The position numbers and the translations under genes were made by a program. The notes below the pieces were generated by a model. That model was not told the origin of the DNA and ran no database searches. It saw only the letters and a list, made by a program, of their open reading frames with translations. DNA of 62,568 nt, counting the filler, from Stramenopiles sp. TOSAG23-6 (lineage: Eukaryota), in the NCBI GenBank assembly GCA_900128565.1. It is 4 parts of 4 records of this genome, joined end to end, with 100 filler letters (N's around TTAATTAATTAA, not from the genome) between each part and the next. Parts side by side here need not be neighbours in the genome. Positions count along the whole stretch, not along the records: positions 1 to 15,661 come from LT636109.1; positions 15,762 to 31,375 come from LT636110.1; positions 31,476 to 46,984 come from LT636113.1; positions 47,085 to 62,568 come from LT636114.1. One strand, written 5' to 3'. Positions 1-62,568 of this stretch are shown piece after piece (the stretch's first letter is position 1; every line of letters starts with the position of its first letter).

Positions 1-161
1 ATTTATTTTTTTTTTCGTACGAAATTTTGTACCTAAACAAAAAAGATTTTTTTTTGAGTTTTTATTTCTATATGTTTCCATCATGAATTTCAAATTTATT
101 TTTTTTCATACGAAAATGTGTACCTAACACATTATACATTTTTTATTTTTTCACAATACAT
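1..161 (+). other. 3' part of a family intron ending CACAATACAT, with two internal modules
   Basis: Two T-run/CRTACGAAA/TGTACCTAA modules, then TCACAATACAT at 151-161 followed by an open frame. Confidence 0.75.
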
Positions 162-1195
162 GTCCTAACTGGTTTGATGAAAAAGATGAATGTGCACGAG
201 ACTTATTAACGACAGACTGTAGAGATAATCTACAATGTTCATTAGGATCATGCAAACCTCAATGTTATATTTGTTATTGGTTAGTAAAAAGTTTTCCTGT
301 TTTTGAAGAAATTTGCTCTCCAGTAACCCTAAAAAAAGAGTCATATACATCTGCTTTACAACAATCAAAAACTACATGGAAACTTAATGAAAAAGACTTT
401 TCAACACCAGATAATCCATATGAAAAACCTGGGTTAGGATCTGCAAAATTAGGGAAAGAATCATGGTCAAAATCACTGAAGTATTGTATGAGTATGTGGA
501 ATGAGTTTGTATACTCGCCAAAAGCAAGGTATACAATCCAATTTCGTGATTCATTTGGTAGCCATCCTTGGAGTGCTTCAACTGCATGTAAATGTATGTT
601 TTCATTATGATTTTTTTTATTATAAGAAACGCCCGATTCGTGTTTTCATCATGATTTTTTTTTTTAGTACAACATATTTTGTACCTAACGATAATGTATA
701 AAACAAACAATATTTTAGTACAATATATGTCTCGGTAAGTGTCCATATAATTCTTTTGAATCTTTAGATCTTTCTACACAATGTATTTATGAAGACAATG
801 CTGACCGAGCACTAAATTTATTTCCAGATTTGAATCCAGAATATTCAAATAGATACATTTGGGAAAAGAATCGGTATAATCCTGACCAGCAACAGGATAA
901 AAGTCCGTATGAACTACAAGTAGAATTTGCAAGATCAAAAAAACTAACAACACCAGATCCAGGTGCAGTGTACTCCACGTGGGATTTGACTGGAGCTGTA
1001 ACGGGAAAACAAAAAGCACAAAAACCTTTATTAGCAAGTGAACCAGGATTACATGCAATTGTTAATCCTCTTCTGGGAGTTCGACCTTGGGTGATGCTTC
1101 CTACTGGTGGTACAAATGATGAATCGACAATTAGAGATCCACAATTAAAAAATTCTCCTAGTAGTGAAGATGGCGTAAATGAGTTGGATACGTAA
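162..1195 (+). CDS. Cys-rich protein of unknown function, 5'-partial (exons 162-593, 729-1195)
   Basis: Open frame PNWFDEKDECARD...ASTACK. Removing the GT..AT intron 594-728 joins it to CLGKCPY...NPEYSNRY, the frame of ORF 830-1195. Confidence 0.65.
594..728 (+). other. GT-AT intron (family)
   Basis: GTATGTTTT...TTTTGTACCTAAC...CAATATAT; removal restores ACKCLGKCPY. Confidence 0.8.
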
Positions 1196-1285
1196 TCCTT
1201 TATAATATATTTTTTCATGTATGTACTATGAAACAAATGATTTCTCTTTGATACAATTTTATTTTTTCGTAGTAAAAATAGCTTT

Positions 1286-2853
1286 TCAATAACCTTCTAT
1301 ATTGTATAAATCTATATTTGAAGATTTTTCATCATCCCATTGACCATTTACTTCACCACCTGAATTAAACCAATCTGGGTTTTGATCCCTTCTATGTTGT
1401 TTTGGTATACAAGGACCATTCTGTGTACCAATAGATGATGCTGTCTCTTCTAAAGCCATACGCATACATCTAGCTGACCATATAGACATATCTCGAGGAA
1501 CATTTATGTATGATGAAAAAATATTTCAAAAAAAAAAATTTTGAAAATTTGTTAGGTACAAAATTTTTATAAAAAACAAAATTGGAATTTGAAAAAAAAT
1601 AACAACATACATTCTATCTCGGAGATATCGCAAAGCTGCATCAGTACCTGCAACACAAGAAGAAGGAGGAACGACTGCAGTATTTGTAAGTAAATTTGTA
1701 ATAACGCATCGGAGACCAACGTCTACAGATTTTCTCATCTCTTCTGACATATTATTGACTCCTCGCAAAGCCGCATCAATACAAGCGTTTCGATGTCGGT
1801 ATACCCTTGCCACAGCTAAAATTTTAGCATCATCAGGTTCCGGGTAACCACAGTCAATACAATGCTCTTTACTATCAACGATTGTCGGATGTACACATTC
1901 ATCAATATGTAGCTTACATGCCTGTTGGTATTTGTCTCCACTTTCATAACATCCACCCATCTGTGGTGGTAAATCATGAGCATGTGTATGAAAATCAGAT
2001 TGGATCGATATACACTGTGAAAAATATTTTTTTTTTTTGGATAAAAATTGGTTAGGTACAAATTTTCTTATGAAAAAAAATAATAATCTCGAAATATTTT
2101 GAAAAAAACGTACTTATACACAGGCCGACTTTCTAATGCTTCAAACCAATCCGAAATACCAGGGAAATCGTCTTTATTTCTTAGATGGAATCCTTTATAA
2201 TAATACAATGATGCGTTCATTCTTTCCATATATGGAACAAAAATTGTATCAACTATAGAAAACCCTGAAGATAGAAAAAAAGAGGAGGAAGAACTAGCGA
2301 GAACCTTATCAACTACTTGAGCAATACGAGTGAACTGAAGTCTTCCATTATTTTCATTGGTCTGCCTATAACACAACCATTGACACCAAGCTGAAAAAAG
2401 AGCCCGCTCTAACTTACGTAGTTTAATTACTTCTTTCGAATGCATTGATGGTGGAGTAACTGCATCACCCATTGTTCCAAAAGTCTCTTCTAACTTGGAG
2501 AGAATTACGTCAGACTCAGTGATGAGCTCTCCGTCTATTTCTAAAGCTGGAAGCATTCCCGAGCGAACTTTTTTTTTGAACCATCTTTCCTTATTACCAT
2601 AACAAAACATTGTTACTTTCGATACTCGGTATGGGACACGCTTTTCTTCCAACCAAAACCAAATTTTCTGACAGTATGGACACCATGCATGGTTATCTCT
2701 GTAGAGAGTGACTCGAACACTACTTTTACTTTTCCCAAACAAACGTAATCTAGACTGGGAAGAAGCAGGTCCATTTAACAAATCATGTGAAATGTTGCTT
2801 CTTTGTATGATTGACTTAATCGCATTCCATGCCAAAGGTACATTTGAAGACAT
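1286..2853 (-). CDS. Glutathione S-transferase family protein (cyanobacterial/algal type); exons 2853-2114, 2009-1611, 1505-1286
   Basis: Motifs [22 protein letters not shown] and SGMLPALE; spliced junctions [26 protein letters not shown] and [14 protein letters not shown]-terminal HRRDQNP. Confidence 0.85.
1506..1610 (-). other. GT-AT intron (family)
   Basis: GTATGTTG...TGTACCTAAC...CATCATACAT; removal restores [11 protein letters not shown]. Confidence 0.88.
2010..2113 (-). other. GT-AT intron (family)
   Basis: GTACGTTTT...TGTACCTAAC...CACAGTGTAT. The AT end gives the QSDFHTH frame; the AG 5 nt upstream does not. Confidence 0.85.
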
Positions 2854-3115
2854 TGCTTTGGAAATTGAATTAAGGCTATATAAGTTGTGTTCTATATTTA
2901 TCTTTGTGTGCTGTGCTGGTATGCTGCCTTGTTCCCCATCAGCTGATGTTTCAATTCTTGGCCAAAAAATGGCCAAAAATTCATCACACAAACCTGTTTT
3001 TTATAGGTCAACGAATATTTTTTTGAGAGTCAGCACTCAGCAGTCTCAAAAGTCAAGTGTAGTGTACACTTGAACCCTCACACACCCTGAAGGAATCATT
3101 CGCTAGTACGGCATC

Positions 3116-6100
3116 ATGGATGGTTCTCTAAAAGGGTTAACTCAAGGTAATAAAGGTCACTTTGGTCCTAAAGCTGGAGCAAAAGCAGCGAAGAAGAAGG
3201 CCTATAAAGATAAAAAGGCTGGTAAAGTTGGTCGCACTGAAAATGAGAAGCGTCAAAATCACAAAGCATTTGGCGTTGCTAACTATGGTCGAGTTCACCG
3301 AACTATTCAACGAAATAACGATCTCCGTCACCGTACTGAGGTTGTTGGTGCTCAAGATCGTAACAATGCAGCTGAAAAACTTAATCCTCCCGTNGTTGTT
3401 GTTGTCATGGGTCNAGCTGGTTGTGGTAAGTCAACTTTAGTGAAGTCGTTAGTCAAAAAATGGACAAACCAAACGTTGACGGACATCCGTGGTCCAATTA
3501 ACGTCGTTGTTGGTAAAAAAAGAAGAGTTACTTTGTACGAGTGTCCTTCTAATGATACAAATGCTATGATTGATCTAGCAAAGGTTGCTGATTTAGTTCT
3601 ATTAATGATTGATGCAAGTTTTGGGTTTGAAATGGAAACGTTCGAGTTTCTCAATGTTCTTCAAGTACATGGATTTCCAAAGGTATTGGGAGTTCTCACT
3701 CATTTGGATAAATTTCGTGTAAGTAAACGTCTTCAGAAAAGGAAAAAGAATCTTAAAACACGTTTTTGGACTGAAATTTATCAAGGCGCTAAATTATTTT
3801 ATCTTTCTGGTTTGGTGAATGGAAGATATCCGAAAAACGAAATTCATAATTTATCACTTTTTGTCAGTCGCATTAAATTTCGACCATTGTCTTGGCGTAA
3901 TACTCACCCATATGTTCTTGTTGATCGTTTTGAAGATGTTACTCCATCAGGGAAGATTGTGGAGGATGATACCATTTCGAGAACAGTGACAATGTATGGT
4001 TATGTTCGTGGAACAAATTTGAAGCCTGGTATGAAATTCCATGTACCAGGTGCAGGAGATTTTTTTCTCAAAACTGTTGCAAAAATGCCTGATCCATGTC
4101 CTTTACCTGCAATAGGAAAAGATAAAGATGGTAAAGTAATCCGAAAGAAATTAGGAGAAAAAGACGTTTTGATCTACGCCCCAATGTCTAATGTACGTTT
4201 TCATCATTTTAATTTCAATTTTTTTTTCATAGAAAATTTTGTACCTAACAATTTTTTTTCCAAAAAAAAAAAAAATATTTTTTCACAATACATATGGGCT
4301 CTGTTTTGTATGACCAGGACGCTGTATATATAGATGTACCTAAAATTAATTTTTCTCATAAAAGAGATCTCGTTCAAGAAGAAAAAAGTGAAGAAGAAAA
4401 TGAGAATTCGGATTCTTCTGAAGAGGATAGTTCTGAAGATGATGATGATGATGATGATGATCGTGTTGGTATTTCACTTGTAAAGAGGCTTCAAAAAGTA
4501 GATGACGATTTGCAAGATAGCATGCAATCTTCCGGTATTAGTCTTATTCGTGGGTCAAAAGAAATTGTTGATGATGATTCGAGTGATGATTCTAATGATG
4601 ATTCAAGTGATGATTCAAGTGATGATTCTAATGATGATTCTAATGAAACTGAACATCCAAAGATGTCGCGAAAGGAAAAGCGGCAAGCTAGAGCAGCCTT
4701 ACATCAAAAGAATAAAGACAAAAATGATGAAAAAGAGATTAAAAATGAATATGATATCATTCGCTCTCAATTATCAAATCTTGATAAAACATTGAGTGGT
4801 CGTACAACAAAAACAACAACAAAACACGATGAAGATTCTAATTCTGTGACAGATAAAGGCATTGACTGGAAATCTGCGTTGGCGGAGTCTGCAGCTGCCA
4901 CTTACTTAGATCGTATTTGTAGTAAAGTTGATTTAATGAAACTAGTGTATGGTGATTACGAGAGTATTCGTTCGTTTGGAGGTAAACGCAGTAAAAGTCC
5001 AAGTAATAAAGACGATGTATCGCCTTCAAAAAAAATTAAAAATCTATTTGATGCTTCGGATGAGAGTGACTCTGAAGAAGATAATTTCTTTACATTAAAA
5101 ACAAAACAAAATAAGGATTGTGGTACACCATCCCAGAGTACATGTAAGAATGATGATATCGATGGATATCTCAATGCTGATGCATTTGATTGTTCTCGTT
5201 TTATTATGCATCAAAAAGATTTTCAATCCTGGGAGGAGCACGAAATCCGTGAATCAATACGTGATAAATTTGTTACAGGCACTTGGAAAGATCCAAATGA
5301 AGATTCAGATTCTGATGATGACGATGTATCAGACTCAGGTTCTGTATGTTTTATTTTTTTCAAATTCGTTTTTTTTTTCGTACGAAGTTTTGTACCTAAC
5401 ATTTTTTTTTTGAAATATTTTTCCAAAATACATGTGGCTTTAGGTGATTGGGAAGACATGGAAGCAGATGTTCTCAATACTGTAGCACGTATTCGTAAGA
5501 AAGCAAATGGTGAAGACGATGATTCAGAATGTGAAGGTGATTTTGAAGATATTGAAGAAAGTCCTACCTCAGGTATAAGTAAATCTCCTGATGTTGTTGT
5601 TGATGATGATGATTCAATGTCAGAAAGCGACGAAGAAGCAGATGCTACTGTCGATGATAACTATGAAGGTGCTGCGTCTAATGATACTAGTTGGCGTGAT
5701 GCTCGTGACAGGAGGCGGGCGGAGAAGGCCGAAGCTCTTAAAGCCCTCAAAACCAAAAAGAAGGAAGAATTCGATGCTGCTTATGATCGTGGTAAGGCAG
5801 ATGAAGGTCCTGAAGTTTTAGATGAATTTAGTCGTGTGATGGCTGAAGCAACGAATCAACAAGCTATAATTAATGCAAATGAATTTGAAGATGAAAATGA
5901 AGAAACTAGAATATTACTGGAAGGCTTTAAAGCAGGTATGTACGTTCGTCTTGAGTTAGAAGGAGTCCCGTGTGAATTTATTAAACATTACAAACACAAT
6001 TCGCCTATTATTTTGGGAGGTCTCCTGGCACACGAACAAGCTTTAGGTCTAATGCAAATTCGATTAAAGGCTCACCGCTGGTATCCGAAACGTTTGAAAT

Positions 6101-7266
6101 GTAATGATCCGTTGGTATTTTCGATTGGCTGGAGACGTTTTCAATCTTTGCCACTTCTATCCATCAAAGATCCGAATGAAAGGATGAGAATGATGAAATA
6201 TACCCCTGAACATCTTCATTGTATTGCCACAATATATGGTCCTATGGTTCCACCTAATACTGGCGTTCTTGCTGTACAATCTGTTGATAATAAATCTAGA
6301 TCGAAAGGCTTCCGTATAGCAGCAACGGGTGTTGTACTTGAACTTGATAGATCTTTTGAAGTCGTNAAAAAATTAAAACTTGTTGGACACCCATATAAGA
6401 TTTTCAGAAAAACTGCTTTTATTAAAGATATGTTCAATTCCGACTTGGAAGTTGCAAAATTTCAAGGTGCAAAACTTAAAACTGTATCTGGTCTGCGAGG
6501 TCAAGTTAAAAAAGCAATTGGAACTAAAGGTTGTTTTCGTGCTACATTTGAGGATAAAATTCTTATGAGTGATATTGTGTTTGCGAATACGTGGGCAGAG
6601 GTTCATCCGAAACAGTTGTATAATCCAGTGTGTAATTTACTTGTTCAGCATTGCAAACGCCGTCGAGAAGAAGCTCCTGAGAAGGACATTGATGATCCCA
6701 TGGACGAGGATACGGTTGAGGGTGAAGCAATAAAAAAAACATTAAAAAATGACATTACAGCTACCCCTGGGTCCCAATTATTGATGAGAACTACTGGTGA
6801 AATCCGACACGATAGAAATAAAGCTATCAAGGTGAATGTTGATTCATTATACAGAGAGATTGAACGAAAACCTCGTCAATTTAACACAATGAAGATTCCA
6901 AAGACTCTCAAAGCTAATTTACCATTTGCATCGAAACCTAAGATGGTAGCTGCCACCAGTTTGGCATCGAAAAAACGTAAGAGACAAAAGAAGAAGGGTG
7001 CAGTGGCTAAACTTCGTCGTGCTGTCATGTATGATAAGGAGGAAGCGAAGTCCAACACATTGATGCAACAACTAAAATCGTTAGCTAAGGATACATTATT
7101 GAAACGCAGAGAAATTCAAAACAAAAAATCTCTGGTTCATAGAAAGCGTAAAGCTAAAGAAAGTGAAGGCCGCGAAAGAGTAAATAAAATGAAGAAGAAA
7201 CTCAAGTTCAAGAAAGAAGGTATTTCACTTTTGGTAAAGAAGAGAAAAGAAGAACAAGGAAGGTGA
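3116..7266 (+). CDS. BMS1: Ribosome biogenesis GTPase BMS1 (exons 3116-4192, 4294-5343, 5434-7266)
   Basis: P-loop GxAGCGKSTL; AKVADLVLLMIDASFGFEMETFEFLN; HGFPKVLGVLTHLD; C-terminal KLKTVSGLRGQVKKA and FRATFEDKILMSD; spliced LIYAPMSN-MGSVLYDQDAVYI. Confidence 0.96.
4193..4293 (+). other. GT-AT intron (family)
   Basis: GTACGTTTT...TGTACCTAAC...CACAATACAT; 101 nt; joins the two BMS1 ORFs in frame. Confidence 0.92.
5344..5433 (+). other. GT-AT intron (family), 90 nt, in-frame and stop-free
   Basis: GTATGTTTT...CGTACGAAG...TGTACCTAAC...CCAAAATACAT; read through as an F-rich insert in the ORF track. Confidence 0.85.
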
Positions 7267-7334
7267 TTATACTATAAAAAAATATTTAGAGAAGGTAGTT
7301 GATATTGCGTCATTTATTTATTTATTTCATATCA

Positions 7335-9077
7335 TCATATATCAAGCTCATCTTCAAAGTCGTCAACTTTCTTTTTTCTTGCATACGCACCAAATGCATT
7401 TGAAATTGCTTGTGATCGTAACATTCCAAAAGCAATCTTCATATCGGCTTCATCTAAGGAGTTACACTCACGAAAGTAAAGTGCATGATTCGATCCAGCA
7501 ATAGCTTGGAAACGTTTTCGAATATAACCCAACGCATTTTCGTAATTAGGACCTCCAGAGTAATCAAGAAAAAACATTTTTTCTTTATTTCGCAAATCTT
7601 TTGTTGCTATCATCTCTTCAAAAATATCTTTCTTATTCAAAATAACTGAAATATTTGTATATGAAAAAGCTTCTATATTGCATAAATATTTGAAATATTC
7701 CATAGATTCTTCAAGTTTGTTCTTGTATGGGTCTTGGGCTGAAACTGTAGCATAATCAGATAGTGATGCTATAAATACAACAACATGAACCTTGTCAAAA
7801 ATATGAAGCCATTTTCTTTTCGGCACATTGATAATGTCTAAGCCACTGGTATCAATCATTTCAAATGTATACTGACCTATTGTTTGTATCTCAGACACAG
7901 ATCCATAATTGAGGGCACCTGCACACATTGCATCATACATCTCCAGACTCCATTCTTCTTTCCAGATGTCGTCAATGTGCTGCATAATATGTGCAGTAGA
8001 TGAAGCAATATTTAAATCACCTAGCTCTTCTTGGCGCTTCCAGGCCTCTTGGATACCATTCATTTTCCAGACTCGATCAATGGCATTTGCTAAAGCGCTA
8101 TCCATAAACGGACGATCTGACATATCCTCATTATCCTCATTATCCTCTTCATCGGTACCATCTTTTTTTTCCTCCCCATCTTCGTCACTAGATTTAGATT
8201 TATTTGAATCATCAGAGTCGTTCTCCTCCGCAGCTTCTGCTGCTAGGGCTTCCATCATTTTGCGCTCTTCCTCCAGTTTCTTTTGTCTTTCTGCCCGTAG
8301 TTGGATTGCACGTTCTCTAGCAGCAGCTAATTCTATTCGTTTTCTGTTGAATTCTTTCCATTCAGCTTCAGCTTCAGCTTGCATTTTTTGTCGTTGAAAT
8401 ATTGACCGTATTATAAGTTCAGCTCCGCCTTCCTTATTTCTTTTTGTTCGCCATTCACGGTATGCTTTGTCTTTTGCGTTTTGTTCAGCTCGTTCTTTTT
8501 CATTCGCAATGCGCAACTCCCTTGCAGCATTATTGCGTTCGATGCGTTCGTACATTCCAAAATTATTAAATTCTACTGTAATTCGATTCTTGTAGCTGAG
8601 AATTAGTTGAATTGCAGCGATATCGTCACGTTCTTGATTTGCATAGGCTAGTTTTGTGTGCACGTCTTGCTCCATAACCTCTGCAGGTTTATGTTGTTCC
8701 ATTATACTAATTTTGAGACTTTTAGCACCATTCATTAAATTGATGATAGTTGTAACTGCAGTCACTTGAATTATTCGTTTAAAGTAGAGTAAATCCTCTT
8801 TTACCCAAGTCTTTGTGCCAAAGAGAATTCTTCCCATCTTAAAGAATGTTCGTCGACCACTATTTGGAAGACCCAAAGTCAAGATGTATAACTTTTTGTT
8901 TTCATCAATAATATCTCGATTACATTGACTTTTCAGCCGATATGATATCCTTCGGGATAAACTATCTCTCCTCATTTGTTCTTCTTCCTCCATGAGATCC
9001 TTCAAATCTCTTTGCCTTCTACTCATTATTTTACTTTTTTTTGCCACTTCCTCCAAACGACTTTTGATCTGACCCAT
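7335..9077 (-). CDS. Divergent heterotrimeric G-protein alpha-like protein with a large coiled-coil/acidic insertion
   Basis: MG start; ILTLGLPNSGRRTFFK (G1-like); KRKWLHIFDKVHVVVFIASLSDY; NKLEESMEYF; ILNKKDIF (G4). Confidence 0.8.
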   Translation of the reverse strand: MGQIKSRLEEVAKKSKIMSRRQRDLKDLMEEEEQMRRDSLSRRISYRLKSQCNRDIIDENKKLYILTLGLPNSGRRTFFKMGRILFGTKTWVKEDLLYFKRIIQVTAVTTIINLMNGAKSLKISIMEQHKPAEVMEQDVHTKLAYANQERDDIAAIQLILSYKNRITVEFNNFGMYERIERNNAARELRIANEKERAEQNAKDKAYREWRTKRNKEGGAELIIRSIFQRQKMQAEAEAEWKEFNRKRIELAAARERAIQLRAERQKKLEEERKMMEALAAEAAEENDSDDSNKSKSSDEDGEEKKDGTDEEDNEDNEDMSDRPFMDSALANAIDRVWKMNGIQEAWKRQEELGDLNIASSTAHIMQHIDDIWKEEWSLEMYDAMCAGALNYGSVSEIQTIGQYTFEMIDTSGLDIINVPKRKWLHIFDKVHVVVFIASLSDYATVSAQDPYKNKLEESMEYFKYLCNIEAFSYTNISVILNKKDIFEEMIATKDLRNKEKMFFLDYSGGPNYENALGYIRKRFQAIAGSNHALYFRECNSLDEADMKIAFGMLRSQAISNAFGAYARKKKVDDFEDELDI

Positions 9078-9472
9078 TTGAACTGTTGATTAGATTTTTT
9101 CCCGTAATGACGGCAATTCTAGTATGTATACAATAATAATGCTAACAAAAGTTTGCTAAGTGTATTGTGTAAGTTTAATCATATTCTCAAGCAGTCCCTT
9201 TCTTCTGTATTGGATTACAGGTTGCTAAGTACACAAAGATACCGTAGGCTACGGATACACCTCAACAGTTTTTAATAACGTACAAAATGAAAAGAAGCGG
9301 CTAGGGTTAGGGTTTATATATGTCATTTTTAAAAATATAATATTTCGAAAAAAACTGCGAAAAAATATTTTTTTTACTTTCGAGTTGCTTCACACAATTA
9401 TATAACAGTCATTCATTTCGCATTAAACAACCTAGTCATTGTTTAGAGGGCTTACTCAGTACATTTCAAAGA

Positions 9473-12127
9473 ATGTTCTATAAAAATGGTCAGGAAATTT
9501 CTGGTAGTGATCGAAAGCCCTTTTCAGAGTTGTCCCCATCTAATGAAGCGTGGGGAAAGAATGTTTCTTCAGGTTATGGTTCACAAAGCGTCAACAAGAA
9601 AAGTTCGTGGGAGCCTGCATATTTACAGAAAGTTGCATCTAGTATAGGTATTATTCCACAATCTTGGCGGAAAAATAAAAAGATATCTGTAGAAGAGAGA
9701 ATGAAAAGAAACAAAATTAGAGGTTCAATTACAAAAGGTTTTGCTTTGCTTCGAAAGTTGCAACGAACTCGAGAAAATATTTCAGCGCGTCGCCGATTTC
9801 TGCTGTGGAAATACAACACTGGTGAAGGCCACATACCCAAACAGCGTTCAGCGTTATCTCTATTTCTTTTCGGCGGAGGTTCATCCAATGAAAAATACTC
9901 GAACTTTTTACTTTCAAAAAAAGAAACAACAAAAAAAAGAAAGCCCTTGCAAAAATCCAATGAAAAATCCTCGATTTTTTTACTTTCAAGAAAAGAAACA
10001 ACAAAGAAAAGAAAGCCCTTAAAAAAAGTATTATTTTCTCCGCAGAAAGGGACATTTCCCCAAACAAACACTACTGTAGATTCCCAATCAAAACTAAATT
10101 GTCCAGTAGAAGAATCATCTTCTCAAGAACGCCATTCATTATTATCATCCTCAAATCGACTTTATTTGACATTATTATCATTGACTTCGAAAGGTGTTAC
10201 TATTTGCGCCTTGGACAAAGGGAAACAAGCGATTTCGTTATTGACTTTATTATGGCGCATACTCAGAGTACAAAATGAATTACGAAAAGGTAGATTTGGT
10301 AACAGTAATAAGACCTCAATACGAGGTGTTGCTCAATTAGTTGGATTGTGGGTCGCACTCGCTGTGGCAGAAAAAATAGGACGATCTCTTCCACTTGGAA
10401 AACTTCGAAATCAGTGGCAAAAGAAAGCTTTTTTGTTAATTAGCCCAGCTAAAAGAAGAATCAGCCTCTCTTTACAATATGTCAATAGAATTGTTCATAC
10501 AATACAAACACCTGCAAAGAAAATATTCCAAACGCCATCACGAATATTTAATTCACTTTGGTTAACAAACACTAAAAACACTACACCGAATGATCATCTA
10601 ACACCTATTATGAACAATAGTTTTAATTGTATAATGACTACAAAAGATGATATAGCCCCGGTATCGAGTAAAACCACAGGGTTTGATTCAAGTAGAAATT
10701 CTCGTATAACACCACGAATTCATTTCAACGACCTTATATCGACTCCGATACAGTTTCGACATTTTGAATCTCCAGATGTATTAGGTACGAAATGTGGTAC
10801 AAATTCATTTTCAAATACTACAATCAACAAAAAAATCATTATGACACCTCTTGTAGCCAAAATACAATCTCTTGGGTGTAATATCAGAAAGCCCCTATAT
10901 GAAGAAGCCTCGGCTCTTTGTATTCAACGAAGTTGGAAAAATTATAAAAAAAGGAAAAATAGTATAGTTATAACAGATACAAATAAAACATATAAATCAT
11001 CTAAAACACCTGCATCAAAGTATCCTCATACACCAAGAACTGTCACAACTGTTGGATATTATACACCATGTACGTTTTATATGNANTTCTNANTTNANGN
11101 TTTTTTTTTCATACNAANTTTNGTACCTAACAATTTTTTTTTTTTTAAAATATTTTTTCACAATACATTCTCATTGAATAAGAAACGTCGCATACTTCAT
11201 CAACTTCGAACTACAGTAAAGAAACAAAAATACAATTCTGCAGTGTGTAGTATCATTTCTGGATGTGCTTATGATTCAGATGAGGAAAATGCTGATATTT
11301 TAGGACCAATTTTACTAAAAAAGCGAGAAGATGTTGAAAAATTGGAAAACGAATGGATGAACATTTGGAATGAAACACGAAAAACGCATAAAATACGTGA
11401 AACACAAAAACAACATTCTATGAAACAAGTTAAAAAAAAATATATATTTTCAGTATCGGAGTTTGTTTTACTATTGAAAAAAACGCGCAATTTTATTTTA
11501 TTGTTGTGCTTATCCATTGTTTGTTTTTATATAGTAATATATACAAATTGTAGAAGCTCATTTGAAACTGTGGTAAACGAGTTGGATGTATTGGAAAACA
11601 GAATTTCAAAACGTTCAGCAAATGAAAATGTTAAAGACATTTCATTTCTTATTGCCATGAAGACGATTGCTGTACCAATGCTTAGTAGTTGTGCGTCTAC
11701 ATTAGGGATATTTTCGTACTTTGACAAATTTGGTTCGATTGTAACTAGTGTATTAAATAATAGTAGCAAATTAGATGAGAATAGAAACAGGAATATTGAA
11801 AAGGTAAATGGGAGATTTCTACTTGATAAAAGCGTAACAGATGCTTCCAGTATAGCACAAAAATATATCGTTCATCCTTTTCTATTTATAGTATTTCACA
11901 CTTTATCAATAACAAATGTAATGATTATAACAACTGGTACATTAGCACAAAATGTTTCAGAGTATGTTCATATTGTATCATATAATCTGACAAAATTCAT
12001 GGAAAAACAAATTTTACCTTTTATTAATTCATACAATACGAGAGTATTAAGTACGTCAGTAAGTATATTCGTAGTATCCATTTTTATTAGTCTACACATT
12101 TTTCAACTTCGAGCTCGATTTAGTTAG
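9473..12127 (+). CDS. Unknown protein with an IQ-like motif and C-terminal hydrophobic segments (intron 11070-11168)
   Basis: 884-codon ORF; ALCIQRSWKNY IQ-like motif; contains an in-frame family intron. Confidence 0.65.
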   Translation: MFYKNGQEISGSDRKPFSELSPSNEAWGKNVSSGYGSQSVNKKSSWEPAYLQKVASSIGIIPQSWRKNKKISVEERMKRNKIRGSITKGFALLRKLQRTRENISARRRFLLWKYNTGEGHIPKQRSALSLFLFGGGSSNEKYSNFLLSKKETTKKRKPLQKSNEKSSIFLLSRKETTKKRKPLKKVLFSPQKGTFPQTNTTVDSQSKLNCPVEESSSQERHSLLSSSNRLYLTLLSLTSKGVTICALDKGKQAISLLTLLWRILRVQNELRKGRFGNSNKTSIRGVAQLVGLWVALAVAEKIGRSLPLGKLRNQWQKKAFLLISPAKRRISLSLQYVNRIVHTIQTPAKKIFQTPSRIFNSLWLTNTKNTTPNDHLTPIMNNSFNCIMTTKDDIAPVSSKTTGFDSSRNSRITPRIHFNDLISTPIQFRHFESPDVLGTKCGTNSFSNTTINKKIIMTPLVAKIQSLGCNIRKPLYEEASALCIQRSWKNYKKRKNSIVITDTNKTYKSSKTPASKYPHTPRTVTTVGYYTPCTFYMXFXXXXFFFIXXXVPNNFFFFKIFFHNTFSLNKKRRILHQLRTTVKKQKYNSAVCSIISGCAYDSDEENADILGPILLKKREDVEKLENEWMNIWNETRKTHKIRETQKQHSMKQVKKKYIFSVSEFVLLLKKTRNFILLLCLSIVCFYIVIYTNCRSSFETVVNELDVLENRISKRSANENVKDISFLIAMKTIAVPMLSSCASTLGIFSYFDKFGSIVTSVLNNSSKLDENRNRNIEKVNGRFLLDKSVTDASSIAQKYIVHPFLFIVFHTLSITNVMIITTGTLAQNVSEYVHIVSYNLTKFMEKQILPFINSYNTRVLSTSVSIFVVSIFISLHIFQLRARFS
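11070..11168 (+). other. GT-AT intron (family), 99 nt, in-frame
   Basis: GTACGTTTT...GTACCTAAC...CACAATACAT; contains several ambiguous bases. Confidence 0.8.
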
Positions 12128-12267
12128 AAATAAATTAGTAGTTATTGTTTTATTATGTTGAAATATTTTATAATCAAAACATTAAAGATAGTCTTACAAA
12201 AAGAAATATATTTCTAAAGGTTTTTCTCATCAGAAATATTCGAAGAAAGTGCATACTATAACACATC

Positions 12268-15200
12268 TCATGAAGTTCCTGATAAAACCATCCACATATT
12301 ACGACACAAAGATGCTTCCGTTCGCACCGCTCGTTTTTTATCATTCAATACAGGGACGAGCTCCTTTACCACTCGGCGTCCCAACGGGTGGATTTGATGG
12401 TATGGTAGTAGTCGTATTGTTTTGATACAACGACACGCCTGCATACGAACTTTAGCTGTGACACCATTACAAGCAAGAAATAAAAGTGAAGAAGTCACTG
12501 AATCAACATGAGTAGCGATTGCATTCAGAGTCCGCATTCTAGCATCTTTATTAATATTTGATTCCTTTTGATCTGTTGGATTGGAATGAGTCAAATCTGA
12601 ACTAAATGAACGATGTTTTCGAGTTTTTCGTGTATCCATTGGAACTATAGTTTTCTTTGCATTAAGCAAAGCATCAAAACAAACTAATGCAGCAGAACGC
12701 ATAGTAATATCTATATGTTTGTCAGTTTCGCTAGATTTATATTTGGTGCCACCCAAAGCTTGTAAGAGCAAAGGCATTGCTTGTGACATTTCACTATTAG
12801 TAGTGGCACTTGGCATATTCGAAGTTGAATTTGTAGCAAATTTCTTACCTAACGAATTTCCCCCCAGCATTTTACTCACAAATATTGTACTAGGAATTTG
12901 TTGAAAAAGAAGTACGATTGCCAGAAGTACAGGATCTTGTACATCTCGCAATTTTGATTCAGAATCAAATAAAGATAATAGTTTAGTATATATATACTGG
13001 AAGTACTTCTGGCGGTATAAAACACGAATTCTAGCCCCTGTACATCTCTTTAAACAAGATGGTCCAGACACTTCTACATTTGAAATGATACATCCAATGT
13101 TATGCACGGCTTCTTTCCTAATTTCACTACAATGAGTTTCGGTATGTTTCGTTGTTTTACAAATATATGAGCACATCAAGTCGATCAGTGAAGTAGTCAA
13201 TGTATGGCTCCTCATAGCTAATGATTTAGCAACCCAAGATAAAGTTCGCATCGCCTTGGTACTATTTCTATTTTTAGCAGAAATCAATGATGTTAAACAA
13301 TGTACCACATCCGCTAAAATTGTTTCTAACTCAGTTCCTTTTGGCAACTTATTTAAAATCCCAGCTAACGTTTCTGCTGCTGAATTGGTAATTTTTTCAT
13401 CTGAAATAGAAGAGACTGATAATTTAAGTAAAGCCATAATCCCAGAAGATAATTGATGTGAGTCGTCCCAAAGATTTGATGATGTCGAATCATTCCCACG
13501 AAATACTTTTACAGCGCCAATAACTGAATGAACCAAAAGCATCAGCTGTAACTGCGACTTTGAGGATGTACTTTCTAAGGTTTCGATACCAAAGCCAGAA
13601 TGTTTATTATTTTTTACCAATAGACTGAATACAGTATCAACTAAATCCCATTGAGTAGATTGTGTCGAATGAACTGTGATTATATGCAGTATGGACGTAA
13701 TATGCGACATAATTTGAACTTGATTTCTATCTGTTTTATCAAACTCATCGGTTAATGCTCCATTATTAGCTAGTTCCACAAGAGATTCTATAAGAATGTA
13801 TGCAAGACTCTTTTGATTATTTCCAGCGCAAACTACTTTTGCTGAGGTGATTGACTTCATTAAATTTGATGCACTACAATCAGTTTTGCTTTCTTTTGAC
13901 AGACTTTTAGTAGACAGTTTTGTCGCTGCTTCAGCAATGATACAATGTAAAGCTTTAATAACAGCAGCAGCATCGTCACCACTAGCTAAACAACGGCGAG
14001 TATATTGATTCGAAACTTTCGTTTTTTTATGTGGAGAATATACTGTATCATCAGCCTTTGTAGCCTTTGTAGTATGTAACATTCTTTTTAAGAAAAAAGG
14101 TAATACAATATCAAATACGGAAGGTATTACACAAAGCTGACATAAAGCATTAAGTGAAGTTCTACTTGGTAAAGATGAAATTAATTTTGGTATAGCAAGA
14201 TCTATAACCATTTTTAAGTACATTTTGTCACATTTTGCCAGAGATAGGATTGTTAAACATGAATTATTTCTTAATTCTTTATCATCTATAATACGTTTTA
14301 CATCATTCGACGTTTGAATTATTGAAACATTTTCTGTACTGTTTCCCAACACTACTTGGACATTTTCTGTACTGTTTCCCAACACTACTTGGACCATAAT
14401 TTCAATAATCGTTTCAACGGACTCTTTTTCAAGAAGGGGCGATGAAGGTAATAAAAGTAATGAACACAAACCACGCAAACCTGCTTTTCTTGTAGCTAAT
14501 ATTGAATCTTTATGATTGGTTACCGTTTCCTGTTTCAACAAAGAATCATCATCATTATTATTACCTGTACAAGAACTACTAGAATTATCAGAATTATTCT
14601 TATTTCTGCCACAACATCCGCTATTTTCTGTAGGATTCGTCTTCTTTTTTTTACAATTATTCAGTGTATTTCGTGTTTCATGTGATAAACAATACGCCGA
14701 CGAAAATACAAAACGTAAATTATCTATAAATGGTGTAATAGGATTTTTCATTACACCCACATCAATTTCAGAGTCCATTTCAGATACAATATCTGCAAGA
14801 AATTCAATCGACGATCGATATACAATAAGATTTCCTGTTTTTGATTCTGTTGGCATTGCAGACATGGATTATGAAAAAATATTTCGAAATGATTTTTTTG
14901 TTAGGTACAAAATTACGTACGAAAAAAAAAATTCAAAATTGAAATGAAAACGAACGTGCAATGATCAAGGAACGAAGGGACGACAACAGGAATAACTCGA
15001 GCAAACGCTGTACACGACGCACTAGCAATAGCTCGTAACACACGGACAGAACATCGAGCATTCAAATGAGTTAACCTAACTATTTTTGTATTTTTTTTAT
15101 CATCACAATGACTACTATTAGATGTATCTGTATCAATTTTCATTCCATTAGGGTTAGGGTCATCAGACACTGGAGAAATTTCTCGACAACACCGTTTTAT

Positions 15201-15620
15201 TAAAGGGTTACAGAAAGTATTCCAAGCTTCTTCTCCAGAATGCATCGATATAGAAGACACTAGAGATTTCGTGATGATTTTTGTCAAAACACGAATTGTA
15301 TCCAATGTAGAATGAACCACATTTGACTCATCACCAGTAATTGATTCGGTATATAAGACACTTGCTAATTCAGGCAATCGTATGTATAGTGAAAATATAT
15401 ATATATTTTTTTTAGTACAAAAAATTCGTTAGGTACAAAATTTATCTACGAAAAAATAATATATTTGACATTCATGATGAAAACGTACAAATGCTTACAA
15501 AAAGATACTACAGAAAATCCGCTATACCCTGAATTAATACAATATTGCAACGTCTGTAGAGCATCAAGTTGAGCACTAATGACATTTGCTTGAATTTTTT
15601 CAATCAATAATTGAATCACC
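12268..15620 (-). CDS. MMS19: MMS19 (cytosolic Fe-S assembly HEAT-repeat protein), 5'-partial; exons 15620-15489, 15381-14956, 14863-12268
   Basis: C-terminus VRMQACRCI..LPYHQIHP...VVKELVPVLNDKKRAVRTEA...RNMW; upstream exon LLIEKIQANVISAQLDALQTL. Confidence 0.85.
14864..14955 (-). other. GT-AT intron (family, GTTCGT donor variant)
   Basis: GTTCGTTTT...CGTACG...TGTACCTAAC...CATAATCCAT; joins LDHCT-SAMPTE in frame. Confidence 0.82.
15382..15488 (-). other. GT-AT intron (family)
   Basis: GTACGTTTT...TGTACCTAAC...CACTATACAT; joins CKHL-RLPELAS. Confidence 0.82.
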
Positions 15621-15661
15621 ATGTATTTTGGAAAAATATTTCAAAAAAAAATCGTTAGGTA
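15621..15661 (-). other. 3' part of a family intron, truncated by contig end
   Basis: TACCTAAC...CCAAAATACAT followed by an MMS19 exon. Confidence 0.75.
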
Positions 15662-15761
15662 NNNNNNNNNNNNNNNNNNNNNNNNNNNNNNNNNNNNNNN
15701 NNNNNTTAATTAATTAANNNNNNNNNNNNNNNNNNNNNNNNNNNNNNNNNNNNNNNNNNNN
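15662..15761. other. Artificial contig linker (N-TTAATTAATTAA-N)
   Basis: 100-nt N spacer with an all-frame stop motif; the same construct occurs three times. Confidence 0.95.
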
Positions 15762-15786
15762 TCGAACACGAAGCTGCACTTTCTTT

Positions 15787-17085
15787 TTGTTTTTTTCATT
15801 CCACTCAACTACTACGTATATATTTCCTTTGCGTGCTCAAAAAACCATTGTCAACTGTAATACTATACTGACAGATAAAGGTTTTCCAGCCGAGATACAA
15901 TATGAGACTATGCCACTTGATACTACGCTATTTGAGTGTTACGAGGCATGTAGACGTAAAGAGTTGAACTGTGCTCATTTCACGTATGAAACAAGTCCAA
16001 ACAAATGTAAAATGTATCAACCTACAACCATCAGTTCAAATGCTATTCAACTTGCTGGTACAACAACAAACCTTTCAAATATTATTGAAATGCCTGGCAG
16101 TACAATATATTCATGTGGTTTCGGACTTCAATGTGACCCAGGATTAGGGAATATCTACGTGGATAAAGATAAATGTTTGTGCAAAAACAAAATAATTACG
16201 TCACATGAACCAGGAACACAAACTAACTGTAATTTAGGGCAGTATTGCTATGCAAATGGAACCTGCTCAAATGTGAAGAGAGGACGTAATTTAGTAGGTG
16301 ACACTGGCGATTACCATGTAGTCGGCCGAATAGTTATTTATGTGGTTTTGTTTTTTGCAATGATTTTACTTTGTGTAGTAACAGAGTTTGCGAAAAGAAA
16401 ATTTGAAAGAAGCGAAACTTTGAGCATTCTACTTGATATCGCTCTTCTTGCATTATACATAGTTGAACAGTTGACTGAATTTATTGAAATACCCGTAACT
16501 GGTATATTCCAGCGTTTGAATAATAGCATAGAGTTGGAACTGCGTATTGGTATATGGAAATCTTGTGCATTTTTTTATCAACATGGTGATATAAGGGCAA
16601 GGCAAATTGAAAAATGCTACTCTTCGTCAAGTATTTTCCCAGGTTTTGAAGGTAGTTTGGAAATGATTCTGATAGGGATTTTTATTAATATCTTAATTCT
16701 GTCGCTTATCATCAAATATTGTGTATCGTTTACAAAATTCTTTTCGAAATTAAAGCCGAAAATGATTCTTATCAATGCAAATTTACAAGTATTTGGTAAT
16801 TTGTTGATATTTGGCTTGTTTTTATCGACATATTTTGACATATTGGCCGTAAGATATCGAAAACCTGCTGAACCTTCTCATTTTAAAGTTGGTTTTTTTC
16901 TAAGTATTACATCGTTGCTTTTATCAATTGTAGCATTCACTCTTGATGTATTTTCTACTGAAAAATATATAGTAGTAAGTCCAATCCCAGATGAAGAGGA
17001 TCCAAAATCGGCAGTTGATGTTAAGTTGAAAATTACATCGGAGGGAGTAGTACCTGTGGTTACAGAAAGAAAAGACAAAAAATAA
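15787..17085 (+). CDS. Membrane protein with Cys-rich (PAN/apple-like) extracellular region and several TM helices; probably 5'-partial
   Basis: ECYEACRRKELNCAHFTY..CKMY pattern; about 5 hydrophobic segments; IGIWKSC motif reminiscent of claudin-like proteins. Confidence 0.6.
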   Translation: MFFSFHSTTTYIFPLRAQKTIVNCNTILTDKGFPAEIQYETMPLDTTLFECYEACRRKELNCAHFTYETSPNKCKMYQPTTISSNAIQLAGTTTNLSNIIEMPGSTIYSCGFGLQCDPGLGNIYVDKDKCLCKNKIITSHEPGTQTNCNLGQYCYANGTCSNVKRGRNLVGDTGDYHVVGRIVIYVVLFFAMILLCVVTEFAKRKFERSETLSILLDIALLALYIVEQLTEFIEIPVTGIFQRLNNSIELELRIGIWKSCAFFYQHGDIRARQIEKCYSSSSIFPGFEGSLEMILIGIFINILILSLIIKYCVSFTKFFSKLKPKMILINANLQVFGNLLIFGLFLSTYFDILAVRYRKPAEPSHFKVGFFLSITSLLLSIVAFTLDVFSTEKYIVVSPIPDEEDPKSAVDVKLKITSEGVVPVVTERKDKK

Positions 17086-17573
17086 AGTCGAAATTAAAAA
17101 AATTAGAGTGGTTACAGAAAGAAAAGACAAAAAATAAAGTCGAAATTAAAAAAAATAGAGTGTTCTAGAGCGCGCTCAAAATTTAAAAAAAAAAAAAATT
17201 AAGTCATTGAAATCGAAATCTCAAAATAATAAATTAATAATAATGATAATTTTAGTTTATCTATCAAATCTTAAAATTAAATTGATTGTAGAAACGCAGC
17301 AGAAACGCACCCACGAAAAATCTGGGATTTTCGTGGGTGTAGAAACCAACGTCCGTCCAGGTACCGGGTAACAACCCAAACCTTTCGAGCGCTTCGGCCC
17401 GGCGGCATTCAAATTTAAATTATTATTCCTCCGAAGAACGAGAAGTCGAAGTCTCTCGAAGAATTTTTTATCAAAAGTCCGCTATCTTGAAAAAAACATG
17501 TTCTTGATGTGAATAATGAAATATTGTGTTATGCAATCAATCTTATATATCCAAGTTATTTTGTTTGGTTTGA

Positions 17574-18041
17574 ATGATGCACGAGAATCCCGCTGATCCA
17601 AGAGTTCCTCGAGGTTATGTTGAGTGGAATGAAAAAAACAAAAAGAAAGTGCAGCTTCGTGTTCGACAGATAAAGAAACAAAGAAACAATCGAGAGAAAC
17701 AAAGACGATTGAGTACTACATCAACATCTAAAGAGAACAGTGAAAGGAAGACAAAGTCTAAATCTGAACATTTGTCGGAATATTTCAAAAAGAGACGAAA
17801 AAGTACCAAGGGCAAACCTAAAGAAGAATCAACTGCCGCCACTCCTTTTGATGATATTTCAGTATTTTTGCAAAACTTGAAGACATCAAGTCCATTCGTA
17901 TTTTACATGACTGCTACTACTATTACTTTATTACTGTTTTGGTTGTTTCTAGTGTTGCCATTGCAGAAACTTGATTTTATAAGTGCTACTATGCATTGTG
18001 TCTTTTTTTGTACTTGTTGCGTTGTAGTATATTTTTTCTAA
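17574..18041 (+). CDS. Small basic protein with C-terminal TM segments
   Basis: 155-codon ATG ORF with a K/R-rich N-terminus and hydrophobic C-terminus. Confidence 0.5.
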   Translation: MMHENPADPRVPRGYVEWNEKNKKKVQLRVRQIKKQRNNREKQRRLSTTSTSKENSERKTKSKSEHLSEYFKKRRKSTKGKPKEESTAATPFDDISVFLQNLKTSSPFVFYMTATTITLLLFWLFLVLPLQKLDFISATMHCVFFCTCCVVVYFF

Positions 18042-18082
18042 AAATCGGAAAAAAACTTTCTAAAAATTCTGCTTTATTAAAA

Positions 18083-21000
18083 TTATTTTTCATTTGTAAT
18101 TCTTGCTGAGGGGGTACAATGTCTTTCTAGATATAACAACTGTTCAACTTCAAAGCAAAAATCTAGTTTTTCTCGTCCAAATTTATCCTCTAAAATTGTT
18201 TTAGTATCTTTGTGTTTTTGATTATGCAGTAAAAACTTTCGGATGTCAGTATACAAAACTCCTTCACGACTTCTCAAGTCATTTTGAAATCTTTCAATCT
18301 GCTCATAATTAATACCGAGAAGCGGCGTATGATCACCTTCTGGTAAATCTGAAACAGCAACTGCAGCAGATGCTTCACCACCAATTGTTATATGCCGTAA
18401 CTGAGCAAGGACTTCAATGGCATCGTCATCAACTTGTGTCTTTCCATCATTCTCAAAATCATCACTATAGAGTCCGCCAGCTTCATCTTCGTCTGAATAC
18501 ATGTCATCATCATCGCCGCTGTCCATATATGATGGTGAAGAAGGCCTAATAACAGATCCATTCTTTTTATCTACATTTGTCAAATATCCTTCATTTCGTG
18601 TAGATTGTTTCTCATCCACTGTATTTTGTGCTAAGGATTTTTCTTTACTAGGAGAAGTATCTATGGATGATGAGGGAATTCCATTAATATTTGTGGATCT
18701 TTGTTTTGCTTCAGGTGATGATCGTCCACCTCTTCCACCTACTCGAATTGAAGTTCGTTGACGTCCGCCGCGTCCTGATAATGATCTTCGATGTCCTCTG
18801 CCACCAAAACTTTTACTACTCCCACGTCCGATATTACTATTATTATTCGACGCAAACTGACCGTCAAAACTGAACATTGTAACTGGTGAACCAGGGTCAC
18901 CCGGAAGACTTTGGGATTCTAACACTGCAACAGCAGCAGCGGTACCAGCTGTCCCAGGACTTATTACAGGTACATGTGCATCTATTTCATCGTAGGGTGA
19001 GTAACAACTTCCTCTAGGCGATGGATTTATCGGTCTTTCGTCAGGATTAATTAAATATGAAGGCCTTTTATAAACATACTTTTGCTTTGAATCCGTAATG
19101 TACGAAAAATTTGAACCTTTATTTTTTGCTTCTATATGAGCCATATATTTTGCTGACTGTGATTTAGCTTCGAAAATAGGTTTTTCCTCATTCACTGTTG
19201 GAATCTCATCGACTCCAGCAGAATCATTAACTTTATATTTACCACCAATTGAACCATGTATTGGTCTATCATCATTCGGATCATGTCTTCGAATTATTCT
19301 TTGTCCTCTCTTATTTCTATTATTTTGTGATTCTTTACCATGTACGAGCACAAATTGTTCATCTGGATTTGAGGATTCTCTAAAATCTTCACATGTATTG
19401 TGAAAAAAAAATTTTTTGTAAAATTTGTTAGGTACGGAATTTCGTACGAAAAAAAAATAAATTCGAAATTGAAAAAAATAAAAGATACATGTTTCATTAA
19501 AAGGATCCTTGCCATCTTTGGTAGAAACATAATCTACACTTCTACGAAAACCGTTGTGATTGGGGGAACTAGAGGAATTCGTTGGCGAAAGTGTTACATC
19601 TGGATTAAATTCTATCGATGCATACAGACTTGCATCGGTTTCTGTTTTTGCTAACGTATCACTCGGCAAATTCAAGTTTGAATCTGGACCAAATTTTGTA
19701 CATGACAGACTCGCAGTACTTAGGTCACTCATTGGAAAAGGGTCATCCGAATTTCCAAATGGCTCCTTATTTTGACCTAAATGTATATTCTTTGATCCCG
19801 CAGCTGTCATTGAAGTAATTGTGATAGTATTCATAGTATCCTTTGACTTTTCATTTAATTTAGACTCCACATTGCAATCAGCTGCAAAATTTAACCCGGA
19901 TCCTGTACTTGACCTAAACATTCGCCGTTTTCGCTCTGCAACTGCATTACGATTTTTAGTCCCTACAGATAGTGTCACAGCTTTTAGCTCAGCTTCACGT
20001 AATTCGCGAGCCAGATCTTTTGATCGTTGTTTTCTCCGTCTCGCTCTCTCTGCCGGAGTGAGCATTACTAGCAAATGTCTTTGCTCTGATTGGCCATTTA
20101 CTTTGGATTCAGATATTTTATTCTTATTTATTTTATTCCTTTTCGAATTCATTTTTGATACTTTTCTCAACTTTTGCCCTATTGAACCACCAGTTCTTTC
20201 TAATTCAGCAATCTGGTTCCTAATGATAGGTGTAGAAAATATTTTTGCGTAGTCTGCTCTTTGGTTTGGATTTTTTTTTAATAAAGATGAAACGAGACCA
20301 CGCATACCTTGACTATATCCTTTCGGTAGACTTGTGTACTTTCCTTGAACAATTTGATATACTAAACCCAATAAATTACTACCTTTAAATGCATGACATC
20401 TTGCACACATCTCATAAAGGATACAGCCGACTGCCCATAAATCAGATTTATAAGTATGTATTTTGGAAAAATATTTCAAAAAAAAAAACTTAAATTTGTT
20501 AGGTACAATTTCAAAAAAAAAAACTTAAATTTGTTAGGTACAAACTTTCGTACGAAAAAAAATCGAATTTGAAAAAAAATAAAACATACATACGGTTTGT
20601 TTTCGCAGACCTCAGGGGACATATAATACGGTGTTCCAACGACAGTGCTTGCATGATCAAGAGTACTACTTAATACACGAGCAATCCCAAAATCACCAAG
20701 TTTAATTATAGAACGGTCGGTGATAAATACATTATTGGATTTCAGATCCCTATGTAAGATTTTTCGACTATGAATATAACGACAAGCCATGCAAAGCTGA
20801 ATAAACCAGTCCAATATTAAAGCTTCCTCTAAAGGCTGTTTTGCTGCTTTAATATACGCCGATAAATCTCCAACAGCACAGTATTCCATCACAATATGCA
20901 AATCTTCCCCATACATGAAACTTTCGCGGTAGTCTACAACGTTTGGATGTTTTAAAGTAGAAAGAAAAGTTACTTCTGCCAGGGCTTGCTTCCGTTCGAT

Positions 21001-21129
21001 TCTATTCATGAGTTCTATAGAAACTCGTTTCACTACAACTTTTTCATGAGAACCTCCAACTGTACGGCAAAGCATTGCTTCACCATACTGACCACGACCA
21101 ATAGTTTTGAGTTTCTCATATCGATCCAT
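18083..21129 (-). CDS. NIMA-related (NEK) Ser/Thr kinase; exons 21129-20590, 20455-19489, 19392-18083
   Basis: GRGQYG, HRDLKSNN, KLGDFGIARVL, VGTPYYMSPEVCENKPY joined to TYKSDLWAVGCILYEM after removing the intron. Confidence 0.93.
19393..19488 (-). other. GT-AT intron (family), 96 nt, in-frame, GTATCTTTT donor
   Basis: GTATCTTTT...CGTACGAAATT..GTACCTAAC...CACAATACAT. Confidence 0.82.
20456..20589 (-). other. GT-AT intron (family) with duplicated branch module
   Basis: Removal restores ENKPY-TYKSDLW exactly; TGTACCTAACAAATTTAAG occurs twice. Confidence 0.93.
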
Positions 21130-21382
21130 TGTATAGATCTATTATAATTTCCTAAATCAACATTCGACGTAATTTTTCAAAATGAACATCTTTAAAAAAA
21201 TTAAAAAAAAAAAGACGAATATTCAACCAACTAAAAAAAAAAAAAAACGTATTTACAGCAAGACAAACCTGCTCCGCTAATACTAAAATTTGAATGGCCA
21301 CGCTTATGTATTAGTCATGTGACACTTGAAAGAACAATAGCAAATATTTTAATACTGTCGAGTACTCTCTTGAAGTCTCTTC

Positions 21383-22663
21383 ATGGAATCTTCAGGTACC
21401 TACACGGTGACATCGAAAGACGCAAGTATGATGATAAGCGATAAAGAAACAATTACAGAGCCTTCTTTGCATTCTGACACCACGGTAATTTTGACGACGG
21501 AAGATCCTATGAAGAAGGAATCTTCACAATGTGAAACCAGAATAACTGTGACACCATTGAAGAACACTTCTTCAAATTCTTCAGCTAAAAAGTCAACGAC
21601 GAGGAATTGTTGTGGAAAACATAAAAGGGCACTACTTTATATTATGGCACTTGTTCTTTTAATTTCAGTGGTGGCGTGGCCAATTTATTTTCTCTCAAAG
21701 AATTTAAATGAAAAGAAACACAGCAAAATTTACATTTTTGAAGTTGAACACATTTTGGAAGATGATCAGGAAGGGACATTTAGTCGTAGACTTGGGCTTG
21801 ATGAGGATAAGGATAAGGAAGAGAAGGAAAAGAAGAAAAAGAAGTGTTTGGAGTGGGTCGCAACAACGCAAGCGGCTATCATTGACACACGTGTTGAATA
21901 TTCAGTAGTGACAAACGTTCTGGAATCTAAGGAAGATAAGGAAGATAAGCCATGTGAGACAGATAAAATTCGTCATAAATTTGACACTTCTGTCACTACC
22001 ATTAAAGGGAAGACTCTAGTTGAATCTGATTTATTAGAAGCAATTAAATCCGAAATGAAAAGAAAAGAAATTAAATTCAACAATGCAGAGCTCTATCCAT
22101 TCGAATCATCAGATCCCCCTCCACAACAAGAATCAAAGTCAGTAAAACTACCAACTGCAGGTCCAGTAACACATGAAGAAACACAGCCAAAATCAGCAGT
22201 ACCACCAACTGCAGGTACACAGGAAGCAAAATCATCAGCAATAGCAACAGCATCACAAGAAGCAGCAGCAACAGCATCACCAGAAGTAGCAAAAGCAGCA
22301 GCAGAGGCAGAAGCAAGAGAAGCAACGACAAATCGTGAAGAATTAGCACCAGAAGCAGAAGTGAAAGAATCAGAAGTAACAAATGGTAATACTGATACAA
22401 CAACTTTGAGAGCAAGCATAGGTAAAAAGGTTACAACATCATACCAGATGATTGGTAGTACTATACTTGCCCAGTGGATAAAATTCCGTACCTTTTTTTT
22501 CGTACTTCAAAATTTTGCACCTAATGCTTTATATACGAAAGGAATGGTACAAGCTCTCTTCAGATATGTCACAATGCTCTTCACTACAATTGCGACTAGA
22601 TTGGATAAAATCCATAAGCACATGGTAGATAATGATTACACTATCAATTTGGATCAAATCTAA
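21383..22663 (+). CDS. Single-pass membrane protein of unknown function with an Ala/Glu/Thr-rich region
   Basis: 426-codon ORF; TM segment ALLYIMALVLLISVVAWPIYFL. The 3' end may contain a degenerate intron near 22488. Confidence 0.6.
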   Translation: MESSGTYTVTSKDASMMISDKETITEPSLHSDTTVILTTEDPMKKESSQCETRITVTPLKNTSSNSSAKKSTTRNCCGKHKRALLYIMALVLLISVVAWPIYFLSKNLNEKKHSKIYIFEVEHILEDDQEGTFSRRLGLDEDKDKEEKEKKKKKCLEWVATTQAAIIDTRVEYSVVTNVLESKEDKEDKPCETDKIRHKFDTSVTTIKGKTLVESDLLEAIKSEMKRKEIKFNNAELYPFESSDPPPQQESKSVKLPTAGPVTHEETQPKSAVPPTAGTQEAKSSAIATASQEAAATASPEVAKAAAEAEAREATTNREELAPEAEVKESEVTNGNTDTTTLRASIGKKVTTSYQMIGSTILAQWIKFRTFFFVLQNFAPNALYTKGMVQALFRYVTMLFTTIATRLDKIHKHMVDNDYTINLDQI

Positions 22664-22826
22664 AATTAATCGCTAAAACTTTGTATATAATTTTCTGTAA
22701 CAAATTCACCTAATTACTTATTTCCGTGTACAAAAACATCAATAAAAAAATTCATTTATCTTTTAATTTTTATGGACTTAATGTTTTCATATAATGTCTA
22801 AAATCACTCATTGTATTTTTTAATTT

Positions 22827-24824
22827 TTATGGACTTAATGTTTTCATATAATGTCTAAAATCACTCATTGTGTTTTCTTCCCGAACGATCGGTTTAAATC
22901 TTGGTTGTGCGCTGTGTACGTTGCTTTTCGTCGGTGATAAACTTTTAGAAATTGATTTCTCTGTGTTTCGACTTTTACGAGTCGGAGAAATGGATGTTGT
23001 GAGGGATGGTGACGAACACCTATTTGTCCAACGACCATCAATTGTGCTAAAATCAGTCTTTTTATGATTGCTACTGTTAGAATTGAATAATATTGCTGTT
23101 TTTCTATGCCGATTTTTTCGACCTTGACCACTATAACTTTGTTTCGGTATATTCTTTAACTCACTATAAGAATTATTGTAATCTTTTTGTGATGTTTCTT
23201 GAAAATGTTCAACATGAGGAAATTTCTGCTCAATAGAATTTGAATACTTCTTAGTTATTCGTTTTTTTTGTCTCTTTGAGGTAATTTTCTTATTTAACCT
23301 TTGAAGCCGTTTTTCTTGTAATGAAGTTTTTAGTTTATCTAATGTTTTTCTTGATTTACGCCCAGTTTGTACTGACTCTGTAGAAACCCAAGCGGTACCT
23401 CTTTCTATTCTATTGCTAGATGTCTTCTTTGCACTACTGGGAGACTTTTGGGTAGTTTTGATTGATTTCCCAGTCAATTTGATTGTTGGGGAATTTTTCA
23501 GTTTTTGTTTATTTTCTTCGGTTACTCGCTTTGCTCGCATTAAAACAAGCATTGGATCCTGTTCCATAACTTTTGTGAGACCTTCAGCTACCTTTTGGTA
23601 CACATGGATTATGAAAAAATATTTCAAAAAAAAATCGTTAGGTACAAAATTTCGTACGAAAAAAAATAACTTTGTTTCTGGACCAAATTCTAATTGGTAA
23701 CAAACTCGTTTAGCGACTCCTGTATCATTGAAACCAGAGTGTTTCTGTACAGTCCAACCTCCATCTAAACGATCTATCACATCCATGCGAACTTCGATTT
23801 CTTCTAATTGCAACAAAGGTTGAATCGCAAACCGTACCAATTCAGTACTACTTGTAGTCCTTCCCTGTTTTGTACCAACATATACGCAACATCTATCATT
23901 TTCGGTGCCCCCATGAGCGTGTAAATCTAATAAAATGGAGTATCCAAATTTTGCCTCTGCTGCTTCCAAATGGGCTTTGATTTCTTCGTGGTATCTTTTG
24001 TATATTCGAGATGATGATGGACAAAGTGCATTATAAGGCGTTCCTTCTTGTCGTAAAATTCGTTGTTTTGTTCCACATTCGGAACGATTACAGTCGATAT
24101 ATCGTCGATGTGTTCGAAGACAAACAGTAGAAGGTCGAAATCCACCATTTGGATCATCCATTATATAATCGCGAATTCTGACTAAAGTTTTTATTGTATG
24201 AGCATCACAGCACTTGTTTCCATCACAGGACCGCTCTGCTAACTTTTTACCAAAATCATCCAAATAACGATTACCTCCATGAGGAGCTGTTAAAACAAGC
24301 GGACAATTGCCTCGTCGACTCACACCCTCACAAGACTGATCATCCCAGCGCGAACTCCCTGGTTTCGTTTCTAAGGGATTGATTCCTCTTGGGAAACCGT
24401 TATTACGAAATTTTGATACTTTTTCATTTTTTTTTGTAAATAAAGGACTATTTCTACCACTCATTTTTGGGCTACTATTACCACCTATTTTGGGACTATT
24501 TCTACCACTCGTTTTTGCAGTACTAATTATGGGACTACCAAAGGTATTTTTTTTCAATGATTTCTTCTCTCTAGGTGGAGATTTTGGTACAGAAATTTTT
24601 ATACTTTTGTCGTCAGCTGTCAAGCTTTTATAACGAAGCGTTCCCCCTGGAACCAAATACTCCAACACCACCCGATGCCCATCGTTTGACAAAACCCGTC
24701 CTTTCGCCCAGCACATTCGAGAATCGGAGTATACTTCAACCGGTGTGCCAACTTTTAGTTGTTCCTGTCTCTTCTGTTTAGTAGACGTTCTTTTATTCTT
24801 TAAAAACCTGTATAGTTTTAACAT
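22827..24824 (-). CDS. Protein with an N-formylglutamate amidohydrolase-like domain and basic low-complexity flanks
   Basis: PLVLTAPHGG, RRYIDCNRS, YKRYHEEI, ILLDLHAHG, YVGT, GGWTVQ, CYQLEF. Confidence 0.7.
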   Translation of the reverse strand: MLKLYRFLKNKRTSTKQKRQEQLKVGTPVEVYSDSRMCWAKGRVLSNDGHRVVLEYLVPGGTLRYKSLTADDKSIKISVPKSPPREKKSLKKNTFGSPIISTAKTSGRNSPKIGGNSSPKMSGRNSPLFTKKNEKVSKFRNNGFPRGINPLETKPGSSRWDDQSCEGVSRRGNCPLVLTAPHGGNRYLDDFGKKLAERSCDGNKCCDAHTIKTLVRIRDYIMDDPNGGFRPSTVCLRTHRRYIDCNRSECGTKQRILRQEGTPYNALCPSSSRIYKRYHEEIKAHLEAAEAKFGYSILLDLHAHGGTENDRCCVYVGTKQGRTTSSTELVRFAIQPLLQLEEIEVRMDVIDRLDGGWTVQKHSGFNDTGVAKRVCYQLEFGPETKLFFFVRNFVPNDFFLKYFFIIHVYQKVAEGLTKVMEQDPMLVLMRAKRVTEENKQKLKNSPTIKLTGKSIKTTQKSPSSAKKTSSNRIERGTAWVSTESVQTGRKSRKTLDKLKTSLQEKRLQRLNKKITSKRQKKRITKKYSNSIEQKFPHVEHFQETSQKDYNNSYSELKNIPKQSYSGQGRKNRHRKTAILFNSNSSNHKKTDFSTIDGRWTNRCSSPSLTTSISPTRKSRNTEKSISKSLSPTKSNVHSAQPRFKPIVREENTMSDFRHYMKTLSP
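23604..23670 (-). other. 5'-truncated family intron copy embedded in frame
   Basis: TTTTTTTCGTACGAAATTTTGTACCTAAC...CATAATCCAT, with no GTAYGT donor upstream. Confidence 0.65.
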
Positions 24825-25109
24825 TTTCTTTTTATTGAAAACGCCACCAACTAACTCCGCAAATGCTTTCTTGATAAAATGAGAATGGAATTTTAGTAGT
24901 ACACACAGTGAAAATTGTCTAGAAGCAACAACAACAGTTACTTCGTATACTACAATAAAAGTATACTTACTTGTCGTGAAAGAATCAAGATTTGTACAAG
25001 AATTGTAACATACGTAATTTTTCGACAGTTTCAACTTTCAACTTTGAAAAAATCAAGTACACGAAATAACATGAAAATATTCATACTACAATCTATATGG
25101 TTTCTGGAT

Positions 25110-26330
25110 TCATACCATTTTATTAGAAATACATTCCACACTAACATCAATATACTTCAATCGAGGAGGTTTCAAAATATCATCTCTAGATCTGATAATA
25201 TTTAATTCTGGTGGTACAAATAAACCTCCATTTTCTGTACAACTATTATTAGGGTTAGGGGTTGTACTAGGGTTAGGGTTAGACTTTCCTGTTGATGATT
25301 GAATCGTTCGGTGTACAACGGCTTGCATAGTGGTTACAACAGACAGTAATGCTTCGGTAAAATTATTTTTTATATCATCTATATTCTCTTTCTCTATGAC
25401 ATCACCTGATCCACCACAATGTGTTTGTGTTTTTGGCGTATTTCGTGTATTTTTTTTATAAATATTACATTTATGGAGCCACGCCAAGAGTAAAGCAGCC
25501 ATAAGATCTCCAGTTCCAGTAAAATTACAATCAAACCGTTTCATTGTCACACGAAATGTAAGATATTTACATTCTTCTCCGCTTCGTTTCGATGTTCGAA
25601 CTCTCAGTGAGGCTAACATGAGAATATTATTATCAATTTCTTTTTTTCCCGTACCAAATTCCGTATTTAAAACAATTGAAGCAGATTCATTTGATCTTTT
25701 GATACTATTTTTTCCACTGCCTTCAGATTTCATCAGAGATGTACTTTCCTCATTTTCTATTTTCGTTGGCCACGTTTGATTTTCCAAACTAGTAATCACA
25801 ACAATATCGGGGCCTTTCCCATGCAAACAGCGAAGTGCAAGTAAAGCATCACCTTCACACGAAATCTGTTTTCCAGTTAATAACTCACACTCAAATTGAT
25901 TTGGTGTCAATACAGTTGAAATAGGTACAACACGATTTCGATATATTGTTACAAGATCTTCAGGTACGTAGAGCTTATTATTGTCTCCCATAACAGGATC
26001 ACAGACATAAACAATATCGGGATTTACTTGACGCAATTTTTGAAACACCCTAATAACAGTCTCAAGAAAGGAAATTGAACCAATGTACCCAGTTAGCAAA
26101 TAAGAATATCCATGTAATAATCCATTTGCATCTAACCCCTCTATCAATGACCATAACTCACTACCATCGAGAACAGTGCCCTTGAATGTGGGATAACCAG
26201 TATGATTAGAAAACTGCACAGAATTGACAAAGTCTACATCAAAACCTAGAAGTTGCAGTGGAAATACTGCACTCTTATTACCAACATGACCGTGAACAGT
26301 ATGCGATTGAATACTTAACACACGTGGCAT
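25110..26330 (-). CDS. PDXK: Pyridoxal kinase
   Basis: RVLSIQSHTVHGHVGNKSAVFPLQLLG, NSVQFSNHTGY, VCDPVMGD, TPNQFE, FTGTGDLMAALLL. Confidence 0.96.
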   Translation of the reverse strand: MPRVLSIQSHTVHGHVGNKSAVFPLQLLGFDVDFVNSVQFSNHTGYPTFKGTVLDGSELWSLIEGLDANGLLHGYSYLLTGYIGSISFLETVIRVFQKLRQVNPDIVYVCDPVMGDNNKLYVPEDLVTIYRNRVVPISTVLTPNQFECELLTGKQISCEGDALLALRCLHGKGPDIVVITSLENQTWPTKIENEESTSLMKSEGSGKNSIKRSNESASIVLNTEFGTGKKEIDNNILMLASLRVRTSKRSGEECKYLTFRVTMKRFDCNFTGTGDLMAALLLAWLHKCNIYKKNTRNTPKTQTHCGGSGDVIEKENIDDIKNNFTEALLSVVTTMQAVVHRTIQSSTGKSNPNPSTTPNPNNSCTENGGLFVPPELNIIRSRDDILKPPRLKYIDVSVECISNKMV

Positions 26331-26632
26331 TAGATATAAAGAAATCTCTCGAAATAACTTTATGAGCTAATAATAATGCTGACTTCAACAAGAGAAAAAA
26401 GAAATTCCTTTGCCTTTTTGTTGTGTTGTTGTACCTATCAATGTTGACCAACTTGATCGTGTATAATAGTAAATTAAAACCCTAACCCTATATAATAGGT
26501 GTCACCCACAAAAAATGGGTCAGCTGCTAATATTTTTTAATAATAATAACGCAGAATCGCGAAAATCTCTCAAAAAAGACGCTCCTAGCTAGCAGTTTTC
26601 TTTTTTCTTCTTTTGTAAAGTTGAATTTGAAA

Positions 26633-28678
26633 ATGCATCATGAGACAATCCAATCATGGAGAGTATCACAAAATGAAGAAAGATACACAACTGAAATGAC
26701 GCGGTGGTATATTTTAGCTGTATTTTCTCTGGCAAACATGAATCAGTGTTTGACTTGGTTTACATTTTCATCTGTATCACTCGACAATATGGAATCATTT
26801 TTCGGTAGTAAGTCAAACGAAGACCCTTTCTGGATGCCTGGTATTAATAAATCAACAATTGGGTGGTTGCTTAATTGGGGTCCAATCATTGGTGTCTTAG
26901 TATTTCCATTGCAAGCGTGGTTAACTCAAAAAAAAAATGGTTGGTATACTTGTGTTGTGGTTGCCATCACACTAACGTGTTTTGGTAACATTATCCGAAC
27001 TATCCCAATCCTCTTTGGACCTCACGGCCGAGACACTCAAGCTGCTTTTATATGCTATCATTTTGGACAAATTTTGAATGCTGCTGCAGGGCCCTTTGTA
27101 ATGAGCGTTGTAACAAAGTTATCCTGTGTTTGGTTTGCTGAAAATGAGAGAGTCTTTGCTACTGGCATCGCAGTGACTTCAAATGGCGTAGGAAATGCAG
27201 TAGGATTTCTAGCAGGTCCTTATTTCTGTGATGGAAACATTGAGACACTATTCATGCTATGTCTTATACTTTCTTGCATTCCAGTACTTTGTGTTTTAGT
27301 TTTTTTCCCTATTTTGCCCAGAGAATTTCCATCCGAAGTTGCCAGACAAAGTGCAATAAACCCTAACCCTAACCTAAATAGACTGCATAACAGAGGAAGT
27401 AGAAAACAGTCTTCTCAAATTTCGAATGTACTGGACTCTCAATTTGAAGGAGATGAGCACTTGCTAGATAACTTTGAAGAACCATCAGATTCTATATTTG
27501 ATATGGCATCACCTGTTCGAAATCAAAGAATAGAAGAAACCCTTGAAGAAACACTAACTGACACTGTAAACCCTAACCCTAACTCTTTCTGGAATTGTTT
27601 GAGATTTTCTTTCCCTTCTACACAAAAAAAGGGCGTTGTATCATACCTTGTACTGGTAATAACAACAGGTATTGTTTCTGGAGTATGTTGCGCTTGGCAA
27701 GGCCTGTTACAGGTTATTCTAAATCCTGCTGGTATCAATGAAAAAACTGTTGTACGTTTGTTCTGAAATTTCAGTCTTTTTTTCGTACGAAATTTCGTAC
27801 CTAACAAATTTTACAAAAAAAATATTTTTTTTCACGATACATGGACTATTAGGGTTTTTAAATACAATTTCAGGAACAATTACGAGTATTATAGGTGGAT
27901 ATATTCTAGGGTTTTATGTACGTTTTACATATAAATTTTAAAAAACAGTTCATACCAAATTTTGTATCTAACGAATTAAAAGAAAAAAAAAATTAAAAAA
28001 CAATTCATACCAAATTTTGTACCTAACGAACTTGAGAAACAAAAAACTTCACAATACATTTCCGACGTCGTCTAAAAACTATCTTATTACTGAATTTCGG
28101 AATTTGGACATTTGCAATGATGTACAATTTCTTGATGAATTTCATTTTTTCTTTTTTTTTTTTCGTACGACATTTTGTACCTAACAATATCTTTTCTACA
28201 ATATCTTTTCACAATACGTTTGCTTTACTTTAGCATTACCTACTTTCATCTTTTCTGAGCCGCCATTTGAAGGTATGAATAAAATCGGATTGTTCTTCTG
28301 TTTGCTTCTCTCTGGTTCAACTCAAGGATTTTCAAATACCATGTATCTTTTCATCATTAATTATATATTCTCTCTATTATTTCACATTTTTTTCTTTTTT
28401 TTTCTAAAGTAAAAAAGAGTAAAAAAGAGTAAAAAAAAATGTGTACCTGACACTGTTTTTGACAAAATTGAATATATTTACCAAAAACATAACGTATGAA
28501 TTCACAGCCGAGTTGACTTGGCCAGTACAAGAAGGCTTATCTGCTGGAATTTTAGTGTCAATATTGAATGCATCAAGTTGTATTTTTATTTTTATTAATA
28601 ATAGCTTAAGTTACAGGTACATGTACGTTTCAATCATGACTTTCAAATTATTTTTTTTCGTTAAAAAAAAATTGAAAC

Positions 28679-28721
<43 letters not shown>

Positions 28722-28870
28722 ATTTGAAATTTGACATATATTTTCACAAATACATGAATTTCATTATGACATTGACTTGTTTTGCTGCACTTGTAAGCAT
28801 TTTGTTTGTAAAGGAGACGTATAATAGACCACTTAATCTCACTCATCGTAATATAATTGAAGAATCATAA
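26633..28870 (+). CDS. MFS transporter, SLC49 (FLVCR/DIRC2)-like; exons 26633-27751, 27843-27917, 28060-28121, 28220-28342, 28491-28622, 28756-28870
   Basis: RWYILAVFSL, LLNWGPI, GQILNAAAGP, WFAENERVFAT; spliced C-terminal half FRRRLK, YEFTAELTWPVQEGLSAG, KETYNR. Confidence 0.85.
27752..27842 (+). other. GT-AT intron (family)
   Basis: GTACGTTTG...CGTACGAAATTTCGTACCTAAC...CACGATACAT; joins KTV-GLLGF. Confidence 0.85.
27918..28059 (+). other. GT-AT intron (family) with duplicated branch module
   Basis: GTACGTTTT...TGTATCTAAC...TGTACCTAAC...CACAATACAT; joins GFY-FRRRLK. Confidence 0.85.
28122..28219 (+). other. Family intron ending in GT (GT-GT)
   Basis: GTACAATTT...TGTACCTAAC...CACAATACGT; joins FAMI-CFTLALP. 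Confidence 0.72.
28343..28490 (+). other. GT-AT intron (divergent family member)
   Basis: GTATCTTTT...TGTACCTGAC...CCAAAAACAT; joins NTI-TYEFTAELTWP. Confidence 0.8.
28623..28755 (+). other. GT-AT intron (divergent family member, no TACCTAAC)
   Basis: GTACGTTT...CACAAATACAT; joins YRYM-NFIMTL. Confidence 0.78.
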
Positions 28871-28988
28871 TTAATGAAATTATTCAATAAATTTAAATTA
28901 CTTGAAAATATTGTCGAAATATATATTTCAAATAATATTTCTAACAATTTTCGTACATCCTTTAATTAAATACCACTTTCAATTTATT

Positions 28989-29587
28989 TTAATTCAGAAA
29001 TTGTATATCTCTTGTACCTAGCTGTGGTGGAATAAACCTGCGCAATGGTTCGACCATTGGACCATAACTTGTCATAGGTGGCAAGTGATCTGTAACAGCT
29101 GGAAAGCCTTGGCCGTACGGTTCACCTCCAAGGAAATTATCTGTTTTTGAGGGCGGAAAGAATTGATCATTGATTCGAGAGTGAGTAAAATGACGACCGA
29201 GAGTTGCTCCTTCCATACTAAATCTAGGTGCTGTTGCTCTATAAACAATTGATTGGGGTGGAACTCCACCGCCTTTTGGAATTCTCTCCCACGGTTGGAC
29301 ATCCCAAGTAGATAATGTATACAATAACAGAAAAGTAAAACAAATAAATAATCATAATTCAAACACAATATTCTTTTGTTGTAGTAATATTTGAAATAAA
29401 TCAAAAGTACAGGTGCCGGAGGAGCCCAATTTGGAAGTGGTTGAGGACTTAATTTAATTTTATTACGAAGACCAACCCTAACCCTATCACGTAATCTCAG
29501 TGTAGACTTTGTCTTTACTCCAAGTGACGTTATTTCTATTCCATTCTGTAGGATAACGACTAAAGAAATATATAAATGTAAACGCAT
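28989..29587 (-). CDS. Pro-rich protein with a hydrophobic N-terminus; probable exons 29587-29411 and 29318-28989
   Basis: Two overlapping ORFs can be joined by a GT..AT intron (PNWAPPAP-TLSTWDVQPW). Confidence 0.5.
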
Positions 29588-29975
29588 GGTTTTTATTCAA
29601 CTTTGACGGCTTCCAATTGCATCTGATATCAATAGATATAATTCAAAAACGAGATTTCGATTTCAGATTTTTTTTTTAAATTTTGAAACTGGCCTGGATC
29701 GAGAGAGAGAGGACGAAGAAGAATCTCCAAAATCTCCGATTGAAAACAAATAGTACTTAAATTTGTTGAAGAATTAAAAGGTAAAAAAGTAGTGAAAGTT
29801 GAAGCAACTCGCCTTGGTACTATCATTTATGGAAATGATAGTCATGTGATTTCAAGACATGGTAAATTTTCAATGAACAACAAAAATGTACATATAACGA
29901 AGATTAATCTAATCGTTTGTTTCTTTTCTATGAAAAATAGAGACACATTTAAATTTTTTTTTTTATTTAGCTTTG

Positions 29976-31305
29976 TCATATAGTATCATCAACCACATTG
30001 TTATCACTTCCTTGCTTTGATAGAAACATCACTGCACTTTCAAAAACTGTTAAATAATATGCTGCTTCTGGTGAGAGAGCAGAAGGACCAAGACAACAGG
30101 AAATTTCCCGGCACGCCAGTAATGTTCTTTGGAAAAATATTTCAAAAAAAAACCCGTTAGGTACAAAATTTCGTACGAAAAAAAATCGAAATTAAAAAAA
30201 AATAAAACATACATGGTTCTCGAAGTCTAGCTTGAGTCAAAACGTATAACTGCACAGGTAAAAAATCATCAGCACCCATTTGGAAGCCAGGGAACTCTTT
30301 GGAGTGATTTGTATAAATAGCCTGTGCACAACTAATAATGGCCTCTAATTTTGCACTAGGTAGTACAGATGCATCTATCATGCATAACAGGACAATGTAT
30401 TTTGGAAAAATATTTGGAAAAAAATCTAAAAAAATTTGTTAGGTACAAAATTTTTATAAAAAAAAAAATTCGAATTTGAAAAAAAAAATAAAACATACAT
30501 AGCGGCTCTATATCGTGTTTTTGAAGGTCTTTTTATATGCCAATATTTTTGAGGTTTTTTATATACTTTTTCACATTGTGCGTAAAGACTTCTATCGACT
30601 GAAGCAACTGTTGCTGTAGGACCAACAGAAGGACAAAGGCTTCTTCGAAGAATATATTTTATATTTCGGCGAAGGGGCATGAATATTGCTTCTTCAACTC
30701 GAAGTCTAATTCTATTTGTTACAACACGCCATGTATTGTGAAAAAACACAAAATCATTAAAAAAAAAAAAAGTTAGGTACGAAATATCGTACGAAAAACG
30801 TTTTAGATAAAAAAATTGAAAAAAAAATAAACATACCTGTAGTTGAGTTATTATTTGAATGGTAATCACTACACTTACTCGACTGAAATTCATTTTCATT
30901 GCCTTCAAAATGGCTTGTCTTCAATTTGGGGTCTCGGACAATAGTGTCAAACTGGTCATATCTATTATCTAAAATATACGCAGTCAATTGTTGCAAAAAG
31001 TCAGATAGTTTGTTTTTTTCAGAAATATGACTTTTCTGCTGAGATACTACAGTATTTTCATGAAGAGATGAGTTTTGTTCCTGTAGCTGGACTTGCAAAC
31101 TTTTCACCTGTGTTTTAAAAAAACGAATTCTAGCAGCTCCTTCATCGGAATGGACGTCATATAAAATCTTTCGCGTCGTCTCATCTATAATATCCAAAGT
31201 CCTTCCATTTAATATTTGATGACTTTCCTCTGCATTACTAATGTTACTCATGGTAGATGATGACAGACATGAAGAATCATGTTCACATAATAAATCTCTA
31301 TTTCC
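29976..31305 (-). CDS. VPS9-domain Rab5 GEF, 5'-partial; exons 31305-30837, 30730-30499, 30394-30213, 30121-29976
   Basis: Spliced YRAAI-VLLCMIDASVLPSAKLEAI, MGADDFLPVQLYVL, and PEAAYYLTVFESAVMFL. Confidence 0.88.
30122..30212 (-). other. GT-AT intron (family)
   Basis: GTATGTTTT...TGTACCTAAC...CCAAAGAACAT; gives the AYYLTVFESAV frame. Confidence 0.87.
30395..30498 (-). other. GT-AT intron (family)
   Basis: GTATGTTTT...TGTACCTAAC...CCAAAATACAT. Confidence 0.87.
30731..30836 (-). other. GT-AT intron (family)
   Basis: GTATGTTT...CGTACG..CGTACCTAAC...CACAATACAT; joins STTG-RVVTNRIR. Confidence 0.83.
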
Positions 31306-31375
31306 ATGTATTTTGGAAAAATATTTAAAAAAAAATCTAAAAAAAATTGTTACGTACAAAATTTCGTACGAAAAA
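31306..31375 (-). other. 3' part of a family intron, truncated by contig end
   Basis: TTCGTACGAAATTTTGTACGTAAC...CCAAAATACAT. Confidence 0.75.
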
Positions 31376-31475
31376 NNNNNNNNNNNNNNNNNNNNNNNNN
31401 NNNNNNNNNNNNNNNNNNNTTAATTAATTAANNNNNNNNNNNNNNNNNNNNNNNNNNNNNNNNNNNNNNNNNNNN
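31376..31475. other. Artificial contig linker
   Basis: N-TTAATTAATTAA-N. Confidence 0.95.
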
Positions 31476-31891
31476 CACATGATGTTTTCATTGTTAAAGA
31501 CTTTGTCTCTTTTCACTTGTTTCCTGTATAGTATTATAGCCCTACGTTAGTAATAGTGCGCGTCGCGGGCCTCATATATGTCTGAACTGACATATTATGT
31601 TGACATCAGCTGACCAATTATTTAACTAGTAAATTCTCTAGCAAATGAAAGGTTAGTTCCTCGCAAAATTTTCGCCCGCGCTGAATGTTTGAAAAACACG
31701 AAAAAACACCAAAACCTCCAACTTTGTACCAATTAAGTACGAATCGTTGATTTTCGAATTTACAAAACAATTTCAAAACAATTTCAAAAAAATTTGAATT
31801 AAAAATATTCACACACGAACACTCACGACTTCGATGTTTCAATTTTCAATACGACATCAAGCTATAATTTGACGAATCTTCTTCACGAATA

Positions 31892-34315
31892 ATGAAAGCA
31901 GCAAATCTTCATCACATTTGGATTGTATTAATTTTGCTACATATTTCAGTGCATGTAATCTATGCAAAACAGAATAGCACTGGGACACTCCAAAGACACC
32001 AAAAAATAGCCACTGGTAGACTCCGACGACAGAAAACAGCAACCGTCCTTAAACCAGACACGATTGATCATGATAATTTGAATGATTCAAAAAATGTAAA
32101 ATACAAAGAGAAAAATCAACAGAAGATAACAGAAGCAGTGGATAACGATAACTTTAACAAGAGGAAACGTTCTCGAAGGATACTATAAATAACAGAAACA
32201 AAGAGAACAAAATTGAACTCAAACATATTGTTACATGTGGGAAAATATCAAGTGACAATGTATCACCATCAGACGCAACACATTGGTGTCCCAATAAAGG
32301 TAAAAGTCCATCAACAACTGAATACTACGGCTCGTACAAAAAGAGTCCAGGAAATTATTGTTGGTGTGGGGTTTCGAATAATATTGAAAAAAAAGCATGT
32401 CAAAAACATTTAGACGAAAAATGTAATGGTGTATTCCCTGTACTGGAAAGTATCAACAATATGCAATACGCATCACATATATGTACTATTCACAAGGGAG
32501 CTAAAGATCGTCCGCCAGTGTCAATTTTGACGGGATGCAAAAGAGAGCAAAATCCAAAATATTCAATTAAAGGAGAGTGTCCTTTATTAATTGCACGTTA
32601 TAGCAATAATTCAGGAATTAAAAATGGCATCATAAAGTGGATTAAATCAAAGAACTTGATAGGTGTTACAACAAAGTGTGAAAGAATATTGCAATGTACA
32701 AATGATCTAAATTTTCATCCAATGAAATTTTCTCTAATATGTAACCATCCCAAGCCTTATTTAACTGAATACGATGAATACAAATACTGCAAGTTACATC
32801 AAAATGTACAAAACTGGCCAGGTGTTAAAGGAATAAAGTATATACAACAACATTGCGTAGAACAAACGTCTCTAAATACACCACTTAATAAGCTTAATAC
32901 GACTTTTAATAATAACCCTGGTATCCGAGGTGATGATGATGGAATTTATCACGTACAAAACCAACAAGAACAAGAACAAAACCAACAAGAACAAGAACAA
33001 AAAGATGTACAATTGGTAATGCTTGATGATGAAGGAAATATAATTCCATTCCAAAATACAGATGAAGCAAAACAAAACAAATCGCTCAAAATCACTAAAA
33101 ATGATGGAGATGGTGTATTAGACAAAACAACAGATATTCTCAAATCAGAAAAAAATGAAGCAGCAGTATACATGGGAGGCATAACTACACAAACGACATC
33201 CAATAAAAAAGACCCACCAACAGCTGTAGTTTCAGTAGTAAATGTACCACCAGCTGTTGATATTATATCTCCTGGATTAAAAAAACAAAATACGTCTACA
33301 GTAGATGAAGTAGATGAAGGGGAATCAGCCTTTGAAGTTGTAGAAGTAGCCCCGCCGTTGGAAAACGATGCACCGGTTGAAGTGATTGCTAGAATTCCAG
33401 AGGCAACAGAAAGCCAAAACAAGCAAATACCAGCAGTAAAGGTGATTGCATTGCCAAAAGTATTAGAGAAAGGTGAAAAAGTGATAACAAAAGAACCGAC
33501 AATTGCCAAAAGTATTAGAGAAAGGTGAAAAAGTGATAACAAAAGAACCGACAATTCAATCATCCGAAACTATTGCCGATGAATTGGAAATTAGTGTTGG
33601 TAGTAAGAAAGATCAAAATAATGAAGCGGTGTCCGAGAAATCTCAAGAAATGGTATTATTACCACCGAAACATATCGCAAAACCACAATTTCTCTTAAAA
33701 TGTGGAATGGTTACCTTATCTAATTTATCACCTGTTAGCGCCTCACATTGGTGTAATGACGAATCAAAGATTCCTTCTCCAGATCAATTTGAAGGTGAAT
33801 ATTTTGTGGAAAGAGGTAACTATTGTTGGTGTGATGACTACGGAGGTGGGATCGAGGAAATGGCATGTAAGAAACATTTAAAAGAACGTTGTACTACCCC
33901 ATTTCCTGTACTGGAGAATATCGACACAATGAAGTATGCATCGCATGTATGTACTGTTGATACTGATGGCACTTCAGTATTAATTGGGTGTAAATTTGAT
34001 AAGAACAACGGATCTTCTTCTCGTGGCGAATGTCCAATGTTAAAGCAGTCAAATGATACCAATGATGGTACTGACAGGACAATAAAAAAGTTGTGGTCTT
34101 TATCAGCTGATACAATTGAAAATTCGACTAATTGTAAAAGAATACTTATTTGTGTGAATAAACCAGATAACCCTACAGACTTTCCTCTAGAATGTCTTCA
34201 CCAAGAAAAATATATCCCAGGCGACACAAATACATATGGTTGGTGTCGACTATTTGACCTAAAAGGGGCTCAACGATTACCTTTGTATGTGAGTAAAAAT
34301 TGCAGAATAAGATAA
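31892..34315 (+). CDS. Putative secreted protein with two copies of a Cys-rich domain; two frameshifts as assembled (near 32160 and 33500)
   Basis: Signal-peptide-like N-terminus. HWC..GNYCWC..ACxKHLxExC..FPVLE.I..MxYASHxCT..S.L.GCK..GECP.L..CxRIL.C occurs twice. Confidence 0.6.
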
Positions 34316-34647
34316 TTATCATGGTTAGCTAGTTAGAAATATGTATGACAGAATGAGATTAATTTTAGATTAATTTTATGAGTAAGAAATATGTATGACA
34401 GAATGAGATTAATTATCCCTTTTTTTCGACATGACATGTTTTTTTAAGGAAGAAATATCGTGAAATATAAATTTATTATTCACCCTAAAAAGAAGTTTAT
34501 TATTTAGGGGTAATACTAATAATGTATTTTTTTTAAATCAAGGGTAGGGTTAGGGTTATGAAGTTGATCGACACGACGGTCAACTTTTTTTCGCTGTCTT
34601 GCTTGCCTGCCCACCAGAAAATTTAATAAGAGTTGAATATAAAGGTA

Positions 34648-35454
34648 ATGTCATCGACAGACTTTGATGACGAGGCTCGAAAACTCATCGCAGAGTTAAG
34701 TAAAAGTAATAGCACAGACTCTTTTAGCCCACTTGACGCTATATGGCAAAATAAAGACACTGGTGCAAAGGTTTTCATCGGAAATATAGAGGCAGCACGA
34801 AACAAAGACATTCTGAAGGAAAATAATGTTAGTTGTGTTGTCAATTGCCAGGACCTTTCCTCACCAAATTTTCATGAGGATGACCCTAGTATTACATACT
34901 TCCGATTCCCAGTAGCTCACTGGTATAAAGCAAATTTAGATACTCCTGGTTCTACTGTAGCTTTTTTTGAACCAGTATTTCGTTTTATTGATTCTAAAAT
35001 TGCAGAAGGCCGGGGTATGTTATCCTACCAATCAAACTTGTCACTTAATATATATTTATTCATTTTTGAAACTGGGTGATTAATTTTCATTTTAATTATT
35101 ATATACCACTACATTAAATGTGTTCTTATCCACTGTTTGGCTGGTGCTCATCGCGCAGGAACTACTGGTGTCTCTTATTTGATGTGTAAGTCAAACGTCA
35201 AAAATTCAAAAATGTTTCCTTAAACAATATTTTTCACTTAATTATTTTATCTTACCCACGTCAACCTTATAGTAGTCTAATTGAACATACAATCTTTATA
35301 TCTACACATTATAGATAAAGCTAACTTAGATAGACTGTCTGCTACGATGCTTGCTAAGAGTTGTCGTTCTATTGTTAACCCTATTATGAGTCTAATTACC
35401 CTTCTTGAAAAACTAGAAGATGACCAAAAATTCCAGAAAACTATAAAAGTATAA
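34648..35454 (+). CDS. Dual-specificity protein phosphatase; exons 34648-35014, 35120-35185, 35315-35454
   Basis: VFIGNIEAA, VVNC; spliced AEGRG-VLIHCLAGAHRAGTT (CX5R motif); AKSCRSIVNP. Confidence 0.88.
35015..35119 (+). other. GT-AT intron unrelated to the repeat family
   Basis: GTATGT...CATTAAAT; contains an in-frame stop and no AG occurs before the catalytic motif. Confidence 0.72.
35186..35314 (+). other. Canonical GT-AG intron
   Basis: GTAAGT...CTAAT...TATAG; joins YLMY-KANLD in frame. Confidence 0.85.
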
Positions 35455-35458
35455 TCTT

Positions 35459-36028
35459 CTATTTATGTGATCTTGTTGGTATCGAATGACGATTCCTTGA
35501 AATAGCATCTGAATATTTCGTACATAAATCTGTTTTTTTGTATTTTGCATTGTTGGGATTTAAGTAATGTTTTTTTTTATGTTGACCAAGTTCTTCGCCA
35601 TAAGAAGTCTTCCACTGCCTTTTTGCATACATTTCAGAGTCTGATAATTTCTTTGATGATTTCCTGCTACACTTTAAAGTTTTTTTTCTAGAAATTTTTA
35701 ATTCAGTTTGATACAAAGCATCTCGCAACTTGGCTTGCTCCATTAGTAAGTGGCTACGTCTTTCCTCTTCTAATCTACATTTATTTTGGTATTGTGACAG
35801 ACCTTTTTTACATTTCTCTTCCAAGTTCAATTGTTTCTGTTTCTTTAATGCTAGTGTAGTAATGTGCTTATTCTTCTCCGTCAATTGTTGTTTCAATGTA
35901 ATGTCTGTGGTAGAAGCGGAATGTAACTCTGGTGCACAAAGAGTTCTCTGTCGAGCCCCTCGGACTGTTCTTCCCTTTGTTGGATCATAATCCGGGCCAA
36001 TAAGGTCCAAAGTAGAAGCTAAATTCAT
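35459..36028 (-). CDS. Basic coiled-coil protein of unknown function
   Basis: About 190-codon ORF with a heptad-like K/Q/E stretch. Confidence 0.5.
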   Translation of the reverse strand: MNLASTLDLIGPDYDPTKGRTVRGARQRTLCAPELHSASTTDITLKQQLTEKNKHITTLALKKQKQLNLEEKCKKGLSQYQNKCRLEEERRSHLLMEQAKLRDALYQTELKISRKKTLKCSRKSSKKLSDSEMYAKRQWKTSYGEELGQHKKKHYLNPNNAKYKKTDLCTKYSDAISRNRHSIPTRSHK

Positions 36029-36512
36029 ATTATTCACTTTAACGACGAAATAATGGTGATGCTGAGACGATATTCTAAAATCATAAAATCGTAGTCTTGG
36101 ATACTAACTACTAGTGGATACTAACTACTGGTTTAAATCCCTAATTAATACGTAGGTAGTGGGTTTGGGCGTTTTGGGTACCCTTTTTGTATTTTAATAC
36201 TAGTAATTGGAGCTAGAACGGTACCTTATATATTAATATATAAAATAACGGCCGGCACGTTAACCGTTCCTTTCTTCAAAATTGCAACTGTAGTAACTGT
36301 ACTACTACAGTAGTAGTCCTGTGCTACTAACCGTAGCTTTATAGTTGATATTCTACTACGGAGTCGGTAGAATTGTTTCCTGTGTAAAGGCAAAGCATTG
36401 AGATTTATCTGCAGGAAAATACAGATTACTGAAGCCATTAGTTTCTACTGAATTTGATAGTTTTTGCGATAAGCGCTCGAACTTGAAAATTGAGTCTTCT
36501 GGAGGTGGTAGA

Positions 36513-37684
36513 ATGTCCAATATGGCAGATCCCAGTCGTCCATCACTAGCAACAAGTGGAGGTTTAACTCAGAGGGATATACAATGGCAAAAGAAGCGCG
36601 ACGAATTTAGACAGCGCCGTGGAAGAAGAGGACCTAGTTTGGGGTCTACAATTATCGGAGGAGGAATTTCAAACGCCTCAAATTTTAATAGATCAAAACA
36701 AATTTTAAGTCCACGTCAGCCAATTAGTTATCAACAACCAAGACAACAATATCAGCAACCAACACAACAATATCAACAACCAACACAGCAATATCAACAA
36801 CCAACACAACAATATCAACAACCAACACAACAATATCAACAACCAATACAACAATATCAACAACCAATACAACAATATCAACAACCAACACAGCAATATC
36901 AACAACCAACACAACAATATCAAAGCAATATCAAAAACCAACACAACAATATCAACAACCAATACAACAATACCAACAACCAACACAACAATATCAACAA
37001 CCAATACAACAATATCAACAACCCACACAACAATATCAACAACCACCTCGGATTTCAATCCCACGGCAACAATATATACCAGCTAATGTCAGCAGTAACA
37101 CCACTCAGTCACAAGCATTGTCGCCCCTTGCAAAACTTTTAGCAGAGAATAAAAATATAAACTCAAGTCGTAATCTACCACAACCGTTACCACCACCTCA
37201 GACAGGACCCCTCTTACCAAAGCAACAGAGTAATTTCCAACCATCACAGAGAACAGTAACAAGAACAAGTTTACATCAACATCAGCAAAGGTTACTATCA
37301 ATGGAACAAGTTAGTAAAAATAGCCCAAGACAATATCAAATGGAATCTAAACATTCTATGATACCTAATGCTAGTTTTCAGCAAAACACACAAATAAATA
37401 CTGGTTCTAAGGGAACATACAGTAGTCATAGTTTTACACATACATCTCAACCTTCTGGTGGTCATAGTACTTTTAATTATGGTATGGGTGGAATAGGAAA
37501 CAGAAGAACTGCAGTGAAGATAACTAAGCCATCTGGTGGACGTAGCTCGGTGCAAATAAGTGGAGGCTATGGAAATAGACAAGTAGGGGCTGGTGTCGGG
37601 CAAATAACAGGTGCAATGACTTCAAGAAGTGGTGTGCGACTTTTAGCTCCACCTGGTGGGAAAAGTAGTTTTTCCTTATATTAG
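36513..37684 (+). CDS. Gln-rich repeat protein with C-terminal PxGG motifs (Jupiter/SPIRAL1-like); frameshift near 36924
   Basis: QQYQQPT repeats resume in the frame of ORF 37118-37684; motifs QPSGGHS, KPSGGRSS, RLLAPPGGKSSF. Confidence 0.6.
36728..37045 (+). repeat. 21-nt coding tandem repeat (CAACAATATCAACAACCAACA)n
   Basis: Directly visible, roughly 14 units. Confidence 0.9.
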
Positions 37685-37922
37685 CCTATTTAGGAAGGAT
37701 ACGAAGCTTACAAAAATAATGTTTTAAATTATATTGTCAAAAGATTAAATTTTCGCTACTAGTTTTTGTTCTACAACTTTTTAATTTCATTTTTGTTCTA
37801 CAACTTTTTAATTTTATTTTTGTTCTACAACTTTTTAATTTTATTTTTGTAATGCAAATATTTTCTTTAGTTTTCATAGTGTTTTTATTTAATGTTGATA
37901 GAGACAAGCTATTAATATACTT

Positions 37923-39179
37923 CTACAAAAATCGCAAAATGTGTGAAGCAGCTGGATGTCCAGGGTGAATTTTCAAAGCAGCTTTTGCCTCGTCTTTTGC
38001 TTCTTCATGCTTGCCCATTTCAGCCAAAATCCCAGCAATCTGGCCGTAAGTATCTGGATCTCTAGGATCTAGTTTTTTTGATTTTTTTAAAGCTTTTAGA
38101 GCTTCCTTATACTCTAATATATCACTAGGCAACTTACCCTGCATTTGACCTATAGCATATGCTTTAGATGCAAGGCTTCTATATGTACAACCAAGGTTAT
38201 AATATGCAATAGCAGATCTTGGATTGTGTTTAATGAATTTAAGACGAATTTCGAGTGTTTTAGGATGACAAGCTCCATAATATCTTGAAGTAGCTTGACC
38301 GCAATTACCTAGAGGACCTTCCAGTTCAGCGGAAGGACGATGTGAAAAATTGTCAAGACAGAAATTATATTGATCAATAGCTTCCTTTAACTGACCATCG
38401 TCTTTGAGTGAATTACCATAGTTTGTGTATACCATAAGTCGTGATGCATCATCGGCAAGACTTTTATCGGACTTGTTAGCATTCAGAATATCAACTGCTT
38501 TTTTAATCTCAACCAAGCCTTGTGAGTTGTCACCTATAGCTCGCAAAGACGTACATAAATTATTTCGTGCCATAATAAAGTTAGGATTCTTTCGTATTGC
38601 TAACCGATACATATCAATGGCTTTGGATCTGTTTCGTCTATTTCCAAATGAAACCCCAGCATGGTATGCATCCATTGAAGAAACTTTATCAGGGTCTTTG
38701 AAACCTGCTTCCTTCAAAGTTTTCCTGTAAAGTTTACACATGCGTTTATGATTCTTCCAATCTGCCACCTGACATTCTCTATTACAGTATACCGCAAGTT
38801 TACAACCAGAACACATTGACCGCTTCACATCTGTCCTACGAGCACCACAGAAATCACAAGGAGAACCCTGACCGGTACTACCATGTGTAGTTTGGAAGCC
38901 TGCACTATCGTATTTCTTCCGGCTATTTTTCTTTTGTGGTGGACACTCTACTTTTTTAATTAATCGAAGATTACAAGGCCTAAATGATTTTGTCCAAGTT
39001 GGCTGTGTACCAGATTTCTCACTTTCAACAACAAATCGTTCTTGTGAATAAGACTTTATCATACCTTTCTCGCCATTTAACTCTGGCCGTGAAGTATTCA
39101 CAATTCTAACCCTTGAACCAATATCCTTTATCGATGGTTCATCGTCCGCATCTATTGCAAATGTTATTGTTGGGGGCAT
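37923..39179 (-). CDS. MYND zinc finger plus TPR repeat protein
   Basis: CDFC...CSGCKLAVYCNRECQVADWKNHKRMC; TPR motifs such as AYYNLG and ALKIHPGH. Confidence 0.88.
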   Translation of the reverse strand: MPPTITFAIDADDEPSIKDIGSRVRIVNTSRPELNGEKGMIKSYSQERFVVESEKSGTQPTWTKSFRPCNLRLIKKVECPPQKKNSRKKYDSAGFQTTHGSTGQGSPCDFCGARRTDVKRSMCSGCKLAVYCNRECQVADWKNHKRMCKLYRKTLKEAGFKDPDKVSSMDAYHAGVSFGNRRNRSKAIDMYRLAIRKNPNFIMARNNLCTSLRAIGDNSQGLVEIKKAVDILNANKSDKSLADDASRLMVYTNYGNSLKDDGQLKEAIDQYNFCLDNFSHRPSAELEGPLGNCGQATSRYYGACHPKTLEIRLKFIKHNPRSAIAYYNLGCTYRSLASKAYAIGQMQGKLPSDILEYKEALKALKKSKKLDPRDPDTYGQIAGILAEMGKHEEAKDEAKAALKIHPGHPAASHILRFL

Positions 39180-39432
39180 TATTGTATTCTCTTTAATTTA
39201 GGATATGAGTATGACCATTCATAAAGCCAGTGCCGAATGTAAAAAAACCCTAACCCTAATTTAAATTTCGAAAAATTCGAAAAACTCCTCGAAAAGTTCG
39301 AATGGCACACACCACCACATGTATTAAATTTCCCCGTTTTGGAAGTTTTCAGAGTAATTCAACGAATGGTTTAAGTCGTAGAGTGAGCAATGTTCTTCAT
39401 GAAAAGCTGAGATTATAGACTGCATTTAAATC

Positions 39433-40421
39433 ATGGCATTTATAGTGAAAAGCCGTGCATTGCAAGGGGGCGATGAAGGACCTCTTCCAGAAGGTTGGTT
39501 CGAAGCTAAGGATCCGCATGGAAAAAAATATTACTATACTGCTGAAGGAAAAACGCAGTGGGAGCGTCCAAAACCTCCCAAGGTGAAAAAATTTCACAAT
39601 GTGACATTTATAGCGGATGCTATACAAAGTAATGGAATAATAGATGCTGAAAAGGAAATAAAAGATATGCTTTTAGCAGAAGTCGAGACTATGCCAATGG
39701 GTAAGTATTCTAGCTTGTTAAAAGCACAAGAGAGGTTATCCAGACGCACCGATATCCAACCTCTAGATATACGATTTGTACATCGGTTGCGCCCAAGGCG
39801 TGTTGAGCCAGCGCGCATTGAAGCTCGTGTGAAAAATTTCTACACAGGTCTTCAAGAGATTATTAATAAATATGACCCTAACCCTAACAAATATGATCCA
39901 AGTGTTATAGAAAGTGTCAACAAACAAAAGGAACATAGTTTTAGTGAAATCCCTGCAAAGCGTCGTCGTTTTAACGAAAAACAATATACACCCATTGAAG
40001 AAGGACGCGCAGATATTACTAAAAAGATTAGCAATGATAATATTGGTTTTCGTATGCTGAAAACCATGTACGTTTTCATAATGATTTTCAAATGTATTTT
40101 TTTTCATAATGATCTAAAAATGTATTTTTTTTCATAGGACATTTTTCGTACGTAAGAATTTTTCTTTGACCCATTCTGAATGTAGCATTGTTTTCGCAAT
40201 ACATGGGTTGGCAAGGTTACAACGGACGTGGTCCTGCAGGTGAAAAAAGCGAATTAGTGGAACCCATAAATGTTCATAGCACTGGCAAAAGTGCAGGAGT
40301 CACAAGTGGCCTTGTTGCTGGTGAATCGAACGACATATACGCGGCTTTTCGAAAACAAGGATACAAACGCCATGGATGGAAAGATAAGAGTCGTAATAGA
40401 TCATCCCATACACATGCTTGA
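39433..40421 (+). CDS. WW-domain plus G-patch protein; exons 39433-40067, 40205-40421
   Basis: LPEGWFEAKDPHGKKYYY..TQWERP; spliced G-patch NIGFRMLKTM-GWQG. Confidence 0.85.
40068..40204 (+). other. GT-AT intron (divergent family member)
   Basis: GTACGTTTT...TTCGTACG...CGCAATACAT; removal restores the G-patch MLKTMGW. Confidence 0.88.
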
Positions 40422-40493
40422 GTGTAAGACTCAAAACAAGTCAATAAAAATAAATCTAGCTTTCAATCAAATTATGTATGATTTGTTTTTATT

Positions 40494-41798
40494 CTATGGA
40501 CACAACCGTTCAACAAGTCCTGCGCCATGCTCGGCATATTCGGCCTTTGACATCCAAAGAGTATGAAATGAACCTAGTGATGCTAATATTGATCCTCCAA
40601 GCCATGCACTAATACGTCGCTCAGAATTTCCTGGGGCTATAACTTTTGCTCTTAAAGTTTGTGGTGCAAGTAGAGATACTTCTCTCATCAGTCGATCTTG
40701 AAAACCACTATATGTCGAATTACCCCCAGCTAGAATAATGCTACTTAATAAATCTCTACGCAATTCAAAACCTGCCTTTTCTATAGCCGCATGTACCATT
40801 GTTTGCATTGGGATAATATTAGTTTGATTCAAAGGAGAAACATCAAACATTAATTCTGGAACTGTAAACCTCTCGACGCCAAGAAATATATCAGTGCCAT
40901 CAGGTAACGTGTAAGGTACAGTAGGAATATTTAGGTTTGCTTTCACATCAAAAGTGACATCTGAAACACGACATGTTGTTTCCCGTATATCGCGAGCAAT
41001 GTCGCGTCTCATAAACTCTTCATAGCTCTCATGAGTCTTAGGATATGCTTCATATATTTTTTTAGAGGAACCATCGGCCAATGTTTTATGAGAAAAATGA
41101 TATCGAGGTCGTAATTTATGAGTTTTTGTTAAAGCTCCAACTTTACTTCCTTTATCGGAGACAAGTTTTGCAACTGCGCCAGCCATTACGTCATCGAGAA
41201 AATTACCACCCAGTGAACATTTAACTATGCAATTTTGTAAGGCATACCCATCTTGTACTGGTACAGCTTTTGTATGACCATGACCACAATCAAGAACTAA
41301 TCCTGTTCCTCTAGCATTTGCATAACAATTTAGAACGGCATCTTTTGCTAAAAATAAAGCAGGTACTTGTTTTTCCTCAAATAAAATCTCACAGTATTTT
41401 TCGCGCGTTGATCTGTGATTATCACTTGGCTCTACAAGCAACACTGGGTGTTCCTCAAACTTTTCCTGAAGACAGTCATTCAGTCCATGAGACCATAACC
41501 TTTGGACATGATCCCAATTTGAAATAAAACCATCTTCGTTAAAAGGAGACTGCAACTCGACATTATCACGGCGGATATTAATATCCGTATTTCCTACGTA
41601 AATACTACCTGTACCAGAAGAAGTCGCTTTTGATGGAGTGTCAACATCCATGGAATTTTCGGAAGCTGTTCCATGGTTTACACCAATAACTGACGAATAA
41701 ACTGCCTGTGGATGGTCTTGTCCAGCATAACCTACACGAGTGGAACTAGAACCAACATCAATAACAACGGCATTAACATCGAACTGTGTTGAATACAT
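40494..41798 (-). CDS. ARP4: Actin-related protein 4 (ACTL6/BAF53-like)
   Basis: AVVIDVGSSSTRVGYAGQDHP, PALFLAKDAVL, ERRISAWLGGSILASLGSFHTLWMSKAEYAEHG...ERLCP. Confidence 0.9.
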   Translation of the reverse strand: MYSTQFDVNAVVIDVGSSSTRVGYAGQDHPQAVYSSVIGVNHGTASENSMDVDTPSKATSSGTGSIYVGNTDINIRRDNVELQSPFNEDGFISNWDHVQRLWSHGLNDCLQEKFEEHPVLLVEPSDNHRSTREKYCEILFEEKQVPALFLAKDAVLNCYANARGTGLVLDCGHGHTKAVPVQDGYALQNCIVKCSLGGNFLDDVMAGAVAKLVSDKGSKVGALTKTHKLRPRYHFSHKTLADGSSKKIYEAYPKTHESYEEFMRRDIARDIRETTCRVSDVTFDVKANLNIPTVPYTLPDGTDIFLGVERFTVPELMFDVSPLNQTNIIPMQTMVHAAIEKAGFELRRDLLSSIILAGGNSTYSGFQDRLMREVSLLAPQTLRAKVIAPGNSERRISAWLGGSILASLGSFHTLWMSKAEYAEHGAGLVERLCP

Positions 41799-42090
41799 AC
41801 AAAAGAAGATGAATCCGAAGAAGCTTTACTGGGTAAATATGCTTTTTAATAGTAATTAGAACTGGTACGTATATTGGAATTGGATTCTCTCTCACGTGTG
41901 TGTCATAAACAGCGCATCAAATCAATGCCACGTGTCATTTTGACTCGACGCGATTCGTCTTCAAAACTCAAAATGGCTTCTCGCTTCCTCTTCGACTTAA
42001 AAATTACATAGTAATAATTTTTCAACTCTCGTGTGTTATATTGTGGTTATTGTTTGTACCACGAGCTGAAGTTTATCACTCTTTGTGAGC

Positions 42091-44142
42091 ATGTCTGTTC
42101 GAACTGCTCAGAAGAATGCGCTTTTACAAATGCTGAACTTTAATGAACCTACTGAAAGTGGTATACAGGGAAAAGATTCCTTTGTTTCCAGTGGAAGCCA
42201 ACAATTCAAGGTATTAGTTTACGATAACTACTGCCGGGACATTATTTCGCCACTACTGAACGTCCAAGAACTTCGCGATGCTGGTGTTACACTGCATATG
42301 GAAATCAAGAAGCCGCGTGAACAGATATCAGACGTTCCAGCTATATATTTTATCGAACCAACTAATGAAAATGTAGAGCGTGTTGCGAGAGACTGTGGTT
42401 CTGGACTGTACCATACATTCTACTTAAACTTTGTTTCTCCTCTCTCACGACCCCAAATTGAGCGTCTTGCTCAACTAACACTTCAAACGAAATCAGCGTA
42501 AAATATTTGATCAGCATTTGTCCTTCATTTCTTTGGAACCAAACTTAGTGACACTTAATATGACTCAGTCATTTCTTAGTTATAATTCTCCTTCTTTAGA
42601 AGAACGACAAGTTATGCAAATCATGGGGAAAATTGCTAGTGGTATTTTCGCTAGCATTGTTACAATGGGCAATGTCCCTGTAATACGTTGTCCTCGAGGT
42701 GGACCTGCTGAATGTGTTGCAAAAAAACTAGAAACAATGCTTCGAGCTGACCTGTCCAGTGAAAATAGTTTATTTTCTACTGATATATATAATAATAGTT
42801 CTGGTCATGATCAACCTATTTTTGGCTCTCAACGCCCCGTCCTTCTTATTTTAGATCGTGGCGACGATATGTCAGCTCCATTACGTCATTGTTCTACGTA
42901 TCAAGCTTTGCTAGATGATTTACTCAAACAACGTCTGAACAGAGTTACTGTGCCACCCAAAGAAGGATCCGGAAAACCTAAAATGTATCATCTTGACGTT
43001 GAGGCAGATTTGTTCTGGGGTGCACATGCGGGATCTGCATTTCCTGAAGCAATTGAAGCGAATGATGAGCAGTTGAAAACTTTATCGGCGAAAGAGGCAG
43101 AAGTGCGTAAGTCTACTGTTGCTGGCGAAGATGGTGGTGGTATCAGTGGGGATGCAGGAGGCTTGGCATCTGCTGTAGAGAGTCTTCCGGAACTTATGGC
43201 TCAGAAACAGACATTGGAACAGCATACTCACATACTAGGATCACTTTTACAGTGTATTATGAAACGAGAGATCCCGACGTTTTGTAAAGAAGAAGAAGCG
43301 GCAATTAAGACGTCTCGAATAGACAGTAAAAAGTTAACGCAGTTTATGAATGGCCCATCCGCAATAGGAAGTATTAGAGATCGGCTCAGACTATTGGCAG
43401 TATGCAGCCTTACGACCGATGTAGATGATGATGTTTTAGCTANNNNNNNNNNNNNNNNGAAAAAGCATTGCTAATGTCAGTTGCGGCAGATGATGATGCT
43501 GTCGCAGCCCCTGGTGAAAAAGTCGGTAACGCGGATGAATTAGGTACAATTCGTCGAGTATGTTTCTACTTGCGACAAAAAAGGCAACATGAAATGATGG
43601 CGTCAGGTGGAAGTAACACAGGTAGTGCTGATAGAGAAAAGGGGGGTAATAGTATAGGTGGCTGGTTTATGTCGCAGGCTAATAATATGACTGGTGGACA
43701 TGCATCAAATTACCTTGCCAAGGCAGCTGCAGCTGCTAAAACATATTTACCGGGTCAAAAAACACTTCGTTGTGTTCGGTTATTAGACGCATGTTGTCAA
43801 GCCCCTGTACGAAAAATGAATGGAGGTACTGTCGATCCTGAAATACAAGATTTTCTAGAGCTTGATCCTAGATTGAGTGTTAGTGGGACACAACATACAA
43901 GTGGTGGTCCTGCTTATGGAACAGCAATTCTGTTTGTTCTTGGTGGGGGTACTTTCTTAGAGTATCAGTCGGTCATGGCATATGCGGGAAATCCTCAGGC
44001 GATTATAGGTAGTTCGATGGGTATGGGTGGTGTTATTGTTGGAGCCAAAAAACGCCCAATGTCTAGGAAGATTGTATATGGTGCCACAGAAATGGTTAAT
44101 GCAGATAATTTTCTAGGACAATTAGCTAAACTAGGAAGTTGA
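42091..44142 (+). CDS. SLY1: Sec1/Munc18 family protein Sly1/SCFD1; frameshift near 42498 and an N-run at 43443
   Basis: FKVLVYDNYCRDIISPLLNVQELRDAGVTLH, DVPAIYFIEPT, RPVLLILDR, TYQALLDDLL, VLGGGTFLEYQ, IVYGATE. Confidence 0.9.
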
Positions 44143-44271
44143 TGGAACATACAAAAAATGATTTTACAGTTGTTTTTTTCTATTTCGAAATTTCCAAAAA
44201 AATAATTTCAGAAAACAAACAATAAAGCCCAAATAATATAATTTTCAAATCTTTTTTACTATTCACAATGC

Positions 44272-46182
44272 CTACAATGTAAGTGCTATAGGTAGACGAG
44301 GGTGCTGTAGAGCTCGTACAGATTCTCCCTTAATTACTGCTTTATTCGATAACATTTTAGCTCTTGGGAGTGATGTTAGCCCATATAAAGGATGCGCATC
44401 ACGGACAACAGACTTTGTTTGTACACTTGTACTTAACTGTAGAGCAAGCAATCTTAATTCATTTCCGGGATTCTTTGAAATACGATCAATGATGGATTTA
44501 TTTCTTAATCTCGTTTTAGACAGAATATATTCAGCTCCTGTTTCGTTATTTATAGCAAAGATAATCGAGGCTACAGATTTTCTATTATTAGTAGGACAAG
44601 TTGGGTTTTCCATTAAAGCAGCAACAAGATATACACTGTACACATGTGAAACCTCATTGTTCTTTGTATATTTTGGAGTATCATTTATTAATGACTGCAG
44701 CATCACAGTTGAGTAATTCACTAAATTAGATGCAAACTTATCTTTGGTAATATCTCCAGTTTGTTTAGAAATTGATAACGAAAACTGTATTGTAAGAAAT
44801 GGTTCAAGGGCAAAGTATGCCTGACTAATAGCACGTATTTGTATACCTTGTTTTTGTAATCTTTTGGGTGTATCATTTCCATCATTATTTATGTTATCAT
44901 CATTTCTATACCGAATAGAATACACATGTATTGTAAAAAAAATTAAATTCGAAATTTGTTAGGTACAAAATTTACTATAAAAAAAAAAAAAAAATTGAAA
45001 TATATGGTAAAAACGTAAAAAACGTACGAAGTCTTTACATTTCCACCATGATATATGATTCCCTTGCTGAGCTTTCAACTGTATACAATGCCTACGTAAT
45101 TTGCGCTGCTTGCGAAGTTTTAAATTGTCGTATTTTTGCTGTTCTTCACTTGCAGTTGCCCAATTTAGAAATATATCAGTATCTGATGATTTTTGTTGGT
45201 CTATTTTTGTTTTTTTTTGTTTTCTTTTTTTTCGTGATATTGCTAACGACATTTCATATAAATGCCGACGACGACTATTATTATCGGATTTCTTGCTTAT
45301 ATGTTCCCCATTAAACGGTTTATTTTCAGAGAGTTGATTATCGGACAGTTCACTGTCATTATTGCTATTGCTATGGTCTAACAGTTTTGTATTTTTGAAT
45401 GAACTGTCCATTAAATCATTTATTCGTAATCGTAAAAGAAAAATAGAGTGCGAAAAGTTCATTTGGATTATATAAATATTCTTAGTTGTTGCTGCATCTT
45501 TCAGTGGAATAATTCTGCATGTTTTAACAAAGCTTTCGAAACAAGAAACTGAAAAATCAAAGTGAATAGTTTGGCTCTTTGTAGGAGACGTATTTGTGTA
45601 TTGTATTGCGGAAGGACACAGACATATCGTTGCAAAACATTGTTTGTCAGTATTACTTGTAAGGGGTATTCCCACTATAAGCAATACGCGCTTGTCCGAT
45701 GACTTCCAAATAAACAGCTGTAAATGACTGTTAACACCTTGACCCAAAATATGTGAGCCGTTGAATAAGCGAATTTCTCGATATTGCTGTAGTTCTCCCT
45801 CGTTACTTAGAGAAAAAGACCACCATTGTAAAAAATAATGACCAGTAGTATTACATCTTCGATAACTAATTAAATAATCTTCATTACTGAAACCGAGAAA
45901 TACACAGCGCGTAGAGGTTGGTGCCTGTAATTGCAATTTGCGCATCGAGTAGCATAGTCGACGTGGAATTCTCCTATTGAACAAATCATGTTTCCCAATA
46001 ATAGAACGTATACCTAATTCACGTAATAGTAACTTCTGTGATAAAGTTGTAGGTCTCACTACAATAGGTTTACGATGGCAATTATTTGTATCCTTCTTCT
46101 TTAAAGTATCATTTCCGCTACATGTTCGCCGTAAAGTAATCTTGACTCTAGAATATTGTGAGTTTGCATTCGATCCATGCAT
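44272..46182 (-). CDS. DCAF15-like CRL4 substrate receptor; exons 46182-45028, 44925-44272
   Basis: RRIPRRLCYSM, VFLGFS..YLISY, YFLQWWSF..REIRLF and C-terminal SNKAVIKGESV resemble DCAF15, recognised from memory. Confidence 0.65.
44926..45027 (-). other. GT-AT intron (family)
   Basis: GTACGTTTT...TGTACCTAAC...TACAATACAT; 102 nt; removal deletes an in-frame stop. Confidence 0.83.
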
Positions 46183-46440
46183 TTATTATACAAGGTAAAA
46201 ATCTCTGAGAATTGTATTTTTTTGCTCATTTCTCTCTTTCAGCTTTTCAACTTCATTCATCACTTGAGAGTCATTCGAACATTCGAACACGAACACGAAA
46301 AAATGACGGCCACACCACACGTGTCATTTTGTCGGTCATCATCAATTATTGAGAGGAGATTTTCTTGCTGCTGGCAGATTTCTAAAGTTGCAAACTTGTG
46401 GAAACAGCTCATTGATCAAGTAATTGTCAATAAGTGACTC

Positions 46441-46919
46441 ATGCCATTACATAAACGACGCACGGAAGGCTGGGGAGAAAGTTCGATTCTTTCTGCCCCT
46501 CCTATACGGGAATATCCACACAAGGTTTCTTCCAACAACGAGGTTCCAAGTGATCAATTGTGGTCACAACCACAACTCTTCCTATTGTTAATAATTTTTC
46601 GACTCGTAAATGCATTTTTAGTTCAAACATACTTTAACCCTGATGAATATTGGCAGGGTCCCGAGGTGGCACATTGGATGGTCTTTGGTTACGGTCATCG
46701 CACTTGGGAATGGCAACCTGAAGCACGCTTACGCGGACACTCTCATCCGATGCTTTATGCAACCTTATTTAAATTTTTGCAAATTACCGGTACTGATAGT
46801 CCTTGGTTGGTAGCCATGTGCCCACGCCTGCTTCAGGGCTTCATAGCAGCATCTACGGATATGGCGGTGTATTTATTTTCACGTCAATGGTTTGGTGAAA
46901 AAGTCGGCCGTTGGAGTCT
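46441..46919 (+). CDS. PIGB: GPI mannosyltransferase 3, first exon (3'-partial)
   Basis: FRLVNAFLVQTYFNPDEYWQGPEVAH..VFGYGHRTWEW...LRG; PRLLQG. Confidence 0.9.
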
Positions 46920-46984
46920 GTATGTTTTATTTTTTTCAATTTCTAATTTATTTTTCGTACGAAATTTTGTACCTAACGATTTTT
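46920..46984 (+). other. 5' part of a family intron, truncated by contig end
   Basis: GTATGTTTT...CGTACGAAATTTTGTACCTAAC. Confidence 0.8.
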
Positions 46985-47084
46985 NNNNNNNNNNNNNNNN
47001 NNNNNNNNNNNNNNNNNNNNNNNNNNNNTTAATTAATTAANNNNNNNNNNNNNNNNNNNNNNNNNNNNNNNNNNNNNNNNNNNN
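46985..47084. other. Artificial contig linker
   Basis: N-TTAATTAATTAA-N. Confidence 0.95.
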
Positions 47085-47564
47085 CATAAGTCACATCATT
47101 GGTTTCATCATAAAAAGAAAGAAGAAACGCCAGAAAAGTCACCTAAGTCGCATCATTGGTTTCATCATGAAAAGAAAGAAGAAACGACAGAAAAGTCACA
47201 TCATTGGTTTCATCATAAAAAGAAAGAAGAAACACCAGAAAAGTCACATAAGTCGCATCATTGGTTTCATCATGAAAAGAAAGAAGAAATGCCAGAAATT
47301 TCACATACAGACATTTCCACGGAAAAAAAAAGTAATACAAATAAAGAGAGTCCAATATTCAATGCAAATTGCAGTGTAAATGATCTAGTCAAATATAATG
47401 AGCAACAAATGGCATTATATACAAAAAGACAAAATGAAGCTATGGAAAGTATTTCGAAGAAACATTCATTGGAATTAATGGAAATATCTGAAAGTTTGAA
47501 GAATCTGTTGAACAAATCAAGGAATACGTACAATACTATGTCGATCGCTGGAAGAAAGCTTTAA
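47085..47564 (+). CDS. 3' end of a gene with KSHHWFHH repeats (5'-partial)
   Basis: Open frame HKSHHWFHHKKKEETPEKS.. four times, continuing into ORF 47289-47564. Confidence 0.6.
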   Translation, partial: HKSHHWFHHKKKEETPEKSPKSHHWFHHEKKEETTEKSHHWFHHKKKEETPEKSHKSHHWFHHEKKEEMPEISHTDISTEKKSNTNKESPIFNANCSVNDLVKYNEQQMALYTKRQNEAMESISKKHSLELMEISESLKNLLNKSRNTYNTMSIAGRKL

Positions 47565-47718
47565 GGATAAATTATATACCACTCAATAAATAAAACAGCA
47601 ATAATATAACTATTTTTTATTGATATTCAAATGTGAAGACTCTTTTGAAATGATTTGTTATTAAATCCTGTTCAAGGAACAAAAGATCATTCTGAAGGAG
47701 ACATTAATAAGCAATACT

Positions 47719-48453
47719 CTAATGTGAGAGATTGTCTTCGGCAGGCCAGGTCAGTTCACTTTCTAAAACATTACTAATCGGATTGCACAGCAACGAGACA
47801 AATTCATCGATCAAGAAGAACCCCTCACTTTTACATACCGCTTTGATACGATCAGCAGATGGAAGATTAGAACTATGTTTTTTGCTTAAATTCTTAAAAG
47901 TAGTTTCACCTTCTTCCAACATAGTTTGACCAATTTGCATTAACTTCACATAGATATTCGATCCAGCGGTAGCTAAATCACCTTCTTCTTGTTCCAGGTC
48001 GATGTTACCTTCTTTTTGAAGATTTACAGTAACAAACTCAAATGGTGGAAAGTATTGAACACCAACGTCTTCTGAAGAAGCTAGTATTCGGGAACTGCTT
48101 AAAACTGCTTCTGTACCACGAGAAAGATTTGAAAGACCACGGAGAAAAGTAGGAATAGCATCTGGCATGCATTCTATTAAAAATAATCCAGATCCAGACT
48201 GAATTAATCCAAGACCAGTGACTTTACACTCTGGGAAAGAAATACTGATTTCATTCACAAGTTTTTGAAGACGTTCGCCTTTTCCGAACTTGTCAGATAA
48301 CTGTGAAACAATGACGATTCGACTAAAACTTCCACGTTTTTTCTCCTCAAATCTGTTTGAAATACTGTCTAATAAGGATATTGGGAGTTTAACTTCGGGT
48401 ACTTCGTCTGCTGTAGTTGCGTCTGTAGAAGGCACATCATCTGGTGTTGACAT
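47719..48453 (-). CDS. TEX47/C7orf62-like (BLUF-like fold) ciliary protein
   Basis: VTGL.L, LIEC, RILASSEDV..QYF and C-terminal P..NVLESELTWP pattern, recognised from memory. Confidence 0.6.
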   Translation of the reverse strand: MSTPDDVPSTDATTADEVPEVKLPISLLDSISNRFEEKKRGSFSRIVIVSQLSDKFGKGERLQKLVNEISISFPECKVTGLGLIQSGSGLFLIECMPDAIPTFLRGLSNLSRGTEAVLSSSRILASSEDVGVQYFPPFEFVTVNLQKEGNIDLEQEEGDLATAGSNIYVKLMQIGQTMLEEGETTFKNLSKKHSSNLPSADRIKAVCKSEGFFLIDEFVSLLCNPISNVLESELTWPAEDNLSH

Positions 48454-48803
48454 TATTACTTTTCCTTGTTTGCTGATGATCTGAAGAAACTTCACGATAT
48501 CTTATTGTAGTATACTTGTTTAGGTATAGTATAGATAAGAACTTTGAAGAGAAAGTGAAACCGCGATGAAACGTGCATTTAATGGGTGGTACCGGGTAAC
48601 TATATTTTATTATATATTATCCTTTTTAAAAAACAATGTATGAATTTCAAAGTAAATGAAATTGTGTCTTTCGTTGATCAATTTTTTACTAATGGACATC
48701 ATTATAATATAATTTATAATATGACTTCCTTTTCTGATCTACCATTATTTTCTTATCTACGTCTTGTTTTAGGTATACTTATTAAACCTCTCTTCTACCT
48801 GGT

Positions 48804-50648
48804 CTACTTAATGAGTCGTTTGAAGGTAACTTGTCTACTTAATGAACCTCTTGTCCCTGGTCTACTTAATGAACCTCTTGTCCCTGGTCTACTTAATGAG
48901 TCGTTTGAAGGATTTTTACTCGCATATATTTCAAATTCCTGCTTGACAGATTCTTCAATATTATTCTTTGACATCACTATCCCAAAAGACGATTTTGATG
49001 ACATGTCTACCGCTTCAAGTTGTTTAGGCTCTTGGAATGTTTTAAGCAGGGAAAAAATTCTGTCTTGTCGTTTTTGAAGCCCTCGACTCAAACGACCAGA
49101 TTTATATTTTGGACCAAAGCGCTGCATAAATGGTTTACTTACATATGAAAATTCACCGTTCAAGCCCATCTCTCGAGACCGTTCATTTTTGAAATAGTGT
49201 TGTGCATGTACTTGTGCAGCTAAAGAATATTGAAATATTTGTCGGACTCTTTGCTCAATGTCTGTACAAGCTTTAACAAGTGCAAAGGGAGTATATCCAG
49301 CCGTACTGCCCGTAGTACCAGTGCTCATATCATCATTAAAATCCCTGTTAGAATTTAAACTATTTCTCTTTATTCTTTCTTCACGATAACGTTTCACTTC
49401 ATTCTTGTTGAGTTGTACGTAGTTTCTGGATGTTAATGGGTCGTCACTAATGGAACTAAGTCCAAGATTTTCTTGTAAAGTTTCAGACATTATATTTGAG
49501 TGAAAAATAAAATTGTATAACTTTTTCAGTGGTTTTGATAAAACACGAAATAGGGAACGCGTTTCATAAATGCGACGATCAATGTTCTTCACCAACGTTT
49601 CTACTCTTGTTGCTCTACCTTCAAGATTTGCAAGGAAAATATGATGCTTAGTTTGCTTTTTACTTTGCTCCGCAACGATTTCATTTTGTTCTTCTACAAC
49701 ATCTTTGATGTTACGTTTAATAGAACGCAATTCGGTGATTAAGATAGACGCCTCACTAATTTTCATCATTTTAATTTTTTCTAATTGTTCAAATACCAAA
49801 ACTAATTGATCAACATCAGACAAACCCGTCCGTTTTTGTATGTTTGACCACATATCTTGATAAAAACGAATATCACTTGTTTTTAGTTTTCCTTGTTTTA
49901 TACTACCCATTTTTATTCCCATCAACCTTTTTTTCAAGGACGACTTTTTCTTAGCTAAACCAGCCGAAAATTCAGCTTGTGCAATTTGCTCTTCGGCATC
50001 TCTTTGCTTTGCTTGTTCTAATTCTTTTTCTTGTTCAACTAAGACATTTAATGCGCTAGAAAAGGCATCTTTTCGAGTATTAAACTCTTTTAGTACAGCT
50101 TTGATTAAAACTTGAGCCTTATCACGCTGATTGTAAATTCCTTCAAGTATTTCCAATCGTCGATCAACTTCTTGTTGTGTATTTATTTTCTGCTGCGTTA
50201 ATCGATCGAAGGCTTTCATGAACATTTGACGTTCTACTCTGAGGTCATCAATTTCTTGCTTCTTGGTAATACAACGACCTTGTGCCTTGTTAAGCTTGCT
50301 GTTGCTGATAGACACCGTTGCTTCTAATGTGCTTAATCGACGATTTAGAGCGATCCTCTCTTGTTCCGATTTCCATGTTCCAGAATCTGCTCCACCTTGA
50401 GCTGTATGATGTTGTAATACGCTTTCGCAGCGGATGATTTCCTTTTTCATGCTATCCAAAGATTTTTCTCTATCAGCAATTGCACTCTCCATTTCGAAGA
50501 TCTTTTTCTCAAATACTTCAATTTTAGCATGTCTCCTCTCCCGGATTCGCTTGGCTTGATTTCTTTCCTTTAATTGACGGGCAGCTCTTTTCTCTCGAGC
50601 ATGACTTGCTTCTGCCGAGTCAAGGTATTTTTTTCCTGATTTAATCAT
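48804..50648 (-). CDS. Outer dynein arm docking complex coiled-coil protein (ODAD1/CCDC114/DC2-like)
   Basis: KQEIDDLRVERQMF..AFDRL and IQKRTGLSDVDQLVLVF motifs; long coiled coil. Confidence 0.65.
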   Translation of the reverse strand: MIKSGKKYLDSAEASHAREKRAARQLKERNQAKRIRERRHAKIEVFEKKIFEMESAIADREKSLDSMKKEIIRCESVLQHHTAQGGADSGTWKSEQERIALNRRLSTLEATVSISNSKLNKAQGRCITKKQEIDDLRVERQMFMKAFDRLTQQKINTQQEVDRRLEILEGIYNQRDKAQVLIKAVLKEFNTRKDAFSSALNVLVEQEKELEQAKQRDAEEQIAQAEFSAGLAKKKSSLKKRLMGIKMGSIKQGKLKTSDIRFYQDMWSNIQKRTGLSDVDQLVLVFEQLEKIKMMKISEASILITELRSIKRNIKDVVEEQNEIVAEQSKKQTKHHIFLANLEGRATRVETLVKNIDRRIYETRSLFRVLSKPLKKLYNFIFHSNIMSETLQENLGLSSISDDPLTSRNYVQLNKNEVKRYREERIKRNSLNSNRDFNDDMSTGTTGSTAGYTPFALVKACTDIEQRVRQIFQYSLAAQVHAQHYFKNERSREMGLNGEFSYVSKPFMQRFGPKYKSGRLSRGLQKRQDRIFSLLKTFQEPKQLEAVDMSSKSSFGIVMSKNNIEESVKQEFEIYASKNPSNDSLSRPGTRGSLSRPGTRGSLSRQVTFKRLIK

Positions 50649-50883
50649 TATCACTCCTTCTCTTAATGAAGGTACATAAGCCTAAAGTAAAAAATTAATA
50701 CCCCCGCTTCTGAAAACTCCGAAAATAATGAAACGGTTTTTTTCCAAGATTTCATTTTTATTCAGATTACGACCCTTGTTACGACTTCTACTCAAAAGGG
50801 ATATTTAATTTAAAAAGTTCATTTACAACATCGATGAAATCATCAACTTTCTCGGAATACGTGAGTGTATTGTAGATATTCCA

Positions 50884-53800
50884 ATGGGAGATGATGAAGA
50901 AGCATTGGGAGCATCTTCAGACTATACTGAAGATGAATATGATGTTGATCCGCTACATGTTACGCGTTTGACAGAATTTTATACAAAGTATGACCCTACA
51001 CAAATCAAAAATGTCGGTATCATTTTACAAAAGGTTCACGGTAAGGAAGAACAATTATTTGTAGCACTTAATAAAAAATATAATGTAAAAGAAGTGGTGA
51101 GTCAAGATGATGGTTTTGTCAAAGAAAACGACTCAAGTGAATATACTGCAAGTGAAGATGAAGAAGAAATAGATCCTCCAGCATCGACAATAATAGCAGC
51201 TGAGCCGGAAACGACGAATAATTCAAGTGAATATACTGCAAGTGAAGATGAAGAAGAAATAATAGATCCTCCAGCATCGAAAATAATAGCAGCTGAGCCT
51301 GTTGTAGATGGTAAACGTCCAGTTACAGGTAAAGGACATATATTACCTAAGGCAGCAGCAAATAGTATAGCAAATCATGAAGGTATTGATAATGAAACGT
51401 TTGAGTCATATTGGGAAAGTATTGCTGGTGTAGGTGCAACTACAATATCTGAAGGTTTGTTATATAAATCGATTAATAGTATTCGATCTGCAACAAAAAA
51501 AACGATGATACCNAAAGGAACTGCGCGTCATTATGCAATTGACCATGGTATGTCTGTTGATACATTTGATCTCCATTGGGAAGATATCGCAGGTAGTAAT
51601 GCTACAGAAATAGAAAAAAAAGAATTATACAATGCTGTCCAAAGGTTATCGTCTAGTGCGAGTAATACTAATGTAAATATTGACCAAGCAGCTAGCGAAC
51701 GTGTAGTCACAGGTAAAGGACATATATTACCCAAGGCAGCAGCAAATAGTATAGCAAATCATGAAGGTATTGATAACGAAACGTTTGAGTCATATTGGGA
51801 AAGTATTGCTGGTATAGGTGCAACTACGATATCTGAAGGTTTGTTATATAAATCCATTAATAGTATTCGATCTGCAACAAAAAAAACGATGATACCCAAA
51901 GGAACTGCGCGTCATTATGCAATTGACCATGGTATGTCTGTTGATACATTTGATCTCCATTGGGAAGATATCGCAGGTAGTAACGCTACAGAAATAGAAA
52001 AGAAAGAATTATACAATGCTGTGCAACGTCTTTACACAAAAACGGGAGATGAACAAAGCAAAATGTCGCTTTTAGAATCAAATATTACTTTGGAGCATAA
52101 GGTGGAAAACGTCGTACAACCTAATAAAGATAGATCAAATGTTGTGACGGATAATACTAAACCTACACCTTCTCAAGCCAATCATTACTCGAAGAAAGGA
52201 AAACATAAATTAGTTAAAACAAAGCACAAGGAACTTATCGCAAAGATTATTGATTCTGGAGCACATCCTGCGCTGCGACAATTGCTAGAAAGAAAATGCA
52301 TCATCAGTGGTAAGAAAAAGCTATTAATTGTTCACCATGAAGTTTTTGGACAAATCGTATATATATCTATGTTGAATATACCAAAGAAGGTAGGAGACGT
52401 AGGCACGACTTGTTCAATTACTGGTACGAGCTTTAAACGTTTACTGGGGTATTCTCCAGAGTTGCTGTGCTATTCGAAGTCACCTGCGGCAAGAGACAGC
52501 TACACCAAGATATTATTATCTGTGCTTAATTTATCCATAGATCAGGAAGTATTGTCCCTAAACTCATCGCGCCACAACCAAGATACAAATTTAGAAGAAC
52601 TCGATGGCATTGCAAAAAAGAAGGGAGGGAAATCAAAATTGAGGTCAGCAGTTAAGAAGATCAATCATTGCCAATTCATTGATATAAAAATGCCATGGGC
52701 TTTTGATACACAAACAGAAGAAGAGCAATATTCGATTACATTAATACAGAAACACGCGAGAGGAAAAGCATTACGGTTGTCAATGCAGAGATCCCAATTG
52801 AAAGATAATACGCAAACATCAAATGAAAGCAATCAACATACAACTAGAATAAAACACAAGCAGAATATTGTAATAAAGAATAATACAGAAATATCAAATA
52901 AGCAAAATTCTCATAAGTCACATCACTGGTTTCATCATAAAAAACAAGAACAAACACCGAAAAAGTCACATAAGTCATACCACCACTGGTTTCATCATAA
53001 ACAAAACGGTGACTCACCAGAAAAGTCACATCACTGGTTTCACCATAAACACTCTGGCGAGTCATCAGAAAAGTCACATCACTGGTTTCACCATAAACAT
53101 CACGATGAGTCACCAGAAAATTCTCAACAAACAAATGGAATAATCTGTAAAGATAATATTAGTATTGCTAATAATACAGAAATATTAGATAAAGAGCCGA
53201 AATCGCAAAATGTTTCATTAAATTACACACCTAATTATATACCTGAATTATCGTTTGACTGTTTACACTCTAAAATAAAAGATGTTAGAAAAACCATTAC
53301 GGAAGGAGCAGATGTTAATGAATGTGATAGTTATATGTGTACGCCTTTGATGTATGCTTGTTGGGGAGGGTCCGTTGATATTGTTAAAATTTTACTTGAT
53401 TCAGGTGCAAATCTTCGAGCTGTAAACCAACGAGGGAATTTTGCAGTACATATTGCATTCGAACGAAATCATGTAAAATTGATAGAATATTTTCAAGATC
53501 TGCCAGCTGCAAAAGTATGCCTGCAATTTCGAAATAGATACAATAAAGAACCACGCGCTTTGACAAAACTAAAAAAATTCAAACCTAAAACCCAACCACC
53601 ATTAGTGAAACCAAAAGAAGATATACCTAAACCAGGGAAACTTGCAAGTATGGTGAAAATGAATAATTGGAAAGAAGTTAAAAAAATGGTAGGACTTATA
53701 AGAGAGTATTATTTATATAGTGAACAAGAAAGGAAAAGAAAATCTCGGTATAAAGGTGAAACATTTTTGAAATGCAATACAACCCCAAAAATATCCGAAG

Positions 53801-55566
53801 GTCCTACGAAAAAAAGAAAACCCATAAATAAAACTAGTAAAACTAAAAACTCAGAATTATTATTGTTACAAAAAAGACTATCGGATACAAATATAAACAA
53901 TGGCATGTCAGCGATGATGTATGCTGCACAAAAGGGATTGCTTAAGATTGTAAAACTTCTAGTTAATTCTGGGGCCAACATAAAAGAGACTGACAAGAAG
54001 CAAAATACAGCACTTCATTATTCATATTCAAAAGGCCAAGAAATGGTATCGAATTTTCTTTGTCAATATCCTAGTGGTTTGCAATGTTTAACCATATCAA
54101 ACTCAATGAAACAAACACCAGTTCATTTAGGAGCCATATATACTAAACGAGTCAGTGCCACAAGTAGTAGAAATATAAAACAATTGGGCAAATTTCATAC
54201 TAAAACCAAAAGGACTAAATCGACAAAAATATCAAAAAAAAGCAAACGAAATAGATCAAAAGGTTGCAAAAATACCAAAAATACCAAAAATAATACAAAG
54301 AAAAAGTGCAATAAATTACCAAATGGATGGAAGCCTCTCCCACTTGAATTATTGGCAGCTGCGAGTCTTGGAGACCTTGAAACTGTAGAAATATTGTTGA
54401 ATTCAGGTGCAGATGTAAACGAAAAAGATAGAAACGGTCAAACTAGTTTAATGGTTGCTTCTAGACGAGGATATTTAGATATGATAAAACTTCTTATTAA
54501 AAACCACGCAGAAGTTGATTTGGTAGATTTTCAATTGAATAATATTCTACATTTTGCGGCAAAAAATGGCCATTTTGCTGTAACTAGATGGCTACTAGGT
54601 GCAGGCGGTGCAGAAAAGTGTGCAATTGGTCGTAACAATCTCTTACGAACTCCTGCACAAGTAGCATCAACTGAGCCAATAAAGAAAGTATTACACATGC
54701 ATGCTCAAAAGATACAATCAAATTTACGTCTAGCGCAATTAAATGGTGAAGACTCTATAGTTATCAAGAATAATGGAAATCAATCATTACACTCAAAATC
54801 TGATAGTCTGCCAAAGATAAAATCTTCACCCAGGTCGCCTTCATCGTCACCCCGTACGAAGGTACATTTATCGAAGGCTTCCAGGAGAGCCAATGCATTG
54901 TTTAAACGCGTAATGTTAGAACAAAATCAGAAAATGCTTCGTGAAGCTATCAATGCATCGAAAGCAAAAGAAGATCGACGAATTCGCCGATTAGATTTCG
55001 CCACTACAGATGGAGAACTTGATCGATTAGAAAAGTTACATACATTACAACGTGAATCTGAACAAAATGAAATCATTGCACTCATCAAATTATCCGGACC
55101 CGAGTATCACGTCCCTGTAAGAAGTCCAAGAAGTCCTCGATATGGACTTCGATTTGGTGCTCCAATCCAAGAATCTAATAAAAAAAGTAAATATAGAACA
55201 AATACATTAGCTGGGAGAAAACGCGTGATGGAAGAAAAATTACGAGATTTAAAATATGTAGAAAATGAATTATTTGATATTGTGGAAGATAAACTCCAAC
55301 TGCGCAAATTATGGAAAGAATTGGATAAAAGAGGATCTGGGAAAATTAAGATTCCAGATCTAGCATATTTGTTAAAGCAAAGATGGCCTTTACTTTCAAG
55401 CAAAAACGTGGTACAAAACGCGTATAAAGAAGTAATTTTAGGTACTCAAAGAATGAGTTCGCCAGCGCAAGAAGTCGAAAAACACGAATTTCCGGCCATG
55501 CTACGGAACCTCCTCCATTTTACAAAGGAAATGATTATTGCTGAGAGTAAGATTAAGAGGAAATAA
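50884..55566 (+). CDS. Large ankyrin-repeat protein with an internal duplication, IQ-like motif, His-rich repeats and a C-terminal EF-hand-like region
   Basis: Ankyrin motifs TPLMYAC, TALHYS, TSLMVAS, NILHFAA; LIQKHARGKALR; SHHWFHH repeats; LDKRGSGKIKIPDL. Confidence 0.82.
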   Translation: MGDDEEALGASSDYTEDEYDVDPLHVTRLTEFYTKYDPTQIKNVGIILQKVHGKEEQLFVALNKKYNVKEVVSQDDGFVKENDSSEYTASEDEEEIDPPASTIIAAEPETTNNSSEYTASEDEEEIIDPPASKIIAAEPVVDGKRPVTGKGHILPKAAANSIANHEGIDNETFESYWESIAGVGATTISEGLLYKSINSIRSATKKTMIXKGTARHYAIDHGMSVDTFDLHWEDIAGSNATEIEKKELYNAVQRLSSSASNTNVNIDQAASERVVTGKGHILPKAAANSIANHEGIDNETFESYWESIAGIGATTISEGLLYKSINSIRSATKKTMIPKGTARHYAIDHGMSVDTFDLHWEDIAGSNATEIEKKELYNAVQRLYTKTGDEQSKMSLLESNITLEHKVENVVQPNKDRSNVVTDNTKPTPSQANHYSKKGKHKLVKTKHKELIAKIIDSGAHPALRQLLERKCIISGKKKLLIVHHEVFGQIVYISMLNIPKKVGDVGTTCSITGTSFKRLLGYSPELLCYSKSPAARDSYTKILLSVLNLSIDQEVLSLNSSRHNQDTNLEELDGIAKKKGGKSKLRSAVKKINHCQFIDIKMPWAFDTQTEEEQYSITLIQKHARGKALRLSMQRSQLKDNTQTSNESNQHTTRIKHKQNIVIKNNTEISNKQNSHKSHHWFHHKKQEQTPKKSHKSYHHWFHHKQNGDSPEKSHHWFHHKHSGESSEKSHHWFHHKHHDESPENSQQTNGIICKDNISIANNTEILDKEPKSQNVSLNYTPNYIPELSFDCLHSKIKDVRKTITEGADVNECDSYMCTPLMYACWGGSVDIVKILLDSGANLRAVNQRGNFAVHIAFERNHVKLIEYFQDLPAAKVCLQFRNRYNKEPRALTKLKKFKPKTQPPLVKPKEDIPKPGKLASMVKMNNWKEVKKMVGLIREYYLYSEQERKRKSRYKGETFLKCNTTPKISEGPTKKRKPINKTSKTKNSELLLLQKRLSDTNINNGMSAMMYAAQKGLLKIVKLLVNSGANIKETDKKQNTALHYSYSKGQEMVSNFLCQYPSGLQCLTISNSMKQTPVHLGAIYTKRVSATSSRNIKQLGKFHTKTKRTKSTKISKKSKRNRSKGCKNTKNTKNNTKKKCNKLPNGWKPLPLELLAAASLGDLETVEILLNSGADVNEKDRNGQTSLMVASRRGYLDMIKLLIKNHAEVDLVDFQLNNILHFAAKNGHFAVTRWLLGAGGAEKCAIGRNNLLRTPAQVASTEPIKKVLHMHAQKIQSNLRLAQLNGEDSIVIKNNGNQSLHSKSDSLPKIKSSPRSPSSSPRTKVHLSKASRRANALFKRVMLEQNQKMLREAINASKAKEDRRIRRLDFATTDGELDRLEKLHTLQRESEQNEIIALIKLSGPEYHVPVRSPRSPRYGLRFGAPIQESNKKSKYRTNTLAGRKRVMEEKLRDLKYVENELFDIVEDKLQLRKLWKELDKRGSGKIKIPDLAYLLKQRWPLLSSKNVVQNAYKEVILGTQRMSSPAQEVEKHEFPAMLRNLLHFTKEMIIAESKIKRK

Positions 55567-56080
55567 ACTTAAATGATCAAATTAACTTTACAATTATCAC
55601 CATTTTGATATGAAATATTTCTTATTTATTTTCGTCTTGTTTGGCTTGGCGTTCATCTTTCTGTGGCTAAAGCGAAGTTAACTCGAAATGTATTTCCTTT
55701 TCGTTGGGTGCTTTTTTATTCACATAAGCCGCTAAAATCACAGAATCATCCTTTGCTTTTTGTTTGTCTATATTTTCTGATTCTTAGAATACTATGTTAA
55801 CTTTGGTGAGGTAATACTTGGCCATACTTAGACTTTACTCTATATAGTCGATAGTGATATCAAATTATACGCGGAAGCTAGTTGTATAATAGTACGTACG
55901 TAGTTGGCCAAAATAGTACGAATTTTTGGTACGGATTGCTAAAGATTCGGAGATTTTTGATCTTTGATTTTCAAAAATCAGTTACACATTCAACGGATTT
56001 CTTTCTTTTTGTAGTCAAATCAAAGTCGTCAACAGTAACTGAAATAGCCGTACTGCGTAGCTTTCAAAAATTCGCGAGTA

Positions 56081-58864
56081 ATGTCTCATTCATTCTTTGC
56101 TCTTCTTGTCATTATATTTACATGTATACCACATGATGCGGAAGCTTGCTATATGAATAAAGAGAGTGGCAAGTTTTGCTCTCACGCCGGATATTGTAAA
56201 CAGATGGTCTGTGAGTGTTGGAACGGATTCGAAGGTCCAGCTTGTGAAAAGAGAAAGTGTCCGATGGGTAAGGCTTGGGGTGATAGTGCCATTGGAGTAG
56301 ATGATGCTCATAATCTTGCTGTATGTTCTAATCGTGGTCATTGTAATACAGAAACAGGGTCTTGTGAGTGTTTACCCGGGTATGAGGGTGATTCATGTAA
56401 TAGACTTAGTTGTCCAGGTACTCCTGTATGCAATGGACACGGTCGTTGTCTTTCACAACAGCGCATGTCCCAGGAAATCTTTGACATGAAATATAACTTC
56501 TGGGATGCTGATATGATTTATGGATGTGTTTGTGATGACTTATGGGAAGGGTATGATTGTAGTTTACGTACATGTCCTACGGGAGACGACGTCATGTACG
56601 TTTTCCAAAATTGTTCAAAATTGGATGTAAAATATTTTTTTTTTTTTGAAAAACAAAACGTATCTAACAAAAACAACTTAATTTAAAATATATTTTCTAC
56701 AATACATGACAACTGAACAAGTAAATGAGATTCAATACATCAAATGTGATACACAAAATTCTGTATTTCAAAAGACACATTTTTATATAGGATTTCGTCG
56801 ACATTGGACAAGGGCCATACATTATGACGATTCTGAGGCAGATGTCACACGCAAATTAGAAGAGCTTCCATCAATCGAAAAAGTATTAGTTACTTTTCAA
56901 AATCAAAATGATTCTGCGAGTAAACGTGTCGTTGACCCAAACCAAGGTGAAATAAATGTACCAATGGCATGTGCAGATGATAAGAATGGAGATTCTAATA
57001 AAGAAGCACAGATTATTGCCATTCAATTCCTTCGCCAATTTGGTGATTTGCCTCCACTCATAGTAAGTTCGCCAACACCTCATGGCCCAACAGTCAGTGT
57101 TGCATGTAAGACTGAAAATATTTGGTTTCAATGTCCAAATGAAAAATTTGTTTTGACTTCTTCAGATGGTTCGACAAATTATGTACCAATTATGGGTACA
57201 AAAGAGGAATCTACGTGTGCTGGTCGAGGCTCTTGTGACACTTCTTCAGGAAATTGTACATGTTATTACCCTTTTCAATCATCTGATGGAGATGGTCCAA
57301 GAATACCAAAAGCAGATTCTCCACGAACTCCTAATGAAGGTATTAGGGGAGAATGTGGTTTTAAATCGCCAAATGGAGCTGTCTATACTTGCCCTGGGGA
57401 GATTCCATGTATGGGCCACGGTGTGTGTAGCTATGCGCCTCGATATGAGTGTCAATGTAACACAGGCTACACGGGTCCAGCATGCAATTTGAGAACGTGT
57501 CCTTATGGAAAGGCATGGTTTGGTGCACCGGAAGATGATCATAACTCACATGCTTTAATGGAATGTTCAAATCGAGGTATTTGTGAGAGAGATTCAGGTT
57601 TATGTTTTTGCCAAAGTATGTTTTCAGGAAATGCTTGTGATAATATGAAATGTCCGGTATCTTTAGAACAGGAAGATTTGGGAATGTGTTCAGGTCATGG
57701 CGATTGTATCTTTATGCATGAGATGGCAAAAATAGCATTAGATAATGGCGATGCTACGGACTATTCGTATGGCGACAAGCCATCTGACGAAAGTACTTGG
57801 GATTTCGATCAAGTGAAAGTGTGCTCTTGTGATCCAGGATTCACTGGTATTGATTGTTCTAAGCGAAAATGTCCTACCACTGATGACAAGAATACACCCG
57901 GATTCAATGAAGTTCAAGAAATCAAATGCGGTGTTGTGTATGTTTCATCACCTCAAGAAAACCTCGGTTGTTTTGATATTGCGCTTAATAAACGTCTTGG
58001 ATTTTATGGTCACTTAAACAATCAAGGAGATGATACTTTTGGCATTACTCTCACTGAACAAACTTTAAACTTTGCTTTAAATGCTTGCTTAGAAAAAGGA
58101 GCAGAATGTATTGGGGTTTTAAAATCACGTGAAACTGATTCGGAAGGAAACCTATTGGATCGAAAGGACGATGGAAGTTGGAGTTATGTATATGATTTAA
58201 GGAAGACTGGGTCCGGAGTTGAGCCAACACTTTATGATCAACCATTGGAAACTTCATATGTTCGAGCAGCATGTGAATACAGTTTATTTTTTCGGCAAAA
58301 GGAGACAAGAAAGTTTGATGTGACAACATCTCTTGATGAAGTCCAAGCGGAATTGAATAAATTAACAACAATTCATGGCGGTTTAGTCATTACAAATTAC
58401 GGAGACCCCAATGAAGGATTGTGTCCTCTTAATAAAAGTGGCGATTCAAAAATCAATACATGGAGAATTGAATTTAAAAAGACGCATGGTGATTTGCCAA
58501 AGGTGAAATTTCTAGGTAATGATTACGGTTTTATTGGATCAGATGATTATACTACAAACAATCCATTCTTACCTGCTACGGTGGAGGAAATTGTGAAAGG
58601 AACAAAAGAAAATGCTGAGTGTGGTAATCATGGATTGTGTAACTATAACACTGGCATGTGTGAATGTTATGATGTACGTTTTCATCCTTTAATTTCAATT
58701 TTTTTTTGTACCAAATTTTGTACCTAACAAATTTCGAATTTCAAATATTTTTCACAATATATGGTTATGCTGCATCTGACGGTGATGGTGGAAAAGGACC
58801 CATTGAAGATTGTGGATATAAAACACCATTTACTAGTGGTGGTGGTGATGATGATGATGAATAG
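56081..58864 (+). CDS. Secreted EGF-repeat protein, SIG1/Ocm1 mastigoneme-protein-like; exons 56081-56595, 56708-58673, 58763-58864
   Basis: Signal peptide; repeated CPxGKAW..AH..CSNRG.C...G.C.C, WD..C.CD..G.DCS.R.CP..DD units; spliced end CECYD-GYAASDG..DCGY. Confidence 0.8.
56596..56707 (+). other. GT-AT intron (family)
   Basis: GTACGTTTT...CGTATCTAAC...TACAATACAT; joins GDDVM-TTEQVNEIQ. Confidence 0.85.
58674..58762 (+). other. GT-AT intron (family)
   Basis: GTACGTTTT...TGTACCTAAC...CACAATATAT; removal restores CECYD-GY. Confidence 0.88.
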
Positions 58865-59092
58865 ATCAATGGATGTTTTATATTATTATAAATTGACTTC
58901 AACAATGATTTTATGATTAACCTTTTTTTAATCATCAACTTTAGAAAGAAAGCAATTTTAGGTGGTTATTGAAGAAGAGAAGAAGAGGAAAAAAACAAAT
59001 TTTTATAAAATTTCAAAATATTTTTTTTTAATCAAAATTATTATTTATATTCTTACTCTTCAATATATATATATATTACAGTTATATATTTT

Positions 59093-60148
59093 TTATGAAA
59101 AAAAACGACGAATACATTTTTTTGATTGTTTATTACCGGCATTAGCAGATTTAGTGAACCACTTAAAAGCTTCTTTTTTGTCTACAGCAACACCGTCACC
59201 ATGAAAATAACAACGACCAACTTTATATTGTGCACCAGTTCTACCAGCATTAGCTGATTTAGTATACCACTTAAAAGCTTCTTTTTTGTCTTCAGCAACA
59301 CCTTCACCAGAAAAATAACATTTACCAAGATTGAATTGTGCTCTAGTATTACCAGCATTTGCAGCCTTAGTAAACCACTTGAAAGCTTCTTTTTTGTCTA
59401 CATCAACACCATAACCAACAGCATAGCGTTTACCAAGCATATATTGTGCAGTACTATGACCAGCATTAGCTGATTTAGTAAACCACTTGAAAGCTTCTTT
59501 TTTATCTTCGGCAACACCACGACCAAAAAAATAACAATTACCAAGATTGAATTGTGCTATGCTATTACCAGCATTTGCAGCCTCAGTAAACCACTTGAAA
59601 GCTTCTTTTTCATTTTCGGCAACACCATCACCAATTAAATAGCAACAACCAACTTTATTTTGTGTCTCACTATCACCAGCATTAGCAGCCTTAGTAAACC
59701 ACTTGAAAGCTTCTTTTTTATCTTCGGCAACACCATGACCATGATTATAGCAACAACCAAGATTGAATTGTGCGTTACTATTACCAGCATTTGCAGCCTT
59801 AGTATACCACTCGAAAGCTTCTTTTTTATCTACAGCAACACCTTCACCATAATCATAGCAACAACCAAGATTGAATTGTGCGTCACTATCACCAACATTA
59901 GCTAATTCAATATATCTCGTAAAATCTTGCATATGTTTGAATGCAACACATTGTGATTTAATATTAAGGTTTGGCACAAGATTTTCATGCGGCAACACTA
60001 CGTTTGTTAAAGGCGATGTACTTTTTGTACGAAAGTGTCGCAAAATTGCATCTCGTTCATACGTATGACCATCAGCAGTACAAACTGGATCATCAAATAT
60101 TTCCAATGTTATAGGGCAGCAAAGGTCATTTGGTACTAGCTGTGCCAT
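59093..60148 (-). CDS. U-box plus Sel1-like repeat protein
   Basis: CPITLEIFDDPV..ADGHTYER..SPLTN..LVPN; about seven 36-aa AQFNLG..Y..G.GV..DKKEAFKW.TK.ANAG repeats. Confidence 0.92.
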   Translation of the reverse strand: MAQLVPNDLCCPITLEIFDDPVCTADGHTYERDAILRHFRTKSTSPLTNVVLPHENLVPNLNIKSQCVAFKHMQDFTRYIELANVGDSDAQFNLGCCYDYGEGVAVDKKEAFEWYTKAANAGNSNAQFNLGCCYNHGHGVAEDKKEAFKWFTKAANAGDSETQNKVGCCYLIGDGVAENEKEAFKWFTEAANAGNSIAQFNLGNCYFFGRGVAEDKKEAFKWFTKSANAGHSTAQYMLGKRYAVGYGVDVDKKEAFKWFTKAANAGNTRAQFNLGKCYFSGEGVAEDKKEAFKWYTKSANAGRTGAQYKVGRCYFHGDGVAVDKKEAFKWFTKSANAGNKQSKKCIRRFFS

Positions 60149-60456
60149 TCTGCTTCAATGTGCAGTTCTCTTCACGTCGTGCTACTCGTACCGAAGAGAT
60201 TAGTATACTAGAAAAAGAAATATAATAGCATTTCCTTGGCTTGGGTAAGCACGACGACACAATCCATGACTGGTCAAGCAAACGCAATTTTTGACATCCT
60301 CCTCTGATCGATCGATCTGGATGAGATTTTGATTGATGCTGCACTTCGACTTGACTTCGACTAAATATTATTTTAGTCGATTCTCTATTCCTATTGTGAT
60401 AACTAATTAGATTCCCATAGTTTAGATCTATACGTGGTAGATTTGTATTACTATCA

Positions 60457-62496
60457 ATGTCGGACGATAAAAGGTCCCCATCATTGAGTATCTCCACGTA
60501 TCCGAGTGCTACTAATGATGGACAAAGTTCTACCGAAAATAAACTGAAATCTCCTTGCACCCGAATTATGGAAAGCATGATCGACTCATACCCACCAGAG
60601 CTTCGGAAATTATTACAGCCAGGTCGGCGTAGTAGCTTATTATCTTCGTTACACGGAGACGAAGAGTCATTATTAGATAGTAACGATGAGTGTTCTCTAT
60701 CGCAGAATCCGTACAGAGAAAGTGATATCGATAGTCCAATTACAAAGAGTTTTCGCAAGCGTAATAATTTCCGTCGTTTACGTCGTGTGATTAGTTCAAG
60801 CTCTTCTGATGAGGAGGAGGACATGAAATCATGTAGTGATATCTATAATAATAAATATCCTACAAAAAACACGGAAAAGAGTTTTGTTGTTGGAAAATCT
60901 CCTTTTCAGAGAGACGAAACCTTACTTGCAATGGAAGATACAATAACAACGCAAATGGGTGATGGACCATGTCAAGTTCCAATACATTTGAAAAATAACG
61001 ATGTTTCCATGAGTGAGAATAGTTATGAATTTGATGAAAATTCTATTTCATCTAAAAGTGCAATACATGTCAGTGACCTGGAAGATGGACTGGAACGTTT
61101 AAAAATTGAGCAAAAGGAAAACGAAGCTGATGCTAATTTTATTGTCAGTGATAGTGATTTTAGTGCTTTAGAGGAATTACTCAGTGATAATGATCATCTA
61201 AATAGTAATAGTGATGATGATAATCATCTAAATAGTGATAGTAATGATCATTATCTAAATAGTAATAGTGATGATAATCATCTAAATAATAGTAACAATA
61301 GTAATAAAGATCATTATCTAAATGATAAGAGTAATAAAGATCATAATCTAAATGATAAGAGTAATAAAGATTATAATCTAAATGATAATAGTAATGATAC
61401 TATTGATTGCCAAAACAATATTAATGATATTAATAGTAATAGCCCAAAGTCGCCATTAAACCTTATAAAACTTGGTGTTATTAATCGCAAATTGTATGAT
61501 AAATTATTTCCACATCAACGGGATGGCGTTCTTTGGATTTGGAAGCATTGGCTAAAATGTCCACTTATTAAAGATGGTGGTGGTGGAGGTGTATTAGCTG
61601 ACGAGATGGGATTAGGAAAAACTGTCCAAACATCCGTTTTTATAGACATGTACATTTTCATTTCAATTTCGAAATTATTTTTTTTTTCGTACGAAATGTC
61701 GTACCTAACGATTTTTTTTTTTTAAATATTTTTTCATAATTCATGATATTCCGTCAACGTGAACTTGGTGAAATTTGTAATGGTGAAAAAACGTATTCTA
61801 ATGCAAGAGTTTTAATAGTTTTACCCAAATCTGTACTTGAACATTGGCGATCAACAGTAACTAAATGGTGTCCAACAAATCCTCTTCGAGTTGTTTTTCA
61901 TGTACATTTTCATGATTCATTTCAAAATTATTTTGTTTTTGTACTACAAAATATGTAATACCTAACGGTTTTTGTGTACCAAAAAAAAAAAAAAAAAAAA
62001 AAAAAAATATTTTTTCACAATGTAGGGTCAAAAAAAAAAGAGAGAAATGAGTTTGAATAATGTTGTTCGATTTGGAGGTATTTGTTTCACTACGTATGGT
62101 ATGTTACACCGAAGTGTTGATAAATTGTCTTTCCTTGATGAATTTGGTGACACAGATGAATCCTTGTATTGGGATTTAATTGTTCTTGATGAAGCGCAAA
62201 GAGTAAAAAATCCAGATAGTTTAGCAGCACGAGCATTGTTTAATATTCCCTCACGATTTCGGCTTTTGTTGACGGGTACGCCTATACAAAATAATTTAAT
62301 GGAAGGATGGGCTTTATTCGCACAGGCAGGGATTTCTCTTGGAGCAGGTAAGGAATTCCACGCTGATTTTGAATCGCCCATTAAAGCAGGTCTAAAAACT
62401 GATGCTGAACAGTTTTGTAAAAGAAGGGCTGAATTTTTATTAATCGAACTTCGCTCTTTACTTGAACCTTTTATTCTTCGGCGACTGAAAGCAAAT
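60457..62496 (+). CDS. SNF2-family ATPase, ERCC6L/PICH-like, 3'-partial; exons 60457-61649, 61745-61901, 62026-62496
   Basis: LYDKLFPHQRDGV, GGVLADEMGLGKTVQ, TTYGML, WDLIVLDEAQRVKN, LLTGTPIQNNLME, PFILRRLK. Confidence 0.88.
61650..61744 (+). other. GT-AT intron (family)
   Basis: GTACATTTT...CGTACGAAA..CGTACCTAAC...CATAATTCAT. Confidence 0.85.
61902..62025 (+). other. Family intron ending in canonical AG
   Basis: GTACATTTT...TACCTAAC...AAATATTTTTTCACAATGTAG; joins VVFH-GQKKKRE. Confidence 0.85.
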
Positions 62497-62568
62497 GTAC
62501 GTTTTCATTATGAATTTCGAATTTATTTTTTTTTCGTACGAAATTTTGTACCTAACAAATTTCGAATT
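62497..62568 (+). other. 5' part of a family intron at the window end
   Basis: GTACGTTTTCAT...CGTACGAAATTTTGTACCTAAC. Confidence 0.82.

Follow-up and report, generated by a model that had tools for sequence, protein, structure and literature searches.

Repeated elements with GT and AT termini, probably introner-like introns, in genes of a MAST-3-type marine stramenopile

Elements and host genes

The window analysed here, a stretch of 62,568 nucleotides, comes from an uncultured MAST-3-type marine stramenopile and contains genes of the GST-like, BMS1, MMS19, NEK, MFS, VPS9, WW/G-patch-like, DCAF15-like WD40, EGF-repeat and SNF2 types, which are interrupted by short related elements. Single Ns and a likely frameshift were noticed as flaws of the assembly. 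Over the whole window, the core motif TTTGTACCTAAC was found 40 times with at most two mismatches, against 7.5 matches expected, and none of 100 shuffles reached 40, while the 3′ box TTYCACAATACAT gave 34 matches against 9.46 expected. Besides, an nhmmer profile built from nine copies returned 43 hits in the window, corresponding to about 30 places. These data confirm a real repeat family, far above chance, as anticipated by the original prediction of some 30 related elements. Its claim that copies always lie in the sense of the host gene is likewise borne out by the 27 copies located within genes, all on the gene's strand (27/27, P = 7e-9).

The catalogue comprises 23 complete copies of 89-142 nt, six copies left partial by assembly gaps, window ends or truncation, one in-frame 5′-truncated copy, and one diverged, AG-ending relative of 165 nt; of the range of 89-148 nt initially proposed for complete copies, the lower limit stands and the upper one does not. 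The 5′ dinucleotide is GT in 25 of 26 readable ends, the sole exception being copy 70-161, whose 5′ boundary is uncertain. At the 26 readable 3′ ends, AT occurs 24 times, GT once (28122-28219) and AG once (61902-62025), the last intron triplet being CAT in 21 and TAT in three; the tally first announced for complete copies (22 AT, one AG, one GT) agrees with the catalogue. Every copy carries a second GT at +5, CTAAC is present in 21 of the 23 complete copies, and pairwise identity among copies has a median of 0.71, with nearest neighbours up to 0.90. Two subtypes show linked 5′ and 3′ variants, GTATGTTTTATTTT...CCAAAATACAT versus GTACGTTTTCATCA...TCACAATACAT. Downstream of the branch box, AT dinucleotides also lie ahead of the 3′ end, as do CAT triplets in four copies, so that AT alone is insufficient to define the site. 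AT forms the left flank of 13 of 24 copies and the right end of 22 of 24, and a target-site duplication, looked for at the element flanks, was excluded.

On the minus strand, the GST-like gene holds complete copies at 1506-1610 (GT..AT, 105 nt; junction codon AT/A, that is I, the slash marking the junction) and 2010-2113 (GTACG..GTGTAT, 104 nt; VYK/SIQSD), and the MMS19 gene at 14864-14955 (GTTCG..CCAT, 92 nt) and 15382-15488 (GT..AT, 107 nt). The NEK gene is interrupted in its tail at 19393-19488 (complete, ACAT/GTATCTTTT..CACAATACAT, 96 nt) and in its kinase domain at 20456-20589 (complete, GT..AT, 134 nt, with an internal 35-nt duplication; ENKPY/TYKSDLW). Three complete copies occur in the VPS9 gene, at 30122-30212 within the VPS9 domain (GT..AT, GAACAT, 91 nt), 30395-30498 (GT..AT, 104 nt) and 30731-30836 (CAG/GTATG..ACAT, 106 nt), together with the 3′ part of another, ended by an assembly linker (31306-31375), and one complete copy lies in the DCAF15-like WD40 gene at 44926-45027 (GT..AT, 102 nt). 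A linker also ends the 3′ part of a copy at 15621-15661, and a 5′-truncated copy at 23604-23675 is open in frame within ORF 22827-25037.

The plus strand begins with a partial copy at the window edge (1-39; T-run, CGTACGAAA and branch box variant TTTGTACCTAAA), the above-mentioned copy at 70-161 (uncertain 5′ end ATATGTTT, 3′ end CACAATACAT) and a complete copy in phase 1 at 594-728 (GT..AT, ending ATATAT, 135 nt). BMS1 carries two complete copies, at 4193-4293 (GT..AT, 101 nt; APMSN/MGSVLYD) and 5344-5433 (GT..AT, 90 nt), the latter being open in frame when retained, and a complete copy with single Ns inside lies at 11070-11168 (GT..AT, 99 nt). The MFS gene contains complete copies at 27752-27842 (GT..AT, 91 nt) and 27918-28059 (GT..AT, 142 nt, with an internal duplication including a second branch box), as well as the only GT-ending copy, at 28122-28219 (GTACAA..ACGT), whose position-homologous acceptor is in frame and for which an AG 14 nt downstream is out of frame. 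In the same gene, 28343-28507 (CCAT/GTATCTTTTCAT...TGTGTACCTGAC...CACAG/, GT..AG, 165 nt) is either a diverged relative or an ordinary intron, and a 5′ half alone lies beyond the MFS stop codons, in 3′ UTR or intergenic DNA (28623-28690). Further complete copies interrupt the WW/G-patch-like gene at 40068-40204 (GT..AT, 137 nt, branch box variant CGTACGTAAG; MLKT-M-GW), the EGF-repeat gene at 56596-56707 (GT..AT, 112 nt, more diverged) and 58674-58762 (GT..AT, ATATAT, 89 nt; CECYD/GY), and the SNF2-type gene at 61650-61744 (GTACAT..TTCAT, 95 nt) and 61902-62025, which ends CACAATGTAG, with AG at the others' AT position, and runs in phase 0 into the ORF starting at 62026. Finally, 5′ parts of copies are ended by an assembly linker at 46920-46984 and by the window edge at 62497-62568.

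Evidence for the GT..AT boundaries

That the elements must be removed is supported: of 19 copies, 16 would, if retained, introduce a stop or shift the frame, essential BMS1 being among the affected genes. Upon GT..AT excision, the longest open frames on either side prove continuous in 16 of 19 copies (P = 7e-6 for a chance rate of 1/3), a count obtained with the initial boundary coordinates; a boundary correction of 1-2 nt resolves two of the three misses, and at the remaining one, 58674-58762, frame 0 is joined to a 33-codon frame.

After such removal, colinearity with homologues is residue-exact at five junctions, in BMS1, NEK, VPS9 and twice in the GST-like gene. In the alignment with human BMS1, exon 1 stops at residue 340/341 and the second residue of exon 2 falls on G343, an identical four-residue spacing being present in 25/25 environmental BMS1 loci where the motif is readable, out of 80. 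For NEK, Pkinase profile positions 1-174 fall in exon 1 and positions 176-261 run from residue 2 of exon 2, and three relatives of 72-75% identity show an uninterrupted ...KPYSYKSD..., while the Pfam VPS9 profile is continuous across 30122-30212. The GST junction at 2010-2113 is colinear with 42/42 homologues; its residue is K, the homologues having R (19), L (10), Q (4), A (4), M (2), T, I and K (1 each), and K is not clearly better than the I given by a -2 shift. At 1506-1610, the junction codon encodes I, and 30 of 42 homologues have I or V. On this evidence, GT..AT is supported as the only boundary pair that is common to all copies and keeps homologue colinearity. The original prediction that GT..AT excision restores frame and motifs is thereby upheld: its junctions ENKPY/TYKSDLW, APMSN/MGSVLYD, VYK/SIQSD, MLKT-M-GW and CECYD/GY and its three VPS9 introns agree in coordinates, and alignment to orthologues revealed no residue gained or lost at BMS1, NEK and VPS9.

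Two AG-ending cases also bear on the boundaries. Copy 61902-62025 has TAG where other copies have CAT and continues in phase into the following ORF, and intron 28343-28507 has the 5′ context of the family (CAT/GTAT) but a CAG 3′ end. Being canonical at the 3′ side, both anchor the register of the AT ends.

With regard to transcripts, two metatranscriptome runs gave 56 joints, and of the 15 that were listed none skips an element, while one RNA-library contig (28180-28394) is unspliced across 28219/28220 and the 5′ site at 28343. The library in question may contain DNA.

Proposed interpretation and alternatives

The reading that we favour, with a probability of roughly 0.7, is that the family consists of introner-like spliceosomal introns of a MAST-3-type marine stramenopile nuclear genome, cut at GT..AT and spread by copying. 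Each copy would bring its own signals, namely a yeast-like 5′ splice site GTAYGTTT, a putative branch-site box TTTGTACCTAAC (also given as TACCTAAC) 30-59 nt from the 3′ end, then a T-rich tract and a fixed (A)CAT 3′ terminus. The copies would be transcribed within the host pre-mRNA and excised precisely, the first base lost being the G of GT and the last one the T of the terminal AT, which would mean that AU is recognized where other eukaryotes use AG; the same spliceosome would handle the AG ends found at the equivalent position in a single copy of the family and in one intron nearby. As for the spread, whole elements may have been copied into new gene sites, preferably (C)AT/G, without target-site duplication, reverse splicing being our guess as to the route. 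These features suggest an unusual splicing rule in the host lineage, whose spliceosome may be altered, as first proposed. It counts against a GT..AT cut that a G-to-U terminal pair is chemically unusual. In addition, 13 of 24 copies follow an exon whose last two bases are AT, so that AT..AC boundaries would yield an identical mRNA there.

Removal could also take place from RNA with other cuts, either two bases upstream (AT..AC) or set by pairing of the ends (AUGUA with UACAU), which we consider unlikely although it is the strongest of the alternatives. The -2 register has in its favour the same 13 copies with AT before GT and the fact that A-C is a known allowed terminal pair (PMC13326754, in excerpt), but in the 11 copies lacking the upstream AT it would give 5′ ends CT, TT, AA, AC, AG, TC and so on, whereas GT is invariant one register on, and the two AG-ending cases agree with register 0. 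End pairing instead of terminal dinucleotides has been proposed for the non-canonical introns of euglenids, hemistasiids and Amoebophrya. Here, complementarity to the last five bases of the intron was found at exon positions -2/-1 and intron positions +1 to +3 in 17, 18, 22, 20 and 20 of 22 copies, and both ends are paired in 7 of 10 minimum-energy folds; however, the helix has just 3-5 bp, covariation is absent at +4 (9/22 paired), fold z-scores are significant in just 4/10, and, the copies being related through a shared consensus, the complementarity is not independent evidence.

Splicing of some or many copies at cryptic sites of the canonical kind, such as the +5 GT found in all copies with an AG if present, would produce mRNAs differing by a few codons. 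Nearby AG acceptors were rejected because the frame was broken or conserved residues were lost: 10 of 18 copies contain no AG in frame over the stretch that starts at the branch box and reaches +45 nt, and in the other eight the use of such an AG would cost 7-15 residues or, with the second NEK candidate, add 11. The database gene model P0241 does use an in-frame GT-AG option at 2010-2113, with a donor 4 nt inside the element and a CACAG acceptor, but it inserts YCI, present in 0/42 homologues, and was rejected. Since BMS1, NEK and VPS9, besides, tolerate no gain or loss of residues, cryptic splicing is very improbable.

Even less credit is given to excision from DNA, as for ciliate internal eliminated sequences, the sequenced DNA being the unprocessed form: the inserts are indeed short, AT-rich and precisely bounded in coding DNA, with a short terminal inverted repeat (ATGTA/TACAT), but such a process gives no reason for dependence on the gene strand, so that the 27/27 sense orientation points to removal from the transcript, the copies hold a 5′ splice-site consensus and a branch box, neither TA nor any other fixed repeat was found at the element flanks, and nuclear dimorphism is not known in stramenopiles. 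It is equally hard to believe that the elements are never removed, the genes having been broken by a recent burst of transposition or by an artefact of amplification or assembly, for despite the low quality of the assembly (Ns, linkers, a likely frameshift) and poor published-type gene models, about 20 genes in 62 kb, BMS1 included, would be dead with long intact ORFs flanking every insert, the conservation of the ends and the sense-only orientation speak for removal being under selection, the median identity of 0.71 shows that the copies are not new, and contigs of independent runs share the exons (0-2 differences) and many element copies.

Comparison with known systems

If the elements are spliceosomal introns cut at GT..AT, they share a non-AG 3′ end with U12-type and U2-type AT-AC introns, as well as an ACCTAAC box faintly like TCCTTAAC, and the AT..AC register is formally possible for 13/24 copies. 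In U12-type introns, the branch box lies 10-26 nt from the 3′ end. Here, by contrast, it lies 30-59 nt away with a T-run in between, and the 5′ end is not RTATCCTT but invariant GT.

According to excerpts of PMC9860276, the introners of Micromonas, Aureococcus and Symbiodinium are also short non-autonomous repeats linked to intron-gain bursts in marine protists; they differ by target-site duplications or terminal inverted repeats, one splice site often deriving from the duplication, whereas here the right end is AT (22/24) regardless of the left flank (AT in 13/24). Introner-type non-canonical introns have been described in Amoebophrya (PMC7789003, in excerpt), and these, like hemistasiid diplonemid introns, are repeated or non-canonical introns dominant in marine protists, with ends able to pair mutually (PMC7789003 and PMC12621601, in excerpt). 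In the same excerpts they have no fixed termini, with 8-20 nt inverted repeats or extensive pairing, unlike the uniform GT..AT and the complementarity of 3-5 bp observed here.

Of the original interpretation, the need for removal and the GT..AT boundaries hold, given homologue colinearity and the failure of AG sites, but its suggestion of novelty for such a lineage has to be moderated: AT-acceptor splicing is known genome-wide from Fritillaria tunicates, whose 3′-AT introns have a final triplet YAY (PMC13326754, in part). A literature search found no report of GT-AT introners as such, nor of 3′-AT introns in MAST-3-type stramenopiles. According to PMC13326754, 3′ AT is a main Fritillaria acceptor (44% of introns in F. 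pellucida, 34% in F. borealis), a uridine-rich tract is retained, and the last three bases are YAY, to be compared with CAT/TAT in 24/26 here; YAY often precedes the 5′ site as well, against 12/26 here (NAT 17/26). In both cases the introns may derive from repeated mobile elements (for Fritillaria, excerpts of PMC13326754 and PMC11282704). The main Fritillaria classes, however, begin with AG (AG/AC, AG/AT) and have varied termini (PMC13326754, in part), in contrast to the invariant strong GTAYGT and clear CTAAC box of the present family, and both terminal inverted repeats and target-site duplications are reported there (PMC11282704, in part), the latter being excluded here. Fritillaria being an animal and thus unrelated to stramenopiles, any likeness would be convergent.

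Fungal ILEs are introner-like elements without transposon hallmarks. Together with the Alternaria-type "direct insertion" introners, they resemble the present family in their numerous copies some 100 nt long, which make up entire introns at unrelated positions in genes, in the two splice sites and branch site carried by each copy in sense orientation, and in the lack of target-site duplications and long terminal inverted repeats (for the Alternaria type, PMC9860276, in excerpt). The differences lie in the ends, which for known introners are reported as GY at the 5′ and AG at the 3′ side, with rare GC/GA 5′ sites (same excerpts), against a 3′ AT in 24/26 here, and in the hosts, which are fungi for the ILEs and a heterotrophic stramenopile for the family described here.

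Genomic context

With a GC content of 0.30-0.40 the window is rich in AT, and genes are densely packed in it, long ORFs occurring on either strand. Pfam profiles identify genes for BMS1, a G-alpha protein, MMS19, a NEK-type kinase, an MFS transporter and a VPS9-domain protein, together with an actin-related protein, Sec1, ODAD1, ankyrin and EGF repeat proteins and an SNF2-type ATPase, all of which are, judged from these profiles, ordinary eukaryotic genes. Scanning of the window returned no Rfam match at gathering thresholds and no tRNA gene. The actin-related protein, ARP4, was found to be identical, bar two spurious gaps, to a CDS from a MAST-3-labelled data set, while its identity to the remaining proteins among the matches listed reaches only 34-45%. 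By virtue of this identity, the source of the window is a MAST-3-type marine stramenopile, which is consistent with the presence of parts of the window in two seawater metatranscriptome runs. On the same grounds a tunicate origin, considered in view of the Fritillaria introns discussed below, was rejected. MAST-3-type stramenopiles are abundant uncultured flagellates of the ocean.

Besides, several features of the window are worth recording in their own right. The sequence TAGGGTTAGGG, made of two telomere-type units, has 11 exact matches against 0.32 expected, on the plus strand at 9302, 15149, 25250, 25268 and 34545 and on the minus strand at 26480, 27361, 27571, 29476, 39248 and 39876, part of these sites lying within ORFs and part between genes. 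Contigs from the RNA runs at 25249-25282 extend into longer GGGTTA repeats, and the sites may reflect a regulatory box, healed breaks or true telomere reads mapping there. The three linkers (15662-15761, 31376-31475 and 46985-47084), each of 100 nt, consist of 44 N, TTAATTAATTAA and 44 N, and a cut copy of the element directly adjoins every one of them, which means that the assembly broke at the repeat. In the Sec1-family gene, a frame shift in a conserved stretch (42470-42510, +; …TKSA* vs …KIFDQHLSF…) comes without intron signals, so that an intron at 42480-42500 was rejected in favour of what is probably a one-base assembly error. Candidate introns at 33440-33560 and 36700-37050 (+) were also discarded as tandem repeats in coding DNA, the first being a 52-nt duplication and the second a Q/P-rich array of 30-nt repeats, both of which produce overlapping ORF calls.

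Size and anatomy of the repeat family

The core of the elements, TTTGTACCTAAC, has 40 matches in the window at up to two mismatches against 7.5 expected, the 3' box, TTYCACAATACAT, has 34 against 9.46, and a profile built from nine copies gives 43 matches that fall into about 30 places. Twenty-three complete copies of 89-142 nt were catalogued, in addition to six cut copies (at linkers, at window ends or by truncation), one 5'-truncated copy in frame and one diverged relative of 165 nt. The approximately 30 copies, at a density of 0.46 per kb, are spread over about 17 genes at unrelated positions, each copy making up an entire intron. Median pairwise identity is 0.71, nearest neighbours reach 0.90, and two subtypes can be distinguished in which the 5' and 3' variants are linked, which argues for copying of the whole element rather than for convergence of signals.

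In terms of anatomy, the elements start with the consensus GTAYGTTT, with GT at 25 of 26 readable 5' ends. The TTTGTACCTAAC box, a putative branch site, lies 30-59 nt from the 3' end, contains CTAAC in 21 of the 23 complete copies and is followed on its 3' side by a T-rich stretch, and the terminus reads (A)CAT. The final dinucleotide is AT in 24 of 26 readable 3' ends, the only copy ending in GT being located in the MFS gene (28122-28219, +) and the only one ending in AG in the SNF2-type gene (61902-62025, +); the final triplet is CAT in 21 and TAT in 3 of the 26. All 27 in-gene copies lie on the strand of their gene (P = 7e-9). The original prediction, namely a repeat family in sense orientation with a dominant AT ending and single AG and GT exceptions, is borne out by these counts.

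Some copies deviate in length. Those at 20456-20589 (-), 27918-28059 (+) and 40068-40204 (+) owe their greater size to internal tandem duplications, and two of the three hold a second copy of the branch box. Within one MFS gene (26531-28600, +), the four introns end in three different ways, with AT at 27752-27842 and 27918-28059, GT at 28122-28219 and AG at 28343-28507. Inside ORFs, the profile search also detected short stretches that weakly match the middle of the element, at 10773-10803 (-), 12819-12862 (+) and 22492-22540 (+), with E values of 0.005 to 0.0004 and two of them antisense to the gene; these could be due to chance or represent old exonised fragments.

Evidence for exact removal

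Retention of the element leads to a stop codon or a frameshift in 16 of 19 copies. Excision from GT to AT, with the boundaries as first set, joins the longest flanking open frames in 16 of 19 (P = 7e-6), and among the misses two had boundaries off by 1-2 nt, which were corrected, and the third joins a short exon of 33 codons.

The alignment of spliced proteins with orthologues, put forward in the original prediction as a check, gave a concordant picture, as the five junctions examined residue by residue are all colinear when GT..AT is removed. In BMS1, exon 1 ends at residue 340/341 of the human protein and the second residue of exon 2 aligns to G343. Among 80 environmental BMS1 loci, the 25 with a readable motif all separate YAPxS from the VLYD-type motif by four residues, this pattern being read in one frame and giving no match in the other 55. 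In the NEK-type kinase, positions 1-174 of the Pkinase profile stop at the last residue of exon 1 and positions 176-261 start at residue 2 of exon 2, and three relatives (72-75% identity) read ...SKPYSYKSD... or ...NKPYSYKSD... unbroken at the site. Profile positions likewise continue across the VPS9 junction (30122-30212), with one junction codon. In the GST-like gene, the first junction (2010-2113) is colinear with 42 of 42 homologues, and the second (1506-1610) creates the codon AT|A for I, where 15 of the 42 homologues carry I and 15 carry V. Judged from reading frames and homologues, the genes require exact excision of the elements, with GT and AT as the limits, and we infer that this occurs by splicing.

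Register and choice of the 3' splice site

An alternative is a shift of the excision by two bases, from AT to AC, since the exon ends in AT at 13 of 24 copies and both registers would there yield an identical mRNA. Protein alignments do not decide between them: at the first GST junction, where the homologues carry R (19), L (10), Q (4), A (4), M (2), T (1), I (1) or K (1), the K resulting from GT..AT does not appear clearly better than the I resulting from the -2 shift. The GT..AT register is nevertheless favoured, because GT is invariant while the two preceding bases vary, because the copy at 61902-62025 has TAG where others have CAT, in phase with the following ORF, and because the intron at 28343-28507 shares the CAT|GTAT 5' context and ends in an ordinary CAG. 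With a 5' cut at |GT, colinearity places the 3' cut after AT.

Conventional AG acceptors were evaluated in 18 copies over the interval that starts at the branch box and includes the first 45 nt of the downstream exon, with every AG in it taken into account. At a single copy, 2010-2113, a GT-AG pair stays in frame, and P0241, the database model of the GST-like gene (1289-3000, -), makes use of it. However, no in-frame AG is present in 10 of the 18 copies, and in the remaining 8 the in-frame AGs delete 7-15 residues, the second candidate in NEK adding 11 residues derived from the element. Such AGs would cost BMS1 its MGSVLYDQ and the kinase domain 15 residues, while P0241 gains at one junction the residues YCI, seen in 0 of 42 homologues, and runs on into the next element. 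AG acceptors were therefore rejected, as they break the frame, lose conserved residues or, in P0241, gain YCI. P0241 and P0002, the database model of ARP4 (40494-41825, -), both have GT-AG introns forced onto genes of the window, and in P0002 these remove 19 and 35 residues from an uninterrupted ORF.

Coming back to the GT..AT reading, AT cannot by itself be the 3' signal, since AT dinucleotides are present between the branch box and the 3' end and four copies have an extra CAT in their last 14 bases. The final two bases of the exon and the first three of the intron are complementary to the final five of the intron in 17-22 of 22 copies, and 7 of 10 folds pair both intron ends. This complementarity follows from the family consensus and is treated here as an observation, with no mechanism attached. 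An intron defined by its structure was rejected, given that the end-pairing helix spans only 3-5 bp and shows no covariation, and that the termini are uniform.

Insertion sites and spread

AT flanks the element on the left in only 13 of 24 copies, while 22 of 24 end in AT on the right irrespective of that flank, so that a 2-bp AT target-site duplication (TSD) was dismissed. Regarding transposon hallmarks (TSD and terminal inverted repeats, TIR), no TSD was found and terminal complementarity amounts to only about 5 bp. The flanks favour (C)AT on the 5' side of the element and G on its 3' side (13/24 each), a preference much like that of proto-splice sites elsewhere, and reverse splicing or another direct-insertion route fits as a candidate for the spread of the family.

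Concerning recency, the NEK site lies in an unbroken ORF in the three relatives at 72-75% identity. The ORF of a fourth, P0126 (70%), stops after ...ENKPYV, at the very position occupied by the NEK intron (20589/20590), which suggests that this relative may carry an intron at the same site. A 22-nt core of the element had no match in metagenome_contigs or genome_contigs, and a locus search based on BMS1 returned relatives at 44-63% identity only.

RNA evidence

Two seawater metatranscriptome runs from one sample (shares 0.13 and 0.09) were used, their contigs being mapped on 15762-31375. Exon contigs show 0-2 differences at a depth of 2-8. Bins containing a copy or the telomere-like repeat have a summed depth of 172-4123, against 0-12 in most others, pointing to a family that is highly repeated in the material of these runs. 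Among the joints listed (15 of 56), none skips an element, and one contig reads through two intron boundaries unspliced; libraries of this kind can contain DNA. When the end of the NEK exon and the middle exon of the GST-like gene were used as protein queries, no near-identical fragment came up within the length ranges searched, and cluster look-ups gave singletons.

Proposed interpretation

Taken together, the finding is real and coherent: as far as sequence can tell, the elements form a family of introner-like introns whose acceptor is fixed and is not AG. The family belongs with kinds already known, introners on the one hand and non-canonical introns ending in AT on the other, and does not constitute a new category. 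The reading that we slightly favour, at a probability of roughly 0.55, is that throughout the MAST-3-type stramenopiles AU has become the normal 3' dinucleotide for the major spliceosome, with a strong GU 5' site and a yeast-like branch box retained, and that this tolerance co-evolved with an AU-carrying introner family that seeded in the order of thousands of GT-AT introns, a number extrapolated from 0.46 copies per kb in the window to a genome of about 20 Mb.

The 3' AG is among the most fixed signals of eukaryotic gene expression, and in the catalytic centre it partners with the base that opens the intron. If the proposed reading holds, the pairing of a 5' G with a 3' U would offer a natural experiment on the tolerance of the second splicing step, and would show how a 3' site is chosen without AG reading of the U2AF type. 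Genome-wide splicing at a 3' AU would then have arisen independently for a second time, Fritillaria being the first case, and this would be the first known instance of a non-AG acceptor spread by an introner family, demonstrating that such a family is able to carry, and thereby to disseminate, a non-canonical 3' end. In practical terms, gene finders restricted to GT-AG mis-build the genes of this genome, two models of the window being visibly wrong, and the gene counts and functional inventories of these ocean grazers are likely too low or distorted.

Comparison with known intron kinds

The family resembles U2-type spliceosomal introns by its GU 5' site with extended consensus (25/26), by its CTAAC box, the putative branch site, followed by T-runs (21/23 complete copies) and by its sense-only orientation (27/27 in-gene copies), but differs from them by the lack of a 3' YAG, with AG in 1, AT in 24 and GT in 1 of 26 copies. 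U12-type introns start with RTATCCTT and have their branch site, TCCTTAAC, close to the 3' end; a U12 assignment was rejected in view of the GTAYGTTT start and of a box located 30-59 nt from the end. Ciliate-type IESs were set aside as well, for the copies have no fixed flanking repeat and are sense-only.

As far as the available portion of the introner surveys goes, these describe GY variation at the 5' end and AG ends (PMC9860276). The window family shares with introner-like elements the many similar copies at unrelated positions, each forming a whole intron, and differs from introners of the DNA-transposon class, which are marked by TSD and TIR, by having no TSD and a terminal complementarity of only about 5 bp.

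To our knowledge, the tunicate Fritillaria is the only comparable case of a change at the 3' end, and its 5' ends have changed too. In the part of the source at hand, 3' AT is the commonest end there, at 44% in F. pellucida and 34% in F. borealis, the final triplet is YAY, YAY often precedes the 5' site, and the introns mostly start with AG, their termini being many and varied (PMC13326754); TIRs and TSDs are reported in the accessible part of a review (PMC11282704). The YAY triplet finds a parallel in the window family (CAT in 21 and TAT in 3 of 26), whereas the diverse non-GT 5' ends described there contrast with GT in 25 of 26 here. The claim of novelty made in the original prediction accordingly stands in part: the literature searched holds no report for this lineage, nor of GT-AT introns alone or as introners, while 3'-AT acceptors as such were already known from Fritillaria, as the portion of PMC13326754 at hand indicates. 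The main texts of the MAST genome papers (PMC5778133, PMC12614181 and PMC8163842) contain nothing on splice sites, 'splic' having 0 mentions and 'intron' 2, both in the methods, in that of PMC5778133; supplements could contain relevant tables.

Finally, non-canonical introns set by long end-pairing are described in Amoebophrya (PMC7789003) and in hemistasiid diplonemids (PMC12621601), according to the portions of these sources available. In comparison with this euglenid, hemistasiid and Amoebophrya type, which is marked by long pairing and variable termini, the window family combines a pairing of 3-5 bp with uniform termini.

What the first reader, a model, noticed from the sequence alone, without database searches (positions are those of the whole stretch)
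4191..4293. Introner-like architecture: AT duplication flanking GTAT...ATAC inverted ends
Seen: 18 of 26 family donors are preceded directly by exonic AT, and the intron itself ends in AT, giving AT[GTAY...ATAC]AT. GTAT and ATAC are reverse complements. Established: introner elements in Micromonas and Aureococcus are non-autonomous DNA transposons in which a target-site duplication or terminal repeat supplies the splice sites. Inference: a mobile element inserting at AT made a 2-bp duplication that serves as the 3' splice site, so splicing is scarless. Alternatively AT|G is this lineage's equivalent of the AG|G proto-splice site. Copies occur in all three phases.
Basis: partly seen in the sequence, partly recalled or inferred. 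Interest (0 to 1): 0.82.

Follow-up and report, generated by a model that had tools for sequence, protein, structure and literature searches.

The report
Repeated introns ending AT, not AG
A marine single-celled eukaryote carries dozens of near-copies of one ~100-base intron that starts with the usual GT but ends with AT instead of AG, and usually sits after an exonic AT; this looks like a self-spreading intron with an unusual splice site, but a true target-site duplication is not shown.

Summary
The window has 29 loci of one ~90-140-nt intron family, about one per 2.2 kb. No other intron type was seen. The consensus runs GTAYGTTTT, then TTTTCGTACGAAATTTTGTACCTAAC, then ATATTTTTYCAMAATACAT. 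An exonic AT precedes 17 of 26 copies (background 10%, p=2e-11). 25 of 27 copies end in AT.

Removing exactly GT...AT joins the longest flanking reading frames in 22 of 24 copies. It also restores residue-exact BMS1 and NEK-kinase sequences. These are therefore real introns with a non-AG 3' end. GT-AT is the only register that fits all copies.

The family is highly repeated in seawater metagenome contigs and breaks assemblies.

The TSD reading is not established:
- Flank matches are only family-wide, never locus-specific.
- None of the 8 complete copies without upstream AT has a matching 3' dinucleotide.
- Those copies are not older than the rest.
- All 29 loci are sense-oriented within reading frames.
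- The inverted ends are only 4-7 nt long.

The flank pattern is a graded (C)AT|G(T), resembling the classical MAG|GT site with T at -1.

Best reading: a self-contained, introner-like GT...AT intron with an insertion-site preference, copied by an unresolved route. No RNA evidence of splicing could be obtained.

The parts
4193..4293 (+). Family intron in BMS1 (the finding); preceded by exonic AT at 4191-4192, ends ACAT
   Evidence: One search gives the sequence. Its removal yields ...APMSN|MGSVLYD..., with the same spacing as 63 of 64 homologues. nhmmer E=1.7e-14.
5344..5433 (+). Family intron 2 of BMS1; upstream CT, ends ACAT; 90 nt, open in frame
   Evidence: 365 -> 610 codons in frame, E=5.8e-13
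1..161 (+). Partial or tandem copy at the window start; 3' end ...ACAT|g at 161
594..728 (+). Family intron with a duplicated 5' module; upstream AT, ends ATAT
1506..1610 (-). Family intron in a GST-like gene; upstream AT
2010..2113 (-). Family intron in a GST-like gene; upstream AA, ends GTAT; an internal CAG must be skipped
11070..11168 (+). Family intron; upstream AT
14864..14955 (-). Family intron in MMS19-like gene; starts GTTCGT, upstream AC, ends CCAT
15382..15488 (-). Family intron in MMS19-like gene; upstream TT
15621..15661 (-). 3' part of a copy, cut by an assembly gap
19393..19488 (-). Family intron in NEK-like kinase gene; upstream AT
20456..20589 (-). Family intron in the NEK kinase domain; upstream AT; internal 35-nt duplication
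   Evidence: The junction falls between NEK1 (4apc) residues 202 and 203.
23604..23705 (-). Family intron with a diverged 5' part (GTTTGT); upstream GA; donor chosen by frame
27752..27842 (+). Family intron in MFS-transporter gene; upstream TT
27918..28059 (+). Family intron with a duplicated branch module; upstream AT
28122..28219 (+). Family copy ending ACGT; fails the frame test; an RNA-library contig runs from inside it into the exon
   Evidence: table 8, record 24
28623..28755 (+). Diverged family intron lacking the CTAAC motif; upstream AT
30122..30212 (-). Family intron; upstream AT
30395..30498 (-). Family intron; upstream AT; an internal TAG must be skipped
30731..30836 (-). Family intron; upstream AG
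31306..31375 (-). 3' part of a copy, cut by an assembly gap
40068..40204 (+). Family intron with a duplicated 5' module; upstream AT
44926..45027 (-). Family intron in DCAF15-like gene; upstream TC
46920..46984 (+). 5' part of a copy, cut by an assembly gap; upstream CT
56596..56707 (+). Family intron in EGF/teneurin-like gene; upstream AT
58674..58762 (+). Family intron; upstream AT; ends ATAT
61650..61744 (+). Family intron in SNF2-like gene; upstream AT; ends TCAT
61902..62025 (+). Family intron in SNF2-like gene; upstream AT; the only copy ending in a canonical TAG
62497..62568 (+). 5' part of a copy, cut by the window end; upstream AT

Best explanation
The feature is one copy of a self-contained, introner-like intron family of a compact, AT-rich marine eukaryote. 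Its best named protein matches are stramenopiles.

Each copy carries three modules:
- its own 5' splice site, GTAYGT;
- a branch-site module, TACCTAAC, whose branch A lies 33-47 nt from the end in 24 of 25 copies (60 nt in the other);
- a conserved 3' module, TTTTYCAMAATACAT.

The pre-mRNA is cut exactly at G+1 and after the final AT, so the intron is GU...AU. Upstream AGs are skipped where present, and the original coding sequence is restored.

The repeated unit is the intron itself. New copies landed preferentially, but not obligatorily, at (C)AT|G(T). That pattern is the classical MAG|GT proto-splice site with T at -1, and it is also the reverse complement of the intron's own ACAU end. The upstream AT is therefore best read as an insertion-site preference, not a demonstrated duplication.

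What is shown: the family relationship, the exact excision boundaries, the non-AG end and the flank statistics.

What is inferred: that excision is spliceosomal, and the copying route. I lean to an RNA-level route (reverse splicing, then reverse transcription and recombination), as proposed for fungal introner-like elements. DNA-level insertion is not excluded.
For: Family:
- 32 nhmmer hits with E<0.001 collapse to 29 loci.
- Copies are 63-91% identical to the consensus over 95 columns.
- 5' type co-varies with 3' type (p=0.017).
- All 3 long assembly gaps abut copies.
- In a seawater DNA run, element-bearing bins have summed contig depth of 1557-16360. 16 of the 21 other bins are at 2-14 and five at 20-44. 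Contigs end inside copies.

Real introns with fixed boundaries:
- GT...AT removal joins the longest flanking frames in 22 of 24 copies. Excluding the one copy whose donor I chose by frame, it is 21 of 23 (p=1e-8).
- Retention would break the frame or add a stop in 20 of 24.
- The BMS1 junction has the same spacing as 63 of 64 homologues.
- The NEK junction falls between NEK1 residues 202 and 203.
- A canonical AG downstream of 4293 would delete the conserved MGSVLYDQ.
- 6 of 25 copies hold an AG between the branch motif and the 3' end that must be skipped.

Register: only GT-AT fits the 9 copies without upstream AT.

Preference rather than TSD:
- Flank frequencies are graded: C at 42%, A at 77%, T at 81% | G at 63%, T at 41%.
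- No position shows a locus-specific match.
- None of 8 non-AT copies has matching ends.
- Non-AT copies are not older (p=0.93).
- All 29 loci are in sense orientation within reading frames, although about 15% of the window lies outside long ORFs.

Lineage-specific position: BMS1 ORFs of relatives, two of them on contigs of 19 and 29 kb, run uninterrupted across the site.
Against: No RNA evidence of splicing:
- The one read-laying run showed no ~100-nt skip among the 15 of 396 joints it printed.
- RNA-library contigs hold the element at high depth.
- One RNA-library contig runs from inside copy 28122-28219 into its exon.

Points that favour a DNA-level transposon:
- The same dinucleotide at both ends, a palindromic C-AT-G context and short inverted ends (CATGTA/TACATG) are what a transposon duplicating AT would leave.
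- The upstream A and T are kept at 77% and 81%. That is about the mean column conservation of the element (79%), as if they decayed with it.
- Sense and genic bias is also seen in TSD/TIR introner families (Gozashti 2022, passages).

Other limits:
- Reverse splicing of spliceosomal introns has no direct in vivo proof (my knowledge).
- The sample is one 62.5-kb window plus one outside copy.
Confidence: 0.45

Rival explanations
1. A non-autonomous DNA transposon (MITE-like introner) inserts at AT, within a palindromic CATG-like site, and duplicates the 2 bp. The downstream AT copy then serves as the 3' splice site, so splicing is scarless.
For: - AT precedes 17 of 26 copies and ends 25 of 27.
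- C at -3 (11 of 26) and G at +1 (17 of 27) are symmetric around AT.
- The inverted ends ATGTA/TACAT are present where the flanks are intact.
- In a seawater DNA run, 35 contigs share the element's 5' end plus AT, and 26 share its 3' end plus G, before diverging (table 7).
- 78.5% of non-ascomycete introner families with callable features have TSDs or TIRs (Gozashti 2022, passage).
Against: - There is no locus-specific match at any position.
- None of 8 non-AT copies has matching ends.
- 9 of 26 flanks are not AT, although most of the required changes are non-synonymous and those copies are not more diverged.
- Inside the intron the inverted repeat is only 4 nt, and 3 of 4 in the 15 GTAC copies.
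- The window has no antisense, intergenic or long copy.
- By the rule stated in that paper's Methods, such a pattern is 'ambiguous'.
Confidence: 0.27
2. Not a mobile family. These are the lineage's ordinary, possibly old, introns, held alike by unusually long obligatory splicing signals, as in intron-poor algae with strict signals.
For: - Every intron detected in the window has this architecture.
- The most conserved blocks coincide with the 5' splice site, the branch site and the 3' end.
- Copies are only 63-91% identical to the consensus.
- Two earlier scan notes found apparent 'families' in Ostreococcus to be strict signals only.
Against: - Similarity also covers spacer modules with no known splicing role: the palindromes AAATTCGAATTT and TTTCGTACGAAA.
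- Whole modules are duplicated inside copies.
- End types co-vary.
- The element breaks assemblies as a high-copy repeat.
- The BMS1 site is uninterrupted in relatives' ORFs.
Confidence: 0.1
3. The true register is AT...AC, that is, AT-AC introns of U12 type or U2 type, with the exonic AT being the first two intron bases.
For: For the 17 AT-flanked copies, the registers AT-AC, TG-CA and GT-AT give the same mRNA. The A...C terminal pair is a known workable combination (my knowledge).
Against: - 9 of 26 copies have no upstream AT, so this register would start them with CT, TT, AA, AC, GA, AG or TC.
- The 5' end is GTAYGT, not RTATCCTT.
- The branch-like motif lies 33-60 nt from the end, not about 10-26 (U12 features recalled).
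Confidence: 0.04
4. The elements are not removed from RNA. They are either eliminated at the DNA level, as with ciliate IESs, or sit in dead genes.
For: There is no RNA proof of splicing. The element is abundant in RNA-library contigs.
Against: - 22 of 24 copies keep long flanking frames joined.
- Host genes are conserved housekeeping genes with intact domains.
- Canonical GTAYGT and CTAAC signals are conserved.
- DNA runs from seawater carry the same copies at the same sites (table 8).
Confidence: 0.03

Closest known systems
Introner elements of Micromonas pusilla and Aureococcus and other algal introners (Huff et al. 2016, recalled; Gozashti et al. 2022, PMC9860276, passages read)
   Same: Many similar short introns at unrelated sites in a marine picoeukaryote. 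Splicing is scarless. A flank motif is repeated at the intron end.
   Different: Those families use GY-AG. Many have locus-specific TSDs of 3-9 bp and/or TIRs of at least 6 nt. Here the 3' end is AT, the flank match is only family-wide, and the inverted ends are 4-7 nt.
Fungal introner-like elements (cited in Gozashti 2022 passages as lacking TSDs and TIRs, gene-biased, and interpreted as spreading by reverse splicing)
   Same: The repeated unit is exactly the intron. There is no demonstrable TSD or long TIR. All copies are genic and sense.
   Different: Fungal elements have canonical GT-AG ends. I have not read of a strong insertion-site motif for them.
Non-canonical introner elements of Amoebophrya (Farhat et al. 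2021, PMC7789003, passages read)
   Same: Repeated introns with non-GT-AG boundaries. Short direct repeats overlap the exon/intron borders. The ends are inverted-complementary.
   Different: Amoebophrya elements have 8-20-nt inverted repeats that form hairpins and no consensus terminal dinucleotides. Here the ends are uniformly GT and AT, and folding is no better than shuffles (z from -1.1 to +1.5).
Larvacean tunicate non-canonical introns, Fritillaria borealis (PMC13326754, passages read)
   Same: Introns ending in 3' AT or AC with a U-rich tract are processed genome-wide by a modified major spliceosome.
   Different: In Fritillaria the 5' ends are also non-GT, the termini are diverse, and the introns are not one repeat family. 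The U2AF duplication seen there could not be looked for here.
U12-type introns with non-canonical termini, including GT-AT (Sheth et al. 2006, PMC1557818; search listing and abstract start only)
   Same: A GT start with an AT end does occur among minor-spliceosome introns.
   Different: The defining 5' and branch-site consensus and the short branch-to-3' distance are absent here (consensus recalled).

Membership tests
Introners / introner-like elements (broad sense) | Many introns at non-homologous sites that are similar over their whole length | tested here: met
   29 loci in 62.5 kb. nhmmer E reaches 1.7e-14, and the alignment covers model positions 1-102.
Introners / introner-like elements (broad sense) | Similarity stops at the intron boundaries | tested here: met
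   Beyond -3 and +2 the flank base frequencies are close to the window's base composition.
Introners / introner-like elements (broad sense) | Recent gain: the position is absent in orthologues, or present/absent between strains | tested here: inconclusive
   The BMS1 site is uninterrupted in relatives' ORFs of 53-64% identity. No close relative or empty allele was obtained.
Introners / introner-like elements (broad sense) | Removed from mRNA by splicing | tested here: inconclusive
   Frame and homology require exact removal. No junction read was seen.
DNA-transposon (TSD/TIR) introners | Target-site duplication with at least one locus-specific matching position | tested here: not met
   Within-locus to between-locus match ratios are 0.73-1.21 at 12 positions. 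None of 8 non-AT copies matches.
DNA-transposon (TSD/TIR) introners | Terminal inverted repeats of at least 6 nt | tested here: inconclusive
   GTAT/ATAC is 4 nt inside the intron. With exon bases it reaches 5-7 nt (CATGTA/TACATG), and only where the flanks fit.
DNA-transposon (TSD/TIR) introners | Copies in both orientations, or outside genes, or an autonomous partner | tested here: not met
   None of the 29 loci is antisense or intergenic. Two weak antisense hits (E about 0.008-0.01) were not counted. There is no long copy in the window. A whole genome was not available.
U12-type (minor) introns | 5' RTATCCTT, and a TCCTTAAC branch site about 10-26 nt from the 3' end (recalled) | tested here: not met
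   The 5' end is GTAYGT in 20 of 26 copies. CTAAC lies 33-60 nt from the end.
Amoebophrya-type non-canonical introners | 8-20-nt inverted repeats forming a stable hairpin that joins the exon ends | tested here: not met
   Six copies were folded, with z-scores from -1.12 to +1.53. Only a 5-6-bp terminal helix appears, in 4 of 6.
Canonical U2-type GT-AG introns | A 3' terminal AG, at the first usable AG after the branch point | tested here: not met
   25 of 27 copies end AT and 1 ends AG. 6 of 25 skip an internal AG.

The most novel reading that the evidence does not exclude
The whole intron complement of this uncultured marine protist is one invasive family that its spliceosome removes at a GU...AU pair while ignoring upstream AGs. 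The intron's own 3' end (ACAU) guides new insertions by pairing with AU|GU at exon junctions. That would be a group-II-like, self-targeted reverse splicing of a spliceosomal intron.
Probability: 0.12. Interest if true: 0.92.

Novelty: new variant of a known kind. Interest (0 to 1): 0.7.

Why it matters
Introners are the best current explanation for bursts of intron gain. The described families, and the surveys that find them, assume familiar splice sites. The 2025 survey's curation passage lists only AG and AC as 3' sites, and discards families with unfamiliar sites unless RNA data confirm them.

A family that ends uniformly in AT and makes up every intron seen in 62 kb of a gene-dense genome would have two consequences. 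It would show that an intron burst can carry a non-AG 3' splice site through a whole genome. It would also mean that standard GT-AG gene prediction mis-annotates such genomes.

The flank pattern, (C)AT|G(T) matched by an intron ending in CAT, is a natural experiment on the old question of why exon ends mirror intron ends. The candidate answers are duplication, site preference and pairing.

Tried and rejected
Searches and data requests that gave nothing useful:
- Whole genome: none is held.
- Rfam on the window: no hit.
- Earlier scan notes: nothing for this genome or this sequence.
- Read laying (cap now used). The repeat dominated the output. None of the 15 printed joints, of 396, is a ~100-nt skip. 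This gives no verdict on splicing or on empty alleles. Uncovered parts mean nothing.
- Metagenome scan with the MFS exon protein: 47 pattern matches, none a relative.
- Metagenome scan with the element core: 1 locus, L001.
- Genome-contig scan (8 loci) and viral-contig scan (2 loci) with a looser pattern: none matched the family model at E<0.01, so these are chance hits.
- PDB search with the first 100 residues of BMS1 exon 2: nothing. The junction was settled with the homologues instead.
- Literature: four searches found no paper describing GT-AT intron families in marine stramenopiles. The passages seen in PMC5778133 say nothing about non-canonical introns. Supplements were not available and might bear on this.

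Hypotheses tested and rejected:
- RNA structure: no fold better than shuffles.
- Age test: non-AT-flanked copies are not more diverged.
- Canonical AG alternatives. For BMS1, the in-frame CAG at 4318-4320 would delete eight conserved residues. For NEK, the next AG is out of frame.
- AT-AC and U12 registers: rejected.
- Other, non-family introns. I inspected overlapping or adjacent ORF pairs at 33.4, 36.7, 42.4, 43.4, 60.1, 29.0 and 17.0 kb. I found tandem repeats, a 16-N gap or plain frame changes, and no intron signals.

Items not counted:
- Two weak antisense model hits inside uninterrupted ORFs (12825-12861 and 10803-10766, E about 0.008-0.01) were not counted as copies.
Full report
**What is at the coordinates.**
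Positions 4191-4293 read ...tctaAT|GTACGTTTTCAT...TTTTGTACCTAAC...ATATTTTTTCACAATACAT|atgggc. The host gene is BMS1: AARP2CN and GTPase domains lie upstream and RIBIOP_C downstream.

The window is 35% GC and gene-dense, with standard-code ORFs of up to 1585 codons. The best named BMS1 matches are oomycetes at about 60% identity. Near-identical DNA occurs in seawater metagenome runs and in two small 2015 runs. No whole genome is held.

**The family.**
Motif scans and a profile built from the copies find 32 hits with E<0.001, which collapse to 29 loci:
- 24 are complete.
- 2 lack their 3' part and 3 lack their 5' part, because of assembly gaps or the window ends.

The consensus has four blocks:
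- GTAYGTTTT;
- a T-rich stretch with AAATTCGAATTT;
- TTTTCGTACGAAATTTTGTACCTAAC;
- a T-rich stretch ending in ATATTTTTYCAMAATACAT.

Further properties of the family:
- Copies are 63-91% identical to the consensus (mean 77%) over 95 columns.
- Two end types co-vary. GTAC starts always go with CAC-type tails. CCAAAAT tails occur only with GTAT starts (4, 6, 0 and 15 in the 2x2 table; p=0.017).
- Several copies carry internal duplications of whole modules.
- All three long N...TTAATTAATTAA...N gaps abut copies.

In the seawater DNA run X3, element-bearing bins have summed contig depths of 1557-16360. Of the 21 other bins, 16 are at 2-14 and five at 20-44. The listed contigs stop inside copies. 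The tool warns that this is not a copy number.

I found no intron of any other kind in the window.

**They are introns, and the boundaries are fixed.**
- Removing GT...AT joins the longest upstream and downstream frames in 22 of 24 complete copies. Excluding the copy whose donor I chose by frame, it is 21 of 23 (p=1e-8).
- Retention would shift the frame or add a stop in 20 of 24.
- For the finding itself, the joined product reads ...APMSN|MGSVLYDQDAVYIDV. 64 of the 120 homologues contain this motif, and 63 of those have exactly this spacing. The closest have the same N-M pair.
- The upstream exon aligns to Chaetomium Bms1 up to ...APM(A/S).
- For the kinase intron 20456-20589, the upstream exon ends at NEK1 (4apc) residue 202. 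The third residue of the downstream exon is residue 205, so the join is 202|203.
- No AG-ending alternative works. The in-frame CAG 27 nt downstream of 4293 would delete the conserved MGSVLYDQ.
- 6 of 25 copies contain an AG between CTAAC and the inferred end that must be passed over.
- The branch-like A lies 33-47 nt from the end in 24 of 25 copies, and 60 nt in one.

**Register.**
Where AT precedes the intron, AT...AC, TG...CA and GT...AT give the same mRNA. The 9 of 26 copies with other flanks (CT, CT, TT, TT, AA, AC, GA, AG, TC) cannot be AT...AC. GT...AT is the only register common to all. One copy ends in TAG and one in ACGT. The ACGT copy is also one of the two that fail the frame test, and an RNA-library contig runs unbroken from inside it into the exon.

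**The flank observation.**
- AT precedes 17 of 26 copies, against 10.3% before all GTs (p=2e-11).
- 25 of 27 copies end in AT.
- The signal is wider and graded: C at -3 in 11 of 26, A at -2 in 20 of 26, T at -1 in 21 of 26, then G at +1 in 17 of 27 and T at +2 in 11 of 27.
- The only outside copy, L001, has the same cAT|GT...ACAT|g and also restores a frame.
- In one search, the best-supported loose ends of the DNA run lie two bases outside the 5' end (35 contigs, then divergent sequence) and one base outside the 3' end (26 contigs). This suggests that AT and G flanks are common beyond this window. No denominator is available.

**Is the AT a target-site duplication?**
Gozashti et al. 2022 state that a motif shared by all introns cannot distinguish a TSD from an insertion site. 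They require a position that matches within loci but not between them (passages). I applied that test, with these results:
- Ratios were 0.73-1.21 at six positions on each side, none significant.
- None of the 8 complete copies without upstream AT has a 3' dinucleotide equal to its own flank.
- If AT were obligatory and later decayed, non-AT copies should be older. They are not (0.778 vs 0.767, p=0.93).
- Most of the required flank changes are non-synonymous.
- Against this, A and T are kept at 77% and 81%. That is close to the element's mean column conservation of 79%, as expected if they had arrived with it.
- The C-AT-G context is palindromic, as expected for a staggered cut around AT.
- The inverted ends are short: 4 nt inside the intron, and 3 of 4 in the 15 GTAC copies.
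- There is no stable RNA hairpin (z from -1.1 to +1.5).
- All 29 loci are sense-oriented within reading frames, although about 15% of the window lies outside ORFs of 90 or more codons. This is weak evidence, because gene and sense bias is also reported for TSD/TIR families.

**Reading.**
The flank pattern (C)AT|G(T) is the classical MAG|GT proto-splice site with T in place of G at -1. The intron end CAT mirrors the classical CAG in the same way. The last four intron bases (ACAU) are also the reverse complement of AU|GU.

I therefore read the unit as a complete intron, GT...AT, that carries its own three signals and lands preferentially at such sites. Duplication of AT is possible but undemonstrated. 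My odds:
- Self-contained intron with site preference, 0.45. Within this the copying route is unresolved, and I lean to an RNA-level route.
- True AT-TSD DNA transposon, 0.27.
- Non-mobile strict architecture, 0.10.
- AT-AC/U12 register, 0.04.
- Not removed from RNA, 0.03.

**Comparison with known systems.**
It behaves like an introner. It differs from the algal TSD/TIR families in its non-AG end and its lack of locus-specific TSDs. It differs from the fungal families in its non-canonical end and its strong site motif. It differs from Amoebophrya's non-canonical introners in having uniform termini and no long hairpin. It differs from Fritillaria's non-canonical introns, some of which end in AT, in being one repeat family with canonical 5' ends.

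The 2025 introner survey's curation lists only AG and AC as 3' sites, and discards unfamiliar families without RNA support. Annotation-based screens would therefore miss this family. My four literature searches found no description of it. Supplements could not be read.

**Limits.**
- There is no RNA proof of splicing.
- The sample is one window plus one outside copy.
- There are no empty alleles.
- No snRNA or U2AF genes are at hand.

Noticed in passing
window 9303, 15150, 16140, 25251, 25269, 26480, 27361, 27571, 27577, 29476, 34546, 39248, 39876; L001 about 2290-2330: The telomere-like 10-mer AGGGTTAGGG occurs 13 times (up to 1 mismatch) against 0.84 expected. Several copies sit between genes next to A/T-rich runs. 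The same motif lies downstream of the gene in L001. One RNA-library loose end at 25249 reads GGGTTAGGG repeats. It could be a promoter or terminator box, or interstitial telomeric repeats.
   Followed up: partly
window 15662-15761, 31376-31475, 46985-47084: All three long assembly gaps (N runs around a TTAATTAATTAA linker) fall inside or beside copies of the intron family. The repeat is evidently what broke the assembly. A 16-N gap at 43443-43458 is not near a copy.
   Followed up: yes
family consensus, e.g. window 30160-30200 (-) and 62515-62550 (+): The consensus contains two perfect 12-nt palindromes, AAATTCGAATTT and TTTCGTACGAAA, and the tetramer GTAC three times. Neither has a known splicing role. 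They cause reverse-strand profile hits at the same loci.
   Followed up: no
window 36700-37100 (+): A long in-frame tandem array of a 21-nt unit encodes a Q/P-rich repeat (roughly QQPTQQY). A frame change within it splits the ORF.
   Followed up: no
window 17050-17170 and 33470-33560 (+): These are short tandem duplications, of about 60 nt downstream of the PAN-domain gene and about 50 nt inside an ORF.
   Followed up: no
proteins P0001 and P0005: Two BMS1 fragments from a relative look nearly identical to each other; no pairwise identity was computed. They differ just after ...LSILP. One continues with the conserved DPIPLP. The other, on a 679-kb contig, reads GT and then stops. That relative may have an intron there, or an intron polymorphism, at a position different from the window's. 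The DNA could not be fetched.
   Followed up: no
window 51548 and 51932 (+): An identical stretch of at least 36 nt (accatgGTATGTCTGTTGATACATTTGATCTCCATT) occurs twice, 384 nt apart, inside the ankyrin-repeat ORF. This is an internal repeat of the gene, not a family intron.
   Followed up: no

What the first reader, a model, noticed from the sequence alone, without database searches (positions are those of the whole stretch)
5371..5433. Conserved TGTACCTAAC branch-like motif with palindromic modules
Seen: most copies carry (T/C)GTACCTAAC, with the putative branch A about 34-45 nt before the 3' end in the copies I measured. It is preceded by the palindrome TTTCGTACGAAA and followed by AAATATTT just before the acceptor; many copies also have AATTTCGAAATT-like palindromes. 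Established: the U2 branch consensus is TACTAAC and the U12 one is TCCTTAAC. TACCTAAC matches neither exactly, and two donors (19488, 28343) read GTATCTTTT, close to U12 GTATCCTTT. Inference: a variant U2 or U12 snRNA, or an RNA structure, may define the 3' site in place of AG recognition by U2AF1.
Basis: partly seen in the sequence, partly recalled or inferred. Interest (0 to 1): 0.72.

Follow-up and report, generated by a model that had tools for sequence, protein, structure and literature searches.

The report
Branch-site box of non-AG mobile introns
The flagged motif is the best-conserved part of a roughly 100-base intron that has been copied into about thirty places in the genes of a marine protist, and it sits where a splicing branch point should be, in introns that end in AT instead of the usual AG.

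Summary
GTACCTAAC occurs 24 times in 62.6 kb, against 0.14 expected. Every hit lies in one repeated element of about 90-140 nt, with 31 copies or fragments.

All copies lie in sense orientation inside genes. Removing the unit GTAYGTTTT...ACAT restores long ORFs (24 of 25 units) and exact colinearity with human NEK1. They are therefore transposon-like introns with GT...AT ends.

The motif is the most conserved 9-mer of the element, also among copies found with motif-masked profiles. Mismatch is 7% in the motif and 25% elsewhere. Its second A lies 33-49 nt from the 3' end in 23 of 24 copies.

A branch-site reading is therefore well supported, but only indirectly.

- **U12 reading:** not supported, on donor sequence and branch distance.
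- **RNA-structure reading:** not supported.
- **Variant U2:** could not be tested. No snRNA lies in the window and no genome is held.
- **RNA evidence:** one metatranscriptome contig, and it is ambiguous.

The scan had already noted this intron family eight times on other DNA of the same genome.

The parts
5344..5433 (+). Flagged family copy: a 90-nt GT...AT unit in a BMS1/Tsr1-type ribosome-biogenesis gene (ORF 3107-7263).
   Evidence: Its length is a multiple of 3 and it has no in-frame stop, so its intron status rests on family membership.
5344..5352 (+). 5' splice-site-like start GTATGTTTT.
   Evidence: G1 in 19/19 and T2 in 25/25 aligned copies.
5377..5386 (+). Central palindrome TTCGTACGAA (family consensus TTTCGTACGAAA).
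   Evidence: It decays in many copies (CGTACG columns 0.52-1.0).
5392..5400 (+). GTACCTAAC box; candidate branch adenosine A5399.
5401..5423 (+). T-rich tract with AAATATTT (5413-5420).
5424..5433 (+). Conserved 3' terminal block CAAAATACAT, ending in AT.
   Evidence: (A94 25/25, T95 24/24).
70..161 (+). Family copy that starts AT (ATATGT) and ends AT; exact box at 120-128.
   Evidence: Too close to the window start for the frame test.
594..728 (+). Family copy, GT..AT; box at 681-689.
1506..1610 (-). Family copy, GT..AT; box at 1551-1559; palindrome variant TTTTTATAAAAA.
2010..2113 (-). Family copy, GT..AT (end GTGTAT); box at 2051-2059; in a GST gene.
4193..4293 (+). Family copy, GT..AT; box at 4241-4249; same gene as the flagged copy.
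11070..11168 (+). Family copy, GT..AT, with single Ns; box at 11123-11131.
14864..14955 (-). Family copy that starts GTTCGT and ends AT; box at 14900-14908; in an MMS19-like gene.
15382..15488 (-). Family copy, GT..AT; box at 15428-15436.
15621..15661 (-). 3' part of a copy, cut by an assembly gap.
19393..19488 (-). Family copy with donor GTATCTTTT, ends AT; box at 19427-19435; in a NEK kinase gene.
20456..20589 (-). Family copy with an internal duplication and two boxes (20498-20506, 20533-20541). Its removal makes the NEK kinase colinear with human NEK1.
23604..23670 (-). 5'-truncated copy, in frame and stop-free; box at 23637-23645. One RNA-library contig skips 23607-23664.
27752..27842 (+). 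Family copy, GT..AT; box at 27797-27805; in an MFS transporter gene.
27918..28059 (+). Family copy with two boxes: GTATCTAAC and GTACCTAAC (28019-28027).
28122..28219 (+). Family copy that ends GT (ATACGT); box at 28177-28185.
28343..28490 (+). Diverged copy with donor GTATCTTTT; box GTACCTGAC.
28623..28755 (+). Diverged copy without the box; it keeps the family ends.
30122..30212 (-). Family copy, GT..AT; box at 30156-30164; in a VPS9-domain gene.
30395..30498 (-). Family copy, GT..AT; box at 30438-30446. An internal AG 12 nt after the box is not the frame-keeping end.
30731..30836 (-). Family copy, GT..AT; the upstream exon ends AG, not AT; box at 30772-30780.
31306..31377 (-). 3' part of a copy, cut by an assembly gap; box GTACGTAAC.
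40068..40204 (+). Diverged copy; box GTACGTAAG.
44926..45027 (-). Family copy, GT..AT. The 5' end could also be 45018; both keep the frame. Box at 44958-44966.
46920..46987 (+). 5' part of a copy, cut by an assembly gap; box at 46969-46977.
56596..56707 (+). Diverged copy; box GTATCTAAC; in an EGF-repeat gene.
58674..58762 (+). Family copy, GT..AT (end ATATAT); box at 58720-58728.
61650..61744 (+). Family copy, GT..AT; box at 61701-61709; in an SNF2 helicase gene.
61902..62025 (+). Family copy whose 3' end has become ...ATGTAG (AG); box ATACCTAAC, 60 nt from the end.
62497..62568 (+). 5' part of a copy at the window end; box at 62548-62556.
1..68 (+). Middle part of a copy at the window start; box reads GTACCTAAA.

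Best explanation
GTACCTAAC is the branch-site box of a transposon-like ('introner') family of short spliceosomal introns.

Each copy carries a full set of splice signals:
- a yeast-like donor, GTAYGTTTT;
- the box, whose CTAAC core can pair with the U2 snRNA branch-binding sequence and bulge the second A;
- a mostly T-rich tract;
- a conserved terminal block, ...CA(C/A)AATACAT.

The unit that must be removed to restore the reading frame starts with GT and ends with AT. The AT is probably one copy of the duplicated AT target.

Shown here:
- the elements form a family;
- all copies lie in sense orientation;
- frames are restored by removing the unit;
- the spliced kinase is colinear with NEK1;
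- the 3' end is not AG;
- the box is conserved well above the rest of the element;
- the box keeps a fixed distance to the 3' end.

Inferred:
- removal is by the major (U2-type) spliceosome;
- A5399 and its equivalents are the branch point;
- a strong box plus the T tract commit the intron without an AG;
- the second splicing step accepts A-U at the conserved terminal block.

The neighbouring palindromes are inherited element sequence and are not needed as RNA structure.
For: Motif and family.
- 24 exact boxes, against 0.14 expected, all inside one element family.

The elements are introns.
- 24 of 25 full-length units leave at least 28 open codons on both sides when GT...AT is removed. The 25th lies at the window edge.
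- After removal the genes read as ORFs of 284-1322 aa.
- 25 of 25 removed units lie in a same-strand ORF; the six fragments are in sense orientation too.
- 17 of 20 units cannot be read through, because of a stop or a frameshift. Only 6 of 20 have a length that is a multiple of 3.

Exact boundaries.
- In the NEK gene, exon 1 ends at NEK1 (4apc_A) residue 202 and residue 3 of exon 2 aligns to residue 205. There is no gap or insertion.

Internal AGs are passed over.
- Seven copies hold an AG between the box and the family end.
- By my arithmetic, six of these would shift the frame. The seventh would insert 11 codons, against the NEK1 colinearity.

Conservation of the box.
- Profiles that leave the box out re-find 29 elements: 22 with the exact 9-mer, 1 cut by a gap, 5 with one or two changes, 1 with none.
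- The box window is exact in 21 of 27 copies, the best of 87 windows.
- Mismatches to consensus: 23 of 323 in the box against 676 of 2684 elsewhere, Fisher p 1e-15.
- Copies with a decayed palindrome keep the exact box: 594, 2010, 4193, 44926, 1506, 30395.

Position.
- The second A of the box lies 33-49 nt from the end in 23 of 24 copies.
Against: - No lariat or branch mapping exists.
- No clear spliced read was obtained. The only joint seen is one 271-nt contig of depth 3.2 from a polyA metatranscriptome. It skips 23607-23664 of a 5'-truncated copy, with one unmatched letter at the joint. That is not the GT...AT unit, and the contig could come from DNA or from another strain.
- The GTAC half of the box is as conserved as CTAAC but would not pair with the canonical U2 GUAGUA (recalled sequence; pairing worked out by hand).
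- One diverged copy (28623-28755) has no box, and one (40068-40204) reads GTACGTAAG. Both still keep the frame.
- The flagged copy is 90 nt and stop-free, so it could in principle be translated.
- The element profile was first seeded with exact boxes. The motif-masked re-detection lessens this bias but does not remove it.
Confidence: 0.68

Rival explanations
1. The box is mainly a signal of the mobile element itself, for example one of three GTAC-containing sites bound by a transposase. It is conserved because the copies are young or derive from masters that need it. The branch point lies elsewhere or is loosely defined.
For: - GTAC occurs three times in the consensus: in the donor GTACG, in the palindrome CGTACG and in the box GTACC.
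- The GTAC half is as conserved as CTAAC and is not explained by canonical U2 pairing (recalled).
- AT precedes 17 of 25 units, and the ends form a short inverted repeat, ATGTAY...ATACAT. Both are transposon hallmarks.
Against: - Copies differ from the consensus at about 25% of the other positions, but at 7% in the box.
- The other GTAC site, the palindrome, decays freely while the box stays.
- The box lies at a branch-like distance from the 3' end and a T tract follows it.
- The two roles do not exclude each other.
Confidence: 0.15
2. The box is read by a co-evolved snRNA. This would be either a U2 whose branch-binding sequence has gained complementarity to GUACCUAAC, or a U12-like minor spliceosome that tolerates non-AG ends.
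For: - A conserved 9-mer is longer than canonical U2 pairing needs.
- None of the 36 aligned copies or fragments carries TACTAAC.
- The non-AG 3' ends recall the relaxed termini of minor introns (recalled).
- An Entamoeba preprint title and abstract found report a co-evolved snRNA. I saw the search listing only.
Against: - U12 features are not met: no donor has ATCC, the box lies 33-49 nt from the end, and a T tract is present.
- CTAAC already fits canonical U2 pairing (recalled), so no variant is needed.
- No snRNA could be examined.
Confidence: 0.1
3. An RNA fold presents the branch point or measures out the 3' cut. The fold could be the palindrome hairpin, the GUACGA/UUGUAC stem next to CUAAC, or pairing of the two intron ends.
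For: - A 6-bp stem between the palindrome and the GUAC of the box is predicted in several copies, for example 5344, 27752, 30122 and 30731.
- One copy folds well below its shuffles, z -3.0.
- The palindrome stem shows 4 CG-to-UA double changes. Cells paired are 84.5% against 78.7% in shuffles, and 6 of 500 shuffles reach this.
Against: - RNAalifold gives 0 consensus pairs on 21 copies.
- The GUACGA/UUGUAC stem pairs in 72.2% of cells against 71.6% in shuffles. Its G-C and C-G pairs are broken in 9-10 of 21 copies with no compensating change.
- End pairing: 120 of 150 cells paired, against a shuffle mean of 121.
- Fold z-scores of 12 copies run from -3.0 to +0.8, most within 2 sd.
Confidence: 0.05
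4. The elements are not spliced from RNA. They are either cut out of the DNA, like ciliate internal eliminated sequences, or tolerated as coding insertions.
For: - The AT...AT flanks and short inverted ends resemble excision elements.
- Three units, including the flagged one, are in frame and stop-free.
- The one joined contig could be DNA without the element.
Against: - All 31 copies are in sense orientation, which DNA excision does not require.
- 17 of 20 units would break the protein if translated.
- The donor, box and T tract are splice signals.
- RNA-library contigs run unspliced through copy ends, for example X6 record 15 at 28180-28394, as pre-mRNA or contaminating DNA would.
Confidence: 0.02

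Closest known systems
Introner elements: transposon-derived spliceosomal introns of Micromonas pusilla, Aureococcus anophagefferens, dinoflagellates and fungi (review PMC11282704, passages read; PMC12130899, passages read)
   Same: - A multi-copy short element, each copy being a whole intron.
- Sense orientation within genes.
- The element brings its own splice signals.
- One border appears to use the duplicated target, as the review describes for introners.
   Different: - Described introners use GT-AG; the review passage cited in PMC7789003 says the Aureococcus ones have canonical motifs. The 2025 survey states that it checked or discarded families with unfamiliar splice sites (PMC12130899, Methods passage).
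- Here the 3' end is AT in 23 of 25 full-length units.
- The transposon class is undefined: only a 6-nt inverted end and a 2-nt AT repeat are visible.
Non-canonical introns and introners of Amoebophrya A25 and A120 (PMC7789003, passages read)
   Same: - A marine protist with repeated introns bearing direct repeats at the borders and inverted ends.
- Splice sites are not GT-AG.
   Different: - Amoebophrya shows no dominant terminal dinucleotide and has 8-20 nt inverted repeats forming hairpins.
- Here the termini are uniform (GT and AT).
- There is a strict internal box.
- There is no supported hairpin.
Non-canonical U2-type introns of Fritillaria borealis (as cited in PMC11282704; bioRxiv 10.1101/2025.08.15.670264, abstract read)
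   Same: - Introns of transposon (MITE) origin, removed by the major spliceosome despite non-AG 3' ends such as AG-AT and AG-AC.
- There the 3' recognition changed through U2AF paralogues, not through snRNA sequence.
   Different: - In Fritillaria the 5' end is also non-GT and the termini are diverse.
- Here the donor is an ordinary GTAYGT, and a 9-nt branch-like box is nearly invariant.
- U2AF could not be examined.
Yeast-type constrained U2 introns: GTATGT donor, TACTAAC branch box (recalled)
   Same: - GTATGT-like donor.
- CTAAC core with the branch A.
- Branch-to-3' distance of tens of nucleotides.
- Intron-poor genes.
   Different: - The box carries an extra C (TACCTAAC).
- The 3' end is AT, not YAG.
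U12-type (minor) introns: RTATCCTT donor, TCCTTAAC branch box (recalled)
   Same: - A long conserved branch box ending in TAAC.
- Tolerance of non-AG ends such as AT-AC.
   Different: - The donor lacks ATCC.
- The box is 33-49 nt from the 3' end, not about 10-20.
- A T tract is present.
- An AT-AC register fits only 17 of 25 units, against 24 of 25 for a GT start.

Membership tests
Introner elements (transposon-derived spliceosomal introns) | Many similar copies, each of which makes up a whole intron. | tested here: met
   31 copies or fragments in 62.6 kb. Removing the unit restores the frame in 24 of 25 and gives long ORFs.
Introner elements (transposon-derived spliceosomal introns) | Sense orientation relative to the host gene. 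| tested here: met
   25 of 25 removed units lie in same-strand ORFs. The six fragments are in sense orientation too.
Introner elements (transposon-derived spliceosomal introns) | Transposon hallmarks: target site duplication and terminal inverted repeats. | tested here: inconclusive
   AT precedes 17 of 25 units and AT ends 23 of 25. The inverted ends are only about 6 nt. No empty site or autonomous partner was seen.
Introner elements (transposon-derived spliceosomal introns) | Removal from RNA by splicing. | tested here: inconclusive
   One RNA-library contig skips 58 nt of a truncated copy, with one unmatched letter. No clean GT...AT junction was seen.
U12-type (minor) introns | Donor (A/G)TATCCTT. 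| tested here: not met
   Donors read GTAYGTTTT. Two read GTATCTTTT and none has ATCC.
U12-type (minor) introns | Branch box TCCTTAAC about 10-20 nt from the 3' end, with no pyrimidine tract. | tested here: not met
   The box TACCTAAC differs at 2 of 8 letters. It lies 33-49 nt from the end, and a T-rich tract follows it.
U12-type (minor) introns | U11, U12, U4atac and U6atac snRNAs present in the genome. | not testable with these tools
   No genome is held. No Rfam match in the window at the gathering score or at E up to 1.
U2-type (major) introns | GT donor with a GTRNGT-like extension. | tested here: met
   GT starts 24 of 25 full-length units; GTATGT or GTACGT in most.
U2-type (major) introns | Branch sequence that fits yUnAy / TACTAAC. 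| tested here: met
   The core CTAAC is kept (columns 56-60 at 0.89-1.0). The full yeast heptamer is not matched, because of the extra C.
U2-type (major) introns | AG at the 3' end. | tested here: not met
   AT in 23 units, GT in 1 and AG in 1, out of 25. NEK1 colinearity excludes a nearby AG for 20456-20589.
Structure-defined non-conventional introns (Euglena or Amoebophrya type) | Intron ends, or internal repeats, pair to define the cut. | tested here: not met
   0 consensus pairs. End pairing is no better than in shuffles. The hairpin does not covary.

The most novel reading that the evidence does not exclude
This protist runs a private splicing code that co-evolved with one mobile intron family. 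A U2 snRNA, or an SF1-like branch-binding protein, would be retuned to the 9-nt box GUACCUAAC. A second splicing step would no longer need AG and would cut after A-U at a fixed terminal block. Essentially all of its introns would then be GT-AT.
Probability: 0.12. Interest if true: 0.85.

Novelty: new variant of a known kind. Interest (0 to 1): 0.6.

Why it matters
AG at the 3' splice site is among the most constant signals in eukaryotic genes. Here one uniform intron family makes up every intron detectable in 62 kb. It keeps a normal GT donor and a strict branch-like box but ends in AT.

That separates two things that are usually confounded: commitment of the intron by branch site plus tract, and choice of the 3' cut. 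It gives a natural system for asking how the second splicing step finds its site without AG, and how a genome comes to tolerate a mobile element that brings the 'wrong' end.

There is also a practical point. Standard gene finders and introner surveys that expect GT-AG will miss these introns and mis-annotate the genes of such uncultured protists.

Tried and rejected
- **Whole genome.** None is held, so snRNA and splicing-factor searches were impossible. Rfam found nothing in the window at either threshold. Pfam found no spliceosomal protein among 42 exon translations.
- **More copies.** A metagenome scan with an end-anchored pattern gave 15 loci. Only L011 is a family member, and L003 is a weak match at E 0.0011. 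The same pattern in viral contigs gave one chance hit.
- **RNA evidence.** Parts without cover are not used as evidence.
- **Spliced proteins in the large protein collection.** No candidate of 55-175 aa was found for a NEK exon piece. Among proteins of 177-564 aa there was only one hit, at 39% identity. The organism seems absent from the collection, so this gave no test.
- **Boundary finding by pairwise alignment** gave wrong ends and was replaced by profile alignment.
- **Literature.** Searches for GT-AT introns, for the motif and for stramenopile introners found no description of this family. In one search only the top 15 of 377 hits were seen, all primers or unrelated. No supplements were read.
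- **Non-family introns.** Two suspicious ORF junctions turned out to be a start codon and a tandem duplication. No branch motif of conventional introns could therefore be compared.
- **Earlier-notes look-ups** by words and by sequence gave nothing.
Full report
**What is at the coordinates**

Window 5371-5433 is the 3' two thirds of a 90-nt element at 5344-5433 on the + strand. The element reads, in order:
- GTATGTTTT at 5344-5352;
- a T-rich stretch;
- the 10-nt palindrome TTCGTACGAA at 5377-5386;
- GTACCTAAC at 5392-5400;
- a T run with AAATATTT at 5413-5420;
- CAAAATACAT, ending at 5433.

The second A of the box, A5399, is 34 nt from the last base.

The window is A+T-rich, 30-41% G+C. It is a scaffold with N gaps around a linker. 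Three of the gaps fall inside family copies.

**Is the motif more than chance?**

The exact 9-mer occurs 24 times on both strands, against 0.14 expected; 0 of 100 shuffles reach 24. All hits lie in one repeated element.

A profile built from the hits finds 40 matches. Aligned to a 95-column model, these resolve into 25 full-length units, 6 fragments cut by gaps, by window ends or by truncation, and 3 weak remnants.

The consensus runs: GTAYGTTTT, a variable A/T-rich part, a T run, CGTACGAAATTTT, GTACCTAAC, an A/T-rich part that is mostly T, AAATATTTTT, then CA(C/A)AATACAT.

**The elements are introns**

- Removing each unit from its GT to its terminal AT leaves at least 28 open codons on both sides in 24 of 25 full-length units. 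The 25th, 70-161, is too near the window start to test.
- With the 25 units removed, the window reads as long uninterrupted ORFs of 284-1322 aa for the genes that held them. All 25 units lie inside an ORF of their own strand, and the six fragments are in sense orientation too.
- Of 20 units with a fully open spliced frame, 17 would stop or shift the frame if read through. Only 6 have a length that is a multiple of 3, which is the chance share.
- The flagged copy is one of the three that are in frame and stop-free. Its own status as an intron rests on family membership.
- Pfam places the host genes among ordinary eukaryotic genes: BMS1/Tsr1-type for the flagged copy, then NEK kinase, MMS19, MFS transporter, VPS9, SNF2 and others. 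None is a splicing factor.
- No conventional intron was found. Two suspicious ORF junctions were a start codon and a tandem duplication.

**The 3' end is not AG**

For the unit at 20456-20589, the upstream exon ends ...CENKPY, aligned to human NEK1 (4apc_A) up to residue 202. Residue 3 of the downstream exon aligns to residue 205. The protein is therefore colinear only if exactly this unit is removed, or the same length shifted by one or two bases. The possible registers are GT-AT, TG-CA and AT-AC; none ends in AG.

Across the family:
- GT starts 24 of 25 units, and AT ends 23 of 25. One unit ends GT and one ends AG.
- AT precedes only 17 of 25 units, so GT-AT is the register that fits best.
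- Seven copies hold an AG between the box and the family end. By my arithmetic on those numbers, six would shift the frame. The seventh would add 11 codons where NEK1 shows none.
- The first exonic AG downstream keeps the frame in 8 of 25 units, which is the chance share.

**Is the box special within the element?**

The first profile was seeded with exact boxes, so I rebuilt two profiles that leave out columns 45-62. They re-find 29 elements and one spurious site:

| State of the box | Elements |
|---|---|
| exact 9-mer | 22 |
| cut by a gap, 8 of 8 visible letters match | 1 |
| one or two changes (GTACCTAAA, GTACGTAAC, GTACGTAAG, GTATCTAAC, ATACCTAAC) | 5 |
| no box | 1 |

- Among 28 of these copies, the 9-column window over the box is exact in 21 of 27 assessable copies. 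That is the highest of all 87 windows. CGTACGAAA scores 10 of 26, and the 3' terminal window 7 of 21.
- Over all 36 aligned rows, mismatches to the consensus are 23 of 323 in the box against 676 of 2684 elsewhere (Fisher p 1e-15). In the 26 more diverged rows they are 21 of 234 against 564 of 2004.
- Copies in which the palindrome has decayed still carry the exact box, for example 594, 1506, 2010, 4193, 30395 and 44926.
It does not.
- The second A of the box lies 33-49 nt from the end in 23 of 24 copies, median 39. It lies 60 nt from the end in the AG-ending copy.

**RNA structure**

- RNAalifold on 21 copies gives no consensus pair.
- A 4-bp stem across the palindrome pairs in 84.5% of cells against 78.7% in shuffles. 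It shows four CG-to-UA double changes. This is a weak signal in related sequences, and the stem is too short and too A-U-rich to matter.
- Single-sequence folds often pair GUACGA of the palindrome with UUGUAC of the box. Across copies this stem pairs in 72.2% of cells against 71.6% in shuffles, and its G-C pairs are broken in 9-10 of 21 copies with no compensation.
- Pairing of the two intron ends (ATGTAY with ATACAT) is a consensus feature only: 120 of 150 cells paired, against a shuffle mean of 121.
- Fold z-scores of 12 copies run from -3.0 to +0.8.
- A structure that presents the branch or measures out the cut is therefore not supported.

**U2 or U12?**

- The donor GTAYGTTTT is of the yeast U2 type. 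Only two units read GTATCT and none has the U12 ATCC core.
- The box is 33-49 nt from the end, and a T tract follows it. As I recall, U12 introns have the box about 10-20 nt from the end and no tract.
- The core CTAAC fits the U2-type yUnAy consensus and would pair with the recalled U2 GUAGUA with the second A bulged.
- The GTAC half would not pair with it, yet it is as conserved as the core. This is the one point that leaves room for a retuned U2, a branch-binding protein, or a transposon function.
- No snRNA or splicing factor could be examined.

**RNA evidence**

Four RNA runs hold parts of the region. Laid on 15762-31375, they give thin exon cover by contigs of 150-350 nt, large pile-ups on the repeats, and many false joints between copies.

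- One record joins 23665 to 23606 with one unmatched letter between (X10 record 4; 271 nt, depth 3.2, polyA library).
- It skips 58 nt of the 5'-truncated, in-frame copy at 23604-23670, a net 57 nt, so it stays in frame.
- This is not the GT...AT unit of that copy, which would be 67 nt and out of frame.
- It can be read as the mRNA, or an empty allele, of a strain whose exon ends ...CAT before an intact copy. That is inference.
- Another contig (X6 record 15) runs unspliced through copy borders.
- I count this as a hint that a form without the element exists, and no more.

**Comparison with what is known**

- The anatomy is that of introner elements. I read passages of the review PMC11282704 and of PMC12130899.
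- Described introners use canonical sites. The 2025 survey says that families with unfamiliar sites were checked or discarded.
- Amoebophrya has non-canonical repeated introns, but with no dominant termini and with hairpin-forming repeats (PMC7789003, passages read).
- Fritillaria has transposon-derived AG-AC and AG-AT introns spliced by the major spliceosome, with changed U2AF rather than changed snRNA sequence (review passage; abstract of the bioRxiv preprint 10.1101/2025.08.15.670264).
- I found no paper describing a GT-AT family or this box. In one search only the top 15 of 377 hits were seen. No supplements were read.
- Eight earlier notes of this scan, on other DNA of the same genome, describe the same family and reach the same reading of the box and palindrome.

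**Verdict**

The box is best read as the branch-site signal of a mobile GT-AT intron family removed by a U2-type spliceosome. The U12 and RNA-structure ideas are not supported. The variant-snRNA idea is open but not needed.

Noticed in passing
window 15148-15159, 25249-25260 (plus 25268-25282), 27361-27372, 27571-27582, 39248-39259, 39876-39887: Six 12-nt telomere-like blocks, (TTAGGG)2 or (CCCTAA)2. Several lie inside long ORFs, where 12 nt keeps the frame. This is far more than chance for a 12-mer in 62 kb. RNA-run contigs with longer telomere-like repeats attach at 25249 and 25282. They could be footprints of telomerase-healed breaks, or a sequence box.
   Followed up: partly
window 23604-23670 (-) and 22491-22539 (+): Two family remnants lack a donor and lie in frame inside continuous ORFs, so they look 'exonized'. 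The first keeps an exact box; the second has decayed to GCACCTAAT.
   Followed up: partly
window 61902-62025 (+): In one family copy the terminal ATACAT has become ATGTAG, giving an ordinary AG end that still keeps the SNF2 frame. This may be a copy converted to a canonical intron.
   Followed up: partly
window 70-161 (+): A family copy that begins ATATGT instead of GTATGT, that is, an AT start. It could not be frame-tested because it lies at the window edge.
   Followed up: no
window 15662-15761, 31376-31475, 46985-47084: Assembly gaps (N runs around a TTAATTAATTAA linker) fall inside family copies, so the repeat breaks the assembly. Copy counts from assemblies will therefore be underestimates.
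   Followed up: no
window 33440-33560 (+): A tandem duplication of about 54 nt shifts the reading frame between two overlapping ORFs (32158-33525 and 33488-34312). It is either a real repeat polymorphism or an assembly artefact.
   Followed up: no
L011:2466-2588 (-): The only other family copy found in public metagenome contigs. It has an exact box and the end CACAATACAT, and resembles the copy at 30731-30836.
   Followed up: partly
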